Part shown: positions 1 through 64,000 of the stretch, piece after piece
How positions within the stretch are numbered: position 1 is the stretch's first letter
How the letters are laid out: each line of letters begins with the position of its first letter
Notes under the pieces: generated by a model
The model's input: the letters and a program-made list of their open reading frames with translations, nothing else
Database searches by the model: none
Told to the model about the DNA's origin: nothing
Position numbers and translations under genes: made by a program
Origin: Candidatus Marinacidobacterium sp.
GTDB taxonomy: Bacteria > Acidobacteriota > Vicinamibacteria > Marinacidobacterales > Marinacidobacteraceae
DNA length: 64,000 nucleotides
Direction of reading: 5' to 3'
Assembly: GCA_965204755.1 (NCBI GenBank)
Contig: OZ242011.1
Span: 1,472,001 to 1,536,000, forward strand

Positions 1-948
1 GATTCCATACCCCTCGCCCACATAGTCGTCGAGAACGGTGACATCGCCGGGAACGATCTCGATACCGAGATCCATCGCGGAAGCGGTCTCCTGCGCGATC
101 CCCAACACATTCCTCTCGCTCGCTTCCTTCGCGCCGCCGGTGCTGATCCCGATCACGCGCACTTCCGGCGCGAGCGCCTTCGCGCCCACCACCAGACCGG
201 CCTGCGTGCTGCCGGAACCGGAAGCGTGCACCACATGGGTCATTCCGATGCCGCGTTCCTTCGCCTGACCCAGCAACTCGCGAAAGCCGTTCGCGTAGGC
301 GACCGCGCCGAGCGGGGCGGTCATCGAGTGGCCGGTGCGCGAACCGCCGACCGCGACCACATAAGGATTCCCCCCGGCCTCGCGGACCGCGGCGGCGACG
401 CGCTCCACTTCCGCTTCCCGGTCGTCGTCCGGTTCGAGCAGGCGCACCTCCGCGCCGAGCAGTCGGTCGAGGAGCAGGTTGCCGTCGGCGGGCGCCACCG
501 GCTGGCCTTCCCGGCGCTGCAACACCAGGGTCGCCTCCATCCCCAGGCGGCGGGCGCCGGCGGCGGTCATCCGCGCCCAGTTGGACTGCACCCCGGCCCA
601 GGTGATCACCCGGTCGCTGCCGCGCGCCCGGGCGTCGGCGAGGATGAAGTCCAGTTTCCGCGCCTTGTTGCCGCCGAGCGCCAGCCCGGTCTGGTCCTCC
701 CGTTTCACGAAGAGCCGCGGGCCGCCGAGTTCGGCGGCGAGCGCCGGCATCTCGTCGAGCGGCGTGGGCAGGTGGGCGAGCGGCGCGCGCTCGAATCCGG
801 CGACGGCTCGATCGAAACGGGCCATGGCGTCTCCTTCGGACGGGTCGCCCGCGCCCCCGCCTCCGGTCCCGCAGGCGGCCAAGGCGGCCGCCGCGGCGGC
901 GAAGAGCGGGAGACACCGGGAACGGCGCGGCGAGCGAGGAACGGGCAT
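1..948 (-). CDS. D-cysteine desulfhydrase / ACC deaminase family PLP enzyme (3' end runs off window); optional N-terminal lipoprotein signal
   Basis: Manual minus-strand translation (absent from ORF track): LAHLPTPLDEMPAL..LFVKREDQTGLALGGNKARKLDFILADA..VQSNWARMTAAGARRLG, the PLP-lysine GGNKxRKL motif. ATG at 948, alternative ATG at 825 with SD GAAGGAG. Confidence 0.85.
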   Translation of the reverse strand, partial: MPVPRSPRRSRCLPLFAAAAAALAACGTGGGGAGDPSEGDAMARFDRAVAGFERAPLAHLPTPLDEMPALAAELGGPRLFVKREDQTGLALGGNKARKLDFILADARARGSDRVITWAGVQSNWARMTAAGARRLGMEATLVLQRREGQPVAPADGNLLLDRLLGAEVRLLEPDDDREAEVERVAAAVREAGGNPYVVAVGGSRTGHSMTAPLGAVAYANGFRELLGQAKERGIGMTHVVHASGSGSTQAGLVVGAKALAPEVRVIGISTGGAKEASERNVLGIAQETASAMDLGIEIVPGDVTVLDDYVGEGYGI

Positions 949-1100
949 GGGGGAAACCTCTCGGGGGAGCGGGCTGCGCCGGGTCGAAGCGAGCGCCCCG
1001 CGGCCCCTCTCGAAAAGGAAGTGTACGGGGAACCGAACGGGCCTCCGCCGCCTCGGGCTCGCCCCTAGAATTCCCCGCTCGCCCCGTCCCCGGAACCCGT

Positions 1101-2726
1101 TTGGCCCGTCTCGAATCCCGCCTGCTCACGGGTTCCGATGAGTTCCGGGCGAACCGGAAACACTGGCTCGCCGCCGCGGAAGTCCTGCGGCAGCGGCGGG
1201 ACGCCATCCTCCGGGGAGGCGGCGAGGCGGCGCGGGAGCGCCACCGCGCCCAGGGGAAACTCCCGGTGCGCGAGCGGATCGAGTTGCTGACCGATCCGGG
1301 GACCCCGTTTCTGGAGATCGGGGCGTTCGCCGGGTTCGAGTGCTACGACTCGCCGACCCCGGCGGCGGGGCTGGTCGCGGGAGTGGGGTCGGTCTCCGGG
1401 CGGCTGGTGATGGTGGCGGCCAACGACGCCACGGTGAAGGGCGGCGCCTACTACCCGCTCACGGTGAAGAAGCACCTCCGGGCGCAGGAGATCGCGCGGG
1501 CGCTCCGCCTGCCCGCCGTTTACCTGGTGGACAGCGGCGGAGCGTTCCTGCCGCTGCAGGCGGAAGTCTTCCCCGACCGCGAGCACTTCGGGCGGATCTT
1601 CCGCAACCAGGCGGTGATGAGCGCCGAAGGCATCCCGCAACTCTCCGCGGTGATGGGGATGTGCACCGCCGGCGGCGCCTATGTCCCGGCCATGAGCGAC
1701 GAGGCGATCATCGTCGGCGGGGCGGGGACGATCTACCTGGGCGGCCCGCCGCTGGTGAAGGCGGCCACCGGGGAGACGGTCACCCCGGAGGAACTGGGCG
1801 GCGCGCGGGTGCACACCGAGCGCTCCGGCGTCGCCGACTACTTCGCCGAGGACGACCGGGACGCCATCCGGCAGTTGCGCGGCCTGGTGGCCCGGCTGGG
1901 GCCCGCCGGGACGAAGCCGGCGGAGAGCCGGACGCCGGAGCCGCCGCTCTACCCCGAAGAGGAGTTGCTCGGCGTCCGGCCGCGGGACGCGCGGGTGCAG
2001 CAGGACATCCGGGAGACCTTGGCGCGGCTGCTGGACGGCAGCCGGCTCGACGAGTTCAAGGCGCGTTACGGGACGACCCTGGTCACCGGTTTCGCCCACC
2101 TCGAGGGAATCGCGGTGGGCGTGGTGGCGAACGACGGCGTCCTGTTCAGCGAGAGCGCGCAGAAGGGGGCGCACTTCGTCCAACTGTGCGCCCGCGAGGG
2201 ACTCCCGCTCCTGTTCGTCCAGGACATCACCGGGTTCATGGTGGGCGCCCGCTACGAACACGGGGGGATCGCCAAGGACGGGGCGAAACTGGTGAACGCG
2301 GTGGCGACCGCCGGCGTCCCGAAGATCACCCTCATCGCCGGCGGGAGTTTCGGCGCCGGGAACTACGCCATGTGCGGGCGGGCCTACGACCCGGCGTTCC
2401 TCTGGACCTGGCCGTCCAGCCGCATCTCGGTGATGGGCGGCGAGCAGGCGGCCGCGGTGCTGACCGAAGTGAAACGCAGCCAGCGGGAGCGGGCGGGGGA
2501 GGAACTCCCGGCGGAGGAAGCGGAAGCGATCGCGGCGCCGGTGCGCGAGAAGTACGAACGCGAGGGGTCGCCGTACTACGCCTCGGCGCGCCTCTGGGAC
2601 GACGGGATCGTGGACATGCGCGAGACCCGGCGCGCGCTGGCGCTCAGCCTGGCGGCGGCGCTCGAAGCGGGACGGCCGGGTTCGGGCGCGGCGCCGCCGC
2701 CCCGCCACGGCATCTTCCGGATGTGA
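1101..2726 (+). CDS. mccB: Methylcrotonyl-CoA carboxylase-like beta (carboxyltransferase) subunit
   Basis: 541 aa; ANDATVKGGAYYPLTVKKHLRAQEIA, GMCTAGGAYVPAMSDE, GGSFGAGNYAMCGRAY, YASARLWDDG motifs; TTG start, TAGAAT -10 at 1066-1071. Confidence 0.92.
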   Translation: MARLESRLLTGSDEFRANRKHWLAAAEVLRQRRDAILRGGGEAARERHRAQGKLPVRERIELLTDPGTPFLEIGAFAGFECYDSPTPAAGLVAGVGSVSGRLVMVAANDATVKGGAYYPLTVKKHLRAQEIARALRLPAVYLVDSGGAFLPLQAEVFPDREHFGRIFRNQAVMSAEGIPQLSAVMGMCTAGGAYVPAMSDEAIIVGGAGTIYLGGPPLVKAATGETVTPEELGGARVHTERSGVADYFAEDDRDAIRQLRGLVARLGPAGTKPAESRTPEPPLYPEEELLGVRPRDARVQQDIRETLARLLDGSRLDEFKARYGTTLVTGFAHLEGIAVGVVANDGVLFSESAQKGAHFVQLCAREGLPLLFVQDITGFMVGARYEHGGIAKDGAKLVNAVATAGVPKITLIAGGSFGAGNYAMCGRAYDPAFLWTWPSSRISVMGGEQAAAVLTEVKRSQRERAGEELPAEEAEAIAAPVREKYEREGSPYYASARLWDDGIVDMRETRRALALSLAAALEAGRPGSGAAPPPRHGIFRM

Positions 2727-2736
2727 GGGGGCGGAG

Positions 2737-4698
2737 GTGACGGCGGCGCGATCGGGTTCGGGAGCGGGGGCGCCGCGCGCCGGGAGCGGGGTCGTCCGGG
2801 TGGGGAACGCCGGGGGGTACTGGGGAGACGACCGGCGGGCGCTGGAGCGGCAGGTGCTCGGGCCGGCGCCGCCGGAGTTCGTGACCGCGGACTTCCTAGC
2901 GGAGATCTCGATGGGCCTGCTGAAAAAGCAGCAGTTGCGGGACCCGGACGCCGGCTACGCCCGGGACTTCGTGGAGCAGGCCGCCCCGCTGCTGGGCGCC
3001 GTCCGGGAACGCGGCATCACGGTGATCTCGAACGCCGGCGGCGTGAACCCGGAGGGCTGCGCCGAGGCGCTGCTCCGGGCGGCGGCCGCCGCGGGAACGC
3101 CGCTCACGGTGGCGGTGGTCTCCGGGGACGACCTGATGCCCGACCTGGACCGGCTCCTGGCCGCCGGAGTCCCCTTCGACGACCCGGAGACCGGCGAACC
3201 GCTCGGCGACCGGCGGTCCTCGGTGGCGGCGGCGAACGCCTACCTCGGCGCGGAGCCGGTCGTCCGGGCGCTCGCGCACGAGCCGGATGTGGTGGTCACC
3301 GGCCGGGTCACCGACACCGGCCTCACGCTGGCGCCGCTGCGCTTCGCGCTCGGCTGGGACGCCGAGGATTGGGACCGGATCGCGCAGGGCCTGGTCGCCG
3401 GACACCTGATCGAGTGCGGCGCGCAGGCCACCGGGGGCAACTTCACGGACTGGCGCCGGGTCCCCGGCCTCGGCCGCCAGGGGTTTCCGGTGGTCGAGGC
3501 CGAGGCGGACGGCGCGTTCACCCTGACGAAGCAACCGGGGACCGGCGGGCTGGTGACGCCGCCGGTGGTGAAAGAGCAGTTGCTCTACGAACTCGGCGAC
3601 CCGGCGCTCTACCTGTCTCCGGACGCCACCGTGGACTTCACCGAGGTAACGGTGGAGGCGAGCGGGCCGGACCGCGCGCGGGTGACCGGCGCGCGGGGAG
3701 GCCCGCCGCCGGACACGCTGAAAGTGAGCCTGGCGCTGGACGGGGGGTTCCGGGTGGACGCGGCGCTCCTCATCGGCGGCCCGGAAGTCCGGGCGAAGGC
3801 CGAGGCGTTGGAAACCGCCCTCCGGGAACGGCTCGCCGCCGACTGCGAGGCCGCCGGCGTCCCGGCGCCCGACGAAGTGCGGATGGCCCTGGTCGGGGGC
3901 GGCGGCCTGCAGCGCGGCTTCGGCGGGGACGGCGGCGGGGAATCCCGGGCGGAGCCGGCGGAGGGACTCGTCCGCTTCGCCGCCCGGAGCGCCCGGCGGG
4001 AACCGCTGGAGATCCTGCGGCGGCTGGCCCCCGGCCTGCTGCTGAGCGGGCCGGCGGGTCTTGCGGTGACCGGCGGCGCGCCGCGCGTGTCCTCCGTCGT
4101 TCGCTACCGGCCGTCGCTCGTCCCGAGGGAAGCGGTTACGGCGCGGGTCCGCGTGCTTCGCGGGCAGGCCGGCGGAGCCCGGGAGGTGATCGCCGAGGAG
4201 GAGGTTCCGTGTTCCGGGCCGACCCGCCAACCGGACGCCGGCGCGATGGCGGCGGCCTCCGGCGGCCTCCCGCGGGGACTCCGGCGGACGGACGACGACG
4301 AGAGGGATGTCGAGGTCCCGCTCGGCGCCGTCGCGCACGCGCGGGGCGGGGACAAGGGCGACGCGGCGAACCTCGGCGTCGTCGCCCGGAGTCCGGAGTG
4401 CTTTCGCTGGCTCCGGGAGCGCCTGACCGCCGAGCGGATGGCGGAGTGGGCGGCGGACATCGCCGACGGCCCGGTCCGCCGCTATGCGCTCCCGGGGACC
4501 GGCGCGCTGAACTTCGTCCTCGAGAAGTCGCTCGGCGGCGGAGGGGCGGAGAGCCTGCTGCCCGACCCGCAGGGCAAGACCCTCGCTTCGGCGCTCCTGC
4601 TCCGCCGGGTGCGCGTCCCGGCGGCGATCCTCTCGTCCGTCGCCGAACCGGCCCGTCCGACCGCGCCGGAATACCGGCCCCCGGAGAATCCTCCATGA
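2737..4698 (+). CDS. Acyclic terpene utilization AtuA family protein (DUF1446 + C-terminal ferredoxin-like domain)
   Basis: GNAGGYWGD, DFLAEISM, NAGGVNP, ANAYLGA, VVTGRVTD, GHLIECGAQATGGNF and C-terminal HARGGDKGD..DPQGK motifs. Confidence 0.9.
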   Translation: MTAARSGSGAGAPRAGSGVVRVGNAGGYWGDDRRALERQVLGPAPPEFVTADFLAEISMGLLKKQQLRDPDAGYARDFVEQAAPLLGAVRERGITVISNAGGVNPEGCAEALLRAAAAAGTPLTVAVVSGDDLMPDLDRLLAAGVPFDDPETGEPLGDRRSSVAAANAYLGAEPVVRALAHEPDVVVTGRVTDTGLTLAPLRFALGWDAEDWDRIAQGLVAGHLIECGAQATGGNFTDWRRVPGLGRQGFPVVEAEADGAFTLTKQPGTGGLVTPPVVKEQLLYELGDPALYLSPDATVDFTEVTVEASGPDRARVTGARGGPPPDTLKVSLALDGGFRVDAALLIGGPEVRAKAEALETALRERLAADCEAAGVPAPDEVRMALVGGGGLQRGFGGDGGGESRAEPAEGLVRFAARSARREPLEILRRLAPGLLLSGPAGLAVTGGAPRVSSVVRYRPSLVPREAVTARVRVLRGQAGGAREVIAEEEVPCSGPTRQPDAGAMAAASGGLPRGLRRTDDDERDVEVPLGAVAHARGGDKGDAANLGVVARSPECFRWLRERLTAERMAEWAADIADGPVRRYALPGTGALNFVLEKSLGGGGAESLLPDPQGKTLASALLLRRVRVPAAILSSVAEPARPTAPEYRPPENPP

Positions 4699-5522
4699 CC
4701 ACCCCCCACCTCTCCCTGGACTACGGCGACCACGGGGTCCTCCACCTCCGCCTTCGCCGCCCGGAGGCGCGGAACGCGCTGACCCCGGAGATGGTCGCCG
4801 GGATTCCGGTCTTGCTCGCCGAAGCCGCGGCGCTCCCGGCGGAGGACTGCCGCCTGCTGGCGCTCCGGGGCGACGGCCCGGTGTTCTGCGCCGGGGCGGA
4901 CATCCGGGCGATGCGCGAGTCGGGCCGGGCGGGCGAGGAGGCGAACCTCGCGGACGCCCGCGGCTTCGCGTCGCTGTTCCGGTCGGTGGCGTCGTTCCCG
5001 GCGCCGGTCATCGCCGGAGTCCAGGGGGCGGCGATCGGCGGCGGTTTCGGGCTCGCGGTGGCCGCGGACCTGGTGGTGGCCGAGGAGAACGCCCGGTTCG
5101 GCACGCCGGAGGCGCGGCTCGGACTCACCCCGGCGGTGATCTCGCCCTATGTCGTCCGCCGCCTCGGCCCGGGCGCGACCGGCCCCTTCCTCCTCGGCGG
5201 CTCGGTGGCGGCGGGAGCGGAGGCGCAGCGCCTCGGCATCGCCCACGAACTGGCCCCGCCGGGCGACTTGGATGGCGCCGTAGCCCGCGCTGTCCGCCGC
5301 TTCCTCGAGTGCGCCCCGAACGCCGTCCGGAAGACGAAGGAGTTGATCCTTCGCGAGTCCCCGCTCCCGCCCCCCGAAGTCGAGGAAGCGACCATCCGCA
5401 CCATCGCCGCCGCCCGCGCCTCCGAGGAGGGCCAGGCCGGCGCCGCCGCCTTCTTCGCCCGAAAGCCGCCGCCGTGGATGCCCCCGGCGGCGCCGAAAGA
5501 CGCGGACGAAGGGGGCTCGTGA
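4695..5522 (+). CDS. Enoyl-CoA hydratase/isomerase (methylglutaconyl-CoA hydratase-like)
   Basis: True start is ATG 4695 overlapping the atuA TGA (ATGA); RPEARNAL, FCAGADI, GAAIGGGFGL, PEARLGL crotonase motifs; 275 aa. Confidence 0.9.
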   Translation: MTTPHLSLDYGDHGVLHLRLRRPEARNALTPEMVAGIPVLLAEAAALPAEDCRLLALRGDGPVFCAGADIRAMRESGRAGEEANLADARGFASLFRSVASFPAPVIAGVQGAAIGGGFGLAVAADLVVAEENARFGTPEARLGLTPAVISPYVVRRLGPGATGPFLLGGSVAAGAEAQRLGIAHELAPPGDLDGAVARAVRRFLECAPNAVRKTKELILRESPLPPPEVEEATIRTIAAARASEEGQAGAAAFFARKPPPWMPPAAPKDADEGGS

Positions 5523-5668
5523 ACCGGCCGCGTCGAGGGGGCAACGGCACGAAGAAAAAGCGGAACCTGCAACGACAGGTCTCCCGTGGCGCGGCTCCGT
5601 AGAATGGCGACGAGAAGCGAGACGCGACGACGGACAGGACCCCATGCGATCCCCTCGGCGGCAGTCAG

Positions 5669-5727
5669 CCTCCGCGGAACTGCCGGAGCCGGCCGAGCAC
5701 CGTAACCTCCGGGAACTTCCGAGCCGG
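5669..5727 (+). repeat. Imperfect 22-24 bp direct repeat upstream of HTH-ImmA gene (possible operator)
   Basis: CCTCCGCGGAACTGCCGGAGCCGG (5669-5692) and CCTCCGGGAACTTCCGAGCCGG (5706-5727). Confidence 0.35.
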
Positions 5728-5801
5728 AGCGTGGCCGAACGCATGACATCGAACTTGACCGATGCGGCGTCCGGCGCCGAGGCGCGACGGAGGACCGAAC
5801 G

Positions 5802-6977
5802 ATGCCGGCCGTAAAGTCCGAACTCCTGGTGTGGGCTCGCAAGACCGCCGGCCTCACGATCGAGGATGCAGCGGAGAAGGTCGGCGTCGGCGACACGAAG
5901 ACCGCCACCGCGGCCGAACGACTGTCGGCGATGGAGTCCGGGCGCAAGGAACCGTCGCGCACGGTGCTTCTCGCCATGGAGCGGGTCTATCACCGACCGC
6001 TCGTCGCGTTCTACCTCTCCCGCCCCCCGGCCAAGGGGGAACGCGGCGTGGACTTCCGCACGCTCCGTGGCGGTGGAGAGCCTGCCGACGAGGCCCTGCT
6101 GGACGCCTTGGTGCGGGACATCCTCGCGCGCCAGGACATGGTCCGTGCGCTGTTGGAGGACGACGAGGACTCGGAGACCTGCGAATTCGTCGGTTCCCGC
6201 ACGGTCGAGGACGGTTTGGACTCCGTGCTCGAGTCACTTCAGACTGTCCTGCGTACCGACCTGCAGGCTTACCGCAAGCGACCGACGGCGTCCAAGGCGT
6301 TCGCTCTGCTGCGCGACCGAGTGGAAGCGACCGGGGTGTTCGTTCTGTTGAAGGGCGACTTGGGAAGTCACCGATCGCGTATCCCGTTGGAGTCTTTCCC
6401 GGGTTTCGCCATCGCCGATCCCGTCGCGCCGTTCCTCGTGATCAACGACCACGATGCCGCGCCGGCTCGTTCCTTCGCACTCCTGCACGAAGTCGTCCAC
6501 TTGCTCCTCGGGCAGACGGGCGTGGGCGCTGTGCGGACGGAACACCCGGACGAACGGTTCTGCGACGAAGTCGCCGGAGAGTTCTTGCTCCCGTCGCGCG
6601 AACTGAGCGAACTGACCGTGCCTCGGGGAGACCGCAACAGCGTGGCGAAGGCCATCGCCGAATTCGCCGATGAGCGCAACCTGAGTCGCACCATGATCGC
6701 CTACCGCTTGGCTCGCGAGGGAAGTCTCGACTGGGCGCTGTACGAGAGACTCAGCGCCGGGTGGCGCATCGAGTGGCTCGAACGCAAGCGCCGCGTGGCC
6801 GAGGACGGCGAGACCAAACCGAATTTCTACACCGTCAGGCGCCACCGTCTCGGCAGGCGTCTGACCGAAGTCGTTCGCTTGATGATGGATTCGGAAGATC
6901 TTTCCACGGGTAGGGCGGCGCGGATACTCGGCGTGGGAATCGGTCAAGTGGATCCGCTGCTCGAGCCGGCGTCCTGA
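5802..6977 (+). CDS. XRE-HTH + ImmA/IrrE family Zn metallopeptidase
   Basis: N-terminal HTH (LLVWARKTAGLTIEDAAEKVG..ESGRKEPS), RSFALLHEVVHLLLG HExxH, ERFCDEVAGEFLLP; SD GGAGG. Confidence 0.9.
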   Translation: MPAVKSELLVWARKTAGLTIEDAAEKVGVGDTKTATAAERLSAMESGRKEPSRTVLLAMERVYHRPLVAFYLSRPPAKGERGVDFRTLRGGGEPADEALLDALVRDILARQDMVRALLEDDEDSETCEFVGSRTVEDGLDSVLESLQTVLRTDLQAYRKRPTASKAFALLRDRVEATGVFVLLKGDLGSHRSRIPLESFPGFAIADPVAPFLVINDHDAAPARSFALLHEVVHLLLGQTGVGAVRTEHPDERFCDEVAGEFLLPSRELSELTVPRGDRNSVAKAIAEFADERNLSRTMIAYRLAREGSLDWALYERLSAGWRIEWLERKRRVAEDGETKPNFYTVRRHRLGRRLTEVVRLMMDSEDLSTGRAARILGVGIGQVDPLLEPAS

Positions 6978-6982
6978 GACGC

Positions 6983-7528
6983 GTGCTGTACCTGCTGGAT
7001 GCCAGCGCGCTGATCCGCGCGCACGGGGACTACTATCCGGTGCATCGCGTGCCCGAGTTCTGGAATTGGTTGTTCCGCATGGCGGAGGAGCGCCGGGTCG
7101 CCGTTCCCGTGGAGGTCTATGGGGAGACCGTCAACAGGAAGAAGCCGGACGACTTCGTCAGGTGGATTCGCAGACGCCGAGAGACCATGAAACTCGGGGA
7201 GACGGTTCGACCCGACTTCGTATCCTCCGTCGTCGATCGCGGCTACGCGCCCGACCTGAAGGAGGACGAGATCAGGAGATTGGGGCGTGATCCGTTTCTC
7301 ATCGCCTACGCGCTGCGTGATCCCGAAGACCGATGCGTCGTAACCGACGAGCGTTCGCGGCCCGGCCGGCAACGGGCCAACCGGCATATTCCCGATGTGT
7401 GCGCCGACCTGAACATCCGATGTATCCACATGTTCGGGTTGATTCGCGAACTGGACTTCCGAACGGGCGGGCAACTGCTCGAGGTCACGAGACGACTTCC
7501 GTTGGACGGCCCGCCGGCGTCGAACTGA
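6983..7528 (+). CDS. DUF4411 family PIN-like protein
   Basis: YLLDASALIRAHGDYY..VPEFWNWL, DPFLIAYAL, VVTDE, IPDVC acidic PIN motifs; 5 bp downstream of the ImmA gene. Confidence 0.85.
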   Translation: MLYLLDASALIRAHGDYYPVHRVPEFWNWLFRMAEERRVAVPVEVYGETVNRKKPDDFVRWIRRRRETMKLGETVRPDFVSSVVDRGYAPDLKEDEIRRLGRDPFLIAYALRDPEDRCVVTDERSRPGRQRANRHIPDVCADLNIRCIHMFGLIRELDFRTGGQLLEVTRRLPLDGPPASN

Positions 7529-7692
7529 CCGAGGGTCGTGGATCGGCGTCGAGATTCCTCGTTCAGTCGAGGGGGCGCAGGGCGGGGCGTTCGTCGCCAT
7601 CTGCCGCCCGTTCGACGCACGACCAACTGCCGATGAGCCGCCTCGATGTCCGGCCGCGGGAACTCGACTCCACGACGATGTCCCGACGATCC

Positions 7693-9732
7693 GTGAGTCC
7701 GGCGCGGGGAGGCGAACCGGCGCCGGCGGGGGGCGGCGCCGGGACGGCGGCGGGGCCGGTGCGGTTGGTGGTCGCCAATCGGGGGGAGATCGCGCGGCGG
7801 GTGGTTCGGGCGGCTCGAGCGCGGGGGTTCCTCGCCGCGGTGATCTCCACGGAGGCGGACCTCGGGGCGCCGGTGCGGCGGGAGGCGGACGCCGTGCTGG
7901 AGGTTCCCGATTTCCTGGACGGCCCGGCGGTGGTCGCGGCGGCGGTCGGGTGGGGCGCAACCCTGCTCCATCCGGGATACGGATTCCTCTCGGAGGACGC
8001 GGACTTCGCGGCGGCGGTGATCGCGGCGGGGCTGCGGTTCGTGGGGCCCTCCCCGGAGGCGATGCGCCGGCTGGGAGGGAAGGAGGAGGCGCGGCGGCTC
8101 GCGGAGGAGGTCGGCGTTCCCGCGCTGCCGGCGGTGGGTTCGGAGCGTCTCGCGGCTGCATCCGACCCGGCGGCCGTCGTCGAGGGGAGCGGCGTCGGGT
8201 TTCCCTGCGCGGTGAAGGCGGCGTTCGGGGGAGGCGGGATCGGGATCCGGGTGGTGCGGGAGGCGGCGGATCTCCCGGAAGCGCTCGCGGGGGCGGCGGA
8301 ACAGGCGGGGGCCGCGTTCGGCGACGCAACGGTCTATGCGGAGCGGTGGATCGAGCGGCCCCGGCATGTGGAAATCCAAGTGTTCGGCGACGGGCGGGGG
8401 CGCGGGATCCACCTGGGCGAGCGGGAGTGCTCGATCCAGCGGCGGCGGCAGAAACTCGTGGAGTGGACGCCGGCCTTCGGGATGACTCCGGTGCGGCGCC
8501 GGGAGATGGGGGAGGCGGCGCTGCGGCTGGTCGCCGCCGCCGAGTACGGGGGCGCGGGGACGGTGGAGTTCCTGGTGGGCGAGGACGGGCGGTTCTTCTT
8601 CCTCGAAGTGAACACCCGGCTGCAGGTGGAGCACCCGGTGACGGAGACGGCGTACGGCGTGGACCTGGTGGACGCGCAGTTCGACGCGGCACTGGGGCAT
8701 TGGCCGGACTCGCTGCCCCCGCCGGCGCTCCCGGCGGAGTTCGAGCCGCGGGAAGCGGTCGCCGCCGCGGCGGAGGCGCGGCTGCTCGCGGAGTCTCCGG
8801 AGGACGGCTTCGCGCCGAGTCCCGGACGGATTCGGCGGTACCGCGTCCCGGAGGGACCGGGACTGCGCGTGGATTCCGGCGTCGAAGAAGGCGCGCCGGT
8901 TCCCGCCGGCTTCGACTCGCTGCTGGCCAAGGTGGTCGCCGGGGGCGCGGACTTGCCGGCGGCGGTGAGCCGGCTCGCCGCGGCGCTCCGGGAGACGGTC
9001 GTCCACGGGGTGGCGGTGAACGTGTCCTTCCTGGCGGCGATCCTGGAGCATCCGGACTTCCTCGCCGGGCGGGCGCACACCGGCTGGGTGGAGGAGCGCC
9101 TTCCCGAACTCGCCGCGCGGCGCCTCCCGGACGGCGTCTCGGAGATGCTCCGGCGCGAGCGAATGGGGGAAGCGCTCGTCCAGGCCGCCTCGGGCCGGGG
9201 GCGCGGCGCGGGCGCGGCGGTCTTCGGGCGGCTCTCGGACGGCGGCGGTTCTCCCCGGGTGACGCCGGGAGCGGGGCCGGGCGAAGCCGTCGTCTCCCCG
9301 CCGGCGGCCGGGCCGGACGAGGACCGCCCGGGGCCCCTGCGCGTCGTCGCGACTCCGCTCGGCGGCGTCCGGGGGACGGCGGTCACCGCGCTCGGGGAGA
9401 CGATCCTGGTCGGCGCCGGGCCGGACTCGCCGGCGGACGGAGAGTCGGGGGCGGCCGGGGCCGCCGGCGGGGGCGAAGCGCGGGCGCCGGTGGCCGGGCG
9501 GTTGCTCCGGATCCGCGGCGACGCCGGCGCGGTCGTGGAGCGGGGCGAAGTCGTGGCCGTCGTCGAGTCCATGAAGATGCACTGGGAGGTCCGCGCGGCG
9601 CGCGGCGGCCGGCTCGGCGCCCCGCTCGCCGCCGCCGGCGACCCCGTAGCCGCCGGGGCGCCGCTGCAGACCATCCGCGACGCCTCCGACGAGGGGCCGC
9701 CGGCCGCGGGGGCGGACGCCGGATCCCCGTAG
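7693..9732 (+). CDS. mccA: Acyl-CoA carboxylase alpha subunit (biotin carboxylase + biotin carboxyl carrier)
   Basis: ANRGEIA, HPGYGFLSE, ERECSIQRRRQK, FLEVNTRLQVEHPVTE, C-terminal ESMKM biotin motif; start uncertain (GTG 7693 or ATG 7678/7633). Confidence 0.88.
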   Translation: MSPARGGEPAPAGGGAGTAAGPVRLVVANRGEIARRVVRAARARGFLAAVISTEADLGAPVRREADAVLEVPDFLDGPAVVAAAVGWGATLLHPGYGFLSEDADFAAAVIAAGLRFVGPSPEAMRRLGGKEEARRLAEEVGVPALPAVGSERLAAASDPAAVVEGSGVGFPCAVKAAFGGGGIGIRVVREAADLPEALAGAAEQAGAAFGDATVYAERWIERPRHVEIQVFGDGRGRGIHLGERECSIQRRRQKLVEWTPAFGMTPVRRREMGEAALRLVAAAEYGGAGTVEFLVGEDGRFFFLEVNTRLQVEHPVTETAYGVDLVDAQFDAALGHWPDSLPPPALPAEFEPREAVAAAAEARLLAESPEDGFAPSPGRIRRYRVPEGPGLRVDSGVEEGAPVPAGFDSLLAKVVAGGADLPAAVSRLAAALRETVVHGVAVNVSFLAAILEHPDFLAGRAHTGWVEERLPELAARRLPDGVSEMLRRERMGEALVQAASGRGRGAGAAVFGRLSDGGGSPRVTPGAGPGEAVVSPPAAGPDEDRPGPLRVVATPLGGVRGTAVTALGETILVGAGPDSPADGESGAAGAAGGGEARAPVAGRLLRIRGDAGAVVERGEVVAVVESMKMHWEVRAARGGRLGAPLAAAGDPVAAGAPLQTIRDASDEGPPAAGADAGSP

Positions 9733-9805
9733 AGGCCCGAATCCCCGGCGGCCGCGATATCCCGCCGGCTTCCGGCGGCCGGCCGGCGAGTAGCATTCTT
9801 CGCGG

Positions 9806-10933
9806 ATGCGGCGGCTCCCTCGAACGCGCTCTTCCCGACCGCGGCGCATCCCGCCCGGCGGCGCGGCGGCGGTCGGCGCCTTCGCGGTCCTGGCGGCGTC
9901 GGCGGCCCCCGGGTACCGCTTCTACGCCGCCGCGGACGGCGTCGTGGTCCCCGGCTCGGCGGGAGCGGTCCGGTGGAACGCCGCGGAATGGGCCGAAGGC
10001 GGGACCCTCCGCTGGTTCCTCGCCCTGGATTCCGGGTGGACGGAACCTTGGGAAGACGAAGACGGGCCGCGCGACCCGCCGTTCGAGAGGGCGATCGAGG
10101 CGCGGCCCTACTTGGATCGAGCCCTCGAGGCGTGGTCGGACCTCTCCTCCGCGGACATCCGCTGGCGGGCGGGCGGAGCGCGAAACATCCCTGCCGACGA
10201 TCCGGACGGGTGGAACGCGGTGGGCGTCTCCGAAGCCGTGGCGGAGGCCGGGGCGCTGGCGTGGGCCGCCATCTGGATCTGGCGGCCGTCCGTGGCGGAC
10301 GATTGGGAGATCCTCGAGTGCGACATCGAACTGGCCCCCGGGTCGGCGGCGGCGCTCCGGGAGGAAGAGCCGGCCGGGCTCGCCACCCTCATCCACGAGT
10401 TGGGGCACTGCATCGGGCTCGACCACGCCGCCGAACACGCGGTCTATGCCGGCTACTGGGATTTCGACTCGGGCGTGTGGGGCGAGGCGCCGAAGATGTC
10501 CTACGGGTGGAACCTGAGCAACGCCCTGCTCGCCGACGACCGGGTCGGCGCTTCGCTGCTGCGTCCGGCGGCCGGCTGGGTGGCCTCGACCGGCGCCGTC
10601 TCCGGGCGGGTCACGGTTTCCGGCCGACCGGCGCGGTTCGTGACCGTCCGGAGCGCGCGGCTGGTCGGCGGCGAGGCCGCTCCCGGGCCCCAGGCGTTCA
10701 CCGACGGCGCCGGTCGGTTCGAACTGGAGGGGCTCGCGCCGGGCGACTACCTGCTCCGCGCCGGATCGTTCGTCAACGGCCTCGCCCATCCGGAACTCCT
10801 CGAAGCGGGCGCCTCCGGCGACGCCCGGGACGGCTCGCGCCTGGCGCCCGTGTCCATCAGCGCCGGTCAGACGACCCGGGGCGTGGAGATCGCCCTCGCG
10901 CCGGGCCGCGAAGGGAGCGCCTGGGTCGAGTGA
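9806..10933 (+). CDS. Secreted metzincin (matrixin/M10-like) metalloprotease with C-terminal carboxypeptidase-regulatory-like beta domain, paralog 1
   Basis: Signal peptide, HELGHCIGLDH (HExxHxxGxxH), Met-turn PKMSYG, GAVSGRVTVSG..TDGAGRFELEGLAPGDYLL. Confidence 0.8.
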   Translation: MRRLPRTRSSRPRRIPPGGAAAVGAFAVLAASAAPGYRFYAAADGVVVPGSAGAVRWNAAEWAEGGTLRWFLALDSGWTEPWEDEDGPRDPPFERAIEARPYLDRALEAWSDLSSADIRWRAGGARNIPADDPDGWNAVGVSEAVAEAGALAWAAIWIWRPSVADDWEILECDIELAPGSAAALREEEPAGLATLIHELGHCIGLDHAAEHAVYAGYWDFDSGVWGEAPKMSYGWNLSNALLADDRVGASLLRPAAGWVASTGAVSGRVTVSGRPARFVTVRSARLVGGEAAPGPQAFTDGAGRFELEGLAPGDYLLRAGSFVNGLAHPELLEAGASGDARDGSRLAPVSISAGQTTRGVEIALAPGREGSAWVE

Positions 10934-12042
10934 GCCGCCGCCCGCGCCCTCCGGCGCCGATGCGCCGCCCCCGCCTGGCCGCCGGACTGGCGGCGCTCGG
11001 CCTCCTGTCCGGCGGCGCCGCGTCCGGCTACCGGTTCTACGACGCGGGCGAAGCCTCCCTGGCGCCGAGCGCCGCCGCCGCCGCGCGCTGGCGCGCTTCG
11101 GTCTGGGGGCCGGGCGAATCCTTGGAGTGGCGCCTCGCCGACGACCCCGGCTGGACCTCCGCCTGGACCGGCTCTGAAGGAAAGTCCCACGACCCGCCGT
11201 TCGCCCGGATCGAGGACGCCGTTCCGCTGGTGGAGGCGGCGCTCGCCGCCTGGGCCGGTGTCGGGAGCGCCGACATCCGCTGGCATCTTTCCGGCGTCGG
11301 GCCGGGGCCGGGAATCGAGAAGGACGAACGGAACTCGTTGACGGTGAGACCCAACGACGGCGGCTTCGGCGGGCTGGCGACCTACCGGTTCGAGCGCCGG
11401 GACGAGGAGTCGCGCTGGGAAATCGTCGAGTGCGACATCGAGATCTCGCCGCTGGCGGCCGCCTACACCCGCTCGGACTCGCCCCGCAGCCTCTCCACCC
11501 TGCTCCACGAGTTCGGACACTGCCTCGGCTTGGCGCACGCCGCCGCCCACCCGCTCTGGGGCGGCTGGCGGGAGCGGGACTACGGGATCTGGGGCGAGAG
11601 CCCCAAGATGTCCTACGGACGGGCGCTGGGCAACGGGCTGACCGCGGACGACATCGTGGGGGCGTCCCTCCTCCGCCCGGCGGAGGGCTGGCCCGCCTCG
11701 ACCGCGAGCGTCGCCGGGCGGGTCACCGTCTCGGGACAGCCCGCGCCGTTCGTGTCCGTGTTGAGCGCCCGGCTGGCGGACGGGGCGCGAGCGCCCGGGC
11801 CGAGCGCGTTCACCGACGAGGAAGGGCGCTTCGCCCTCGAAGGGCTGCCGCCGGGGACCTACCTGATCGCCGCCGGCTCGCTGACCGAAGGCCGCGCCCA
11901 CGGCCGGCTGCTGGAAGGCGGCGCCGAACTCGACGCGCGGGACGGGTTCCGGCTCGACCCGGTCGCGCTCGCCGCCGGGGAGGCCCGGACCGACCTGGCG
12001 CTGGACCTGGCCGCCGGACGGGCCGGGAGCGGCCCCGGATGA
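10930..12042 (+). CDS. Secreted metzincin metalloprotease, paralog 2
   Basis: GTG overlapping upstream TGA; HEFGHCLGLAH, PKMSYG, TDEEGRFALEGLPPGTYLI; colinear with paralog 1. Confidence 0.8.
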   Translation: MSRRPRPPAPMRRPRLAAGLAALGLLSGGAASGYRFYDAGEASLAPSAAAAARWRASVWGPGESLEWRLADDPGWTSAWTGSEGKSHDPPFARIEDAVPLVEAALAAWAGVGSADIRWHLSGVGPGPGIEKDERNSLTVRPNDGGFGGLATYRFERRDEESRWEIVECDIEISPLAAAYTRSDSPRSLSTLLHEFGHCLGLAHAAAHPLWGGWRERDYGIWGESPKMSYGRALGNGLTADDIVGASLLRPAEGWPASTASVAGRVTVSGQPAPFVSVLSARLADGARAPGPSAFTDEEGRFALEGLPPGTYLIAAGSLTEGRAHGRLLEGGAELDARDGFRLDPVALAAGEARTDLALDLAAGRAGSGPG

Positions 12043-13247
12043 TCCGGTTCCTTCGGCGCTTCGCCGCGCCGGCGGCCGCCGGGGGCGGCGCCCTGGCGCT
12101 CGCGTCCGCCTGCGGCGGGGGCGGCGGCGGGACGAGCGTTCCGGCGCCGTCCGTACCCACGCCGCCGCCGATCGCGGCGGTGGTGTCCTTCGCTTCCTCG
12201 TCGGCGGAGGTCTTCGAGGGCGGGACGGTGGAAATCCCGATCCGCTACGAGTCCCGCAACCTGGCGGCGCCGTGGCGCCTCGGCGTCTCGCCGTTCCCGG
12301 GAACCGCGGCGGCCGCCGACTTCTCGCTGCCGGAGAGCGCCGTCGAGATCCCGGCCGGCTCCGGAACGAGCGGCGAGGTCTCCTTCACGGTCGCCGGCCT
12401 CCTCGACGACGACTTCGAGGAGGGGACGGAGACGCTGCGGTTGGCTTTCGTCCCCGACCCGGCGGTCGAGGCGCAGTTGGGCGCCGACCTGATCGTCTCC
12501 GTCCGGGAAGGCGGCGCGCTCCTGTCGTTCGCGCCGGGGCCGCTGGAAGTGACCGAGGGCGAGGCCGGCGCCGCGGTGATCCGCTACGAGGTGCGGAACC
12601 TGCCGACGGCGCTCCCGCTTTCGGTCTCGGCGCTTCCCGGCACGGCGGCGGAGACCGACTTCCGGCTCGAGCAGGCCGCCTTCGAAGTCCCGGCGGGACG
12701 CGGCGTGTCCGGCGAACTGGCGATTCCGCTTTCCGCTCCGACGGACCGGTCCTTCAGCGAGGGGGACGAGACCGCGACGATCCGTTTCGTCCCGCCGCAA
12801 GCGCCGACGGGCGTTCGCTTGGGCGGAGACCTCGAGTTCACGATCCGGGAGGGCGGCGCCTCCCCGTGCCCCGGCCTGACGATCAGCGCTCGGCCGCCGA
12901 CCGCCTCGGAACCCGGAAACGACGACCGCCTGGGCGCCGGGCACCTGTTCACCCGCCTGACCCTCCTCCGCGAGCCCGCCGCCGCGGGAACGACCCTGGA
13001 CTTCCGGGGGCCGTACTACTGGGAGGAGCGGCTCGCCGAGTACGACTACCGGCCCTTCGCCGCGACCCGCATCGCCCGCTGGAGCGCCGAACCGGAGGGC
13101 GCCGCCATCCGCCACGAACTGGACATCGAGTGGCCGGACGCCGCCACCCTGCGCGACCCGGATCTCGAACTCGGTTTCCTGGGCGGCGCCTGTTCCGGCG
13201 AACCGGTCGCGTCCTGTTCCGCGGAGGGCTGCGAACTCACTCCCTGA
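12039..13247 (+). CDS. Lipoprotein with two Calx-beta-like domains
   Basis: ATGA overlap; lipobox ASAC then GGGGGG linker; two repeats SFxxxxxxVxEG..GTAxxxDF..DxxFxEGxET; C-terminal Cys cluster. Confidence 0.7.
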   Translation: MIRFLRRFAAPAAAGGGALALASACGGGGGGTSVPAPSVPTPPPIAAVVSFASSSAEVFEGGTVEIPIRYESRNLAAPWRLGVSPFPGTAAAADFSLPESAVEIPAGSGTSGEVSFTVAGLLDDDFEEGTETLRLAFVPDPAVEAQLGADLIVSVREGGALLSFAPGPLEVTEGEAGAAVIRYEVRNLPTALPLSVSALPGTAAETDFRLEQAAFEVPAGRGVSGELAIPLSAPTDRSFSEGDETATIRFVPPQAPTGVRLGGDLEFTIREGGASPCPGLTISARPPTASEPGNDDRLGAGHLFTRLTLLREPAAAGTTLDFRGPYYWEERLAEYDYRPFAATRIARWSAEPEGAAIRHELDIEWPDAATLRDPDLELGFLGGACSGEPVASCSAEGCELTP

Positions 13248-13284
13248 ACCCGGCGCCCGCCCTCCGTCTCCGGCCCCCGCCGCC

Positions 13285-14442
13285 ATGAGCCGCCGCCGCC
13301 CGCCCCTTCCGTCGGGCGGCGGGCGCCACGAGGCCCGCTCGGCGGCGCGGCGGTTCGGCTGCCGGACCGTCGTCGCGCCGGCGATCGCCCTCTCGACCGC
13401 CCTCTCGACCGGGAACGCGCCCGGTTACCGGTTCACCGGGTACCGGCAGTTGCCGCTGCCGACCGTGGAGACCGCCGTCCGCTGGCGGGCGGACCGGTGG
13501 GGCCCGGGAGCGTCGGTCGTCTGGCGCCTGGCCCGCGACTCCGCCTGGACGGCGGCGTGGACCGACGACCTCGGGGCGCCGCAGCCGCCGCCGTTCCGGA
13601 CGGTCGCGGACGCGGTCCCGATGGTGGCGGAATCCTTGGGGGTTTGGGCGGAGGTCGCCTCGGCGGACATCCGCTGGCGGGTCGAGGGGACGGTCGCCGG
13701 CGCGGGAGGGGACCTCGACGGGACGAACACGATCTCCGTGGACGACGCCCCCGGCATCCTCGGTTGGGCGAGCGCCTGGTGGGAGCGGAACGAGGCGAAC
13801 GACGGCTGGGAGGTCGTCGAATGCGACATCGGCCTGGTCCCGACCGCGGTGGCCGGCTACGCGCCGGGACGACCGCGCCCGAACGCGACCCTGGTCCACG
13901 AACTCGGCCACTGCATCGGTCTCGACCACGCGAGCGACCCGGGGGAGTGGGCCGGCCTCCACGATCTCGATTCCGGCTTCCTCGGCGAGCCGCCCAAGAT
14001 GTCCTACGGGCGGCCGCTCACCGACCTCCTCCATCCGGACGACCGCGCCGGCGCGTCGCTTCTGCGTCCGGCCCCCGGCTGGAGGCGGCGCACCGGGACG
14101 ATCACCGGGACGGTCACCGCCGGCGGAAGACCGGCGCGCTACGCCGCGATCTTCAGCGCGCGGTTGGTCGGCGGCGAAGCGAGCCCCGGCCCGGCCACCT
14201 TCGCCGATGACCGCGGCCGGTTCGAACTCGCCGGCGCCGCGCCCGGCGACTACCTGCTGCGGGCCGGAGCGATCCCGGACATCGGGACCCACCAGAGCCT
14301 CGTGAACGAGGGCGAGGGGGCGTCGTTCGATGTCCGCGACGGCCTCCTGCTCGAACCGGTGACCGTCCGCGCCGGGGAAACGACGACCGGAGTCGCGCTG
14401 GTCCTCGCGCCGGGGCGCGCGGGATCGGGTTACCCGCGCTGA
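13285..14442 (+). CDS. Secreted metzincin metalloprotease, paralog 3
   Basis: HELGHCIGLDH, PPKMSYG, ADDRGRFELAGAAPGDYLL; same architecture as paralogs 1 and 2. Confidence 0.8.
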   Translation: MSRRRPPLPSGGGRHEARSAARRFGCRTVVAPAIALSTALSTGNAPGYRFTGYRQLPLPTVETAVRWRADRWGPGASVVWRLARDSAWTAAWTDDLGAPQPPPFRTVADAVPMVAESLGVWAEVASADIRWRVEGTVAGAGGDLDGTNTISVDDAPGILGWASAWWERNEANDGWEVVECDIGLVPTAVAGYAPGRPRPNATLVHELGHCIGLDHASDPGEWAGLHDLDSGFLGEPPKMSYGRPLTDLLHPDDRAGASLLRPAPGWRRRTGTITGTVTAGGRPARYAAIFSARLVGGEASPGPATFADDRGRFELAGAAPGDYLLRAGAIPDIGTHQSLVNEGEGASFDVRDGLLLEPVTVRAGETTTGVALVLAPGRAGSGYPR

Positions 14443-14445
14443 GCT

Positions 14446-14468
14446 GCCGGCGGCGTTCCCCCGCCGGC
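14446..14468. terminator. Hairpin between convergent genes
   Basis: GCCGGCGG-N7-CCGCCGGC inverted repeat; no U-tract. Confidence 0.4.
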
Positions 14469-14470
14469 GG

Positions 14471-15598
14471 TCACTCCGGTGTCAGTCCGGTCAGCCGGCG
14501 GAAGGCGGCGGCGATCCCCTCGCGGGAGAGGCCGCCCCCGAGCGCGGCGGTCAGCAGCATCCGGGCCTTCAGGCCGGGCACATCGCCGCCGGAGACGATG
14601 CCGCGTTCCCGCTCGGCGTCGGAGAGGACCACCCGGCCGGCCCCGGTCCGGGTGGTGAACACGACCACCGCTCCGGCGGCCAGCGCCCGGTCCACCGCCT
14701 CGTCCGCCTCCGGAGGCACATTCCCCCGGCCGAAGACCTCCACGACCAGCCCGCGGGCGCCGTTCTCCGCCGCCGCCAGGATCCCCGAAGCCCCGCCCCC
14801 GGCGGTCAGCCGCGCCAGTTCGACCCGCGGCTCCACCGCCGGGGTCTCGAGGAACACGCGCCGGCGCGGCTCGGCGAACAGGAGCAGGCGGCCCTCGTCC
14901 ACCGCCCCGACCGGCCCGGAAGCGGGCGAGGCGAAGGCGTGGAGCGCGATGGAGTGGGTCTTTTCGACTTCCCGGGCCGCGTGGACCTGGCCGTTCAGGA
15001 CGACGAGCGCCCCGAACCCCCGGAACCGCTCCGAGGCGGCGACCCGGATCGCGTCGAGGAGGTTCCGGGGGCCGTCGGTGTCGGGGTGGCGGGGGGCGCG
15101 CTGGGCGGCGGCGAAGACCACCGGCCGCCCGGCCGGCAGCACCACATCGAGCAGGAAGGCGGTCTCTTCGAGCGAGTCGGTGCCGTGGGTCACGACCACT
15201 CCCGAGAGTCCGGGGCGCGCGGCGAAGACTTCGCGCACCCGCTCGGCGAGTCCGAACTGCAACTCCGGATGCATCCGGGAACTGCCGATCCGGGAGAAGT
15301 CCTCGGTGGTGACCTCCGCCACTTCGGCGAGGCCGGGAAGCGCCGCCCGGAGCGCCTCTGCGTCGAGGGGCCCGGCGGCGCCGCCGGAGATCGTCCCGCC
15401 GGTCCCGATCAGGTGGACCCGGGGCAGGCTCGGCGCCTGTTCCGCGCCGCTCGCGGCGCCGGAGGCGGCGGACGAAAGGGGGAGGAGCGCGAGGAGCGCC
15501 GCCCCGAGGACGCGGGCGCCCGCTGACGACGGGGCCGGGGCGGCCGGGTCACCGAGCCCGGGTCGAGCCCGCCGGGCCGACACCGTTCCGCGCCGCAT
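14471..15598 (-). CDS. L-asparaginase/glutaminase (secreted, type II-like)
   Basis: IGTGGTIS and THGTDSLEETAF catalytic motifs, DGPRNL, VEKTHS; N-terminal signal peptide. Confidence 0.9.
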   Translation of the reverse strand: MRRGTVSARRARPGLGDPAAPAPSSAGARVLGAALLALLPLSSAASGAASGAEQAPSLPRVHLIGTGGTISGGAAGPLDAEALRAALPGLAEVAEVTTEDFSRIGSSRMHPELQFGLAERVREVFAARPGLSGVVVTHGTDSLEETAFLLDVVLPAGRPVVFAAAQRAPRHPDTDGPRNLLDAIRVAASERFRGFGALVVLNGQVHAAREVEKTHSIALHAFASPASGPVGAVDEGRLLLFAEPRRRVFLETPAVEPRVELARLTAGGGASGILAAAENGARGLVVEVFGRGNVPPEADEAVDRALAAGAVVVFTTRTGAGRVVLSDAERERGIVSGGDVPGLKARMLLTAALGGGLSREGIAAAFRRLTGLTPE

Positions 15599-15679
15599 GG
15601 GCGCGAACGCTACCGCCTTCGCGGCGCGCCGAACGCGCCGCCGCCGGGTGTCCGACGAGTATCCGACGAGGGCGCCCGT

Positions 15680-16495
15680 TCAGGGATTCGCCCGGGCTAC
15701 CCGGATGCTGCCGTTCACGGTGCGGACCCGGCACTCGCCGCCGCCTTCGCCGACCCGCACCCGCTTCCGGCGCCGCGTCGGCGTCGAGAGGTTCTCCGCG
15801 TCGGGAATCTCGAACTCCACCCGGCCGTTCACCGCGCGGGCGTCCACTTCCCCCTGCGCCTCCGGCCCCAGCGTCAACTGCACCCGGCCGTTCACCGTGT
15901 GGAAGGCGTGCCGCTCGCCCCGGGCGAAGCGGGACAACTCGGTGTCGATGTGGCCGTTGACCGTCTTGGCGTTCACGCTGCCGCGGTGGCCGTTCAGGGT
16001 GAGCGAACCGTTCACCGTCTGCGCGGCCAGTTCGCCGTCGAACCCTTCGGCATCGATCGTTCCGTTGACCGTCTCGATCCTCAGGTTCGCCCGCCGCGGC
16101 AGCCGCACCGAGTAGCGGACGCTGCCCTGCTGGCGGCCCCACCGGCGGCGGCGGTCGGAGCGCGTCCGGACCCGCACTCCGTCGCCGGTCCGCTCGACTT
16201 CGACCTTCAGGTTCCGCAGCGCCGCCTCGCTCGGCCCCACCTTGCGCGCGGTGATCTCCGCTTCCCGGCGGTCCCAGGCCTTCAGCGAGATCCACCCGTT
16301 GGTGTTCTTGATGTCGAAGGTGTCGCCGTCCTCGAAGGCCTCGGTGAAGGTCTCGATCTCCTCGGCGTTGGGCTCGCCGTGGAACGACACCCCCGCGCAG
16401 GCGGAGAGCGCCGGCGCGAGGAGGAGCGGGAGCAGCGCCCGGCGGGGGCCGGCGGCTCCCTCTCCCCGGAGGAACGGGGGGGGCGACTCCGTCAT
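15680..16495 (-). CDS. DUF4097 family beta-strand-repeat lipoprotein
   Basis: Lipobox LSAC; repeated TVNG motifs (ETVNGTI, QTVNGSL, KTVNGHI, HTVNGRV, RTVNGSI). Confidence 0.8.
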   Translation of the reverse strand: MTESPPPFLRGEGAAGPRRALLPLLLAPALSACAGVSFHGEPNAEEIETFTEAFEDGDTFDIKNTNGWISLKAWDRREAEITARKVGPSEAALRNLKVEVERTGDGVRVRTRSDRRRRWGRQQGSVRYSVRLPRRANLRIETVNGTIDAEGFDGELAAQTVNGSLTLNGHRGSVNAKTVNGHIDTELSRFARGERHAFHTVNGRVQLTLGPEAQGEVDARAVNGRVEFEIPDAENLSTPTRRRKRVRVGEGGGECRVRTVNGSIRVARANP

Positions 16496-16647
16496 GACGG
16501 GAGACGGTTACGGCCGGGGCGGAAAAAGGTTCCGCCCCGGTTTCCCGTATTCTCCGGGCCTTCCGCGTCCCTCCCTCCGCCGGGGGCGGCGGCCCCGATC
16601 GGGCGCCCGGTCGGCCGGCCCGCGCCCGAGGCGCCCGCCTTCGCCCG

Positions 16648-17943
16648 ATGCCGACCCTCCCCAATCTCTCCAGTCTCCCGAACTCCCCGGCGCTGCTGCC
16701 GCCGATCTTGCCGGTCCTCCTGTCAGCGGTCCTGTCCATCGCCGCGGCCGGTCTCGTTTCGGCCTCGGCGGCGGCCGCCGGCCAGCCGAACGCCCGGCCC
16801 CGGGCGCGGGACATCGGGCTCGCGCCCGGCGTGCTCCCGACCGGGCCGGAGAACGCGATCACCGATGTCCCCGGGGTGCTGGTGGGGCAGGTGACGCTCC
16901 GGGAAGGCGACTCGGTGCGCACCGGCGTCACCGCGATCCTGCCGCACGACGGGAACCTCTTCCAAGAGAAGGTCCCCGGCGCGGTCCACATCGGGAACGC
17001 CTTCGGCAAACTGGCCGGCTCGACCCAGGTCGTGGAACTGGGAACGATCGAGACGCCGATCGTGCTCACCAACACGCTCTCGGTCTGGGATGCGGCGCGG
17101 GCGGTGGTGACGCATGCGCTCGGGCTCCCCGGGAACGAGACGGTCCGGTCGGTGAACCCCTTGGTGGGCGAAACCAACGACGGGTACCTGAACGACATCC
17201 GCGGGCGCCATGTGCGGGAAGAGCATGTGCTCCGGGCGATCGCCGAAGCCGCCTCCGGCCCGGTCGCCGAGGGTTCGGTGGGCGCGGGGACCGGGACTTC
17301 GGCGTTCGGCTGGAAGGGAGGCATCGGCACCTCGTCGCGGCGCCTGCCGGAGGCGCTCGGCGGCTACACGGTGGGCGCGCTGGTCCAGAGCAACTACGGC
17401 GGCGTGCTCATGATGGACGGGCTGCCGGTGGGCGAGGAACTCGACCGCTACTTCCTCCGCGGCGCGCTCTCGCGGGCGGACGCCGCCGGCGGCGGAGCGG
17501 CCGAACCGGAGGACGAATCCGACTACGCCGAGGAGAATCCCGACGGCTCCATCATGATGGTGCTCGCCACCGACGCCCCGATCCGTTCGCCGGGACTGAC
17601 CCGGCTGGCCCGCCGCGCGATGCTCGGCCTCGCCCGCACCGGCGCCACTTCCTCGCACGGCAGCGGCGACTTCGTGATCGCGTTCTCCGCGGCGCCGTCG
17701 CTCGTGAGCGCGTTCGACTCCGAGTCCCCGCTGGAGACCGGCGGCGTACTGCGCGGCGACCGGCTCTCGCCGCTCTTCCAGGCGGCCATCGAGTCCACCG
17801 AGGAAGCGGTGTACAACTCGATGCTGCGGGCTACGACGGTTACCGGGCGGAACGGGCACACCCGCGAGGCGATCCCGATCGAAGAGGTGCTGGCGGTGGG
17901 GCGGAAGTACAACCGGCTCCACCCGCCCGATCCTCCCCGGTGA
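16648..17943 (+). CDS. P1/S58 family peptidase (DmpA, D-aminopeptidase-like)
   Basis: NAITDVPGVLVG, RTGVTAILP, VNPLVGETNDG, EGSVGAGTG, DG/SIMMVLATDAP autocleavage site, HGSGDF. Confidence 0.92.
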   Translation: MPTLPNLSSLPNSPALLPPILPVLLSAVLSIAAAGLVSASAAAAGQPNARPRARDIGLAPGVLPTGPENAITDVPGVLVGQVTLREGDSVRTGVTAILPHDGNLFQEKVPGAVHIGNAFGKLAGSTQVVELGTIETPIVLTNTLSVWDAARAVVTHALGLPGNETVRSVNPLVGETNDGYLNDIRGRHVREEHVLRAIAEAASGPVAEGSVGAGTGTSAFGWKGGIGTSSRRLPEALGGYTVGALVQSNYGGVLMMDGLPVGEELDRYFLRGALSRADAAGGGAAEPEDESDYAEENPDGSIMMVLATDAPIRSPGLTRLARRAMLGLARTGATSSHGSGDFVIAFSAAPSLVSAFDSESPLETGGVLRGDRLSPLFQAAIESTEEAVYNSMLRATTVTGRNGHTREAIPIEEVLAVGRKYNRLHPPDPPR

Positions 17944-19094
17944 AGCCCTGGCGCATCGCCGGCGCCGGGCCTTCCGGGCTGGCGGCGGCGATCGCGCTCG
18001 CCGACCGGGGGCACGCGGTGGAGGTCTTCGAGCGGCGCCGCGCGGTGGGAACCCGGTTTCCCGGCTCCTTGCAGTTGCTGGACAACTTCACCTTCCCCGG
18101 CGACTCGCTGGAGGAGGTGCGCGGGCTGGGGATCGAGCCGGAGGGGTTCGTCCGGGGCCGATTCTTCGGCGCCCGGTTCTTCGCCCGGCGGGGAGGCCGG
18201 GGCGCCGGCGGCGCCGGGCGGCTCTCGAGCGCCGACCTGTCCGGCCGGGAGCCCTACGGCTACTGCGTCCGGCGGGGGCCGGAACCCGGCAGCCTCGACC
18301 ACGACCTGGCGCGGCAGGCGGAGGCGCGGGGCGTCTCGCTGCGCTTTTCCGAGCCTCTCGACCCGGCCGAGGCGGACATCGCGGCGGTCGGGCCGCGCGA
18401 GGCGGACGGGATCGCCGCCGAACAGCACTTCACCACCGAAGCCGCCGACCGGCTCGAAGTGCTCTGGGACGAGTCCATCTTCCCCGGAGGGGGTTACGCC
18501 TACCGCATCGTGAGCGGCGGGCGGGGCATCGTGGCCGCCGCGCTCATCGGCGCGACCGACCGGCCGCAGGGCAGCGGCGACGAGCGGCTGCGCCGCAGCG
18601 CCGAGTTCTTCCAGGAGCGCGACCCCATGCCGATGGAATGGGGCCCGGTGCGCTGGTCGCGGGTGAACTTCTACCTCTGCGACTTCGGCCGGGCCGGGCC
18701 GCTCCTTCCCGGCGAAGCCGGCGGCCTCATCGACTACACCGCCGGGTTCGGCATCCGCACCGCCCTGGTGTCCGGGCACCTGGCGGGAGTCAGCCTGGCG
18801 GAGGGGGGCGGCTACGAGGAACGCATCCGGAAGCGGTTCGGGCGGAGCGTGGCCGGGGCGATCGTCACCCGGCTCTTCATCGAGCGGTTCGGGTTCGGCC
18901 CGTTCCTGGCCCTCGCCGCCCGGTCGGACTTCCGCCGGTTCGCCGCGAGGTTCGCCGGCCCGAACCTCGGCCGGGCCCTGCTCGCCCCGCTGGCCCGGCG
19001 GCGGTTCGGGCGGGCGGCCCGGTGCCACCACCTGGGTCCTTGCCGCTGGTGCCGACCGAGGCCCTGGCGGCGCGAAGAGCCGGCTCCCGGTTGA
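17940..19094 (+). CDS. FAD-dependent oxidoreductase (geranylgeranyl-reductase-like)
   Basis: GTG overlapping upstream TGA; IAGAGPSGLAAA Rossmann motif, PGGGYAY, GEAGGLID..GFGIRTALVSG; C-terminal CHHLGPCRWC. Confidence 0.75.
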   Translation: MKPWRIAGAGPSGLAAAIALADRGHAVEVFERRRAVGTRFPGSLQLLDNFTFPGDSLEEVRGLGIEPEGFVRGRFFGARFFARRGGRGAGGAGRLSSADLSGREPYGYCVRRGPEPGSLDHDLARQAEARGVSLRFSEPLDPAEADIAAVGPREADGIAAEQHFTTEAADRLEVLWDESIFPGGGYAYRIVSGGRGIVAAALIGATDRPQGSGDERLRRSAEFFQERDPMPMEWGPVRWSRVNFYLCDFGRAGPLLPGEAGGLIDYTAGFGIRTALVSGHLAGVSLAEGGGYEERIRKRFGRSVAGAIVTRLFIERFGFGPFLALAARSDFRRFAARFAGPNLGRALLAPLARRRFGRAARCHHLGPCRWCRPRPWRREEPAPG

Positions 19095-19972
19095 CGCCGA
19101 CTTCGCTCTCCGCCGCCGAGCGGCTCTGCCGGCGGGTGGCGCACCGCGCCGGGCCGAACTTCTCGGTGGGGTTCCGGCTGCTGCCGCCGGCCAAGCGGCG
19201 CGCCGTGTACGCGGCGTACGCGTTCTGCCGTTTCGTGGACGACGAGGTGGACGAGGCCGCGGGCCGGGGAGAGCGCGGCGGGGGCATCGAAGACGCGCTC
19301 GACCGCTGGCAGCGCGAACTCGACTGCGTGTACCGGGGCGCCCCGGAGCGCCCGGTGGGGCGGGCGCTCGCCGCCGCCCTCGACCGGTTCCCGGCGCCGA
19401 AGGCGGCGTTCGAAGGCCTGATCGCCGGCTGCCGGCTCGACCTGTCCAAGACGCGGTACGCGAACTTCGACGAGTTGCTCGAGTACTGCCGGTTGGTGGC
19501 CGGGACGATCTCCACGATCTCGCTGGCCATCTTCGGCGCGTCGGACCCGGAGGCGGCGGAGCGGGCGGGCGACCACCTCTCCACCGCGTTCCAACTCACG
19601 AATGTGCTGCGCGATGTCGGGGAAGACCTCCGGGAGCGCGACCGCATCTACCTCCCGCTCGACGAACTCGGAAGGTTCGGAGTCGCAGAAGACGACCTTC
19701 GCCGCGGAGAGATCACGGAAGGAGTCGCCGCCCTGCTGCGATTCCAGTTGGAGCGGGCGCGCGACTACTACCGCCGCGCCGAACCGGTTCTCGGCCTCAT
19801 CGAAGAAGACGCCCGCCGCTGCGCCTGGCTGATGGGAAGGGTCTATCTCGCCGTCCTCGACCGCATCGAAGCGAGCGGCTACGCGGTCTTCGGCCCCCGC
19901 ATCGGCCTCTCCCCCGCGGCCAAACTCGCCCTGGTGGCCCGAAGCCTCCCCGCCGACCTCACCCGCTGGTGA
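19091..19972 (+). CDS. Phytoene/squalene synthase family (CrtB/HpnD-like)
   Basis: TTG overlapping TGA; YAFCRFVDDEVDE, YCRLVAG, FQLTNVLRDVGED, RIYLPLDEL. Confidence 0.9.
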   Translation: MTPTSLSAAERLCRRVAHRAGPNFSVGFRLLPPAKRRAVYAAYAFCRFVDDEVDEAAGRGERGGGIEDALDRWQRELDCVYRGAPERPVGRALAAALDRFPAPKAAFEGLIAGCRLDLSKTRYANFDELLEYCRLVAGTISTISLAIFGASDPEAAERAGDHLSTAFQLTNVLRDVGEDLRERDRIYLPLDELGRFGVAEDDLRRGEITEGVAALLRFQLERARDYYRRAEPVLGLIEEDARRCAWLMGRVYLAVLDRIEASGYAVFGPRIGLSPAAKLALVARSLPADLTRW

Positions 19973-20100
19973 AGGTCAGCCGGGCCGATACTTCCGGCCT
20001 CGCGTCTCGCCGGCGCAGCGCCCGGATAGTCGGCCTCGATTCCCCCGCCATACATTCGGAAGCCGCATGGCGGGCGGCGCAGCGGAGAGACGCCGTTCGT

Positions 20101-20556
20101 TCACCAAGACGATTCGACGAGGCGCTCGAGGCGGTCCGTCAGCAGTTCCCACCCGCGGCGAGCGGTCAAGTCGAGCGCGTCGAGCAGGTCGTCTCCCGAA
20201 GCGAGATCCACGGAGTGCCATTCCGCCGCGCCGGTGACCAGGTCCACTTCGACATTCACCTCGGTCGAACCGAGCGACCATTCCAACTGTGCGCCGCCGG
20301 CGAGAGTCGGATAGATGCGGGGCGGCGGCAACCGCTCCGGGTAGTCCTCGTCGAAGCGCGCCGCGAACCGGTCGAGTCCTGCCGGAGAGGGCGCCCGTCC
20401 CTGTCCGTCGAGCCAGCCGTCCCGGAGGGCGCGCAGCGCCTGCCACTGCGCGGCGACGGGAGTCGAATCGCGCGTTTCGAGGTCCGCTTCGCGGCGGCGC
20501 CCGCCCGGCCGGGACCTCCGGTTCCGCGACTCCGGAACTCCGCTTCGGTTCGCCAA
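20101..20556 (-). CDS. Hypothetical protein or remnant domain (LRDGWLDGQGRAP..IYPTLAGGAQLEW)
   Basis: Protein-like C-terminal part of minus ORF 20101..21579, lying in the crtB-gabD gap; start uncertain (TTG 20556). Confidence 0.5.
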   Translation of the reverse strand: MANRSGVPESRNRRSRPGGRRREADLETRDSTPVAAQWQALRALRDGWLDGQGRAPSPAGLDRFAARFDEDYPERLPPPRIYPTLAGGAQLEWSLGSTEVNVEVDLVTGAAEWHSVDLASGDDLLDALDLTARRGWELLTDRLERLVESSW

Positions 20557-20700
20557 TCGATCCGCGATCGTAGCGGGAGGCGCCCCGAGCGGTGGGCGCG
20601 CAGGGTTTCGAACGACTCGACGGCCCTGCGTTCCCGAAAGCCCGCCCGGCAGTCCCGGCCGCGGCCCGCTCCCGGGTCGGCATCGGGTACCGTCCGGGCG

Positions 20701-22062
20701 ATGCTCTACCGATCGTTGAACCCCGCGACCGAGGAACTGCTGGCCGAGTTCGACACCTCGACGCCCGGCGAGATCGAGATCGCCCTGCAGAGCGCGGAGC
20801 GGGTCTTCTCGGACTGGCGGCGGACGCCGTTCGCCGAGCGGCGGCGGGTGAACGAGCGGCTCGCGGGCCTGCTCGAAGCGCAGGCGGACGACCTGGCGCG
20901 GCTCATGGCCGAGGAGATGGGGAAACCGCTGGCCCAGGGCGTGGCGGAGGCGCAGAAGTGCGCCTGGGTGGCGCGGCACTACGCGGAGACCGGGGAGAGG
21001 GCGCTTCGCCCCCGCCCGCTCGAGTCCGACGGGAGCGAGACCCGGCAGCAGTTCGAACCCCTCGGGCCGCTGTTCGCGGTCATGCCGTGGAACTTCCCGT
21101 TCTGGCAGGTCATCCGGGTGTCGGCGGCGAACTTCCTCACCGGCAACCCGATGCTGCTGAAACACGCGCCGTCCGTCCCCCGCTGCGCGTTGCGCATCGT
21201 CCGGCTCTACGCGGAGGCCGGGGCGCCGGACGGCCTGATCGGGAACCTCTTCCTGACGAACGAACAGGCGGCGGCCTGCATCGCCGATCCGCGGGTGCGG
21301 GCGGTGACCCTGACCGGGAGTTCCCGGGCGGGGAGCGAAGTCGCCGCGGAGGCCGGCCGCGCGCTGAAGCCGATGGTCGCCGAACTCGGCGGGAGCGATC
21401 CGTTCGTCGTTTTCGACGACGCCGACCTCGCCGAGGCGGCCGCCGCCGGCGCGGGAGCGCGGCTCATCAACTCCGGCCAGAGTTGCATCGCCGCCAAGCG
21501 GTTCCTGGTCCAGCGGAGCGTCTTCGACGACTTCGCCGCGAAGTTCACCGAGCGCATCGCCGGCGCTCCCGTCGGGCATCCGGCGGACCCGGCCACCGAG
21601 GTCGGGCCGCTGGCCCGCGAAGACCTGCGCGACCGGCTGGAAGACCAGGTCGCCCGGTCCGTGGCCGCCGGAGCGGAAGTCCTCCAGCGCGGCGAAGCGC
21701 CCGAAGTCGGCTACTACTCCGCGACCGGCGTGCTCGGCGGCGCTCGCCCCGGCGCTCCCGCCTGGAGCGAGGAACTCTTCGGCCCGGTGGCCGTGCTCCT
21801 GCCGTTCGAGGACGAACGCCAGGCGGTCGAGATCGCGAACGCGACGCCCTACGGGCTCGGTTCCTCGCTGTGGACCTCCGACCCGGCGCGGGCGGAGCGG
21901 CTGATCCCCGAGATCGAGGCCGGCGCGGTGTTCGTGAACGGCATCACCAAGTCCGATCCGCGCGTTCCCTTCGGCGGCGCGAAGTCGTCCGGTTTCGGAC
22001 GCGAGTTGGGAACCGACGGCCTCACCGAGTTCACGAACCGCAAGACCGTCTGGATCCGCTGA
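20701..22062 (+). CDS. gabD: NAD(P)-dependent succinate-semialdehyde dehydrogenase
   Basis: VMPWNFPFWQV, LKHA, LTGSSRAG, ELGGSDP, NSGQSCIAAKRF, EELFGP, PFGGAKSSGFGRE; leaderless-type TACCGT 7 nt before ATG. Confidence 0.9.
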   Translation: MLYRSLNPATEELLAEFDTSTPGEIEIALQSAERVFSDWRRTPFAERRRVNERLAGLLEAQADDLARLMAEEMGKPLAQGVAEAQKCAWVARHYAETGERALRPRPLESDGSETRQQFEPLGPLFAVMPWNFPFWQVIRVSAANFLTGNPMLLKHAPSVPRCALRIVRLYAEAGAPDGLIGNLFLTNEQAAACIADPRVRAVTLTGSSRAGSEVAAEAGRALKPMVAELGGSDPFVVFDDADLAEAAAAGAGARLINSGQSCIAAKRFLVQRSVFDDFAAKFTERIAGAPVGHPADPATEVGPLAREDLRDRLEDQVARSVAAGAEVLQRGEAPEVGYYSATGVLGGARPGAPAWSEELFGPVAVLLPFEDERQAVEIANATPYGLGSSLWTSDPARAERLIPEIEAGAVFVNGITKSDPRVPFGGAKSSGFGRELGTDGLTEFTNRKTVWIR

Positions 22063-22131
22063 GCGGCGCCGCCGCCCTTCGCCGCGCGGCGCGCCGGCGG
22101 AGCGGCTATCCCGCCGCCGGACGCCGCCGGT

Positions 22132-22821
22132 TCACAGCGGCCAGGCCTCCTGCCGCCAGGCCATGTCCCAGAACATCCACTCGTAACGGGAAGTCATGGC
22201 GAAGTGCCGGGCCATCGCCCGGCGGGCGGCGTCGCCGAGGTCTTCCGCGGTCCGGTCGGTGAGGGCCACCACCCGCTGCACCACCGCGTCGTACTCCGCG
22301 CTGCCGTAACTCTCGATCCACCGCCGGTAGAGCGGGTCGGGAGACGGCGGGCGCCCCAGCAGTTCCTTGCCGACTTCCGCGTAGATCCAGTAGCAGGGGA
22401 GCACCGCGGCGAGGCCCTCGTGGAAGGGCCGGGAGTGGACCTGCGAGAGGAAGTAGGCGGTGTACGCCTGGTTCGTCGGCGCCGGCTGCCGGGAGAACAA
22501 CTCCTCCCGGGCGCCTCCGAGTTCCTCGAGGAACGCGCCGAGTTGTTCCCGTTCGCCCTTCACGGTCTCGACGGCGTCGCCGCAGAGCGCCTCGGTGATG
22601 TCCGGGTGCGGCGCCTTGCCGCCGAGGATCGCCACCGCGCGTGCGAAGTCGTGCAGGTAGAGCGCGTCCTCGATCACATAGAAGCGGAACACCTGCCGGT
22701 CGAGCGTCCCGTCCGCGAGGCCGGCCAGGAACGGATGCCGCAGGATCTCCGAGTAGATGGGCTCGATCCCGGCCCACAGCCGGGAAGTGAACGAATCCGG
22801 GGTCTCGGGAGCGCCGCTCAT
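22132..22821 (-). CDS. tenA: TenA / thiaminase II
   Basis: HPFLAGLADGTL, FYVIEDALYL, LPCYWIY (catalytic Cys), YRRWIESY, EWMFWD. Confidence 0.9.
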   Translation of the reverse strand: MSGAPETPDSFTSRLWAGIEPIYSEILRHPFLAGLADGTLDRQVFRFYVIEDALYLHDFARAVAILGGKAPHPDITEALCGDAVETVKGEREQLGAFLEELGGAREELFSRQPAPTNQAYTAYFLSQVHSRPFHEGLAAVLPCYWIYAEVGKELLGRPPSPDPLYRRWIESYGSAEYDAVVQRVVALTDRTAEDLGDAARRAMARHFAMTSRYEWMFWDMAWRQEAWPL

Positions 22822-22845
22822 CGCGCCGGATGCTAACCCCGCTCC

Positions 22846-24375
22846 TCAGCCCAGGACCACCGGCGCCCAGAAGACGGCGAACAGGCTGGCGAGGACGGCG
22901 CCGATCAGGTTGGCGCCGATGCCGGCGCGCACCATCTGCGGGATCCGGAACTGGCCGGTGCCGAACACGATGGCGTTCGGGGGCGTCGCCGCCGGCAACA
23001 TGAACGCGCAGGAAGCGGCCACCGTGGCCGGGGCGAGCAGGGTCAGCGGGGCGATCCCCGCCGAGACTTCGACCGCGGCCAGGATCGGCAGGATCATCGC
23101 CACCGACGCCAGGTTGGACGCGAACTCGGTGAGCAGGATCACGAAGAGCACCACGAGAACCACGAATACCGGCAGGGGCAGCGCCGAAGCGGCGGCGAGC
23201 CGGCGGCCGAGGAACTCGGAGAGGCCGCTCACTTCGATCCCGTTCGCCAGCGCGAACCCGCCGCCGAACAGGAGCAGCACATCCCAGGGGATGGCCCGGC
23301 CCCACTCCCAATTCAGGATGCGCTCGCGCCCGGCGTCCGCGGCGCGGACCGCGGCCCCGCCGGGAGGAGGATTCCCGGGCGCCGAGGCAGAGGCCCCGGC
23401 GGGGAGGAGGAAGCAGAGGACGGTGGCGGCCATGGCGATCGTGGAGTCGGTGATCAGTTCGCCGTTCGGCACGAAGGCCGTCCAGACCGGACGGAACATC
23501 CAGGCGAGCGCGGTGCTCCCGAAGAGGACCGCCAAGCGGCGCTCCGGCGTGGAAAACGGCCCCAGGCGTTCGTATTCGGCGCGGACCGGGGCGAGGCCGC
23601 CGGGCAACTCCCGCAGCCGCAAGGGGAACGCGATACGCGTCAGCCAGAGCCAGACCGCCGGCAGGAACAGCAGGGTCAGCGGCAGCGCGAAGGCGAGCCA
23701 TCTCCCGAAGCCGATGTCGATGCCGTACTCGTCGTGGGCGAACCCGGACAGGAACACATTCGGCGGCGTGCCGATGAGCGTGGCGAAGCCGCCGATGGAA
23801 GACCCGTAGGCGCAGCCGAGCATCAGGCAGACCGCGAAGGGCGAGCCGGCGGTCGCCGCCGCGAGCCCCCCGCCGGCGGCGGAACCCCCTTCCCGCGCGC
23901 GTTCCGCGGCGGCCACTTCGCGGATCACGGCGACGCCGATGGGCATCATCATCGCGGTGGTGGCGGTGTTCGAGACCCACATGGACAAGAACCCGGACGC
24001 CGCCATGAACCCCAGGACGATCCGCGCCGGCGAGCCCCCGATCGCCAGCACGATCCGCAGCGCCAGCCGCCGGTGGAGGTTCCACCGCTGCATCGCCTGC
24101 GCCAGCATGAACCCGCCGAGGAACAGGTACACCAAGTGGTTCGCGTAGGGCGCGGCGGCCTCCCCGGCGGTGGCGAGGCCGAACGCCGGCAGGAGGACCA
24201 GCGGCAGGAGCGAAGTCACCGCGAGCGGCGCGGCCTCGGTGACCCACCAGGCGGCCATCACCGCGGCCACCGCCAGCATCAGCCGCGGTTCGGAAGGAAG
24301 GCCGGGGATCGGGACCGCGGCGAGCCCGACCAGCAGGCCGAGGCCCAGGACCAGCCCGACGCGCTGCCGGGTCAT
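22846..24375 (-). CDS. SLC13/DASS family Na+:dicarboxylate/sulfate symporter
   Basis: WWVTEAAPL, SMWVSNTAT, TLIGTPPN, TEFASN, MLPAATPPNA motifs; many TM helices. Confidence 0.92.
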   Translation of the reverse strand: MTRQRVGLVLGLGLLVGLAAVPIPGLPSEPRLMLAVAAVMAAWWVTEAAPLAVTSLLPLVLLPAFGLATAGEAAAPYANHLVYLFLGGFMLAQAMQRWNLHRRLALRIVLAIGGSPARIVLGFMAASGFLSMWVSNTATTAMMMPIGVAVIREVAAAERAREGGSAAGGGLAAATAGSPFAVCLMLGCAYGSSIGGFATLIGTPPNVFLSGFAHDEYGIDIGFGRWLAFALPLTLLFLPAVWLWLTRIAFPLRLRELPGGLAPVRAEYERLGPFSTPERRLAVLFGSTALAWMFRPVWTAFVPNGELITDSTIAMAATVLCFLLPAGASASAPGNPPPGGAAVRAADAGRERILNWEWGRAIPWDVLLLFGGGFALANGIEVSGLSEFLGRRLAAASALPLPVFVVLVVLFVILLTEFASNLASVAMILPILAAVEVSAGIAPLTLLAPATVAASCAFMLPAATPPNAIVFGTGQFRIPQMVRAGIGANLIGAVLASLFAVFWAPVVLG

Positions 24376-24409
24376 GCGGCGGCCCCCCGCGCCGACCGCC
24401 GACCGCCGC

Positions 24410-25756
24410 TCACTCGGATCGGAGCGCGACGATCGGGTCGAGACGGGAGGCGCGGCGGGCCGGAATCCACCCGAAGAAGACGCCCACCGCGCCGGCGAGG
24501 AGCGCCGCCCCGACGGGGGCCGCCGCCGGAATCAGCGTCCGCCAGCCGAGCGCCCGCTCCACCCCGGAAGCCGCCGCCGCCCCCGCGGCGATGCCCAGGA
24601 GCCCGCCGAGGACCGCGAGCGCCGTCGCCTCCGCCAAGAACTGCCAGAGGACATCCCGGCGGCGGGCGCCCACCGCGAGCCGCAGCCCGATCTCGCGGGT
24701 GCGCTCCGTCACCGCGAGCAGCATCACATTCATGATGCCGACGCCGCCCACCACCAGCGAGACGCCGGCGAGGGCGCCGAGCAGCAGGGTCATCGTCGAG
24801 GTGGCCCGGTTCAGCGTGCCGACCATCTCCTCGGAGGTCATCTCGTCGAGGCGCGGCATGGAAGCGAGCACGAAGGCGGCGGCCGTGGTGTAGAGCCCCT
24901 CGGTGAGCGCCGAAGTCGCCTGCGTCCGGACCACGAAGTCGTCGGGGAGCCGACCGCTCCGGCGGAACGCGTGCGGCGCGTCGGACTCCGCCGGGGGCGC
25001 GGCGCGGGTGAGCCGGTGCCGCTCCCGCAGCAGTCGGGTCACTTCCCGGCCCACCCGCGAGGCGTCGCCGGCGCGTTCCGTCGAGATGACCACCTCCTGG
25101 AGGTGGGCCCGGCCGAGGGTCTCGGCGAGCAACGGCCAGGGGACGAGCGCGGACTCCACGAGGCGCCGGTCGGTGGTGCGGAACACGCCCACGACTTCGA
25201 ACTCGCGGCCCCGGGCCGCGAACCGGCGGCCCACGGCGGAGCGTCCGGGGAACAGTTCGGCGGCCGCCGCGGCGGAGAGGAGGGCCACCGGCCGGCGCGC
25301 CTCCACGGCGTCGGCGTCGAAGTTCTCCCCCTCGACCAGGGAGAGCCGCCAGATCCGGGCGGCGGCTTCGGAAACGCCGCGCACCGGGGCGAAGAAGTCG
25401 CCGAGGTCGGAAGCGAGCGCGGCCCGGTCCTCGACGACCGGGCTGACCGAAGCCACCTGGTCGAGCGCCCCGATCGCCTCCGCGTCGGCGACGGAGAGCG
25501 TGTCGGCGCGCCCGAACCCGGAGGGGATGTTCACGGCGTCGCCCCCCCGGATGTAGTTCCCGGCGCGGACGACCACGATGTTCGTGCCCGCCGACCGCAC
25601 ATCGTCCCGGACCGCCGCGCGGGCGCCGGTTCCGAGCGCGGCCATGGTGATCACCGAGGCCACGCCGATCACCAACCCGACGAGCGCGAGCCCGGTGCGC
25701 AGCGGGTTCGCCCGAAGCGCCGCGGCGGCGGTCCGGAACGGGAGGGGCGCTTCCAC
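24410..25756 (-). CDS. MacB/FtsX-like ABC transporter permease
   Basis: NPLRTGLALVGLVIGVASVI, GGVGIMNVMLLAVTERTREIGLRLAVGA, PARRASRLDPIVALRSE. Confidence 0.92.
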   Translation of the reverse strand: MEAPLPFRTAAAALRANPLRTGLALVGLVIGVASVITMAALGTGARAAVRDDVRSAGTNIVVVRAGNYIRGGDAVNIPSGFGRADTLSVADAEAIGALDQVASVSPVVEDRAALASDLGDFFAPVRGVSEAAARIWRLSLVEGENFDADAVEARRPVALLSAAAAAELFPGRSAVGRRFAARGREFEVVGVFRTTDRRLVESALVPWPLLAETLGRAHLQEVVISTERAGDASRVGREVTRLLRERHRLTRAAPPAESDAPHAFRRSGRLPDDFVVRTQATSALTEGLYTTAAAFVLASMPRLDEMTSEEMVGTLNRATSTMTLLLGALAGVSLVVGGVGIMNVMLLAVTERTREIGLRLAVGARRRDVLWQFLAEATALAVLGGLLGIAAGAAAASGVERALGWRTLIPAAAPVGAALLAGAVGVFFGWIPARRASRLDPIVALRSE

Positions 25757-25864
25757 GGGCGCGGAGTCTATGGGCGGCCGTCCCGTGTCTCCCCGCGGTC
25801 TCCCCGGCGGGCGGGCGGACGGAGCGGCGCCGCCGACCCCGCCCGGTATCCTGCTCTCCTCGTC

Positions 25865-26341
25865 GTGCGGCTGCTCCGGTTCGTCGCGCTCCTGAGCGGC
25901 GTTTACGACCTGCTGCTCGGCGGCGCGCTCCTGTTCGCCCTCGACGAAACCGTCCGGCTGCTCGGGGTTCCTCCTCCCCGGTTCCCGCTCAACGCGAACC
26001 TGAACGGGCTGTTCGCGCTGGCGGTGGGCGCCGGCTACTTCGCGGTCCTCCCGGCGCCGGAGCGCGGGCGGTTCTACCTGTGGATCATGGGGCCGTTCCT
26101 GAAGGGCGGAGGGGCGGTGCTCTTCGCGCTGGACTTCGCGCTCCGGGGCTCTCCGGCGGTCTTCCTGCTGTTCGCGGCCAGCGACGGCGCGCTCGCCGCG
26201 CTCACCGCATTCGCGCTCACGCGGCGGCCGGAGCCGGCGCCGCCCGCTAGGGCCGGCGAGGTCGGGACCGCCCGCGAAGCGCGGGACTCCGGGCCGGCGG
26301 CAGCGGACGAAGAGGACGAGAGGGCGGCGGCCCTAAACTGA
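25865..26341 (+). CDS. Small multi-pass (about 4 TM) membrane protein
   Basis: Hydrophobic C-terminal part of ORF 24170..26341 (VRLLRFVALLSGVYDLLLGG..); GTG start, TATCCT -10 at 25847. Confidence 0.65.
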   Translation: MRLLRFVALLSGVYDLLLGGALLFALDETVRLLGVPPPRFPLNANLNGLFALAVGAGYFAVLPAPERGRFYLWIMGPFLKGGGAVLFALDFALRGSPAVFLLFAASDGALAALTAFALTRRPEPAPPARAGEVGTAREARDSGPAAADEEDERAAALN

Positions 26342-26363
26342 CCCCTCCCGGACACCGTTTCCC

Positions 26364-27095
26364 TTGGATCAACTGGATCTGTTTCGCCGGCTCGCGCGGG
26401 CCCGCGACGACGATCCCGCGTGGCGCGACCTGCTGGAACTGTGTCTGTCGCAGGTGCGCCGGACGCTCTGGTTCCGGAACTGGATGCCGCGGGAAAACAG
26501 CCGGGCCTTCGTGGCGGACATCGCGCAGGAAGTCCTGTTGCGGCTGGTCGCGGAGGATCGGCGCCGGCTGGATCGGCTGGTGGCGCTCGGCAGCATCGCG
26601 CTCCAGTTGTACCTGCGCCGGATGGTGGAGAACGCGGTCTGCGACCAACTCCGCGCCGACATGGTGCGGATCAAACTCGAGGACGCGCTGGCGTTCGACG
26701 ACCTTCCGCCGCATCTCGACGAGGCGCTCCACCAGGCGCTCGCGACGAACACCGAGGAGAACCCGGACGCGGACCTGAGCGCCCGGGAGGTCCGGGAAGT
26801 CGTCGAGCGGGCGCTGCGCGCGGTCGCCCCGCCCGGGCCGGAGCGGTCGTTCTACCGGCAACTCTTCCAACTCTATTTCGTGGAGGGCCGGAGCACGCCG
26901 CAGATCGCCCGGATGCCGACGGTTCCGCTCAGCCCTTCCGGTGTCCGCCGGCGCATCGCCCACCTGCGGGAGATCCTGCAGGCGGCCTTCGACGGCGAAC
27001 CGCTCCACGGACTGGTCGTGGGCCGCGCCCGGTCGCGCGCCCGCTCCGCGGCCCGCCACCAGCCGCGCCGAGGCAGCCGGGACCGCCACCGGTAG
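26364..27095 (+). CDS. ECF-type sigma-70 factor
   Basis: AWRDLL, DIAQEVLLRL, YLRRMVENAVCDQLR (region 2); FQLYFVEGRSTPQIA..VRRRIAHLREIL (region 4 HTH). Confidence 0.75.
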   Translation: MDQLDLFRRLARARDDDPAWRDLLELCLSQVRRTLWFRNWMPRENSRAFVADIAQEVLLRLVAEDRRRLDRLVALGSIALQLYLRRMVENAVCDQLRADMVRIKLEDALAFDDLPPHLDEALHQALATNTEENPDADLSAREVREVVERALRAVAPPGPERSFYRQLFQLYFVEGRSTPQIARMPTVPLSPSGVRRRIAHLREILQAAFDGEPLHGLVVGRARSRARSAARHQPRRGSRDRHR

Positions 27096-27152
27096 CCTCG
27101 GCGGGGCGGCGGCCGGGACGCGGCCGTCGGAAGACCGCCGGCCGCCGCGAGG

Positions 27153-28499
27153 TCAGCGTCCGGAGGCGAGGCCGAGCAGCAAGTCCATCACATTCGTGCC
27201 CGTCGGGCCCGTGACGAGGAGGTCCCCGGTGGCCCCGAAGAGCGACCCGGAGTCGTTCCGCCGGAGCGTCTCCGCCGGGTCGAACCCGGCCCGGCGGGCG
27301 CGGTCGGCGCTGCCGCCGTCGGCGAACGCCCCGGCGGCGTCGGTCGGCCCGTCCGTGCCGTCCGTGCCGGCGGCGAGGATCGCCGCCCCCGGCGTCCCGG
27401 CGAGTCGGCCGGCGGCGGCCAGGGCGAATTCCTGGCAGCGCCCGCCGCGCCCGCCGCCCCGGACGCGGAGGGTCAGTTCCCCGCCGCCCACCAGCGCCGC
27501 CCGGCGTCCCGCCTCCCGCAGTTCCAACAGGCGGTCGGCGAACCGCCGCGCCGCCGGGTGGAGGTCCCCCGTCAGGTCGCGACCGAAGACTTCCACTTCG
27601 TAGCCGAGGTCGGCGGCGGCCCGCCCGGCGGCGTCCAGCGCGCGCCGGTTCGAGGCCAGGATGCGGTGTGGAAGCGGCCGATCCGCGCTCTTCGGGGTCT
27701 CGGGAACGCGGCCGGCCGCCCCTTCGACGAGCCGAGCGAGCACGGAGGCCGGAACGCGGCTCTCGAGATCGAATTCCCGGAGGACGCCGAGCGCTTCCCC
27801 GAAGGTGGTCGGGTCGGGGGTCGCCGGCCCGGAACCGATGGAAGCGAGCGAGTCGCCGACCACATCGGAGATCAGGAGCGCGCCGGCGCGGCCCGGCGGG
27901 AGGAGCGGCAGCAACTGTCCGCCCTTGACCGCGGAGATGTGCTTCCGGACGGTGTTCATCCGGTGGATGTCCGCGCCGCTCTTCAGCAGCAGGGAGTTCA
28001 CCTCCGACTTCTCTTCCAAGGTGATCCCGGGCACGGGTGCGGCGAGCAGCGCCGACGCCCCCCCGGTGAGCAGGAGGAGCGCCCGCCCCCGCCGCCCGGC
28101 GGCGCGGAGGTCGGCGAGCAGCCGCCCGGTGGCTTCGGCGGAGTCCCGGTCCGGGACCGGATGCCCCGCTTCTTCGACCGTGACCCCCGGGATTTCCAGC
28201 CGGTGGCCGCGCTTGACGATGATCCGCCCCCGGAGCGGCTCGCCGGCGAGCCGGGCCGCCGCCGCCCGTCCGAGCGCCGCCGCCGCCTTCCCGGCCCCGA
28301 GCAGGAGCAGCGGCCCTTCCCCCGGCGCCGCCGCCGGGAGCAGCGCCTGCCCCCGGAACCGCCACCCGGTCCCGCGGCTGCCGCGGAGGTCCCGTTCGAG
28401 GATCGCGCCCGGTTCGGAGTCGGCGAGCCCGGCGCGGAAGATCGCCTCGAGGTCCCGCCGCAGCGCCGCCGGCGGCGCGCTCGTCCCCGGCGGGCTCAC
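27153..28499 (-). CDS. Glycerate kinase type 2 (DUF4147/MOFRL)
   Basis: GAGKAA, AGHPVPD, TGGASAL, NTVRKHISAVKGG, ISDVVGD..IGSGP, GTDGTDGPT, TGPTGTNVMD. Confidence 0.92.
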   Translation of the reverse strand: MSPPGTSAPPAALRRDLEAIFRAGLADSEPGAILERDLRGSRGTGWRFRGQALLPAAAPGEGPLLLLGAGKAAAALGRAAAARLAGEPLRGRIIVKRGHRLEIPGVTVEEAGHPVPDRDSAEATGRLLADLRAAGRRGRALLLLTGGASALLAAPVPGITLEEKSEVNSLLLKSGADIHRMNTVRKHISAVKGGQLLPLLPPGRAGALLISDVVGDSLASIGSGPATPDPTTFGEALGVLREFDLESRVPASVLARLVEGAAGRVPETPKSADRPLPHRILASNRRALDAAGRAAADLGYEVEVFGRDLTGDLHPAARRFADRLLELREAGRRAALVGGGELTLRVRGGGRGGRCQEFALAAAGRLAGTPGAAILAAGTDGTDGPTDAAGAFADGGSADRARRAGFDPAETLRRNDSGSLFGATGDLLVTGPTGTNVMDLLLGLASGR

Positions 28500-28518
28500 T
28501 GCGCCTTACAGTTTCCGG

Positions 28519-28641
28519 ATGCCGGCCGGGGAGGAGTCGCGAAACCCCACCCGGCGGCACATCGTTCTGGCATTCGCGCCGATCGCCTTGGCGCTCCTCG
28601 CGCTCGCCGGACTCCTCCTCTTCCATTGGTGGAAGGCCTGA
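28519..28641 (+). CDS. Small single-pass membrane protein (40 aa)
   Basis: MPAGEESRNPTRRHIVLAFAPIALALLALAGLLLFHWWKA; TACAGT -10 exactly 6 nt before ATG (leaderless). Confidence 0.5.
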   Translation: MPAGEESRNPTRRHIVLAFAPIALALLALAGLLLFHWWKA

Positions 28642-28682
28642 GTTCCGGACGGCGCCACTCGCCTCCAAGGAGAAGAACACGC

Positions 28683-29684
28683 ATGGCGGACAGGCAATGG
28701 TATGTGGCGGAAGCCGGGCGGACGCTCGGCCCGTTCCCGGCTTCCGAAGTCGCCCGGGGGATCCACTCCGGCCGGTGGACGAGACAGACGCAGGTCTGCC
28801 CGGAGGGCGGGACCGACTGGAAGCCGGCGGCCGCCCATCCCGAACTCTCCGGCGGCGCGCTCGGCGGCGGAGCGCCCCGGCCCCCGGCCCCGACGCGGAT
28901 GCACGAGGTGGACTACGAGGTCTTCGGCGAGGAGATGCAGTTCGTGGAGATCGAACTCGACCCCGCCGAAGGGGCGATCGCCGAAGCCGGGGCGATGATG
29001 TTCATGGACGCCGGCATCGAGATGCAGACCATCTTCGGGGACGGCGGCGAGAGCGGGTTCATGGGCAAACTGCTCGGCGCCGGGAAGCGGCTGCTCACCG
29101 GCGAGAGCCTGTTCATGACCGAGTTCGTGAACCAGCGGGGCGGCGGCAAACAGCGGGTGGCCTTCGCCTCGCCCTATCCGGGGAAGATCCTGCCGGTGCA
29201 GTTGTCCGAACTGGGCGGGAAACTCATCGCCCAGAAGGACGCCTTCCTGTGCGCGGCGAAGGGCGTGTCGCTCGGCATCCACTTCCAGAAGAAGATCGGC
29301 ACCGCGCTCTTCGGCGGCGAGGGCTTCATCATGCAGTCGCTCGAGGGCGACGGGCTGGCGTTCCTCCACGCCGGCGGGACGATCGTGCGGAAGGAGTTGG
29401 CGGCGGGGGAGAACCTGCGGGTGGACACCGGCTGCCTGGTGGCGCTCGCGCCCTCCGTCCACTACGACATCCAGTTCGTGGGCGGGATCAAGTCCGCCAT
29501 CTTCGGCGGCGAAGGGTTCTTCTTCGCCAGCCTCACCGGGCCCGGCTGGGTCTGGCTGCAGTCGCTCCCGTTCAGCCGGCTCGCCGGACGGATCCACCAG
29601 GCGGCGCCCCAGACCGGCGGCGGCGGCAAGGGCGAAGGCTCGCTGCTGGGCCGCCTCTCCGGCGTCGGCTGGGACGGGAGTTGA
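28683..29684 (+). CDS. TIGR00266/AIM24 family protein with N-terminal GYF_2 (DUF4339) domain
   Basis: SD AGGAG; WYVAEAGRTLGPF..VCPEGGTDWKPA; GEEMQFVEIEL, AEAGAMM, LTGESLF, FGGEGF, GPGWVWLQSLPFSRLA. Confidence 0.88.
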   Translation: MADRQWYVAEAGRTLGPFPASEVARGIHSGRWTRQTQVCPEGGTDWKPAAAHPELSGGALGGGAPRPPAPTRMHEVDYEVFGEEMQFVEIELDPAEGAIAEAGAMMFMDAGIEMQTIFGDGGESGFMGKLLGAGKRLLTGESLFMTEFVNQRGGGKQRVAFASPYPGKILPVQLSELGGKLIAQKDAFLCAAKGVSLGIHFQKKIGTALFGGEGFIMQSLEGDGLAFLHAGGTIVRKELAAGENLRVDTGCLVALAPSVHYDIQFVGGIKSAIFGGEGFFFASLTGPGWVWLQSLPFSRLAGRIHQAAPQTGGGGKGEGSLLGRLSGVGWDGS

Positions 29685-30247
29685 CCCCGGTGGAGGCAGC
29701 CGCCTCCGGGAACGGCGCCGGGCCCTCGCCGGCCGCCGCCCGGTTCCTCGCCGGGTTCGACTGGGCCGGGTGGGAGCCGGACGAACTCGCCACGCTGCTG
29801 TTCATCGTGCGCGGCGGCCGGGTGCTGCTCATCGAGAAGCACCGCGGCCTGGGCGAGGGGAAGATCAACGGCCCCGGCGGACGCATCGAACCGGGAGAGA
29901 CCGCCGAGGCTGCCGCGGTCCGCGAGGTCGAGGAGGAGGTCCTGGTGCGTCCGACCGGCGTCCGCCGGATGGGCGAGTTGCGCTTCCAGTTCACGAGCGG
30001 CCACGCCATCGGCGTCGAGGTCTTCCGCGCCGACGACTGCGTCGGCGAGCCGGGCCCTACGGCGGAGGCCACCCCGTTCTGGGCGGACCTCGACGCCATC
30101 CCCTACGACCGCATGTGGGAAGACGACGCCGTCTGGCTCCCGTTCCTCCTCCGCGGCGAACCCTTCTCCGGCCGATTCGTCTTCGACGAGGACCGGATGC
30201 TGGAGAGCCGCCTCGAACCGAGCCCCGCCGCGCCCTCCGCCGGCTGA
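29681..30247 (+). CDS. NUDIX hydrolase (8-oxo-dGTPase, MTH1-like)
   Basis: KHRGLGEGKINGPGGRIEPGETAEAAAVREVEEE Nudix box; IPYDRMWEDD; TTG overlap (alternative GTG 29690). Confidence 0.88.
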   Translation: MTPVEAAASGNGAGPSPAAARFLAGFDWAGWEPDELATLLFIVRGGRVLLIEKHRGLGEGKINGPGGRIEPGETAEAAAVREVEEEVLVRPTGVRRMGELRFQFTSGHAIGVEVFRADDCVGEPGPTAEATPFWADLDAIPYDRMWEDDAVWLPFLLRGEPFSGRFVFDEDRMLESRLEPSPAAPSAG

Positions 30248-30335
30248 CGCCTCCCGCTGTCCGTCCGCCCGGCGTCCGGAACGGCTCGCCGCGCGGTTGA
30301 AGTCGGGCCGTGAAAGTGCGAAATTCGCGTTCGAG

Positions 30336-31154
30336 ATGCGAGCATGGGCGCCGAGGGCGGCTCTCGCGGTCGTCGTCGTCGGTCTGGTTGCTCTGGTCGT
30401 GGCGACCGCCCTTCGCAACCGGGCACCCGACGCCCCGGTTGCGGCGCCGGCTCCCGCCGACGACGCAGCCGGCGGGGACGACGCTCACGGTTCCGGGACC
30501 GGAGACGCCGATTCAGCCGAGCCCGACGACAGCCCGGAAGGCCGGCTGGTCGCGGCGGCGCTCGACGGTGACGCCGCCGGCGTCGCCGCGCTCCTTGCGC
30601 AAGGCGTCTCGCCGCGAGCCAGGGACCGCGAGGGACGCGGCGCTCTTCACCGGGCCGCCGAGTCGGGGTCCGTGGAGACTCTCGACTTGCTGATCGAAGC
30701 CGGCGCCGAAGTGGACGGCTTGGACGGACAGGGCTTCACGCCGTTCGTGGCGGCCGCTTTCGCCGGGGCGCTTCCCACCGGGCTGCGCCTGCTGGCGCTC
30801 GGCGCCGATGTGGACGGGCAACGGGAGCCGCACTTCGTGACCGCCTTGGAGCAGGCCATGGCGGGATGGCGCGCCGTGGACGGCACCGAAGCGATAAGCG
30901 AGGACCGGAGGCGTTTCGTGGAGGCCCTCTTCGAGGCCGGCGCGAACCCGAACCTCCAGAGCGTCATGGGGCCACCCATCCGGTTCCTGCCGTGGTTCTT
31001 CGAAGACGAGGCCTTGGTGAACATGTTCTTCGACCACGGGGCAAGGCTCGACGACACGCCGCAACTCTGGGTGTTCGAACGCCGGCCCGGACCGATCGGC
31101 CAACGGATCGCCGAAGCGGTTCGCGCCGCCAGGCAGCGGGCCTCCGAGCCATAG
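30336..31154 (+). CDS. Membrane-anchored ankyrin-repeat protein
   Basis: N-terminal TM; GRGALHRAAESGSVETLDLLIEAGAEVD, GFTPFVAAAFAG..LLALGADVD, LFEAGANPN. Confidence 0.85.
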   Translation: MRAWAPRAALAVVVVGLVALVVATALRNRAPDAPVAAPAPADDAAGGDDAHGSGTGDADSAEPDDSPEGRLVAAALDGDAAGVAALLAQGVSPRARDREGRGALHRAAESGSVETLDLLIEAGAEVDGLDGQGFTPFVAAAFAGALPTGLRLLALGADVDGQREPHFVTALEQAMAGWRAVDGTEAISEDRRRFVEALFEAGANPNLQSVMGPPIRFLPWFFEDEALVNMFFDHGARLDDTPQLWVFERRPGPIGQRIAEAVRAARQRASEP

Positions 31155-31271
31155 GCGTCCGCTTCGCCGGCTGTCGCCTCTCCGGCAGGGCTCACCGGGC
31201 GCTGCGGTGCGCCGCCGACCTCGAAAGGTCGTTTTCTCGGCGGCGGCGCCCGCCCCGCGCTCCGCGCCGGG

Positions 31272-33638
31272 GTGATCGGCCACTTCGCGGCGGCGGGCCG
31301 GGCCCTCGTCCGGGCCGGCAGCCGCGCGGCCGTTCCGGCGAGCGTGCTCGCGCTCGCGGTCGCCGCCGGTCAGACGGTCGTCGTCATCCGGGAGGCAGTT
31401 CTTTCGCGGCCGCTTCCCTACCCGGACGCGCAGGCGCTCGTTCGGATCGAAGCAGCCCGGAGTCCCGACGACCCGCGCGCAGCGGCCGGCTTCGGTGATC
31501 TCGTCACCATCCACGAAGCGGAGTTGCTGCGGCAGCACGCCTCCTCCGTGGCGGGCTTCGCCGCCTGGAGCGACACTTGGGCGACGGTCGGCAGCGAGTC
31601 GGGCCGTCCGGTTCGGGTCGTTCGCGCCTATCCGGGCCTGCTCGCCGCATTGGGCGTCCACCCTTCCTCGGGCGCCTCGTTCGCTCCCGAGCACTACGAG
31701 GCCGACCCGGAGCAGCCACCGGCGGTTCTGCTCGGTCACCGCCTCTGGAGGCGACTCGGCGGCTCCCCGGAGAACCCCGTACCGGAACTCACGCTGAACG
31801 GGACGCCGACACCGGTCTCGGGGGTCATGCCGGCGGGTTTTTTCTTCCCCGATCCGGACGCGGCCGCCTGGGTCCCGACCCGGGAACTTCGACCCTCGCG
31901 CCAGAACCGGGGATCCGCCCAACGACTCGTCGGGAGGCTCGCTCCGGGCGCATCACCTGCGGCGGCTTCCTCGGAACTGACCGCCATCCTGCAGAGCGGC
32001 GGCAACCTGCGCCCGGACGAGAGCGTCCGGGTGACCCGCCTGGCCGATGTGGTGACGGCGGGCGTCCGGCCGGCGCTCGACCTGCTCCTGTGGGGCGCGC
32101 TCCTGCTGACGCTGGCCGCCTCGGTCAGCATGACCGCCCTCCGCATGTCGGCGATGCTCGCGGAACGCGTCGCCGCGGCGACGCGGCGGGCGCTCGGCGC
32201 TTCGTCGGGAGACGAACTGCGCCGCGCGCTTTCGCGGGTCGTCGTCCAAGCCGTATTCGTCGGCGCGGCGGCCAGTCTGGTCGCGTTCTGGCTCATTTCC
32301 GCGGCGCGCCGGTTCGCCGGCGCCGTGCCTTTCTCGGAATCGTGGGGCCTCACGCCGGCCGGCGTCGGCCTCGGGTTCGCCCTGGCGCTCGTCGCGGTGG
32401 CCATTTCCGAGACACCGGCCGTGTTCGCGGCGCTGCGCCACCCGCCGCGGCTGGTGGGGGCGCAGCCGCTCACTCCGGGAACCGGGGCGCTCGCGTCCTC
32501 CTACCTCGCCTTCGGAACTCTTGCTTCGACGGCGATGCTCATCGCGGCGGGGGCGTTCAGCGCTCGGGCCTTCGATCTCGTACGGGGCCTCGGCGGCTAT
32601 TCCGCGGAGGGGTTGGCGCAACTCACCGTGGACTTCGGCGGTACGACTCGGCCGCCGTCCCACGACGAAAAGGCCGCGGCGCTGAAGCGCGCCGCCGACC
32701 GCCTCCGCGCCCTCCCGGGCGTGGTGGAAGTCGGTTACGCGGACGCCCTCCCCGACGCCATGGGCCGGGTGAATTTCGAGAGTTTCGAGCCCGGCGCCGC
32801 CGCCTTCACGGAGATCCGGGCGAGCCCTCGACTGCTCCAGACCCTCGGGCTCGAAGTACTTCGGGGACGCGGGCTCCTCGAGACGGACGACCCGCCGGCG
32901 GAAACGGTCGCCGTGCTGTCGCGCTCCCTGGCGCTGCGGCAGGGCGGCGATCCGATGAACCGGATGATCGGGTCGAGGGGCTCCGAGGCGCGCGCCGTCG
33001 GCGTCACGGCGGATGTGCTGCGCTTTCCCGCCGAGGCGGCGCCGCCCGCGGCGTACATCCCGTTCGCCGAGCCGCCGATCGCCGCGATGCCGGCGCCGCG
33101 CGCCGAGATCGTGGTCCGGTTCGACCGCGCCGTTCGCGAGGCGGACGCCGCCGCGCTCGCGCGGGAAGTCGCCTCGGCCGCCCCGGCGCTCCGAATCCTG
33201 CGCGCCGAATCCGTGCGAGATCGCCGCGCCCGTCTGCTCGGCGGCAATGTCCTCGCTGCGGCGCTGGTGGCGCTCTTCGCGGCGGTTTCGGCGCTCTTGG
33301 CAGTCGTGGGCGCGGTGGGTCTGGTGGTCGAGACCGCGGCCCGGCGAGTCCGGCGCCTCGCGATCCTCCAGGCCGTGGGCGCCCCGCCGGACGCCGTCGT
33401 CCGGGCCGCCGCCGGCCGCAGCGGGTGGGCGTCCGGGGTCGGCGTCGGTTTGGGGGTCGCCGGCGGGTGGGTGCTCCTGCGGGTCGTGGGGAGCCGGATC
33501 GCCTGGGTGGAGACCGGGGACTGGACGCTCTACGCCGGGCCGGCCGCGCTCATGGGGCTCGCCCTGCTCGCCGCGTGCGCCGCGACCGGGCTCCGGGCGC
33601 TTCGCGCCAACCCTTGGGCGGCGCTTCGTTCGTTGTAA
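31272..33638 (+). CDS. Duplicated MacB/FtsX permease (ADOP-like, divergent)
   Basis: LSRPLPYPDAQALVRI, LGHRLWRRLGG, GVMPAGFFFP, two FtsX halves, ends NPWAALRSL; 788 aa. Confidence 0.8.
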   Translation: MIGHFAAAGRALVRAGSRAAVPASVLALAVAAGQTVVVIREAVLSRPLPYPDAQALVRIEAARSPDDPRAAAGFGDLVTIHEAELLRQHASSVAGFAAWSDTWATVGSESGRPVRVVRAYPGLLAALGVHPSSGASFAPEHYEADPEQPPAVLLGHRLWRRLGGSPENPVPELTLNGTPTPVSGVMPAGFFFPDPDAAAWVPTRELRPSRQNRGSAQRLVGRLAPGASPAAASSELTAILQSGGNLRPDESVRVTRLADVVTAGVRPALDLLLWGALLLTLAASVSMTALRMSAMLAERVAAATRRALGASSGDELRRALSRVVVQAVFVGAAASLVAFWLISAARRFAGAVPFSESWGLTPAGVGLGFALALVAVAISETPAVFAALRHPPRLVGAQPLTPGTGALASSYLAFGTLASTAMLIAAGAFSARAFDLVRGLGGYSAEGLAQLTVDFGGTTRPPSHDEKAAALKRAADRLRALPGVVEVGYADALPDAMGRVNFESFEPGAAAFTEIRASPRLLQTLGLEVLRGRGLLETDDPPAETVAVLSRSLALRQGGDPMNRMIGSRGSEARAVGVTADVLRFPAEAAPPAAYIPFAEPPIAAMPAPRAEIVVRFDRAVREADAAALAREVASAAPALRILRAESVRDRRARLLGGNVLAAALVALFAAVSALLAVVGAVGLVVETAARRVRRLAILQAVGAPPDAVVRAAAGRSGWASGVGVGLGVAGGWVLLRVVGSRIAWVETGDWTLYAGPAALMGLALLAACAATGLRALRANPWAALRSL

Positions 33639-33678
33639 CCCAGCGCCGCCCGTTAGGGCCTCGGCGTTCTCCCGGCGG

Positions 33679-36600
33679 TTACCCGGTCTTCTGCGAGCGG
33701 GCCGGGGCCACCGGCTCCGCGCCGGCGTCGGTGAGTTGGCGGTTCAGGTCGTCGAGGCGGGGGCCGAGGGCGGTGTCCAACTGCTCCAGGTGGGCGTCGA
33801 GTTCGCCGGAGAGTTCCTCGAAGACGGCGTAGGCGCCGTCGGTGGGTTTGGCGTCGCCGGTTTCCACGCTGCGGCGGAGGGAGGCGAGGCGGTTGTTCAG
33901 CCGGATCGGGAAGTTCAGAGGATCCTGGTTGCTGCGGTTCTTGGTCTGGTAGAGCGCTTCCTCGATCTCGGTGAGGTCGGCGGTGAGTTCGCCGCCGGCT
34001 TCCAGCACGCCCCGGTCGCTGGTTCCTTCGAGGCGTTCCTCCAACCGGGCGCGGACCTCGCGGATGCGGATCACCGCCTCATTCGCCGAGGTGGTGCGGT
34101 CGCGGATCCGGCTGGCCAACTCGAACTGCTCCACCAGGTCGGCGGTGCTCACGCCCTCGAGCCGCGGATCGGCGATCAGGGTGAGCGTCGTCGTCTCGGT
34201 GACGCCGGCGGCTTCCACGCTGACTTCGTAGTCGCCCGGAGGCGCCTTGGGGCCGCTGGTGGCGCGGGCGCTCCAGAGGATCATTCCCTCGAACTCCGCC
34301 GCGCCCCGGTAGCGGCCGTTCCAGACGAAACGGTTCAGCCCGCCGGCGGTCGTCGGCGACGAAGAACGGCGGGAGCGGAACCAGGAAAAGTCCGGCTCGG
34401 CTTCCCAGTCCGGTTCGGTTCCTTCGAAGCGGTCCACCAGGTTGCCCGATGCATCGTGGATCTCGACGGTGACTTTCTCCGCTTCCGAAGCGAGGTGGTA
34501 CTGGATCACCGCGTCCTGGACGCCGCGCACCGCCCGCCCGGGTTCGAAGACGGTCAGGGCGGCGTTTTCCGTGTCCGCCGCGAGTTGGCGCAGCGGTTCG
34601 ATGTCGTCGAGGATCCAGAACCCGCGTCCGTGGGTGCCGAGCACCACATCGCTCCCCTTCACCACGAGGTCGCGTATGGGCGTGTCCGGCAGGTTCTGCT
34701 GGAGCGCCTGCCAACGATCCCCGTCGTTTAGCGATACATAGGCGCCGTGCTCCGTTCCGAGGAACAGGAGTCCTTGGCGCACCGGGTCTTCGCGCACCGC
34801 GCGGGCGAAGTGGCCGGGGGCGATTCCGTCCACGATCTTCGTCCAGGTGGCGCCGTAGTCGGTCGTGCGGAAGACATACGGTTCGCGGTCGTCCACCTGG
34901 TACCGGTTCGCCGCGACGAACGCGGTCCCCGGACGGTGGGACGATTCTTCGATGATGCTCACCCGGCTGAACTTCGGCAGGTCCGGCGGAGTGATCTCGG
35001 TCCAGGCGGCGCCGTGGTCGCGGGTGAGGTGGAGGCGGCCGTCGTCGGAGCCGACCCAAATCGTGTCGATGTCGTGCTGCGACGGAGCGGCGGCGAAGAT
35101 CGTCGCGTAGATCTCCGGCCCGTTCATGTCCATGGTGATGAGGCCGCCGGTCTCGCCGAGCGTCTCCGGGTCGGCGTAGGTGAGGTCGGGGCTGATCTTC
35201 GTCCACGACTGCCCGTCGTTCGTCGTCATGTACAGGAATTGCGAACTGGTGTAGAGCCGGTTCTCGTCGAGGGGCGAGAACACGATCGGGAAAGTCCACT
35301 GCCAGCGGTCGGGAAGCGCGCTCGCCGGTTCGCCGGAGAAGAACCGCGGATAGACCTGGATGTCCCGGATCTGTCCGTTCGCGCGGTTGTAGCGGGTCAG
35401 CAGCGCTCCCTGGCTGCCGGCGTAGAACACATCCAGGTTCGACGGGTGCTGGGTGATGTAGCCGCTCTCGCCGCCGCCGGCCGCGTAGTACCAACGGCTG
35501 CCCGGCCCCCGCGCCTGCATGTGGTCCCAACCCTCGCTGGGAACGCAGATCGTGGAGTTGTCCTGCTGCGCCCCGCATACATGGTAGGGAAAGTCGTTCG
35601 TGACATTCACATGGTACAACTGCGTGGTCGAATACGCCTGACCGGTCCAGGTGTCGCCGCCGTTGACGGAGACATTGCCGCCGCCGTCGTTCGAGTTGCA
35701 CATGCGCATCGGATCGTTCGGGTCGATCCAGAGGTCGTGCTGGTCTCCGTGCGGCGGACGAATGACATGGTCGAAGGTCTCGCCGCCGTCGTCCGAACGG
35801 TAGAAGCCGGTATTCAGCGCATACACCCGTTCCGGATCCACCGGGTCGGCATACACCCGCGAGTAGTAGAAGGCGCGCTGGCGCAGTTTCCGCTCGTTGT
35901 TCGTGAGGCGCCAGGTGGCGCCCCGGTCGTCGGAGCGGAACACGCCGCCTTCGGGCGCTTCCACGATGGCCCATACCCGGTCCGGATTCGCCGGCGAAAC
36001 GGTCACGCCGATCTTTCCGATCGGGCCGGCCGGCATTCCCGGGTTCTCCGTGAGTTCGGTCCAGGTGTCTCCGCCGTCGTCGGAGCGGTAGAGCCCGGAA
36101 TCGGGGCCGCCGCCCCACATCTTCCAGGCCTTCCGGTACACCTGCCACAGGGTGGCGTAGAGCACCTGCGGATTCGTCCGGTCGATGATGAGGTCGGCTG
36201 CGCCGGCTTTCGGGCTCGCGAAGAGGATCCGCTCCCAGGTGTTCCCGCCGTCCGTCGAGCGGAAGACGCCGCGTTCCTCGTTGTCGCCGTAGGGATGGCC
36301 GAGGGCGGCCACATACACGATGTCCGGATTCACCGGATGGATGCGGATCCGGGCGACCGCCTGGGTGTCCGCGAGGCCCACATGCCGCCAGGTCTTCCCG
36401 CCGTCGCCGCTGCGATAGACGCCGTCGCCCTGGGTGATGCTGCCGCGCAACTGCGTTTCACCTCCGCCGATGAAGACGATGTCCGGGTTGGTCTCCGCCA
36501 CCGCGACCGCGCCGATCGAGGAACTCGAGATCTGGCCGTCGGTCACCGGGAACCAGGTGGTTCCCGAGTCGAGGGTCTTCCACAACCCCCCGCCGGTCGC

Positions 36601-36870
36601 GCCGAAGTAGTACTCGTGGCGGCGCCCCGGGCTGCCGGAGCAGCCGAGGGACCGTCCGCCGCGCAGCGGGCCGATGTTGCGCCACTGCATCGGGCGGAGG
36701 AAGGACTCGTCGAGCGTGAGGTCGGCGGCCCCGTCCTGCGCGGCGGCGCCCGGCGCGGCGAAGGCCGGCGCGAGGAGCGCGGTCAGCGAAGTCGCGAGGG
36801 CGGTCGAAGTGCGCCGGAGGGACCGGCGGGCGGGATGCGGCCGGGATTTCGACCTGCGAAGAATGGACAT
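33679..36870 (-). CDS. Secreted BNR/Asp-box (VPS10/sortilin-like) glycosyl hydrolase
   Basis: WRNIGPLRGGR, many SxDGGxTW Asp-boxes, HGDQHDLWIDP, GTHGRGFWILDD; signal peptide; 1063 aa. Confidence 0.9.
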   Translation of the reverse strand: MSILRRSKSRPHPARRSLRRTSTALATSLTALLAPAFAAPGAAAQDGAADLTLDESFLRPMQWRNIGPLRGGRSLGCSGSPGRRHEYYFGATGGGLWKTLDSGTTWFPVTDGQISSSSIGAVAVAETNPDIVFIGGGETQLRGSITQGDGVYRSGDGGKTWRHVGLADTQAVARIRIHPVNPDIVYVAALGHPYGDNEERGVFRSTDGGNTWERILFASPKAGAADLIIDRTNPQVLYATLWQVYRKAWKMWGGGPDSGLYRSDDGGDTWTELTENPGMPAGPIGKIGVTVSPANPDRVWAIVEAPEGGVFRSDDRGATWRLTNNERKLRQRAFYYSRVYADPVDPERVYALNTGFYRSDDGGETFDHVIRPPHGDQHDLWIDPNDPMRMCNSNDGGGNVSVNGGDTWTGQAYSTTQLYHVNVTNDFPYHVCGAQQDNSTICVPSEGWDHMQARGPGSRWYYAAGGGESGYITQHPSNLDVFYAGSQGALLTRYNRANGQIRDIQVYPRFFSGEPASALPDRWQWTFPIVFSPLDENRLYTSSQFLYMTTNDGQSWTKISPDLTYADPETLGETGGLITMDMNGPEIYATIFAAAPSQHDIDTIWVGSDDGRLHLTRDHGAAWTEITPPDLPKFSRVSIIEESSHRPGTAFVAANRYQVDDREPYVFRTTDYGATWTKIVDGIAPGHFARAVREDPVRQGLLFLGTEHGAYVSLNDGDRWQALQQNLPDTPIRDLVVKGSDVVLGTHGRGFWILDDIEPLRQLAADTENAALTVFEPGRAVRGVQDAVIQYHLASEAEKVTVEIHDASGNLVDRFEGTEPDWEAEPDFSWFRSRRSSSPTTAGGLNRFVWNGRYRGAAEFEGMILWSARATSGPKAPPGDYEVSVEAAGVTETTTLTLIADPRLEGVSTADLVEQFELASRIRDRTTSANEAVIRIREVRARLEERLEGTSDRGVLEAGGELTADLTEIEEALYQTKNRSNQDPLNFPIRLNNRLASLRRSVETGDAKPTDGAYAVFEELSGELDAHLEQLDTALGPRLDDLNRQLTDAGAEPVAPARSQKTG

Positions 36871-37158
36871 GGCGGAACTCCTTTCGGTAAGCGGAAGTCC
36901 GGCGAGCGGAATCGGAGCGAACGGGAAAGCATATGAAACGCGCCGCCCCGGGGCGCGGCGCGCCGGCGAAGCGCCGACCGGGCAGGAGTGCGGGGAGGGG
37001 CCTTCCCACGAAAGAAGGCGGGGGGGTCGCGCCGCGATTCGCGCCGCCGGCCCGCAGGAAGAGCGTCCAGTCAGCGAACCGGACGGGGACTTCGCGCGCT
37101 CCGGTCGAGGAGCGGAGGGCGGGGCCCCCTCGACGGGCTGTTAGCATTTTCGCCACCG

Positions 37159-37431
37159 ATGGCCAACCGCTCCCGTCAGACCTTCCTCAAGCGGCGGAAG
37201 GAGAAGGAACGGGCCGCCCGCCAGAAGGCCAAGGAGATGCGCCGCCGGGAGCGCGCGCTCGAACGGGCCTCCGAAGGTCCCCGGCCGACCGGCGCCGACC
37301 GGGACATCGAGGGCATCGTCGCCGGTCCGCAGGAACCGGTGTGGAAGATGGCCGGCGTCCTCACCGACGACGAGATCGACGAGATCGAGGCCGCCGAAGA
37401 AGCGGCCCGCCAGGAAGAGGCGAAGCGATAG
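37159..37431 (+). CDS. Small charged conserved hypothetical protein (90 aa)
   Basis: MANRSRQTFLKRRKEKERAARQKAKEMRR..DIEGIVAGPQ; TAGCAT -10 at 37142. Confidence 0.7.
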   Translation: MANRSRQTFLKRRKEKERAARQKAKEMRRRERALERASEGPRPTGADRDIEGIVAGPQEPVWKMAGVLTDDEIDEIEAAEEAARQEEAKR

Positions 37432-37510
37432 GAACCGGCGGGGTCGGGGCTCCCCCGGCTTTCGGAAACCGGTCCTTCCGCCCGCGCGGACTCAGGTGCG
37501 CGGGCCCGAG

Positions 37511-37545
37511 GCCGGCGCCGCCCCCCTTTTCGGAGCGGCGCCGGC
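37511..37545. terminator. Hairpin between convergent genes
   Basis: GCCGGCGCCGC-N13-GCGGCGCCGGC inverted repeat. Confidence 0.45.
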
Positions 37546-37553
37546 GGGCCGGG

Positions 37554-38225
37554 TCAGCGCCCGCTGCCGCGGCGGCCCCGGCGGTCGTTCCGCTCGACGA
37601 GTTTCGACCGCTGCTCCTCGGTGAGCAGCGCGCGCATCCGCTCCCGATCCGTCCGGCGGCGGAGCGCCTGTTCCGCCTCGAGGACGCCGACAGCGGCGCC
37701 GAGTTCCTTCACTTCGTCCGGGGAGCGGTTCTCGTCCCCGACCGCGCGGGCGAGTTCCCGGCGGGCGTCCGCGAGAGCGCGCCGACCGTCGCGCCGCTCG
37801 TCGGCGAGGTCACGGAAGAGGGTCCGCAACCCGTCCCGTTGCGCCTCGGTCAACTCGAGTTCCTCGGCGAGGCGGGGAGAGAGCAGCGCGCGGCCGCCGG
37901 AGTACCCGTATGCGCCTCGGCGGTCGCGGAACCGGCGCTCCACCCGCGCGCGGCGGCGGTCGCGGTTCCCCTCGCGCCGGGCGCGCTCCCGGTCGCGGCG
38001 GGCTTGGACGCGACCCTGCGCTTCGGCCGGGGCGCGGACCGTGGACGACGGCGAGGCTTCGGCCTCCGAAGGGCCGGCGGCGGCCGTCGCCGGAGCCGGG
38101 CTTTCCGCCCGCGCGGCGGCGCCGGCCACGGTGAGGGCGGCGAACGCCGCAGCGGCGGCGAGCAGGAACGAGCGGCTCCGAACCGCGCGGCGGGCGGCCG
38201 AAACGGAGTTCCGGGTGTTCGTCAT
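37554..38225 (-). CDS. Spy/CpxP family periplasmic chaperone
   Basis: Signal peptide; two LTxxQ motifs (LELTEAQR, LLTEEQR); SD AGGAGG. Confidence 0.8.
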   Translation of the reverse strand: MTNTRNSVSAARRAVRSRSFLLAAAAAFAALTVAGAAARAESPAPATAAAGPSEAEASPSSTVRAPAEAQGRVQARRDRERARREGNRDRRRARVERRFRDRRGAYGYSGGRALLSPRLAEELELTEAQRDGLRTLFRDLADERRDGRRALADARRELARAVGDENRSPDEVKELGAAVGVLEAEQALRRRTDRERMRALLTEEQRSKLVERNDRRGRRGSGR

Positions 38226-38383
38226 GAGTCTTCCTCCTGACGGGAAATGGCCTCGCAGCCGATCCGCGGGCCCGCGGCCGGATTTGCAAGTGAAATGCCA
38301 CCCGGCGGCCGGGATGCCGCCGGGCGAGAAGCGCTCCGGAGTGATAGCCTCACCGGTTTCGCGGGCGTCCGGCCGAGGCGGTG

Positions 38384-38460
38384 GGCGGGGTAGCTCAGTC
38401 GGTTAGAGCGGAGGACTCATAACCCTCAGGTCGGCGGTTCGAGTCCGCCCCCCGCTACCA
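38384..38460 (+). tRNA. tRNA-Met(CAT), elongator type
   Basis: GGCGGGG/CCCCGCT acceptor, TAGCTCAG D-arm, anticodon loop CTCATAA, GGTTCGAGTCC T-arm, encoded CCA; extended -10 TGATAGCCT at 38342. Confidence 0.93.
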
Positions 38461-38546
38461 CCCCGTTCGGCGCGACGCGGCGCCCCCGGAAGATCCCCGG
38501 CGCCGGCGCCGCCGGCCGCCACCGGCCGTCCCGAGGCCAAATCCCC

Positions 38547-38876
38547 ATGCGCACCAAGCGAACCTTCAAGATCAAGGCCCGGCGCGATGTGTCCTGTCCC
38601 GAGACCTACGCGAACTTCTGCGAGGCCACCCATTCCCCCTTCGACCTGACGCTCACCTTCTGCTGCCTCTCCGGCATCCAGCCCGAAGATGTGACCGAGA
38701 CCGGGGAGGGCGGGGACGGCGTGGTGTACGCGGACCCGAAGACCCGGATCGTCCTTCCCTTCCGGATCGTGCCGGCGCTCATCAAGATGCTGGAGACCCA
38801 GATGCGGGCCGTCGAGGAGGGCGAGGAGGAAGAACCGTCGGGTCTGCAGCAGGCGGATTTCCCGGTCGTCCACTGA
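38547..38876 (+). CDS. DUF3467 family protein
   Basis: YANFCEATHSPFDLTLTF..RIVLP..LIKMLETQM pattern typical of DUF3467. Confidence 0.7.
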   Translation: MRTKRTFKIKARRDVSCPETYANFCEATHSPFDLTLTFCCLSGIQPEDVTETGEGGDGVVYADPKTRIVLPFRIVPALIKMLETQMRAVEEGEEEEPSGLQQADFPVVH

Positions 38877-38903
38877 CTTGGGCCCGGATGACTTGGGCCC
38901 GGA
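38874..38903 (+). repeat. Perfect 15-bp tandem duplication
   Basis: TGACTTGGGCCCGGA x2, spanning the stop and start codons of adjacent genes. Confidence 0.9.
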
Positions 38904-39375
38904 CAGGCCGTCGAGCCGGAGAGTGCCGACCAGAACGACCCGAACCACGCGCGCGCCCCGCCCCGCGGGTCGGAGCGAACGCGAGCGGAGCCTCGAACGG
39001 ATCCAGGCGGCGCGGGTGACCCTCGCCGCCCGCTCGCTGTGGATGAAGCGGGCGAGCGTCGCCGGAGTGGTGGTCCCGGTCGGCGTCGGCGCGCTTCAGG
39101 AGTGGCCGCTCCTGCAACTGCTCGCGATCCCGGCGGCGCTCCTCTGCTGGTGGCGCGACGCCGGGATCACCCGCGCCGACCGCCGGCTCGACCGGCTCTA
39201 CGAAGCGGTTACCGAGGGCGCGGTTCCGCCCCCGTCCACCGGGGAAGAGGAGGAGGCCGCCGACAGCCTGCCCGAGCCGGCGGACGCCCTCCGCAGCGCG
39301 TTGCTCTCAGGCCCCGGAGTCAGCCTCCACCTGCTGATGATCGGGATGGCCGTCTTCTTCAACCTCCTCGGCTGA
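38878..39375 (+). CDS. Membrane protein (about 3 TM), unknown function
   Basis: LERIQ..SLWMKRASV..TM..WWRDAG..RADRRLDRLYEAV..TM; start uncertain. Confidence 0.6.
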   Translation: MGPDDLGPDRPSSRRVPTRTTRTTRAPRPAGRSERERSLERIQAARVTLAARSLWMKRASVAGVVVPVGVGALQEWPLLQLLAIPAALLCWWRDAGITRADRRLDRLYEAVTEGAVPPPSTGEEEEAADSLPEPADALRSALLSGPGVSLHLLMIGMAVFFNLLG

Positions 39376-39696
39376 GCCGACCGGCGCCGGGGCGCCGGAA
39401 TCCCCGGCCTCTCCGGCGGCGCCCGCCGACTCGTCGGCGCCGTCCGCCAAGGGCAACGCGAGCCGCTCGCCGATCAGCATGATGGGGATCCCGTTGCGGA
39501 CCGGATAGAGACAGGCGCCGTCCTCGCGCACCAGGCCGCCTTCGATCTCTTCGCCGACCGGCTCCCCGTCCCGGTTTCGGGCCGTCCCGCCGCGAATCGC
39601 CGTATTCACCTCGGCGACGAGCGCTTCGGGCGCTTCGCCCACCGGCTGGTGGGACTCCGGACAGCAGAGGATCTCGAGCAGTTCGGGATGGATCAT
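39307..39696 (-). CDS. Trm112 family protein
   Basis: LLEILCCPESHQP..YPVRNGIPIML; C-terminal tail overlaps the convergent gene. Confidence 0.85.
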   Translation of the reverse strand: MIHPELLEILCCPESHQPVGEAPEALVAEVNTAIRGGTARNRDGEPVGEEIEGGLVREDGACLYPVRNGIPIMLIGERLALPLADGADESAGAAGEAGDSGAPAPVGSAEEVEEDGHPDHQQVEADSGA

Positions 39697-39751
39697 CGCG
39701 GACTTCGGAGAGTCGGACCGGGAGAGTCGGGACGGCGGGACGGGACGGCGG

Positions 39752-39837
39752 TGCCGGAGGAGGGGCTCGAACCCTCACGACCACTAAGGATCTCGGGATT
39801 TTGAGTCCCGCGCGTCTGCCGATTCCGCCACTCCGGC
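39752..39837 (-). tRNA. tRNA-Leu(CAA)
   Basis: Reverse complement GCCGGAGTGGCGGAATCGGCAGACGCG-CGGGA CTCAAAA TCCCG-long variable arm-GGGTTCGAGCCC-CTCCGGCA; CCA not encoded. Confidence 0.95.
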
Positions 39838-39981
39838 GAGGGCCGCCGCTCGCGCCGTCCCGTCCGGGGGCGGGCAGTGTAAACGCTCGGCAGGCGGCGC
39901 GTTCGGGCGCTCTCTCGACCGGCTCGGGGCCGCCCCGCGCCCGGCCGGCGCGTTTTTCGATGCGTTTTCGGCGGGAAAATG

Positions 39982-39990
39982 TGGTAGAAT
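39982..39990 (+). promoter_or_regulatory. Extended -10 promoter for carD
   Basis: TGGTAGAAT in an AT-rich intergenic region about 58 nt before the ATG. Confidence 0.55.
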
Positions 39991-40047
39991 TCGGGAATTC
40001 GGGCGTTGAACCCGTTGTTTTTTCAACCGGAGCGTCGTTGAGGGCCC

Positions 40048-40674
40048 ATGCAGTTCGAAGTCGGTGACAAGGTGATCTACCCGAACCAGGGAATCAGCAT
40101 CGTGGAGGGAATCGAGAGCGCCGACGGAGTTTCGGGCACTTGTTTCTACCGCCTGCGCCTGCTCGAGAAGTCCACGCTGGTGATGGTGCCCGTGGAGAAA
40201 GTGGGGGAAGTGGGACTCCGGCGGATCATGACCGACGGCGATGTCGAGGCGGTCCTCGATGTGCTCGAACACGGTGAAGTGGACGAGCAGTTGAACTGGA
40301 AGACCCGGTACAAGGACAACTCCGACCGGATGAAGAGCGGTTCGCCGGTGGAAGTCGCCGGGGTGCTCAAGGGTCTCTACTACCTGAGCGAGCGGAAGAC
40401 GCTCTCCTTTCGGGAGAAGCGGATGCTCGACCGCGCCCACCAGTTGACGGTCACCGAGGTCGCGGAAGTGGCCGGCCAGTCGGTGGAGGAAGTGGAGAAC
40501 AAGGTGTTCGACGCGCTCCGCCGCAGCCGCAACGGCGCGACCGGCCGGGACGACGCCGACGACGGCCACCCCCGGGCGACGAGCGTCGTCCCCCGCCCGG
40601 TGCGGAGGCGGCGCAAGGGGCGGAGCGTGGAAGGCGGCCGCTGCACGGTCTCCATCTCGATCAACCGCTACTGA
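40048..40674 (+). CDS. carD: CarD family transcriptional regulator
   Basis: FEVGDKVIYPNQG, MVPVEKVGEVGLR, NWKTRYK, LSFREKRMLDRA. Confidence 0.92.
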   Translation: MQFEVGDKVIYPNQGISIVEGIESADGVSGTCFYRLRLLEKSTLVMVPVEKVGEVGLRRIMTDGDVEAVLDVLEHGEVDEQLNWKTRYKDNSDRMKSGSPVEVAGVLKGLYYLSERKTLSFREKRMLDRAHQLTVTEVAEVAGQSVEEVENKVFDALRRSRNGATGRDDADDGHPRATSVVPRPVRRRRKGRSVEGGRCTVSISINRY

Positions 40675-40715
40675 ATCCCCCGCGCCGGCGCCCGCCGAGT
40701 ACGCCTTCGCGCTCC

Positions 40716-41468
40716 GTGGGCCGGCGCTCCCCCTTCGCTGCGCTTCGCGCCCTCCTCGGGACCGCCGGCGTGGCGGTGGCGCTGCCGCTGATGCTGGTGG
40801 CGGCGCTGGCGGCGATCCCGCTCGGCGACCGGCTCAGCGGCCGGAGGCGGCTCGGCTACGAGTTCGGGCGGCTGATCATGCAGGTCTGCTGGCGGATCAC
40901 CGGCATCCGCATCCGGGAGACGGCGCGCGAGCGGATCGAACCGCTCCGGCCGCGGGTGTACATGACGAACCACACCTCGCTCCTCGACATGCCGGCGATC
41001 CTGGCGCTGCTGCCCGGCCAGAACACGACGCTCATCAAGAAGGAGGCGTTCCGGGTGCCGCTGGTGGGGTCGGCGTTCCGCGCGGTGGGGTTCGTGCCGG
41101 TGGACCGGACGAATCCGACCGCCGCGCGCCGCAGTTTGGAGCGCGCCGTGGACGCGATTCGGGAGGGGCACTCGCTGGTGATCGCCCCGGAAGGAACGCG
41201 GAGCCGCGACGGGAAGGTCGGGCCCTTCAAGACCGGCGGCTTCCGGATCGCGGTGGCCGCCGGCGCCCCGATCGCGCCGATCACCGTGACCGGCGCGCGG
41301 GAGCGGCTGGTCCCGGGTTCGAAACTCGTCCGCCCCGGCTTCATCCGGGTGCGCTACCACGAACCGGTGCCCACCGACGGCATCGAGCCCGGGGACCGCG
41401 GGGCAGTGGCGGCGCTGGTCACCCAGGTGCGGGAGACCATCTCCGCGGGCCTTCCGGCGAGCGCGTGA
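40716..41468 (+). CDS. plsC: 1-acyl-sn-glycerol-3-phosphate acyltransferase
   Basis: NHTSLLD (HX4D), VPVDR, PEGTRS, FKTGGF. Confidence 0.9.
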   Translation: MGRRSPFAALRALLGTAGVAVALPLMLVAALAAIPLGDRLSGRRRLGYEFGRLIMQVCWRITGIRIRETARERIEPLRPRVYMTNHTSLLDMPAILALLPGQNTTLIKKEAFRVPLVGSAFRAVGFVPVDRTNPTAARRSLERAVDAIREGHSLVIAPEGTRSRDGKVGPFKTGGFRIAVAAGAPIAPITVTGARERLVPGSKLVRPGFIRVRYHEPVPTDGIEPGDRGAVAALVTQVRETISAGLPASA

Positions 41469-41635
41469 ACGCCGCCGGCCCGCCGACGCCGGGGTCTCCC
41501 CGGACTTCCCACGGGCCGTTCGGCGAGCGACACTTCCCGCCGCCCGGTCCCTTCCGGTTCCTCGTCCGGTAACCGCCGCGCCGCCGTTCCGGCGGCCTCC
41601 ACCTGTTCCTCCACCGCGCTTAGGGAGCGTTCTAC

Positions 41636-43252
41636 TTGACCCACCTCACGACGGAACACCTCGGTTTCGCCCGAAGCCGCCACGACCTCTCCACTTCCGG
41701 GATCCGCTACCCGCGGCGGGTGCTGTGGAACCTGTCCACGGCGGCGCTCACCCAGGAGGCCGTCTTCCGCGGGGAGGCGACGCTGGCCCACGGCGGCCCC
41801 ATCGTGGTGCGCACCGGCGAGTTCACCGGCCGGTCGCCCAAGGACAAGTACATCGTCGAGGAGCCGAACACGAGCGGCGAGGTGTGGTGGGGCCCCCACA
41901 ACCAGCCGTTCTCGCGCGAGCAGTACGACCGGCTCCGCTGGCGGCTCACCGCCTACATGCAGAACCGGGAGTTGTTCGTCCAGGACTGCTTCGCCGGCGC
42001 CGACCCCGAGTTCCGGCTGCCGCTGCGCGTGATCACCACCACGGCGTGGCAGAGCCTGTTCGCCCGCAACATGTTCATCCGGACGCGCGACGAAACCCGG
42101 CTGACCGAGCACGAACCGCAGTTCACGGTCATCGCCGCGCCCAGTTTCCGCGCCGCGCCCGACCAGGACGGCACCCGGTCCGAAGTCTTCGTGATCGTGA
42201 ACTTCGAGCGCCGGGAGATCCTCATCGGCGGCACCGCCTACGCCGGCGAAATCAAGAAGTCCGTCTTCTCGGTGATGAACTGGCTGCTGCCGGAACGCGG
42301 CGTCCTGCCGATGCACTGCTCGGCGAACTACGGCGCCGACGAGGACGACCTCGCCATCTTCTTCGGCCTCTCGGGCACCGGGAAGACCACGCTCTCCGCC
42401 GACCGGGGCCGCACGCTGGTCGGCGACGACGAACACGGGTGGGGCGAGAACGGCGTCTTCAACTTCGAGGGCGGCTGCTACGCGAAGGTCATCCGGCTGT
42501 CCCGCGAAGGGGAACCGGAGATCCACGCCACGACGCGCCGCTTCGGAACCATCCTGGAGAATGTGAAGGTGCGGGAGGAGACCCGGCGCCTCGACCTCGA
42601 CAGCGCCGAGTTCACCGAGAACACGCGGGCGTCCTACCCGGTCACCCACATCCCGAGCGCCTCCCGAACCGGTTGCGGCGGGCAGCCGCGGGTGGTCCTG
42701 ATGCTGACTGCGGACGCCTTCGGCGTGCTCCCGCCCATCTCCCGGCTCACCCCGGAGCAGGCGCGCTACCACTTCGTGTCCGGCTACACCGCGAAGGTCG
42801 CCGGCACCGAGCGCGGCGTCAGCGAGCCGCAGGCGACCTTCAGCGCCTGCTTCGGCGCGCCGTTCATGACCCGCCGACCGGAGGCGTACGCGGAACTCCT
42901 CGGCCGCCGCCTCGAGGAGCGCCAGGTGAAGTGCTACCTGGTGAACACCGGCTGGACCGGCGGCCCCTGCGGCGCCTCCCCGCGGATGCCGCTGGCGCTG
43001 ACCCGCGCGCTGGTGCGCGCCGCCCTCGACGGCTCGCTCGAGAAGACCGAGTTCCGACGGGAGCCGATCTTCGGGCTGCAGATCCCGAAGGAATGCCCCG
43101 GAGCCCCGCCGGAGATCCTCGATCCCGGTCGGAGTTGGCAGGACCCGGACGCCTACGGGCGCCAGGCGCGGAAACTCCTCGGCATGTTCGAGGAGAACAC
43201 CGAGAAACTCGGCCCGGCCGCCGGTTCGTTCGCCGCCGCGGCGGCGGCCTGA
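41636..43252 (+). CDS. pckA: Phosphoenolpyruvate carboxykinase (ATP)
   Basis: TGRSPKDKY, YAGEIKKS, MHCSAN, FGLSGTGKTTLS, GDDEHGW, NFEGGCYAK, TENTRASY. Confidence 0.97.
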   Translation: MTHLTTEHLGFARSRHDLSTSGIRYPRRVLWNLSTAALTQEAVFRGEATLAHGGPIVVRTGEFTGRSPKDKYIVEEPNTSGEVWWGPHNQPFSREQYDRLRWRLTAYMQNRELFVQDCFAGADPEFRLPLRVITTTAWQSLFARNMFIRTRDETRLTEHEPQFTVIAAPSFRAAPDQDGTRSEVFVIVNFERREILIGGTAYAGEIKKSVFSVMNWLLPERGVLPMHCSANYGADEDDLAIFFGLSGTGKTTLSADRGRTLVGDDEHGWGENGVFNFEGGCYAKVIRLSREGEPEIHATTRRFGTILENVKVREETRRLDLDSAEFTENTRASYPVTHIPSASRTGCGGQPRVVLMLTADAFGVLPPISRLTPEQARYHFVSGYTAKVAGTERGVSEPQATFSACFGAPFMTRRPEAYAELLGRRLEERQVKCYLVNTGWTGGPCGASPRMPLALTRALVRAALDGSLEKTEFRREPIFGLQIPKECPGAPPEILDPGRSWQDPDAYGRQARKLLGMFEENTEKLGPAAGSFAAAAAA

Positions 43253-43260
43253 CGGCGGCG

Positions 43261-44019
43261 TTGCCGGCAGCGTCGCCGACCGACCGCCGGACGCTGGTTC
43301 TGCTCCGCCACGGCGAAAGCGTCTGGAACCGGGAGAACCGGTTCACCGGCTGGACCGATGTCCCGCTCGCCGACACCGGCCGGGAGCAGGCCCGCCGCGC
43401 CGGCGACCTGCTGGTCGAGGCGGGGATCGTCCCGGCCACCGCCCACACCTCGCGCCTCCGCCGGGCGGAGGACACCCTGAGCGAGGTGATGGCCCGGGCC
43501 CGGTGGGAGGCGGTCCCCGTCCGCCGGGCCTGGGAACTCAACGAGCGCCACTACGGCGTCCTCCAGGGCGAGGACAAGGCGGAGACAGAGCGCCGCTACG
43601 GCCGGGAGCAGACGAGGCGCTGGCGCCGGAGTTACGCCGACGGCCCTCCCCCGGTGGACCGCGCCGACCCCCGCCACCCGGCGCAGGATCCGCGGTACCG
43701 AGAAGTCCCGCCGGAGGCCCTCCCGGCCGGCGAGTCCCTGCGGGACACCGCGGAGCGCGTCCTCCCCTACTGGGAGCGGGCGATCCTCCCCGACCTCGAC
43801 CTCGGCCCGGTGCTGGTCGCCGCCCACGGCAACAGCCTCCGGGCGCTGGTGATGCGCCTCGAAGCCCTGTCCCCGGAGGAGATCGAACACCGCAACATCC
43901 CCACCGGGATCCCCTTGGTCCTGACGCTGGACGGGGCCTCTCGCGCGGTCGAGCGCCGCTACCTGGCCTCCGAGGCCGAACTCGACCGGGGCATCACCTT
44001 GGCGGCGCATCGCCCGTAG
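43261..44019 (+). CDS. gpmA: 2,3-BPG-dependent phosphoglycerate mutase
   Basis: LLRHGESVWNRENRFTGWTDV, LNERHYG, WRRSY, AAHGNSLRAL, NIPTGIP; TTG start approximate. Confidence 0.95.
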   Translation: MPAASPTDRRTLVLLRHGESVWNRENRFTGWTDVPLADTGREQARRAGDLLVEAGIVPATAHTSRLRRAEDTLSEVMARARWEAVPVRRAWELNERHYGVLQGEDKAETERRYGREQTRRWRRSYADGPPPVDRADPRHPAQDPRYREVPPEALPAGESLRDTAERVLPYWERAILPDLDLGPVLVAAHGNSLRALVMRLEALSPEEIEHRNIPTGIPLVLTLDGASRAVERRYLASEAELDRGITLAAHRP

Positions 44020-44080
44020 AATTGCGTCCGTTCCGAGCGAGGGCGCCGCGCGGCCCCGTTTCCGGAACAGCCCCTCCGAC

Positions 44081-45990
44081 ATGAAGAAGAACCGCTCGAA
44101 CCGGCAGTGGCGGTGGGAAACCGTCGACCCGAATGTGGGCGCTGCCGGCGGCGCCTTCGCGAAGGTGTTTCGCAACCTGGAGGAGAAGAAGCCCGGCTTT
44201 CTGGAGGAAGGCGCTCCGGGGTTGAACGCTTACCTGATGGCTCGAGAGGTCATCCAGAACGCATGGGACGCCGCCCTCGAGTTGCGGAAACCTGCCCCCC
44301 CCCCCCCCCCGCAAAAAGTCTTCCAGATTTCTACATCCAGTTCGACTTTCGTGTGCTGAGCGGTTCGGAAAAGAAGTCGCTCATCGCCACACTGGACTTG
44401 GGCGGGCATGTCGAGCGGCTTTCGCAACTCGAACGACAGACGATCGGTCTCGATGACGATCTCTGTCTGGATCATCTCGAGAGCAACGAACCGCTCCCGG
44501 TTCTCGTCATCGAGGAGACGGCAACGACCGGGATGTTCGGGCCGTGGAAGGGCGCCAAGTCGAAACTCTTCAAGGCTCTCGCCGCCCTCGGCATCCAAGG
44601 CAAGGACGATGCGGATGCCGGGGGTGCCTTCGGTTTCGGCAAGGCGGGCCTGATTCGCGGTTCGGCCCCGCGGATCGTGGTGGCCTACACCTGCTTCCGG
44701 GAACAGATGGACGATCCAGGAGTTACCCGTCGCCTCTTGGGAATCACCTATTGGGACGCACATTCACTGGACGACCGAGACTTCACCGGAATGGCGCGTT
44801 GGGACACGAACTCCGATGAGCCGCGACCGTTCGAGAACGACGAGGCGGACGGTATCGCCGAGGAACTGGGGCTGAGGCTTCGCCACCCGGACAACGACGA
44901 GGACTTCGGCACTTCGTTCTTGATCCTGCAACCCACCGTCGATCCGGGGAGGCTGGAGACCGCGATCAACCGCTCTTGGTGGCCGGCGCTGGAAGACACG
45001 ACGCTCGGCTTCCAGGCAGCGATCCGGCCGCCCGGCGAAGACGCGCGTTCTCCGCGACCGCAACAGGACGCCGACCTGCAGCCCTTCGTCCGTGCTTATC
45101 GGCAGGCGACCTCCACCGCAAAGTTCATCGGCAAAGTTCCCAACCTCCACTCTTTTGATATCTGGGACTCGTCCCGACTACTGGGAAAACTCGTACTGGT
45201 CACCGACCCGGACGGTTGGTCGTTCCAGGACCCGAGTTCGTCATCGGATGAGAGTCTCGTCGCGCTGATGCGCAACACGCGGATGGTCGTGGAATATCGA
45301 AAGTTGGGGTTCCGGGAGACCACTCCGATCGTTCGCGGCGTCTTCGTGGCGGACGACGGCGTGAGCGGTCTTCTCCGGGAAACGGAACCCGTCGGGCACG
45401 ATGCTTGGTATTCGGGTGGTGACGAGAACGATGCCAGCGAAGAGGCTCGTGCTGTCGCAGACTGCATCCTGAAGAAAATCAAGGATCGCGTTCGCAAGGT
45501 TCGCAAGGACTTGGCGCCGCCCGCACCGAAACCGGAGTTCGTGAGGCTCCCGGAGTTCGACCGCATCATGCGGCGCATCTTGGGCGGCGAGGGCCGAAAA
45601 CAGGGGCCGACCGCGCAGAGGCGTTTCGTACGGTTGGATGGAATCGAGAGCGAGCCCGAGATCGTTGGCCACGGGCTCATCCGTACCACCGGGTCCGCGC
45701 AGTTCGGTCTGAGCGAAAATTTTCCGGTGTCCCGCCCCGGCGCACGCGTTGCCATCCAAGTCCGTTTCGTGGTACTCGAGGACGGTCAGGCCCGCGGCGC
45801 CAATAGCGTCCCGGTCGCAGTCGCGCCTCCCGATGGCTTCGAAGTCGCCGACGACGCCGATCCCCACCGCTTCACGGGCTGGTTGGCTCGCGGCGACGAA
45901 CACGGCTTCTCCTTCCAAACGGATCCTTACGACGAGGATTGGACCGGTCGGCTCTACATCGAGGCCGAATTCCTTTCCGAGGACTCTTGA
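44081..45990 (+). pseudogene. GHKL (HATPase/MORC-like) ATPase split by a C16 tract (phase-variable OFF state or assembly slip); about 636 aa when in frame
   Basis: Frame 44081 carries the N-box AREVIQNAWDA. After the C-tract the other frame carries the G1-like IEETATTGM and G2 GGAFGFGKAG. C14 or C17 would fuse them. Confidence 0.8.
44295..44310 (+). repeat. Poly-C16 homopolymer (slipped-strand contingency locus candidate)
   Basis: CCTG-C16-GCAAAAAG; the longest homopolymer I saw, located exactly at the frame switch. Confidence 0.9.
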
Positions 45991-46976
45991 ATCGAGAACG
46001 CAAGACCGTACGCCCGTTTCGGGGCGTAGCGCCGTCGCTGACCAGAGCCCTGCGGAATGCGGTTCTTCGGTTCGGAGAGAAACAGGTCACCGCGGGCGCT
46101 CGCCTCCAGTGGGACGACTTCGAGACCTACCGAGACCAAGACATTTTGCTGGAGTGGAGCGCGGACGACGAGTCTCCGACCTTCTTGTCCGGGCTGAAAC
46201 AAGGCTGCCGCGAGTCCGGTCTGCCTCCCGACAGTCTGGCTCTCGTCGTCACGGCCACCAGCCGGTATCTCGGTATCGTGGATGTCCTCTTCAACTGTCC
46301 TCTGGACGACTTGGATGAACTCGAACCTGCCCTTGACCTTCGGGCCGAGAAAACCGACGCGGCGGCTTGGAGGACATGTGTCCGAGGTTGCCGGGTGGAC
46401 GCGTATCTCCTGCTCGCCCGCAAACTGGAAGAACGGCCTCTTCGCCCCTGGAGGAAGGGAGTGTGGCTGTCGAGGGCGAGTTTCACGGTAGCGACAGACT
46501 ACACGGAGAGTCTGTTTCGACCGAGGAAACTGGACGACAAACAGCGGAAGCGATTTCAACTCTCGGTTCAGGCGCTCCGCTATGTCCATCTTCCGGAACC
46601 CGTCTGGGAGGAATATGACCCCGAAGAGCCGCCGGAGGTGTACTTGGACGCCGAGATCATGGCGCAGATCGCGGCGAAGCCGAAAGCGCTGCCGAGCCGC
46701 CTGGCCCAAGCGGAACTCGCCTATGTGTTCCTGCGTGGCGTCCTCACCGATGCTCACATGAACCGAAAGCAGTGGCGCGGGCGCATGTGGCGGGACATCG
46801 CGAACACACTGCTCGGCAAGGCCCTTCGCGCCATCGCCGGGAAGAACGCGCCCGTCGCCGAGTGCGCTCGATGGATGGACAGACTCGGCAGTGACGGTGG
46901 CTTGGAGGGTGTCGTGTCGGAGTGCGAGGGCGTCACCGAAATTCGCGCTCTTCTTCGCGACGCGTTTCGGGAGTAG
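45987..46976 (+). CDS. Hypothetical protein (329 aa), gene 2 of candidate defence cassette
   Basis: TTG overlapping the ATPase TGA (TTGA); globular composition, lower GC; no recognised motif. Confidence 0.75.
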   Translation: MNRERKTVRPFRGVAPSLTRALRNAVLRFGEKQVTAGARLQWDDFETYRDQDILLEWSADDESPTFLSGLKQGCRESGLPPDSLALVVTATSRYLGIVDVLFNCPLDDLDELEPALDLRAEKTDAAAWRTCVRGCRVDAYLLLARKLEERPLRPWRKGVWLSRASFTVATDYTESLFRPRKLDDKQRKRFQLSVQALRYVHLPEPVWEEYDPEEPPEVYLDAEIMAQIAAKPKALPSRLAQAELAYVFLRGVLTDAHMNRKQWRGRMWRDIANTLLGKALRAIAGKNAPVAECARWMDRLGSDGGLEGVVSECEGVTEIRALLRDAFRE

Positions 46977-46981
46977 CCACG

Positions 46982-47704
46982 ATGCGATACAAGACACTCC
47001 CGCTCCAGGAGTGTCGGCGTTTCGCCCGCGAGCGACTCGCGGGAGAGACGCCGGACATCGGTACGGGCGTTGTCTTCGCCGGAGCCGGCGAAGACCTCGA
47101 CATAAAGCCGATCCGCAAGGCCGCCAAGAAGATCGTCCGTCTCGTCGACGACAAGGCGAAGGATCGGGATCGAATCGAGGGGAAGGCCGCTGTTCTCCTC
47201 TACGACGGCCTTGCCGGAGTCCCGGTCGACGCACTCGACGATCCGGGTTTCTGGCGCTACCTGAGTGTCGGATTGGCGTTTTGGGGCTTCATCGCCTGGA
47301 GGGAGCACCGCGCACTGCAGAAGGGCGACAACTTCCTCAAGTATGTCGACGGGAAGAAGGCGACCGAGTGTGTCCTTCCGCGCATGTACATGCGCGTGTT
47401 GGCGCTCGGCGCCCGGGACGACCCGAAGGGACAGTTCCGGGAACTGGCTACGGCGCTTCCGGCCGCGACGGACTTCTGGCGGAGTCATGTGGTCCGGGTG
47501 CAGACCGCGGCGTCGCCGGCCGTCGTTCGGGCGTTCGCGCGAATGCAAAAAGAGAGGCGTCTCAACACCGACGATCTCCGGGAGTTCGCGAAGGACATTT
47601 CCAAGATCCGTTCGACGGTCGTTTTGAGCATCTACAACGACGAGGAAGCCGACATCTTCATCCGAGACCTTCGCGCGAAGTTCGACCGCCGGAAGGCCGG
47701 ATAG
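46982..47704 (+). CDS. DUF6339-like protein (240 aa), gene 3 of cassette
   Basis: SD GGAG; EGKAAVLLYDGL..ALDDPGFWRYLS..FWGFIAWR..LPRMYMR pattern resembles DUF6339 (recognised by eye). Confidence 0.55.
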   Translation: MRYKTLPLQECRRFARERLAGETPDIGTGVVFAGAGEDLDIKPIRKAAKKIVRLVDDKAKDRDRIEGKAAVLLYDGLAGVPVDALDDPGFWRYLSVGLAFWGFIAWREHRALQKGDNFLKYVDGKKATECVLPRMYMRVLALGARDDPKGQFRELATALPAATDFWRSHVVRVQTAASPAVVRAFARMQKERRLNTDDLREFAKDISKIRSTVVLSIYNDEEADIFIRDLRAKFDRRKAG

Positions 47705-49071
47705 TGAGTCTTGCCGGCGCCGCCCGGCAGTCCCGTGTGGTTGCCGCGAAGGGAACGCTTCGGGAGGATTATCGGCACAACGGGAGTGTCCGGCACTCGC
47801 TCGCGCTCGGCGCGCGACGGGGCCTGAGCGCCGATCTGGGAGAGCCGGAGAGCGCCCCTCGCTGCAGCGGCGATCCCAAGGGCGAGTGGTGGCGCGCCTA
47901 TCTCCGCGGCCGCCGACCGGTCACAGCGAACCCGAGCGGGAAGACCCTGCGCATCGCCGACCTGTTCTGCGGGGCCGGGGGACTCGCGCTCGGGGTTCGC
48001 CAGTTGTGCGACGAAGCCGGTCTCGAGCCGGTCTGGGAGTTCATCGCCGACCGAGACGACGGCGCGGTGGCGGTGTACGCGGGGAACCACCCGGTGCGGC
48101 GGGTCTCGAGGGAATCGGTGTCCGACCTGCTGGACTACCGGGTGCGGCGGCGGTCGAGCGGGGCCGAGTTCGTCTATGAATCGGAGTTCCTCGACCCCGA
48201 GTTGCGCAAGGCGGTGCGCGGCGTGGACCTGGTGATGGCCGGGCCGCCGTGCGAGGGGCATTCGAACCTGAACAACCACACGCGCCGGGACGACCGGCGG
48301 AACCACCTCTATCTCGCGGTTCCGGCGTTCGCGGTCGCTGCGGGGGCGCGGATGGTGCTCATCGAGAATGTGCCCGCGGTGGAGAACGACCGCAGCGGAG
48401 TGGTCGAGGCGGCGCGTAACCTGTTGGAGGCTGCCGGTTATTCCGTCGAAACCGGCGTCCTCGCCGCCGACGCCATGGGATGGCCGCAGACGCGGCGGCG
48501 GTTCTTCCTGGTGGCTCACCGTTCCCGCGCGCCAGTGCCGTTCGCGGCGATCCGTGAGGGTCTCGCCGACGATGCTCCGCGCCCGCTCTGGTGGGCCATC
48601 GAGGACCTGGAGGAGACCGGCGGCGACGATCCGCTGCATCGCGTGGGGGAACTCAGCGAGGAGAACCGCGCTCGTATCGCGTGGCTGTTCGACAACGACG
48701 CTCACGAACTCGACCTCTCCGAACGGCCGGCCTGCCACCGGGACGGCACGACCTACTCGGCGGTGTACGGGCGTATGCACCGGGACCAGCCCGCGCCGAC
48801 GATCACGACCGGTTTCCTGACACCGGGCCGCGGCCGGTTCGTGCATCCGACCCGGCGACGGACGCTGACCCCGCGCGAAGCGGCCCGGCTGCAGGGTTTT
48901 CCCGACACCTACCGGTTCGCTCCGGAGGCCGACCGAGTCCCCACCCGGTCGCAACTCGCGAAGTGGATCGGGGACGCGGTGCCCATGCCGCTCGGCTACG
49001 CCGCGGCGCTCTCCCTGCTCGCCCCCGAGTTGGGCCGGGCGAGCCCGCGACGGAAACCGCAGCACGCGTGA
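47704..49071 (+). CDS. dcm: DNA (cytosine-5)-methyltransferase
   Basis: DLFCGAGG (I), GPPCEGHS (IV), ENVP (VI), PQTRRRFFLV (VIII), LTPREAARLQGFPD (IX), IGDAVP (X); GTG overlaps upstream TAG. Confidence 0.95.
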   Translation: MSLAGAARQSRVVAAKGTLREDYRHNGSVRHSLALGARRGLSADLGEPESAPRCSGDPKGEWWRAYLRGRRPVTANPSGKTLRIADLFCGAGGLALGVRQLCDEAGLEPVWEFIADRDDGAVAVYAGNHPVRRVSRESVSDLLDYRVRRRSSGAEFVYESEFLDPELRKAVRGVDLVMAGPPCEGHSNLNNHTRRDDRRNHLYLAVPAFAVAAGARMVLIENVPAVENDRSGVVEAARNLLEAAGYSVETGVLAADAMGWPQTRRRFFLVAHRSRAPVPFAAIREGLADDAPRPLWWAIEDLEETGGDDPLHRVGELSEENRARIAWLFDNDAHELDLSERPACHRDGTTYSAVYGRMHRDQPAPTITTGFLTPGRGRFVHPTRRRTLTPREAARLQGFPDTYRFAPEADRVPTRSQLAKWIGDAVPMPLGYAAALSLLAPELGRASPRRKPQHA

Positions 49072-49510
49072 CCGGCGCCGGCGCCGGGCCGGCGCGGGAG
49101 GAGTCGGTCCCGGAGTCCGTTCGGCGGCGGATGCGGAATACGCCGCGGCGGGATACGCCGTTCGAGGTCGCGGTGCGGAAGCAGGCGTACGCGTTGGGCC
49201 TGCGCTATCGCGTGGACTGCGGCGTTCCCGGAGTGACCCGGGGACGGCCCGACCTGGTATTCAGCGGACGCCGGGTGGCCGTGTTCCTCGACGGCTGCTC
49301 TGGCACTCCTGCCCGATCCACCGCTCGGCCCCGGCCACGAACCGCGAGTGGTGGGCCGCCAAACTGCGGGCGAACGCCGACCGCGACGAACGCCACCGCC
49401 GGGAACTCGAGGACGCCGGATGGACCGTCCTCCGCTTCTGGGAACACGAAGATCCCGCAACCGTCGCCGCCGAAATCGCCGCCGCGGTTCGCGGGTCCCA
49501 ACCGGGCTGA
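49068..49510 (+). pseudogene. vsr: Very short patch repair endonuclease Vsr, frameshifted
   Basis: RRDTPFEVAVRK..GLRYRV..RPDLVF..VAVFLDGC then TC TGG CAC (one T missing from FWH); continues WHSCPIH..NREWWAAKLRANADRD..GWTVLRFWEHED to TGA 49510. Confidence 0.9.
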
Positions 49511-49540
49511 CGGGCCGCAACCGGCCCCGCATGAGTTACT

Positions 49541-49599
49541 GACCCGGCGGGCGCCGGGTCGAGGGCGCGCCCCGGGGCCGGGGAGACCCCGGGGCGCGC
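49541..49599. terminator. Tandem hairpins between convergent vsr and flotillin genes
   Basis: GACCCGGCG/CGCCGGGTC (49541-49560) and GCGCGCCCCGGGG/CCCCGGGGCGCGC (49565-49599). Confidence 0.45.
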
Positions 49600-49605
49600 G
49601 GGTGC

Positions 49606-50925
49606 TCAGTGGCCGCTGTGGCCGAGGGGGCCGCGGGCGGAACCGCGCTTGGCTCCCCGTTCCGCTTCGCCTGCCGCCGGCGGGCCGTCGCTGTCCTTCC
49701 TGTCGGAGGAGAGGAGCGCCGGGACATCCACGCCGGTGGCGGTCTTCAACTGCTCGAGGAAGGCCGCGACGGAACCGGTGAGGCCGCGCACATGGCTCGG
49801 CACGCCGCCGCCGTCGCCGTTGTCCACCACCGTGAGCCGCTCCACATGGAGGTTGTCGTGGAGGACATGGGTGACCTTGTCGATCAGGTGCGGGAGCATC
49901 TGGAGCAGCATGATCTCCCGTGCGGTCTCGTCGGTCCACTGCATCTTGATCTGCTCGATCGCGGCGGCGGTGGCCTTACCGTTCTCGCGGATCTTCGAGG
50001 CGGCGCCCTCGGCGGCGAGGATCTTGGCCCGGCTCGCCGCTTCGGCGGGAATGACCGTGTTCGCCTGTTCCCGCTTCTGGTTGCGCTCGACCCGGATGTC
50101 TTCGAGTTCGCTCTGCTGGCGGGCGCGGGAGATGGCCCGGGCGACCTCCGCGACCTCTTCCGCCTCGTTCGACTTGGCGGAGCGCTCGGCGCGGCGCATG
50201 CGGACTTCGTGCTCGGCGTCCACGATGGCCTGCTCGGCCTCGGTCTCCGCCACCACCGCGCTGCGCTTGGCTTCGGCGGCCACGCTGCGCGCCTCGGCGT
50301 CCGCGGTCGCTTCCTTCTTGAGGGCGTCACGCCGGACTTCCGCGCTCTTCTGCCGTCCGATGGCTTCGAGGTAGCCCTCGGAGTCGGAGAGGTGCTGGAT
50401 CTTGAAGGTGTCGAGCACCAGCCCGAGGCGGCCGAAGTCGGTCTGCGCCGCCTCGGAGGCGGAGTCGGCCACGGCGAGGCGCTCGGCGTTCGCCGCTTCC
50501 GGCGTCCGGGTGGCGAGCACGCCGCGGAGGCTGCCTTCGAGCGTCTGCCGCGCCACGGTCTGGATCTCGTGTTCGCTCTTGCCGAGGAAACGCTCGACCG
50601 CCTGGTCGAGGCCGCCGCCGACTTCGCCGGACACCTTGACCGTGGCGAGGCCTTCGACATCCAGCGAGATCATGCCGGCGGAGAGCGCCTTCTGGACCTT
50701 CACTTCGATCGGGATCGTGTTCAGCGAGATGCGGGACACGGTCTCGATGAGCGGCCGGCGGAAGCCGCGGCCCCCGCGAATCACCCGGAACCCGCGCTTG
50801 CGGCCGGAGAAGATCACCGCTTCGTTCGGCGCGCAGACGACGACATGGCTGCGGATGAAGATGATGAACGCCATGACGGCGGTGGCCCCGAGGGCGATGA
50901 TGATTCCGATGGTTCCTGGAGTCAT
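49606..50925 (-). CDS. Flotillin/SPFH family protein
   Basis: N-terminal TM, PNEAVIFSG, AVERFLG, LEGSLRGVLA, GYLEAIG, Ala/Glu-rich coiled coil, VIPAEA. Confidence 0.88.
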   Translation of the reverse strand: MTPGTIGIIIALGATAVMAFIIFIRSHVVVCAPNEAVIFSGRKRGFRVIRGGRGFRRPLIETVSRISLNTIPIEVKVQKALSAGMISLDVEGLATVKVSGEVGGGLDQAVERFLGKSEHEIQTVARQTLEGSLRGVLATRTPEAANAERLAVADSASEAAQTDFGRLGLVLDTFKIQHLSDSEGYLEAIGRQKSAEVRRDALKKEATADAEARSVAAEAKRSAVVAETEAEQAIVDAEHEVRMRRAERSAKSNEAEEVAEVARAISRARQQSELEDIRVERNQKREQANTVIPAEAASRAKILAAEGAASKIRENGKATAAAIEQIKMQWTDETAREIMLLQMLPHLIDKVTHVLHDNLHVERLTVVDNGDGGGVPSHVRGLTGSVAAFLEQLKTATGVDVPALLSSDRKDSDGPPAAGEAERGAKRGSARGPLGHSGH

Positions 50926-50985
50926 GAAAACCTCTTCGAAGTCGGCGGCGGGCGGGTCGGTTGTCCGGCGCCGGCGGATCCTCTG

Positions 50986-52401
50986 CTAGCAGTCGTAGTA
51001 GAGCGCGAATTCCGCCGGGTGCGGGCGCTGGTCCATGTAGGCGAGTTCGTTGGCTCGCTTGTACCGGATCCAGGTGTCCACCACATCCGGCGTGAACACG
51101 CCGCCGCGCAGCAGGTAGTCGTGGTCGTCCTCCAACGCGCGGAGGGCGGCCTTGAGCGTGGGCGGCGTGTCCTTGATCTTGCGCTGTTCGTCTTCCGGCA
51201 GTTCGTAGATGTCCCGGTCAACCGGGTCGGGCGGCATCGTCTTGTTGAAGATGCCGTCGAGGCCGGCCATCAGCATGGCGGAAAACGCCAGGTAAGGATT
51301 GGCGCTCGGGTCCGGACACCGGAATTCCACGCGCTTCGCGGCCGGCGCCTGCGAATACATCGGGATCCGGATCGCGGCGGACCGGTTCCGCTGCGAGTAC
51401 ACCAACTTGATCGGCGCCTCGAACCCGGGCACCAGCCGGCGGTAGGAATTCGCGGTGGGGCAGGCGAAGGCGAGCAGCGAGCCGGCGTGCTCCAGCAGGC
51501 CGCCGATGAACCAAAGCCCCATCTCGGAGAGACCGGCGTAGCCGTCGCGGTCGTAGAAGAGGTTCTTCCCGTCGCGCCACAGGCTGAGGTGGCAGTGCAT
51601 CCCGGAGCCGTTGTCGCCGAACAGCGGTTTGGGCATGAAGGTGGCGGTGCGCCCGCAGTCGTTCGCCGTGTTCCGCACCGTGTGCTTGAACTTCATCAGC
51701 GCATCGGACATGCGGGTCAGCGGCTCGTACTTCAGGCCGATCTCGCACTGCCCGCCGCTTCCCACTTCCTGGTGGTGGAGTTCGGCGTCCACGCCGCAGA
51801 GGCGCAGGTTCGAGATCATCTGCGACCGGATGTCCTGGTAGGGATCCGTCGGCGGCATCCGGAAGTACGCTTCCTTGAGGCCCGGCTTGTGGGCCAGGTT
51901 CGGCTTCTCGTCCCGCCCGGTGTTCCACCCGCCCCAGGCGGAATCCACCCGGTAGAACGCCTCGTTGACCGTCTGGTCGAAACGGGCGTCGTCGAAAATG
52001 TAGAACTCGGCCTCCGGGCCGACATAGCAGGTGTCGGCGAGGCCGGAAGTGTTCAGGTAGCGGGTGGCCTTCTCGGCGATGTGGCGGGGATCGCGGGAAT
52101 AGAGTTCGAGAGTGACCGGATCCTTGACATTGCAGATGAACACCATCGTCGGATCCTTGTAGAAGGGATCCACGAACAGGGTGTCCGGGTCGGGGCGCAG
52201 CAGCATGTCGCTGTCTTCGATGCTCTGGAAGCCGCGCACCGAGGAGCCGTCGAAGCCCACGCCCTTGACGAACATGTCCTCCTCGAAGGCTTCCACCGCG
52301 TAGGTGATGTGCCGCCAACTGCCGAGGAGGTCCGCGAAGCGGAAGTCCACGAACCGGATGTCCCGGTCCGAGATCATGCGGCGGACTTGGCGCAGCGACA
52401 T
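50986..52401 (-). CDS. glnA: Glutamine synthetase type I
   Basis: FDGSSVRGF, GPEAEF, HHQEV..GQCEI, ATFMPKP..DNGSGMHCH, NSYRRLVPGFEAP, RNRSAAIRIP, DIYEL adenylylation Tyr. Confidence 0.98.
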   Translation of the reverse strand: MSLRQVRRMISDRDIRFVDFRFADLLGSWRHITYAVEAFEEDMFVKGVGFDGSSVRGFQSIEDSDMLLRPDPDTLFVDPFYKDPTMVFICNVKDPVTLELYSRDPRHIAEKATRYLNTSGLADTCYVGPEAEFYIFDDARFDQTVNEAFYRVDSAWGGWNTGRDEKPNLAHKPGLKEAYFRMPPTDPYQDIRSQMISNLRLCGVDAELHHQEVGSGGQCEIGLKYEPLTRMSDALMKFKHTVRNTANDCGRTATFMPKPLFGDNGSGMHCHLSLWRDGKNLFYDRDGYAGLSEMGLWFIGGLLEHAGSLLAFACPTANSYRRLVPGFEAPIKLVYSQRNRSAAIRIPMYSQAPAAKRVEFRCPDPSANPYLAFSAMLMAGLDGIFNKTMPPDPVDRDIYELPEDEQRKIKDTPPTLKAALRALEDDHDYLLRGGVFTPDVVDTWIRYKRANELAYMDQRPHPAEFALYYDC

Positions 52402-52410
52402 GGAGCGCCC

Positions 52411-52752
52411 CTAGCCGATCGCCTGCGAGCCGCGGTCCCCGGTGCGGATGCGGACGCAGTCGTGGAGGTCGGTGATCAGGATCTTGCCGTCGCCCGCCTT
52501 GCCGGTCTGGGCGCCGCGAAGGATGGCGCTCACCGTCCGCTCCACGAAGTCCTCGTTGACCGCCACATCCACGCGGACGCGCTTCAGGACATCCACCTGC
52601 GTCTGGATGCCCCGGAACTGGGCTTCGTAGCCCTTCTGGGTGCCGTGGCCGACGCCGGCGGTGATGGAGAACTTGCCGACCTGGGCGGCGAACAACTCTT
52701 CTTGCACCTTCGGCAGGACTTCGGGCTGGATCAGCGCGGTAATCAGTTTCAT
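52411..52752 (-). CDS. glnK: P-II family nitrogen regulator (GlnK-like)
   Basis: GHGTQKG, TGKAGDGKI, VRIRTGD; located between amtB and glnA. Confidence 0.9.
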   Translation of the reverse strand: MKLITALIQPEVLPKVQEELFAAQVGKFSITAGVGHGTQKGYEAQFRGIQTQVDVLKRVRVDVAVNEDFVERTVSAILRGAQTGKAGDGKILITDLHDCVRIRTGDRGSQAIG

Positions 52753-52783
52753 GGAGCAGCCACTCGCAGAGGTTGGGGCGCGG

Positions 52784-54175
52784 TCAGGAGGACAGGATCT
52801 GGAAGCCCGTGTAGGACTCCATGCCGTGTTCGTTCTCGTCGAGGCCGCGGATCTCTTCCTGGCGCGAGACCCTCAGGCCGAAGAGCGACTTGATGGTCAA
52901 GAAGACGAGTCCCATGGAAATGGCGACGAACAGGCCGGTGGAGAAAGTGCCGAGCGCCTGGATTCCCAACTGCTCGAAGCCGCCGCCGTAGAAGAGGCCT
53001 TCGCGGGCGAGGCCGAGGGACTCCCGCCCCCACAGGCCGACGGCGAGCGTGCCCCAGATGCCGCAGGCGCCGTGCACCGGGAACGCGCCGCAGGGATCGT
53101 CCACCTTGACTGCGTCGAGGAACTTGACCGCGAGCACGACCACGAAGCCGCCGGCGGCGCCGATCCAGATCGAGGCCGACGGACTCACGACCGCGCAGGG
53201 CGCGGTGACGGAGACCAGTCCGGCGAGGGCGCCGTTCATCGTGAAGAACAGGTCGGGCTTGCCGAACACGATCCAGGAGATCAGGGTGGTGGTCACCGCC
53301 CCGGACGCCGCGGCGAGGTTCGTGTTCACCGCGATCAACGAGATCGCCTCGCCGTCGCCGACCGCGAGGTTCGACCCGGCGTTGAAGCCGAACCAGCCGA
53401 ACCAGAGGATGAAGACGCCGAGGGAGGCCAGCGGCACCGAGTGCCCGGGAATCGCGTTGGCCTTGCCGTCCGGGGTGAACCGGCCGAGGCGGGGCCCCAG
53501 GATCCAGGCGCCGACGAACGCGGTGGCGCCGCCGGTCAGGTGGACGACGGTGGAGCCGGCGAAGTCGAAGAAGTCGAGTTGGGCGAGCCAGCCGCCGCCC
53601 CAGGTCCAGTGGCCGACGACCGGATAGACGAACGCGGAAATGATGAAGGAGTAGGCCAGGTAGGCGGTGAACTTCATCCGTTCCGCCATGCCGCCGGCGA
53701 CGATCGTGGCGGCGGCCCCGCAGAAGGCGGCCTGGAAGAGCCAGAAGGCCCACAGGGGCACATCGGCGGCGGACTCGGCGCCGATCAGGAGGAACCCGCT
53801 GGTGCCGAAGAACGCGTTCCCCTCGGAGAACATCAGCGCGTAGCCGAAGATGAAGAACCCGAGCGACGCCAAGCAGTAGTCGAGGAAGTTCTTCGTGAGG
53901 ATGTTCGAGGTGTTCTTCGCCCGGATGAAGCCCGCCTCGAGCATCCCGAACCCGCACTGCATCAGGAACACGAGGAACGCGGACAGCAACACGAACAGCG
54001 TGTCGAGGCCGACCGCATGCGCGGCGGGACCGCCTTCCTGGGCGGAGGCCGGCTCCGCGGCGAAGAGGGCGGCGAAGAGGCCGAGGGCGAGAGCCGGGCC
54101 GAGGCGGAGGCGCCGCCTTCGCGCCGCCGCGCGGTCGGAAGACCGGAACGCCGAAGAGAGAAATCGCCCGATCAT
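52784..54175 (-). CDS. amtB: Ammonium transporter
   Basis: MQCGFGMLEAG, FQAAF, GGMAER, DFAGSTVVH, LWFGWFGFNAGS, DDP..AFPVHG; cleavable signal (ASA-QE); ATG 54175. Confidence 0.96.
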   Translation of the reverse strand: MIGRFLSSAFRSSDRAAARRRRLRLGPALALGLFAALFAAEPASAQEGGPAAHAVGLDTLFVLLSAFLVFLMQCGFGMLEAGFIRAKNTSNILTKNFLDYCLASLGFFIFGYALMFSEGNAFFGTSGFLLIGAESAADVPLWAFWLFQAAFCGAAATIVAGGMAERMKFTAYLAYSFIISAFVYPVVGHWTWGGGWLAQLDFFDFAGSTVVHLTGGATAFVGAWILGPRLGRFTPDGKANAIPGHSVPLASLGVFILWFGWFGFNAGSNLAVGDGEAISLIAVNTNLAAASGAVTTTLISWIVFGKPDLFFTMNGALAGLVSVTAPCAVVSPSASIWIGAAGGFVVVLAVKFLDAVKVDDPCGAFPVHGACGIWGTLAVGLWGRESLGLAREGLFYGGGFEQLGIQALGTFSTGLFVAISMGLVFLTIKSLFGLRVSRQEEIRGLDENEHGMESYTGFQILSS

Positions 54176-54424
54176 GGAAGAAAGAGTTCCTGCTGAGTTG
54201 GCCGCGGGGCGCTGTCGAACATCCGGAGCATCCATTGGAGGGGGGTTGATGGAATCGGTTCCCGGCGGAGGCGGGCGCCGAACCGCGTCGCGCCCGGCCG
54301 CCGCCTGCACGGGGAGGTTCACCGTCCCGTCAGCGAACGCCGTTTCCCGGCGCGCCGCGGAAACGGAGCCGCGAAGGGCCGAAAGGAATTTCGGCCGCCC
54401 GTCGGGCTCCCGGCGGGGCGGGCA

Positions 54425-54454
54425 ATAGTACGGACGCAGCCGGGCGGGAGTCAA
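54425..54454 (-). promoter_or_regulatory. sigma70 promoter for amtB-glnK-glnA
   Basis: Minus strand TTGACT-N18-TACTAT with an AT-rich upstream segment. Confidence 0.65.
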
Positions 54455-54711
54455 TACACAAATTCGCGCGGGGTCGGTCGGGCGCGGGCGCCGACGACGA
54501 ACCCTCCGCTCGACGGGCCGAGCGGGTCGGCCGCGGGCGGCGCTCGCCGGGAGGGCGGCCCGGGGGACGGGGCGGACCGCCCGTGGAGAAAGTCCGGCCG
54601 GGAGCGCCGGGCAGGGCGGAGCGCCGGGTAGAGCGGAGCGCCGCGCGAAGGAGTGCGGGGAGGGGGTTCCCCTGCCCGCGGGCCGCTGACGCGGCCGGTT
54701 GCGCAACCGAA

Positions 54712-55088
54712 TGGTGGAGGCGGCGGGAATCGAACCCGCGTCCGAAAGCCTTCCACAGCGACCTCTACATGCTTAGCCGCGTCGTGGCGGGGAACTGCGC
54801 CCGAGGGCGCGCTCCCCTTTTCGCCTCCGCGCCGCATCGACCCGGCGAGTCGCGGCGTGGACGCTATCCCTGGGGTTTCGCCGCCGGCGCGGGAGAACCG
54901 TCGGCTGAGCCCGCCTCGTCGTCGCCCCTTCCCGCCCGGCAGGCGTGGTCAGGAGGGGCGTGACGGCCTAAGCCGCCAGAGCCAGTTCAGTGTTGTTGGC
55001 TTGTGTGTGGTTTCCACCGTTCGCGAGAGGTGGACCCTCGGCATGCAATCGCTGCTTCCTGTACCTTCGTCGAACCCAGTACGCCCCC
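54712..55088 (-). ncRNA. ssrA: tmRNA; tag peptide ANNTELALAA*
   Basis: 5' GGGGGCGTACTGGGTTCGAC, 3' GGGTTCGATTCCCGCCGCCTCCACCA with G3-U70 pair; tag ORF 55000-54968; GCATG/CATGC helix pair. Confidence 0.97.
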
Positions 55089-55171
55089 TCCTTTTCGGTG
55101 AGATCTTCCGGTGAGTTCCGGGTGGCCCGGCGCGGGATGCGCCGGGCGAACGGCTACCATTCTAGCAGCCC

Positions 55172-57478
55172 GTGACGACACTCCGGTGCCGCAGAGGCGG
55201 GAAGGCTCTCGCATCCGCGGGGCGGAGCCGTCGGCGGTTTGCGTTCTTCGCCGGCGCCCTCCCGGTCGTTCTCGCGGCCATCCTGCTGTTCCGGCCGGGT
55301 TTCGGCGCGCCGCCGGGCCCGGACGCCGTCCCCCCGATCGCCTGGGCGGAACTCGAGACCCCGCCGGCCGACTTGGCGGCGGTCCACCGGGCGAGCCGGA
55401 TCGAGAACGCGGGGGCGCGGCGAACGGCGCTCCAAGCGATCGCCGACGACGAGGCGCTCGCCGCCCGGACCCGGGCCGCCGCATCGTTCCGTCTCGGCCG
55501 CGACGCCCTCCGTCGGGGGCGCTGGACGGAGGCCGCCGAGCGGCTGGGCGCGCCGGAACTCGCCCGGAGCGAACTCGCCGCCGACGCCATGCACCTCCTC
55601 GCGGCCAACCTGCCCGGGGCGAAGCGCGACGAAGCCATCGCCCGCCTCGAGACGCTGCTCGCGGAGCATCCGGACTACCGCAAGACGCCCGCGGTCCGGC
55701 TGCTGCTCGGTCAGCGGCTCGCCGCGGCCGGCCGCCGGGAGGACGCCCTGCCCCACTTCGCGGCGGCGGCGGAGGGCGGGGCCGACCTCCGGGGGGACGC
55801 GCTCGCCGCGCAGGCGGCGGCGCTCGAGCGGCTGGGCCGGTTCGAGGACGCGGTCCGCGCGCTGGAGACCCTCTACTACGACCTGCCGACCCATGCGGAG
55901 TCGCTGAATGCCGGACGCCGCCTGACCCGGCTCTACCGCGGTCCGAACGCGGCGTCTCCCCCGCCGGAGGAGCGGTACCCGCGGGCGATGGCCCGCGCCG
56001 CCGGGTTCGCCTCGGCCGGGAACCACCGCCGGGCCCACGAGAACTACCGGGAGATCGCCCGCCGCTTCTCTTCGGTGGCGGACACGGAACTGGTCCGCCT
56101 CCGGATCGGGATCTCGGAGTTCCATCGGGGCCGGCTCAGCGCCTCCCTCCGGACGCTCGCCCGGATCACCCGGGAGGACCTGCGTCCGGCGGCGCTCTAC
56201 TACCGGGGCGAGTCCCTCCGGCGCTTGGAGCGGCTGACCACGCAGAGCCGGATCCTCGAGGAACTGCTGGAACTCGAGACCGAGCACCCCTACGGGGCGC
56301 GGGCCCTCTACAGTCTGGCCCGCGCCCGGCTGGCGGAGAACGACCGGGAGGCCGCGGTTCCCTACCTCCGGCGGCTGGCCGCCGGCTACCCGCATTCCGG
56401 TCACGCGGTGTTCGCGGTCTGGCACGACCTGTGGGACCTCTACCGGAACGGGGACTTCGAGCGGACCGCGCCGGCCTTCGAGCGGGCCGCCCGCGAGCAC
56501 CCCGGGGACTTCCGCGCCGGGCAGTTCCTGTACTTTTCCGGGCGGGCGGGGGAACGGCTCGACCGGGGCCGCGAGGCCGCCGAGCGCTATCGCGAGGTGG
56601 TCCTCGGCTACCGGAACTCGTTCTACGGGCGGCGGGCGGCGGACCGGCTCGCGGCGTCCTCGCTGGCCGAGCCGACCGTGGAGAACCCGATCACGGAGCG
56701 GGGGCTGCTCCTCGACCGGTTCCGCGTCCGCCGAACCCGGGAAGCCGCCCTCGTGGCGGAACTCCACGCCGCCGGGGCCTCGGACCGGGCCCGCGAAGCG
56801 GCAGCGGCCGCGGCGGGCGCCGGAGAACCGGACGACGCGGCGTTCGGGGCGATGGAGGCGTGGCTGCTGGCGCGCGAGGGGAAGAATGTGCCCTCGATCC
56901 AGGCGATGCGCCGGGCGGCGCCGTTCTTCACCTCGGCCGCCGGCGACCTGCTCCCGGACGAGTATTGGCGGCTGCTCTACCCGCTCCGCTACATCGAAGG
57001 CGTGAAGGAGCAGTCGGCGCGCCGGAACCTGGATCCGTTCCTGGTGGCCGGGCTCATCCGGCAGGAGTCGGCCTTCGCGCCGCGGACCCGGTCCCCGGTG
57101 GGCGCCCGCGGTCTCATGCAGATCATGCCCGGCACCGGGCGCGCGCTGGCCCGGGTCGAGGGGCTGCGCTGGCGGCTCTCCGGGCTCTACGACCCCGGAG
57201 TGAACATCCGGTTCGGCACCCGCTACCTGCGGCAGTTGCTGGACGAATTCGGCGGGCGGCGGGACTACGCGCTCGCCGGCTACAACGCCGGGCCGCACCG
57301 GGTGCGCAATTGGACCGGGATGGACCTGGAGATCGCCTCCGAGCGGTTCATCGAGGAGATCCCCTTCACCGAGACCCGGAACTATGTGAAGTTGATCCTG
57401 CGGAACGAGATGCTCTACCGGCGCCTCTACCCGGAACTGGCGGACCCTCCGGCCGAGGCGGCGCCCGACCGCGGATGA
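55172..57478 (+). CDS. slt: Soluble lytic transglycosylase (TPR + SLT domain)
   Basis: TPR-like helices; LIRQESAF, SPVGARGLMQIMPGT, NIRFGTRYL, YNAGP, IPFTETRNYV. Confidence 0.92.
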   Translation: MTTLRCRRGGKALASAGRSRRRFAFFAGALPVVLAAILLFRPGFGAPPGPDAVPPIAWAELETPPADLAAVHRASRIENAGARRTALQAIADDEALAARTRAAASFRLGRDALRRGRWTEAAERLGAPELARSELAADAMHLLAANLPGAKRDEAIARLETLLAEHPDYRKTPAVRLLLGQRLAAAGRREDALPHFAAAAEGGADLRGDALAAQAAALERLGRFEDAVRALETLYYDLPTHAESLNAGRRLTRLYRGPNAASPPPEERYPRAMARAAGFASAGNHRRAHENYREIARRFSSVADTELVRLRIGISEFHRGRLSASLRTLARITREDLRPAALYYRGESLRRLERLTTQSRILEELLELETEHPYGARALYSLARARLAENDREAAVPYLRRLAAGYPHSGHAVFAVWHDLWDLYRNGDFERTAPAFERAAREHPGDFRAGQFLYFSGRAGERLDRGREAAERYREVVLGYRNSFYGRRAADRLAASSLAEPTVENPITERGLLLDRFRVRRTREAALVAELHAAGASDRAREAAAAAAGAGEPDDAAFGAMEAWLLAREGKNVPSIQAMRRAAPFFTSAAGDLLPDEYWRLLYPLRYIEGVKEQSARRNLDPFLVAGLIRQESAFAPRTRSPVGARGLMQIMPGTGRALARVEGLRWRLSGLYDPGVNIRFGTRYLRQLLDEFGGRRDYALAGYNAGPHRVRNWTGMDLEIASERFIEEIPFTETRNYVKLILRNEMLYRRLYPELADPPAEAAPDRG

Positions 57479-59817
57479 AGGCGCCTGGAGAGGCGAAGGA
57501 GGCAGGCGCGGCAGGGGCCCACGGCGGCGCGGCGGGCGCGGGGCGGCCGCCCGGGCCGGGCGCCGGCCGCGCGGCGGGGATCCTGGCGGCGGCGCTCGCG
57601 GCGGCGGGAATCGCCGCGGCGCCCGGGATCGCCGCGGAGGAGCGGCCCGCCGGGAGCGGCGGGGCCGAGGGCGGGCGACCGGCCCGGGGTGAGCGGCCCG
57701 CCGAAGGCGGCGGACCGAGCGAAGGCCGCCGGCGCGCCGGGATCGGCCGCCTCTTCGAGGGTCGGGCGGCGGCGACCACCGGTTCCTCGTCCCGCCTCGT
57801 CGAGCGCCCCGGCGCCGAGGAGCACGCCGCAGCCCGGCAACGGCTCGACGCCGGCGACTTCGCCGGGGCGGTCGAATCGGCCTTCGACGCGCTGCTCCGC
57901 TCCCGGGAGTTCGCGCCGGAGGATTGGGGCGGCGAAGCGCCGGAGGGGAACCTCGTGCTCGACGACTTCGCCGGAGCGGCGGCCGCCGCCTACCGGGCAG
58001 CCCGCCAAGCCTACCGGGCGACGCTCGCTGCCGCCCTGGCCGGCGCGGGCGACTTCGCCGGGGCGGAGGCCGAATATCGCCGGCTGATCGCGCTCGACCC
58101 CCGGTCGGAACACCTCGCGAGACTCGCGGACCTCCCCGGCGTCGCGCCGGAGGAGCGGGTCCGGCTGCTCCTCCGCGCCTGGGCCGCTGCGCCGGCGGCG
58201 GAGCGCGGGGCGGCCCTCGAACGCCTCCGGGAGAGCGGCGCCTTCCGCACCGCGAACGGACTCGCCGCCGCCCTCGACCGGTTCCGCTTCGACGATCCGG
58301 ACGCCTTCCGCGGCCGCCCGCCGGAAGGGCTGGAGTTGAGATCGACCCCGTTCCCGCCGCTGACGATCGCGGTCGAAGGGGGCGCGTACTCCACCGGGAG
58401 GTCCTTCGGCGAAGGCCGCTCGCTGCTCCTCTACTTCCCCGGACGCGGCTGTCCCCGCTGCGGGGAGTTGATCGGCGACCTCCAGGTCGTTCTCCGGGAA
58501 CGCCGGGTGGATGTGGTCTTCGCCGCGCAGGACGCGGAACTGCCGCTGCTCCGCCGGGCGGCCGAACTCACCGGCGCGGGCCTCTTCCAGCCGGAGCCGC
58601 ACACCGCCGCCGGCCGTTCGGCGCTCACGCCGCGTCCGGTCGCCCATGTGGCCCGGCGGGCGGCGCTCGACTTCCGACCGGGCCGCGATGCGGAGGAAAC
58701 CCTCTGGCTCGCCGCCCGGGGCGGGCTGAGTGTCCTTCGCGCCCGGCTCGGCGACGGGGATTCGCCGCGGCGGCTGGTGGCCGCCCTGTTCGACTTCCTC
58801 GACGATTCGCCGGTCGCCGGCCGCCCGGAACCGCTTTCCTCGGCGCCCGCGGACTCCGACTCCCCCGAGTCGCTGATCGAGGCGCTCCGCCGGCTCGAGG
58901 CCGGCGGGGAGCCGCTCGCCGACCTCGAACGGGCGCTCCTCGGGAGCGTGCGGAGCCGGGTGCGGCAGGAAGCGGAACCGGCGGAATTCGCGCGCCGGTT
59001 GCTGGCGTCCGCCGCCGGGCTTCGCGGGAGTACCGGAACCAAATTGCGCCTCCTCGGGGCGATGGCCCCCGAGTTCGGGACGCGGTCGCTGGAAGCCGCG
59101 CAGGCCCGCGACGCGCTGGTGATCGGGCCGGCCTCCGGCGGCAGGGTCGCCGTCGCCGTCGGAAGCGGGGCGGGCGAGGGTTGGACGGCGGCGCTGCGCG
59201 AGTACGAGAGGTACGGCGGCGGCCGGCGGGTCCTCGCGGTGACGACCCGGGAGGTCCCGGGCGGCGGCCCGGGAATCGTTCGGGCCCTCGACCTGTTCGC
59301 CGGGCGGGTCGGGAGGGCGGCGGCGCGGGAGGACGGATTCGCGTTCTCCTGGCGCGAAGGCCCCGACCGGACGAGTTGCGCGGCCTGGGGGCCGCCGACC
59401 GGCCCGCTGGAGCGGCTCTGCCCGGCCCAAATCGGCCCCGCAGGCGAAATCCTCGTCCGAACGCCGCAACTGGTCGCCTTCCCCGGCGAGAGCGATCCGC
59501 CGGCGGGCGGGCCGGAGACGCTCCTGCGGGCCGACGGCGGCGCAGACGCGCCGGAAGCGGCGCTTCTCGGCGCCGGCCGGGAGGCGGCCGCCGCCGGGGA
59601 TCTCGCCGCCGCCGAGACCGCGTTCCGGGGGGCGCTCGAAGCTATCGGGCCGGGTTCCCCGGTGGATGCGGCGGCGGTCCGCTACGACCTGGCCGTCGTC
59701 CGGGCCGCCCGCGGGGAGCGGGACGAAGCGCTCGCGAGGTTGCTCGCGCTCGGGGACGCTTCCTTCCCGGCGACGCTCGAACAGGCCGTCGCCCGGCTCT
59801 ACCGGGAAGGCCGGTAG
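57475..59817 (+). CDS. Secreted TPR-containing hypothetical protein with thioredoxin-like CxxC (780 aa)
   Basis: ATGA overlap with slt; signal-like N-terminus, TPR-like AGDFAGAEAEYRRLIALDP and AGDLAAAETAFRGAL, LLLYFPGRGCPRC. Confidence 0.65.
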   Translation: MKAPGEAKEAGAAGAHGGAAGAGRPPGPGAGRAAGILAAALAAAGIAAAPGIAAEERPAGSGGAEGGRPARGERPAEGGGPSEGRRRAGIGRLFEGRAAATTGSSSRLVERPGAEEHAAARQRLDAGDFAGAVESAFDALLRSREFAPEDWGGEAPEGNLVLDDFAGAAAAAYRAARQAYRATLAAALAGAGDFAGAEAEYRRLIALDPRSEHLARLADLPGVAPEERVRLLLRAWAAAPAAERGAALERLRESGAFRTANGLAAALDRFRFDDPDAFRGRPPEGLELRSTPFPPLTIAVEGGAYSTGRSFGEGRSLLLYFPGRGCPRCGELIGDLQVVLRERRVDVVFAAQDAELPLLRRAAELTGAGLFQPEPHTAAGRSALTPRPVAHVARRAALDFRPGRDAEETLWLAARGGLSVLRARLGDGDSPRRLVAALFDFLDDSPVAGRPEPLSSAPADSDSPESLIEALRRLEAGGEPLADLERALLGSVRSRVRQEAEPAEFARRLLASAAGLRGSTGTKLRLLGAMAPEFGTRSLEAAQARDALVIGPASGGRVAVAVGSGAGEGWTAALREYERYGGGRRVLAVTTREVPGGGPGIVRALDLFAGRVGRAAAREDGFAFSWREGPDRTSCAAWGPPTGPLERLCPAQIGPAGEILVRTPQLVAFPGESDPPAGGPETLLRADGGADAPEAALLGAGREAAAAGDLAAAETAFRGALEAIGPGSPVDAAAVRYDLAVVRAARGERDEALARLLALGDASFPATLEQAVARLYREGR

Positions 59818-59859
59818 GGAAAGCCCGGCCCGCGCCCCCTCGGCCAGGGGGCGGCGACC

Positions 59860-60951
59860 TCAGTCGGGCGCGGCGAAGACGGCGCGGAGGGCGGCGGCCG
59901 CCGGGCGGACGGTCTCCGGGGTCGCCCAGCCCAAGTGGCCGATGCGGAGGACTTTCCCCGCGAGGCGCCCGAGGCCGCCGGCGAGCGTGACGCCGTGTTC
60001 CTCCCGGAGGCGCGCCGCCGCCGCCGGCCAGTCCGTTTCCGGGGGCAGGTAGGCGGCGGTGACCGTCGGGGACGCCCACTCCTCGGGGGCGACCGCCTCC
60101 AGGCCGGCGCCGGCGATGGCCCGGCGGGCCTCCGCCGCCGCGGCCCGGTGCCGGCGGAAGACGGCTTCCCGGCCCTCTTCGAGCAGGAGCGCGGCGCCGG
60201 CTTCGAGCGCGTGGAACACCGGGAGCGCCGGGGTGAACGGCAGGGTGCCCCGGTTGCGGGCTTCGCGGTAGCGGGCGAAGTCGAAGTAGAAGCGCGGGAG
60301 CCGCGCTTCGGCCTCCCGGGCCTCGGCGCGGGGGGAGGTCCAGACCATCGCCGCCCCGGGAGGAAGCCCCCAAGCCTTCTGCGACGCCGTGAACACCACA
60401 TCGAAGTCGTCCACCGCGAGCGGCGCGGCGCCGAGGCTCGACACCGCGTCCACGAGCGCCAGCGCCCCGCTGAATTCGCGGACGACCCGGAGGAGGGCGT
60501 CCACCGGGTGCAGGACGCCGGTGGAGGTCTCGGAGTGCGTGAGCAGCACCGCCTTCGTCCCGGGTTCCGCGCGGAGCGCCCGGCGCAGGGCCTCCGGGTC
60601 CGCCGGACGGCCCCACTCCGTCTCCAGCGACCGGCACTCCAGGCCGAAGGCCCGCGCCACGCCCAGGAACCGCTCGGCGAACTGGCCTCCCCCGAGACCG
60701 AGGACCCGGTCCCCGGGAGAGAGGTGGTTGGCGAGCGACGCCTCCATCGCCCCGGTGCCGGAAGCGGTCAGCAGCAGCGGCGGGCGCGCGGTTCCGAGGT
60801 ACTGCCGCAGCGACTCGGAGATCCGCTCGAGCAACGCCCGCATCTCCGGCCCCCGGTAGTTCATCGCCGGGCGGGTCATCGCCCGTTCCACCGCCGGGTG
60901 GACCGGGGTGGGCCCGGGAACGAGGAGCGCCGGCGGGTCTCCCCGGCTCAC
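59860..60951 (-). CDS. Class V PLP aminotransferase (alanine-glyoxylate/serine-pyruvate type)
   Basis: LVPGPTP, SGTGAMEA, HSETSTGV, VDAVSSLG, ASQKAW (PLP Lys), LRIGHLG. Confidence 0.92.
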   Translation of the reverse strand: MSRGDPPALLVPGPTPVHPAVERAMTRPAMNYRGPEMRALLERISESLRQYLGTARPPLLLTASGTGAMEASLANHLSPGDRVLGLGGGQFAERFLGVARAFGLECRSLETEWGRPADPEALRRALRAEPGTKAVLLTHSETSTGVLHPVDALLRVVREFSGALALVDAVSSLGAAPLAVDDFDVVFTASQKAWGLPPGAAMVWTSPRAEAREAEARLPRFYFDFARYREARNRGTLPFTPALPVFHALEAGAALLLEEGREAVFRRHRAAAAEARRAIAGAGLEAVAPEEWASPTVTAAYLPPETDWPAAAARLREEHGVTLAGGLGRLAGKVLRIGHLGWATPETVRPAAAALRAVFAAPD

Positions 60952-62504
60952 ATCGTCAGGATCGCGGCGAAGAGGACCACCGAGCGGAAGAAGTGGCCGA
61001 GGCGCAGGTTCTCGTTCGGGCTGTGCTGGTTGTTGTCGTGGTTCACCGTCGGGATCATGAGCGCCGGAACGCCGAGCGCCTCCACGAAGGGCGCGATGGG
61101 AACGGTGCCGCCGCTGGTGCGCTTCCGCACCGGCGCTTCGCCGGCGGCCTCCGCGAGGGCCTCGACCGGACGCGCGGCGACCGGGTGGTCGAGCGGGGTG
61201 CGGAAGGCGTTGGTCCCGGCCCGCCGGGTCAGGCGGACCAGCCGCGGGTGCTGCCGCCGGTCGTCTTCCGAGGGTTCCCGGTCGAGGACGACATAGCCGG
61301 CGGACTCGATGAAGCCCCGGACCAGGTCGAACATCCGGTCGGCGGGGGTCTCGGCCACCAGCCGGACATCCAGCGCCGCGGTGGCGGTCGCCGGAACGAT
61401 CGTCCGCGCCTCGGCCCCCACCCAGGCGCTTTCCAGCCCGCGCACATTGAGCGACGGGAACTGGATCGCTTCCTGGAGCGACTCTCCCACCCGGTCGGCC
61501 TCGGCGAAGCCGAGGGCGCGGCGGAGCGCCGGGAGGTCGTCCGGGACGGCCTCGAGCGCCGCCCGCTCCTCCGGGGTGAACTCGATCCCGTCGTAGAAGC
61601 CGGGGATGAGGACGCGCCCGTCCGGGCCCTTCATCGAGGCCAGGAGTTGCGCCAACCGGACCGCCGGGTTCGGCGCCCAGTTCCCGTAATGGCCGCTGTG
61701 GAGCGGGACGCGCGGGCCGTACACGATGAGTTCGAGCGGCAGGATGCCCCGGGCGCCGAAACTGACCGTGGGGCGGCCGCTCTGGTGGAGCGGGCCGTCG
61801 AGGATCAGCATCGCGTCGGCGGCGAACCGGCCGCGGTAGCGGTCGATGGCCGGGACCAGGTTCGGCGACCCGGCCTCTTCCTCGCCGTCGAGGACGACCT
61901 TGAGATGGCTGGAGACGCCGATACCGGCGGATTCCAGCGCGTCCAGCGCTCCCAGGAAGGCGATGATCGGGGCGCTGTCGTCGGCGACCGATCGGGCGTA
62001 GATGCGGTCGTCCGGGGAGAACACCTCGCTCGCCTCGAGGTCGAGCCGTTCCGCCCCGTCTTCGAGGGCGCCGGAGCGCAGGATCGGCCGGAAGGGGTCC
62101 TCCTGCGCCCAGCGCGACGGGTCCACCGGCTGCCCGTCGTAGTGGAAATAGACGAGGAGCGTCCGCTCGGCGCCCGGCGCCGGCCGCTCCCCGAAGACCA
62201 GCGGGTTGCCGTCGGTCTCCAGCAGTTCGGCGGCGAAGCCCCGCCGGGCGAAGCCGTCGCGCAGCCGCTCCGCCTTTCGCCGGATGTTCTCCCGGTCCGC
62301 CGCCACCGAAGGGATGGAAACGACCTCGACCAGTTCGCGGACGAGTTCCGCCTGGCGGGCCTCGGTGAACGCTTCGACGGTCTCGCGGAGGTCCTGCGCG
62401 GCCGCGGCGGATGCGAAGGCGAGAAGCGCCGCGGCGACCGGGACAGGGAGGAGGGCCGGGAGCGCCGCCCGGCGGCGGTCGCGAGTCCCGGCCGGGGCGC
62501 TCAA
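60948..62504 (-). CDS. M20/M25/M40 family metallopeptidase (secreted)
   Basis: TTG overlapping upstream TGA; YFHYDGQP, YARSVADD, DGEEEAGS, LHSGHYG, NNQHSPNEN. Confidence 0.9.
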   Translation of the reverse strand: MSAPAGTRDRRRAALPALLPVPVAAALLAFASAAAAQDLRETVEAFTEARQAELVRELVEVVSIPSVAADRENIRRKAERLRDGFARRGFAAELLETDGNPLVFGERPAPGAERTLLVYFHYDGQPVDPSRWAQEDPFRPILRSGALEDGAERLDLEASEVFSPDDRIYARSVADDSAPIIAFLGALDALESAGIGVSSHLKVVLDGEEEAGSPNLVPAIDRYRGRFAADAMLILDGPLHQSGRPTVSFGARGILPLELIVYGPRVPLHSGHYGNWAPNPAVRLAQLLASMKGPDGRVLIPGFYDGIEFTPEERAALEAVPDDLPALRRALGFAEADRVGESLQEAIQFPSLNVRGLESAWVGAEARTIVPATATAALDVRLVAETPADRMFDLVRGFIESAGYVVLDREPSEDDRRQHPRLVRLTRRAGTNAFRTPLDHPVAARPVEALAEAAGEAPVRKRTSGGTVPIAPFVEALGVPALMIPTVNHDNNQHSPNENLRLGHFFRSVVLFAAILTM

Positions 62505-63589
62505 TTGGGGAGCCCGGGCCCCCGGTCCGTGATCTCGCTGTCCGGTGGGACGCCGAGGAGACTGCGGTCGAGGGAGAACTCGTAGATCGTGTTCGAGGTC
62601 GCCACCGCCAGGAGGCCCTTGTGGTCGAGCGCCACCCCGACCACCGGCGGCCCCGCGATGATCCGGCGGGCGCCGGCGGGGGAGAACAGGAACACGCCGG
62701 CGTCGCCGGCCAAGCCCTCGGCGACGAAGCAGCGGTCCCGTTCGTCGAAGGCGATCCCCTGCGGCCGACCGAAGCCGCAGTGCACCCGGCAGGGCTGGCC
62801 GCCCGGCCCGAATTCCACGATCTGGTCGCGGGAGGAGAGGGTCGGGCCGGCGACGAACAGGCCTCCTGCCGAGTTGAACGCCAGGTGGTACGCCGAAATC
62901 GAGGGGCGGAGATGCGAGAACACCTCGACCTGGCCGTCGGGGCCGTCCACCTGGTACAGCGTGCCGTCCCGGTCGCCGATCAGCAGCCGGCCGTCGGGGG
63001 CGAAGGTGATTCCGGTGGCGCAGCCGAGTTCCTCGGCGAACACCTGGAACGACTCCGAGTCGTCCATCCGGTACACCCGGCCGTCCTCGCGCGACGAGAC
63101 ATAGAGCGTGTCGTCCGGGCCCCAGGCCAGGCCGGTGGGGTTGACGATGCCTTCGCCGAGCGGTTCCGGCTCCCGGCGGCGGCGGAGCCGGTAGATCGGG
63201 TTGGGGACGCGCTCCGAGCGGCGGCCGCTGAAGGTGGCGTAGAGGATGCCCCGCCGGTCGAAGACCGGGTTCGCCACCATGTCGAGGTCCTCGGCGAAGG
63301 CGCGGCCGATCGCCACCGGGAAGGGGTCGGTTTCCCGGCCCCCCACGGCGACGCGGATCTCTTCCCCGGCCCCCGGGGGCACGCGAACCCCGATCCGGGT
63401 GGAGGAAACCCGGCACACATGGGCTTCCTGCTCGCCGAAGAACACGCGGAGCCGGGACGCTTGGTCCACGGCGAAACCGCGGCCGCCGATGTCCAGCCGG
63501 CCGCCCGGGATCGCATGACGCGGCCAGACCCGCTCCACCGCCAGCCGCCGCCGGGGCCGCCGCTCCGTATCGGTGGCGGCGGGAGGCAT
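62501..63589 (-). CDS. IPT/TIG domain + NHL/SMP-30-like beta-propeller protein
   Basis: PGGRLDIGGRGF..VFFG..IGVRVP (TIG); NPTGLAW, ATGITF, RPQGIAFD repeats. Confidence 0.8.
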   Translation of the reverse strand: MPPAATDTERRPRRRLAVERVWPRHAIPGGRLDIGGRGFAVDQASRLRVFFGEQEAHVCRVSSTRIGVRVPPGAGEEIRVAVGGRETDPFPVAIGRAFAEDLDMVANPVFDRRGILYATFSGRRSERVPNPIYRLRRRREPEPLGEGIVNPTGLAWGPDDTLYVSSREDGRVYRMDDSESFQVFAEELGCATGITFAPDGRLLIGDRDGTLYQVDGPDGQVEVFSHLRPSISAYHLAFNSAGGLFVAGPTLSSRDQIVEFGPGGQPCRVHCGFGRPQGIAFDERDRCFVAEGLAGDAGVFLFSPAGARRIIAGPPVVGVALDHKGLLAVATSNTIYEFSLDRSLLGVPPDSEITDRGPGLPN

Positions 63590-63735
63590 GGGCGAGTCGG
63601 GAGGTTAGCAGCCGGTCGGCGGGCGCCGAGGCGCCTTCGACGCGGAGCCGGGTGGCCGGGATTCCCCACTGATCCCCTACTTCGGCGAGCGGCTCGCGCT
63701 GTGGAAAACTCACCGGCTTCCCGAAGGGGCCACCG

Positions 63736-64000
63736 ATCACCGAACCGAATGGGACCGCCGGCAGCGCCGACCGGGGAAGCGTCTCCGGCGGGCCGCCGAC
63801 CGGGCCCGGGCGCCCGCCGATCGCGGTCATCGGCGGCAGCAGCGCTTCCGACGCCGTCCTCGCGCTCGCCGAAGCCGTCGGGCGGGAGATCGCCGCGTCC
63901 GGGTCTCCGCTCGTCTGCGGGGGGCTGGGCGGGGTGATGGAGGCCGCCTGCCGGGGCGCGGAGGCCGCCGGGGGGCTCACCATCGGGTTGCTGCCGGGAA
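63736..64000 (+). CDS. TIGR00725 family (LOG/SLOG-like) protein, runs off window
   Basis: Manual translation IAVIGGSSAS..VGREIA..LVCGGLGGVMEAACRGA..GLTIGLLPG; no canonical in-frame start (ATC 63736 proposed). Confidence 0.8.
   Translation, partial: MTEPNGTAGSADRGSVSGGPPTGPGRPPIAVIGGSSASDAVLALAEAVGREIAASGSPLVCGGLGGVMEAACRGAEAAGGLTIGLLPG

Follow-up and report, generated by a model that had tools for sequence, protein, structure and literature searches.

Clade-bound near-elimination of ACGT and AGCT in Candidatus Marinacidobacterium, a probable case of restriction-site avoidance

A methylase cassette and four residual sites in the window

The window, by which we mean the whole analysed stretch of 64,000 bases of the Candidatus Marinacidobacterium sp. 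chromosome (72.5% GC), carries the housekeeping genes PEPCK, glnA, P-II, amt, carD and biotin carboxylases, together with a four-gene cassette (cassette A) that ends in a C5 cytosine DNA methyltransferase gene and is followed by a Vsr-like reading frame. The features that matter here are as follows.

1..64000, no strand: whole window, ordinary chromosome that shares the genome-wide depletion
9020..9023, no strand: sole ACGT in the window, within the biotin-carboxylase-type gene 7333-9732
14442..14445, no strand: residual AGCT, whose A closes a TGA stop codon and is followed by GCT
38392..38395, plus strand: residual AGCT inside the tRNA gene 38384-38457 (Rfam tRNA, 67.8 bits), close to its 5' end
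44107..45990, plus strand: cassette A gene 1, 627 aa, remote relative of the PDC-M33A ATPase (PADLOC PDC-M33A, E 6e-6)
45939..46976, plus strand: cassette A gene 2, 345-aa protein, no family match
46922..47704, plus strand: cassette A gene 3, 260 aa, DUF6339-like (Pfam DUF6339, E 8e-4, below cut-off)
47704..49071, plus strand: cassette A gene 4, C5 cytosine DNA methyltransferase (dcm, M6; PF00145, E 6.7e-38; TIGR00675 dcm)
49080..49781 (start provisional), plus strand: Vsr-like T:G mismatch endonuclease (PF03852, E 2.1e-11), directly 3' of dcm
59640..59643, no strand: residual AGCT, intergenic between two called genes

ACGT thus occurs once in the window and AGCT three times, against 159 of each expected under a zero-order model, 171 and 132 under a first-order Markov model, and 102 and 117 under a maximal-order Markov model. 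The first-pass annotation, made by eye, had put the expectation at about 160 per word for about 72% GC, which agrees with our zero-order value, and had reported no ACGT and two AGCT; the near-absence stands, while the exact counts do not, as the ACGT at 9020 and the third AGCT at 59640 had been overlooked. It had correctly placed one AGCT at a stop codon and intergenic junction and another within a tRNA, had described TCGA, GATC, CATG and TGCA as common (we counted 473, 401, 129 and 73), and had extended the avoidance to the lower-GC inserts, where no site of either word lies, the stretch of 44-49 kb included.

Within cassette A, the PADLOC match of the first gene product (E 6.1e-6) came without a scoring stretch, and this protein has in common with the strong PDC-M33A protein of a second cassette (cassette B, below) a ...TTG...GG.[FY]G.GK stretch; we take PDC-M33A-type ATPases to be of the GHKL type. 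The second protein has no match in Pfam, PADLOC or NCBIfam, and its predicted structure (pLDDT 89.2) combines a beta-sandwich with a helical domain for which Foldseek returned no PDB match at E<=0.001, the best in a wide PDB search being generic Ig-like (Z 7.2); 46 homologues of it adjoin M6-like methylases. The third, without a PADLOC match, is modelled as mainly helical (pLDDT 91.9; no PDB match in Foldseek, best E 0.77), and its invariant residues include D184, W186, S188 and H189. Copies of M6 are 71% identical in G005 and 42% in G001, two relatives introduced below, and the Vsr domain match in the genome search falls at 49122-49298 of the window.

Depletion across the genome and its reading frames

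By counting tetranucleotides in the 3.98-Mb genome, we found 265 ACGT and 332 AGCT against about 7,100-10,200 expected. The observed/expected (O/E) ratios of 0.037 and 0.045 are the lowest two among all 256 tetramers, with CTAG third at 0.13. These O/E counts under Markov and codon-shuffled models, for window and genome, were the check proposed with the first-pass annotation, and the depletion is confirmed as real and far above chance. The annotation had described it as window-wide; it is a property of the genome and of its clade, and the window has no peculiarity in this respect.

Single-codon usage does not account for the loss. Using synonymous-codon shuffles (n=5) of our own crude gene calls (2,449 ORFs, 83% of the genome), we observed ACGT 30, 68 and 32 times in frames 0, 1 and 2, versus 1910, 3540 and 471 times after shuffling, and AGCT 42, 58 and 38 times versus 1786, 5079 and 463, a 12- to 90-fold loss of both words in every frame, with the control words TCGA, GATC, ACCT and AGGT at 0.86-1.95. 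The dodging of codon pairs against the GC3 bias, which had been noticed by eye, is equally real: Asp-Val is written GAT-GTN 2084 times versus GAC-GTN 30 times, where the GAC:GAT ratio ahead of the remaining G-starting codons is 20661:1983, and Glu-Leu is written GAA-CTN 3605 times, GAG-TTG 1260 times and GAG-CTN 24 times. Uncalled or non-coding DNA is depleted too (ACGT 135 versus 1208-1943; AGCT 190 versus 1190-1455).

The leftovers are concentrated in low-GC DNA. Regions whose local GC falls below 0.66 make up 7% of the genome yet contain 53% of the residual ACGT and 39% of the residual AGCT, and such DNA, rich in leftovers, is recently acquired. Segments with GC of at least 0.69 have O/E counts of 95/7773 (ACGT) and 159/7773 (AGCT), a core-genome O/E of 0.01-0.02. 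This seems stronger than is usual for most resident restriction-modification (R-M) systems, a point that tells somewhat against a restriction reading.

Lineages that avoid the two words

Whole genomes of all 28 family members were compared by the 6-mers GACGTC and GAGCTC versus a reversed-word control. GACGTC/control counts were 45/946 in this genome (G000), 72/1491 in G001, 80/919 in G005, 119/549 in G007 and 139/285 in G006, versus GACGTC counts of 836-1919 and control counts of 397-1064 in the remaining 23. This proxy does not separate avoidance of ACGT from avoidance of GACGTC itself, as in G006, where ACGT is normal in a 20-kb sample (40/42). GAGCTC/control counts were 29/2146 in G000 and 143/2060 in G001, and the ratio was 0.35-1.03 in the other 26. 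Four of the 28 genomes therefore avoid ACGT and two avoid AGCT, relatives with comparable GC show normal counts, and the depletion tracks lineage rather than base composition.

A quick tree of GlnA (chosen as marker; PEPCK had no matches in G005 and G007) joined the genera g1, g5 and g7 in one clade (SH-aLRT 96). ACGT avoidance marks this three-genus clade and AGCT avoidance the single genus g1. At four-fold sites, G000 and G001 differ by 0.34-0.36, and the difference to the other genera is 0.43-0.47, a saturated value; because this divergence is saturated, the pressure must have persisted within each lineage. Strong ACGT avoidance also recurs elsewhere in the phylum, with at least eight further avoiders in our phylum sample.

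A second cassette and other candidate enzymes

Cassette A resembles, in gene order and methylase partner, a locus outside the window:

Genome positions 1259155-1263882: cassette B, PDC-M33A/B/C and the C5 methylase M3 (1262788-1263882)

Cassette B matches all three PADLOC models within one operon (PDC-M33A, B and C at E 8.2e-93, 2.5e-40 and 9.9e-23), so that it fits PDC-M33 strongly while cassette A is a remote relative. A Vsr-like reading frame lies beside each cassette. In its available text, the PADLOC preprint lists PDC-M33 among 145 candidate-only phage-defence systems (Payne et al., bioRxiv 10.1101/2024.01.29.577857). Our literature search on PDC-M33 and DUF6339 returned no recognition site and no in vivo effect on record, and the tie to site avoidance proposed here is correlative. 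Of the 8,000 candidates scored against M3, at least 4,505 are relatives at E<=1e-20; the sole name among the 120 matches listed was generic, and a metagenome scan with M3 yielded only four loci, all distant. Pooling 58 loci of M6 relatives (1.1 Mb) gave no commonly avoided palindrome beyond CTAG (0.62) and CGCG (0.79).

The genome encodes six C5 methylases in total. One of them, M4, adjoins a protein of the BbrUII/HgiDII family (NF050001, E 1e-104, below the model's cut-off), a family that presumably cuts GTCGAC, and GTCGAC has an O/E of 0.20 (416/2076); CCWGG stands at 0.94 although an EcoRII-type system is present. One N4/N6 methylase is solitary (genome 1033879-1035120); vertically inherited and with housekeeping neighbours, it occurs only in G000, G001 (80% identical), G007 (59%) and, as a fragment, G005; its supposed 374-aa partner is a spurious reading frame, the true neighbour being a beta-lactamase-like lipoprotein.

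Set against a restriction reading, our scans found no gene with demonstrable ACGT or AGCT specificity, and neither NCBIfam (89 ORFs near methylase loci) nor PADLOC (20 ORFs) named such an enzyme. Two orthodox Type II pairs also misfit the phyletic pattern. We rejected a small endonuclease (genome 2357903-2358496), present in the non-avoiders G012, G002 and G014 and not found in G005, as well as a Type II endonuclease (genome 491434-492180) that occurs in G008, G013, G015 and G016.

Weighing decay, cassettes and non-cognate pressure

The first-pass annotation had read the substitutes ATGT/ACAT and AGTT/AACT as products of methyl-cytosine deamination, and if both words were C5-methylated they could have been lost by mutation, with no selection involved. 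The six C5 methylase genes fit such decay, as does an excess of ATGT/ACAT and AACT of about 1.6-fold (Markov, genome) that matches, by arithmetic from genome counts, the number of missing sites in order of magnitude. The pattern of escape nevertheless argues against this. In the main frames, xAC-GTx and xAG-CTx, deamination products dominate because the genetic code permits no other synonymous escapes than GAT-GTx, GAA-CTx and GAG-TTG, and frames in which C-to-T is non-synonymous (xxA-CGT and xxA-GCT) are still reduced to 0.068 and 0.082, by other changes. For Thr before T, where all escapes are synonymous, the codons are ACG 0.6%, ACC 69.5%, ACT 23.5% and ACA 6.4%, an A/C ratio of 0.093 versus the 0.8-1.0 that a simple model of our own predicts if only G-to-A were accelerated; in that model hypermutation would need a more than 1000-fold acceleration. 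Outside the called genes, transition products (1.84-1.93) lie barely above the transversion neighbours ACTT/AAGT (1.70-1.72), and a gene for Vsr T:G repair lies within 4 kb of five of the six C5 methylase genes, the window dcm among them. Escapes track the usual codon preference and do not follow the C-to-T route, nor do the products pile up wherever they are allowed, so we regard methyl-cytosine decay as a highly improbable cause; the annotation's broader claim, of pressure on both words, is supported in the form of selection on the sites themselves.

As to the source of that selection, the best candidates are the two PDC-M33-type dcm cassettes with their adjacent Vsr-like frames, of which A would restrict ACGT and B AGCT. 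Within the family, the large protein of cassette A is confined to the four ACGT avoiders (G000, G001 at 26% identity, G005 at 55% and G007 at 53%), and that of cassette B to the two AGCT avoiders save for a weak 30% match in G013. Furthermore, the A-B-C genes precede the methylase in 48 of the 66 loci examined, G005 has a single C5 methylase, of the M6 type, and the only close C5-methylase pairs of G000 and G001 are M3 (69% identical) and M4 (47%), the latter accounted for by GTCGAC. The cassettes of G000 and G005 and cassette B of G001 are themselves site-free (0/14 ACGT in A of G005, 0/14 AGCT in B of G001). However, this co-occurrence amounts to two nested evolutionary events, and the solitary N4/N6 methylase is distributed like cassette A. 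In G001 the corresponding chromosomal position is taken by a diverged replacement of cassette A, which lies in a recent low-GC island with 16 ACGT and 7 AGCT, yet ACGT avoidance in G001 equals that of G000 in strength. Of 62 loci with relatives of M6, 58 span at least 8 kb; among these 58 (47-70% identity), strong ACGT loss appears only in the 70% one (1/43; next 32/84). Residues 341-380 of M6, the target-recognition stretch, are conserved across the family. Cassette copies in G421, G189, G298 and G389 (methylases 53-61%) have normal site numbers (23/16, 13/17, 8/17 and 18/15) in genomes that show no avoidance, samples of 12-40 kb from 16 other phylum genomes with PDC-M33A matches show neither word depleted, five other ACGT-avoiding genomes lack a close M6 relative, and fold searches recognised no nuclease fold in proteins B and C (the second and third gene products of cassette A), with generic matches at best. 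Since relatives of the cassettes occur elsewhere without avoidance, the responsible agent is not pinned to them, and we consider their responsibility unlikely; the link of the local dcm to the avoidance is unproven, with evidence both ways. Selection might instead come from a non-cognate source, for example the solitary methylase set against methyl-dependent Type IV nucleases of the GmrSD type, or a site-specific mobile-element nuclease. The distribution of that methylase and the GmrSD genes beside it and beside M4 would suit this, but the islands with the GmrSD genes, low in GC and carrying the sites, are recent, the methylase is no more than a putative ACGT enzyme, and five other ACGT avoiders lack a close relative of it; we give this very little credence.

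Probable restriction-site avoidance and its significance

Long, continuing selection against ACGT and AGCT, most likely by resident restriction endonucleases of both 4-bp specificities, is the explanation that we favour as the probable one. The depletion is independent of frame, phylogenetically bounded, persistent across saturating divergence, and leaves its residue mainly in low-GC DNA; restriction as the selective agent is what we infer from this. With endonucleases for ACGT and AGCT resident in the lineage, a site that replication or repair leaves without its methyl group would be a risk, so that changes removing sites would be favoured, codon preference notwithstanding, and changes creating them purged. 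ACGT avoidance would have arisen in the ancestor of g1, g5 and g7, and AGCT avoidance later, in genus g1.

We rate this as a strong, fresh example of a familiar phenomenon, restriction avoidance. The palindrome avoidance described in prokaryotes, in the part of that study available to us, likewise concerns short palindromes lost genome-wide, in a lineage-specific and codon-usage-independent way and more strongly with longer residence (BMC Genomics 2015;16:1084, PMC4687349). The GTCGAC deficit adjoining an R-M pair in our genome is a further likeness, whereas here two 4-bp words are purged together (O/E 0.04 overall, 0.01-0.02 in the core) and the enzymes are candidates only. Pandoravirus genomes are reported to show near or whole elimination of the same tetramer AGCT along phylogenetic lines, a pattern ascribed to selection, with the agent left unnamed (Poirot et al., bioRxiv 10.1101/712018); unlike these giant viruses of amoebae, ours is an R-M-rich bacterium that has lost ACGT too, with restriction as the obvious candidate.

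Depletion driven by methyl-cytosine is familiar from vertebrate CpG loss and from the effects of E. coli Dcm/Vsr on CCWGG-related words. Our genome resembles these cases in its C5 methylases, Vsr genes and excess of TG/CA-type words, and differs in a loss independent of the C-to-T route and in its near-normal CCWGG.

Thousands of codon pairs have been rewritten, Glu-Leu and Asp-Val among them, in an unusually clean natural case of DNA-level selection overriding codon preference, and the logic of reading frames separates selection on the site from methyl-cytosine decay. Members of the clade are predicted to make, or to have made, ACGT- and AGCT-specific enzymes, for which candidate genes can be shortlisted for cloning. 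Should the cassettes not be responsible, this would be a strong yet ordinary instance of restriction avoidance, of a kind seen again elsewhere in the phylum. It is doubtful, though conceivable, that PDC-M33-type cassettes with Vsr-like frames are working 4-bp restriction systems, A for ACGT and B for AGCT; the purge would then be their first in vivo footprint and give their first predicted sites, and a widespread candidate defence family would gain both recognition sites and a phenotype.

ACGT and AGCT are depleted across the whole genome

The near-elimination of ACGT and AGCT had been proposed in a first-pass annotation made by eye, and Markov counts run on both the window and the genome fell far below expectation for each word. 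In the 64,000 bases of the window (72.5% GC), ACGT occurs once and AGCT three times, against 159 of each expected from a zero-order model (the annotation had given ~160). A first-order Markov model predicts 171 and 132, a maximal-order one 102 and 117. The residual sites are as follows:

9020: the window's single ACGT
14442: AGCT, straddling a TGA stop
38392: AGCT, within a tRNA gene
59640: AGCT

The two AGCT sites at the stop codon and in the tRNA had been located correctly by the annotation, which overlooked one site of each word; the palindromes that it called common, TCGA, GATC, CATG and TGCA, number 473, 401, 129 and 73 in the window. Across the whole genome (3,975,858 bases), 265 ACGT and 332 AGCT were observed versus 7,147 and 7,446 expected (maximal-order; 10,247 each in the zero-order model), which are the lowest two values among the 256 tetramers, with CTAG third at 0.13. 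No 50-kb bin of the genome holds more than 16 ACGT or 25 AGCT. The depletion is genome-wide, and the window is not special.

DNA with local GC below 0.66, 7% of the genome, holds 53% of the residual ACGT and 39% of the residual AGCT, and 3-kb windows with GC of at least 0.69 have observed/expected values of 95/7,773 and 159/7,773, respectively. This clustering in low-GC DNA is consistent with newly acquired sequence being purged, either now or in the recent past. Genome-wide, AGCA (11,020 versus 5,412 expected) and TGCT (10,780 versus 5,304) are in about twofold excess under the maximal-order model and stand at ~1.4 times first-order expectation outside gene calls; the sole explanation that we offer is distortion of the model by the missing AGCT.

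Selection acts on the words themselves

Genes were called crudely as long ORFs with high GC3 (2,449 ORFs, 83% of the genome), and synonymous codons were permuted inside each gene five times. In frames 0, 1 and 2, ACGT was observed 30, 68 and 32 times versus 1,910, 3,540 and 471 in the shuffles, and AGCT 42, 58 and 38 times versus 1,786, 5,079 and 463; the control words TCGA, GATC, ACCT and AGGT gave ratios of 0.86–1.95. Codon usage does not account for the depletion, which persists in all three frames. The codon-pair dodges reported in the first pass are real: Asp-Val is written GAC-GTN 30 times versus GAT-GTN 2,084 times (before other G-starting codons GAC:GAT is 20,661:1,983), and Glu-Leu is written GAG-CTN 24 times versus 1,260 GAG-TTG and 3,605 GAA-CTN.

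The substitutes ATGT/ACAT and AGTT/AACT had been read as C-to-T products of methylated sites. They are the only synonymous escapes in the two dominant frames, so that their presence is forced by the code and does not discriminate between mutation and selection. In the frames xxA-CGT and xxA-GCT, C-to-T on either strand changes the protein, and hypermutation alone should therefore spare such sites; they are nonetheless depleted to 0.068 and 0.082, with Arg CGT at 0.4% after an A-ending codon versus 4.1–10.9% otherwise and Ala GCT at 0.5% versus 4.0–12.8%. Thr ACG before T has three escapes, each a synonymous single step. Here ACG falls to 0.6% from 31–58%, and ACC (69.5%), ACT (23.5%) and ACA (6.4%) are used instead, giving A/C of 0.093 and T/C of 0.338, near the values of the other four-fold boxes before T (A/C 0.019–0.079 in five boxes, T/C 0.086–0.429). 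Our own simple substitution model, in which G-to-A alone is accelerated, would require the acceleration to exceed 1,000-fold and puts A/C at 0.8–1.0. In DNA outside gene calls, the transition products stand at 1.84–1.93 times first-order expectation, scarcely above the transversion neighbours ACTT/AAGT at 1.70–1.72 times. Five of the six C5 methylase genes have a Vsr-family T:G repair gene within 4 kb, which in the case of the window's dcm follows directly; the match beside a second dcm cassette (cassette B) covers only profile positions 1–59 of 74 and has an internal stop. From the frame, Thr ACG and uncalled-DNA tests, together with the Vsr genes, we conclude that the ACGT and AGCT words themselves are selected against. 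The pressure on the words proposed in the first pass is thus upheld and m5C decay as its route is not; the depletion is not of the CpG-decay kind.

Avoidance is long-standing and recurs in the phylum

Thirty-nine relatives contributed 40 samples, of which 30 spanned 20 kb and 10, from short contigs, 2.5–9.6 kb; G033 was left out. Both words are missing only in G001, of the same genus (1/25 and 2/37; 5/39 and 8/64). Two genomes of other genera, G005 and G007, have lost ACGT and kept AGCT, and their second samples agree (ACGT 8/92 and 8/96; AGCT 114/116 and 110/101). As whole-genome proxies, GACGTC and GAGCTC were compared with reversed controls in all 28 genomes of the family. GACGTC stands at 45/946 in the genome under study (G000), 72/1491 in G001, 80/919 in G005 and 119/549 in G007, and at 836–1,919 versus 397–1,064 for the control in 23 others; G006 has 139/285 but normal ACGT, which makes its loss a 6-bp effect. 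GAGCTC stands at 29/2146 in G000 and 143/2060 in G001, with ratios of 0.35–1.03 in the remaining 26. A GlnA tree (one gene, quick search) unites the three ACGT-avoiding genera in a single clade (SH-aLRT 96). Four-fold sites differ by 0.34–0.36 between G000 and G001 and by 0.43–0.47, about saturation, to the other genera; the pressure must therefore have been kept up for long in each lineage.

Among 400 genomes of the phylum (three unpublished ones included, 0/3 depleted; low-GACGTC genomes were counted by hand), GACGTC is at most one tenth of its control in ~31, the extremes being G063 (1/1,017) and G360 (0/347). Twenty of the ~31 were sampled for ACGT at 2.9–20 kb each (12 at the full 20 kb), and eight show clear loss: G052 (0/15), G063 (0/47), G070 (3/23), G076 (2/32), G106 (1/34), G222 (1/14), G263 (3/20) and G297 (2/13). 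AGCT is lost in two short samples (G360, 1/20; G154, 1/12). Near-elimination of a 4-bp palindrome is therefore recurrent in the phylum. Some of these losses equal or exceed those described here (loci L231, L234, L235 and L246), and some genomes have lost several palindromes, as in G052 with GGCC at 3/60 alongside its ACGT loss; none of these genomes has anything closely related to the window's dcm.

Candidate agents of the avoidance

The genome has six C5 methylase matches, 26 PF01555 matches and 14 PF02384 matches. The loci that bear on the avoidance are:

window 44107-49781: cassette A, with 627-aa ATPase-like, 345-aa and 260-aa DUF6339-like proteins, the dcm (M6) and Vsr
genome 1259155-1263882: cassette B, the C5 methylase M3 and, after it, proteins matching PADLOC PDC-M33A/B/C
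genome 2392918-2396050 (L053:7934-11052), outside the window: C5 methylase M4, then a 653-aa protein
genome 1033879-1035120 (L209:6880-8124): solitary N4/N6 DNA methylase whose codon usage is native

The 653-aa protein after M4 carries HATPase_c_3 and a nuclease-like C-terminus and matches the BbrUII/HgiDII restriction family (NF050001, E 1e-104, below the model's cut-off), which we take to cut GTCGAC. GTCGAC has a genome-wide observed/expected ratio of 0.20 (416/2,076), and this pair with its low site count serves as an internal control for restriction avoidance; genes for GmrSD and for an N4/N6 methylase adjoin it. Another C5 methylase, M1, neighbours an EcoRII-type enzyme; a Vsr gene is ~4 kb off, and CCWGG stands at 0.94. 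Two orthodox Type II pairs were rejected as agents, as their distribution does not match the avoidance pattern.

Cassettes A and B are conserved and of the same build, cassette B matching PDC-M33A, PDC-M33B and PDC-M33C at E values of 8e-93, 2.5e-40 and 1e-22; in 48 of the 66 loci inspected, a three-gene module (proteins A, B and C) stands upstream of its methylase. PDC systems are put forward as candidates, on the basis of "guilt by embedding", in bioRxiv 10.1101/2024.01.29.577857. No paper mentioning "PDC-M33" or "DUF6339" turned up in a full-text literature search. That cassettes of the PDC-M33 type are 4-bp restriction systems behind the avoidance we regard as unlikely. In their favour, cassette A's large protein occurs within the family only in G000, G001 (26%), G005 (55%) and G007 (53%), exactly the ACGT avoiders, and that of cassette B only in the AGCT avoiders G000 and G001 (56%), plus a weak 30% match in G013; the sole C5 methylase of G005 is of the M6 type. 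This agreement, however, amounts to two nested events only, and the solitary N4/N6 methylase shares cassette A's distribution. In G001 the corresponding chromosomal position has a diverged cassette in place of cassette A (its methylase 42% identical, an IS between module and methylase); this replacement sits in a low-GC island that retains 16 ACGT and 7 AGCT, and so cannot be the cause of the avoidance in G001. Among 58 of the 62 M6-relative loci found (at least 8 kb, 47–70% identity, several phyla by record title), ACGT is lacking only at the 70%-identity locus (1/43), the next lowest being 32/84. Cassette copies in four other genomes likewise have normal site numbers, close M6 relatives are lacking from five independent ACGT avoiders, and the target-recognition region of M6 is conserved in part across its family. 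No nuclease fold was recognised in the structures predicted for proteins B (pLDDT 89) and C (pLDDT 92) of the cassette.

The replacement locus in G001, the sister species, (L047:2500-11700) lies next to PEPCK and corresponds to 44–49 kb of the window; a DDE transposase separates its module from the methylase. Among the M6-relative loci (L129–L190), many of those from other phyla have CGCG at 0.4–0.6 of first-order expectation (for example 73/185, 69/156, 72/234), often with low TGCA alongside.

The solitary methylase is confined to the ACGT-avoiding clade (G001 80%, G007 59%, a decayed fragment in G005) and absent from the other 24 family genomes at E<=1e-30. Its neighbours are housekeeping genes only, with a low-GC GmrSD island ~1 kb downstream, and nothing closely related to it turned up in the five independent avoiders.

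Further defence-rich regions lie at genome 122000-136000, 484000-498000, 1627000-1641000 and 2590000-2605000 (L224, L206, L207 and L212), with MADS-like methylase and ATPase genes, several Type I systems and two restriction enzymes of the BPTD_3080 family that adjoin large methylases. Two other features of the window were recorded:

5802-6977 (+): HTH_3 and Peptidase_M78 (ImmA/IrrE-type) gene between carboxylase genes, in a lower-GC stretch (65–69%)
54712-55088 (-): tmRNA gene (Rfam RF00023, 136 bits), adjoining the amt/P-II/glnA cluster

Comparison with known systems

The AGCT loss resembles the unexplained one of pandoraviruses (bioRxiv 10.1101/712018); here, by contrast, an ordinary cause is at hand. 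The depletion works like classical restriction-site avoidance (PMC4687349), and both the compositional and the phylogenetic marks of that phenomenon are found here. The matching resident enzymes are candidates, and the depletion is probably a strong new example of this known phenomenon.
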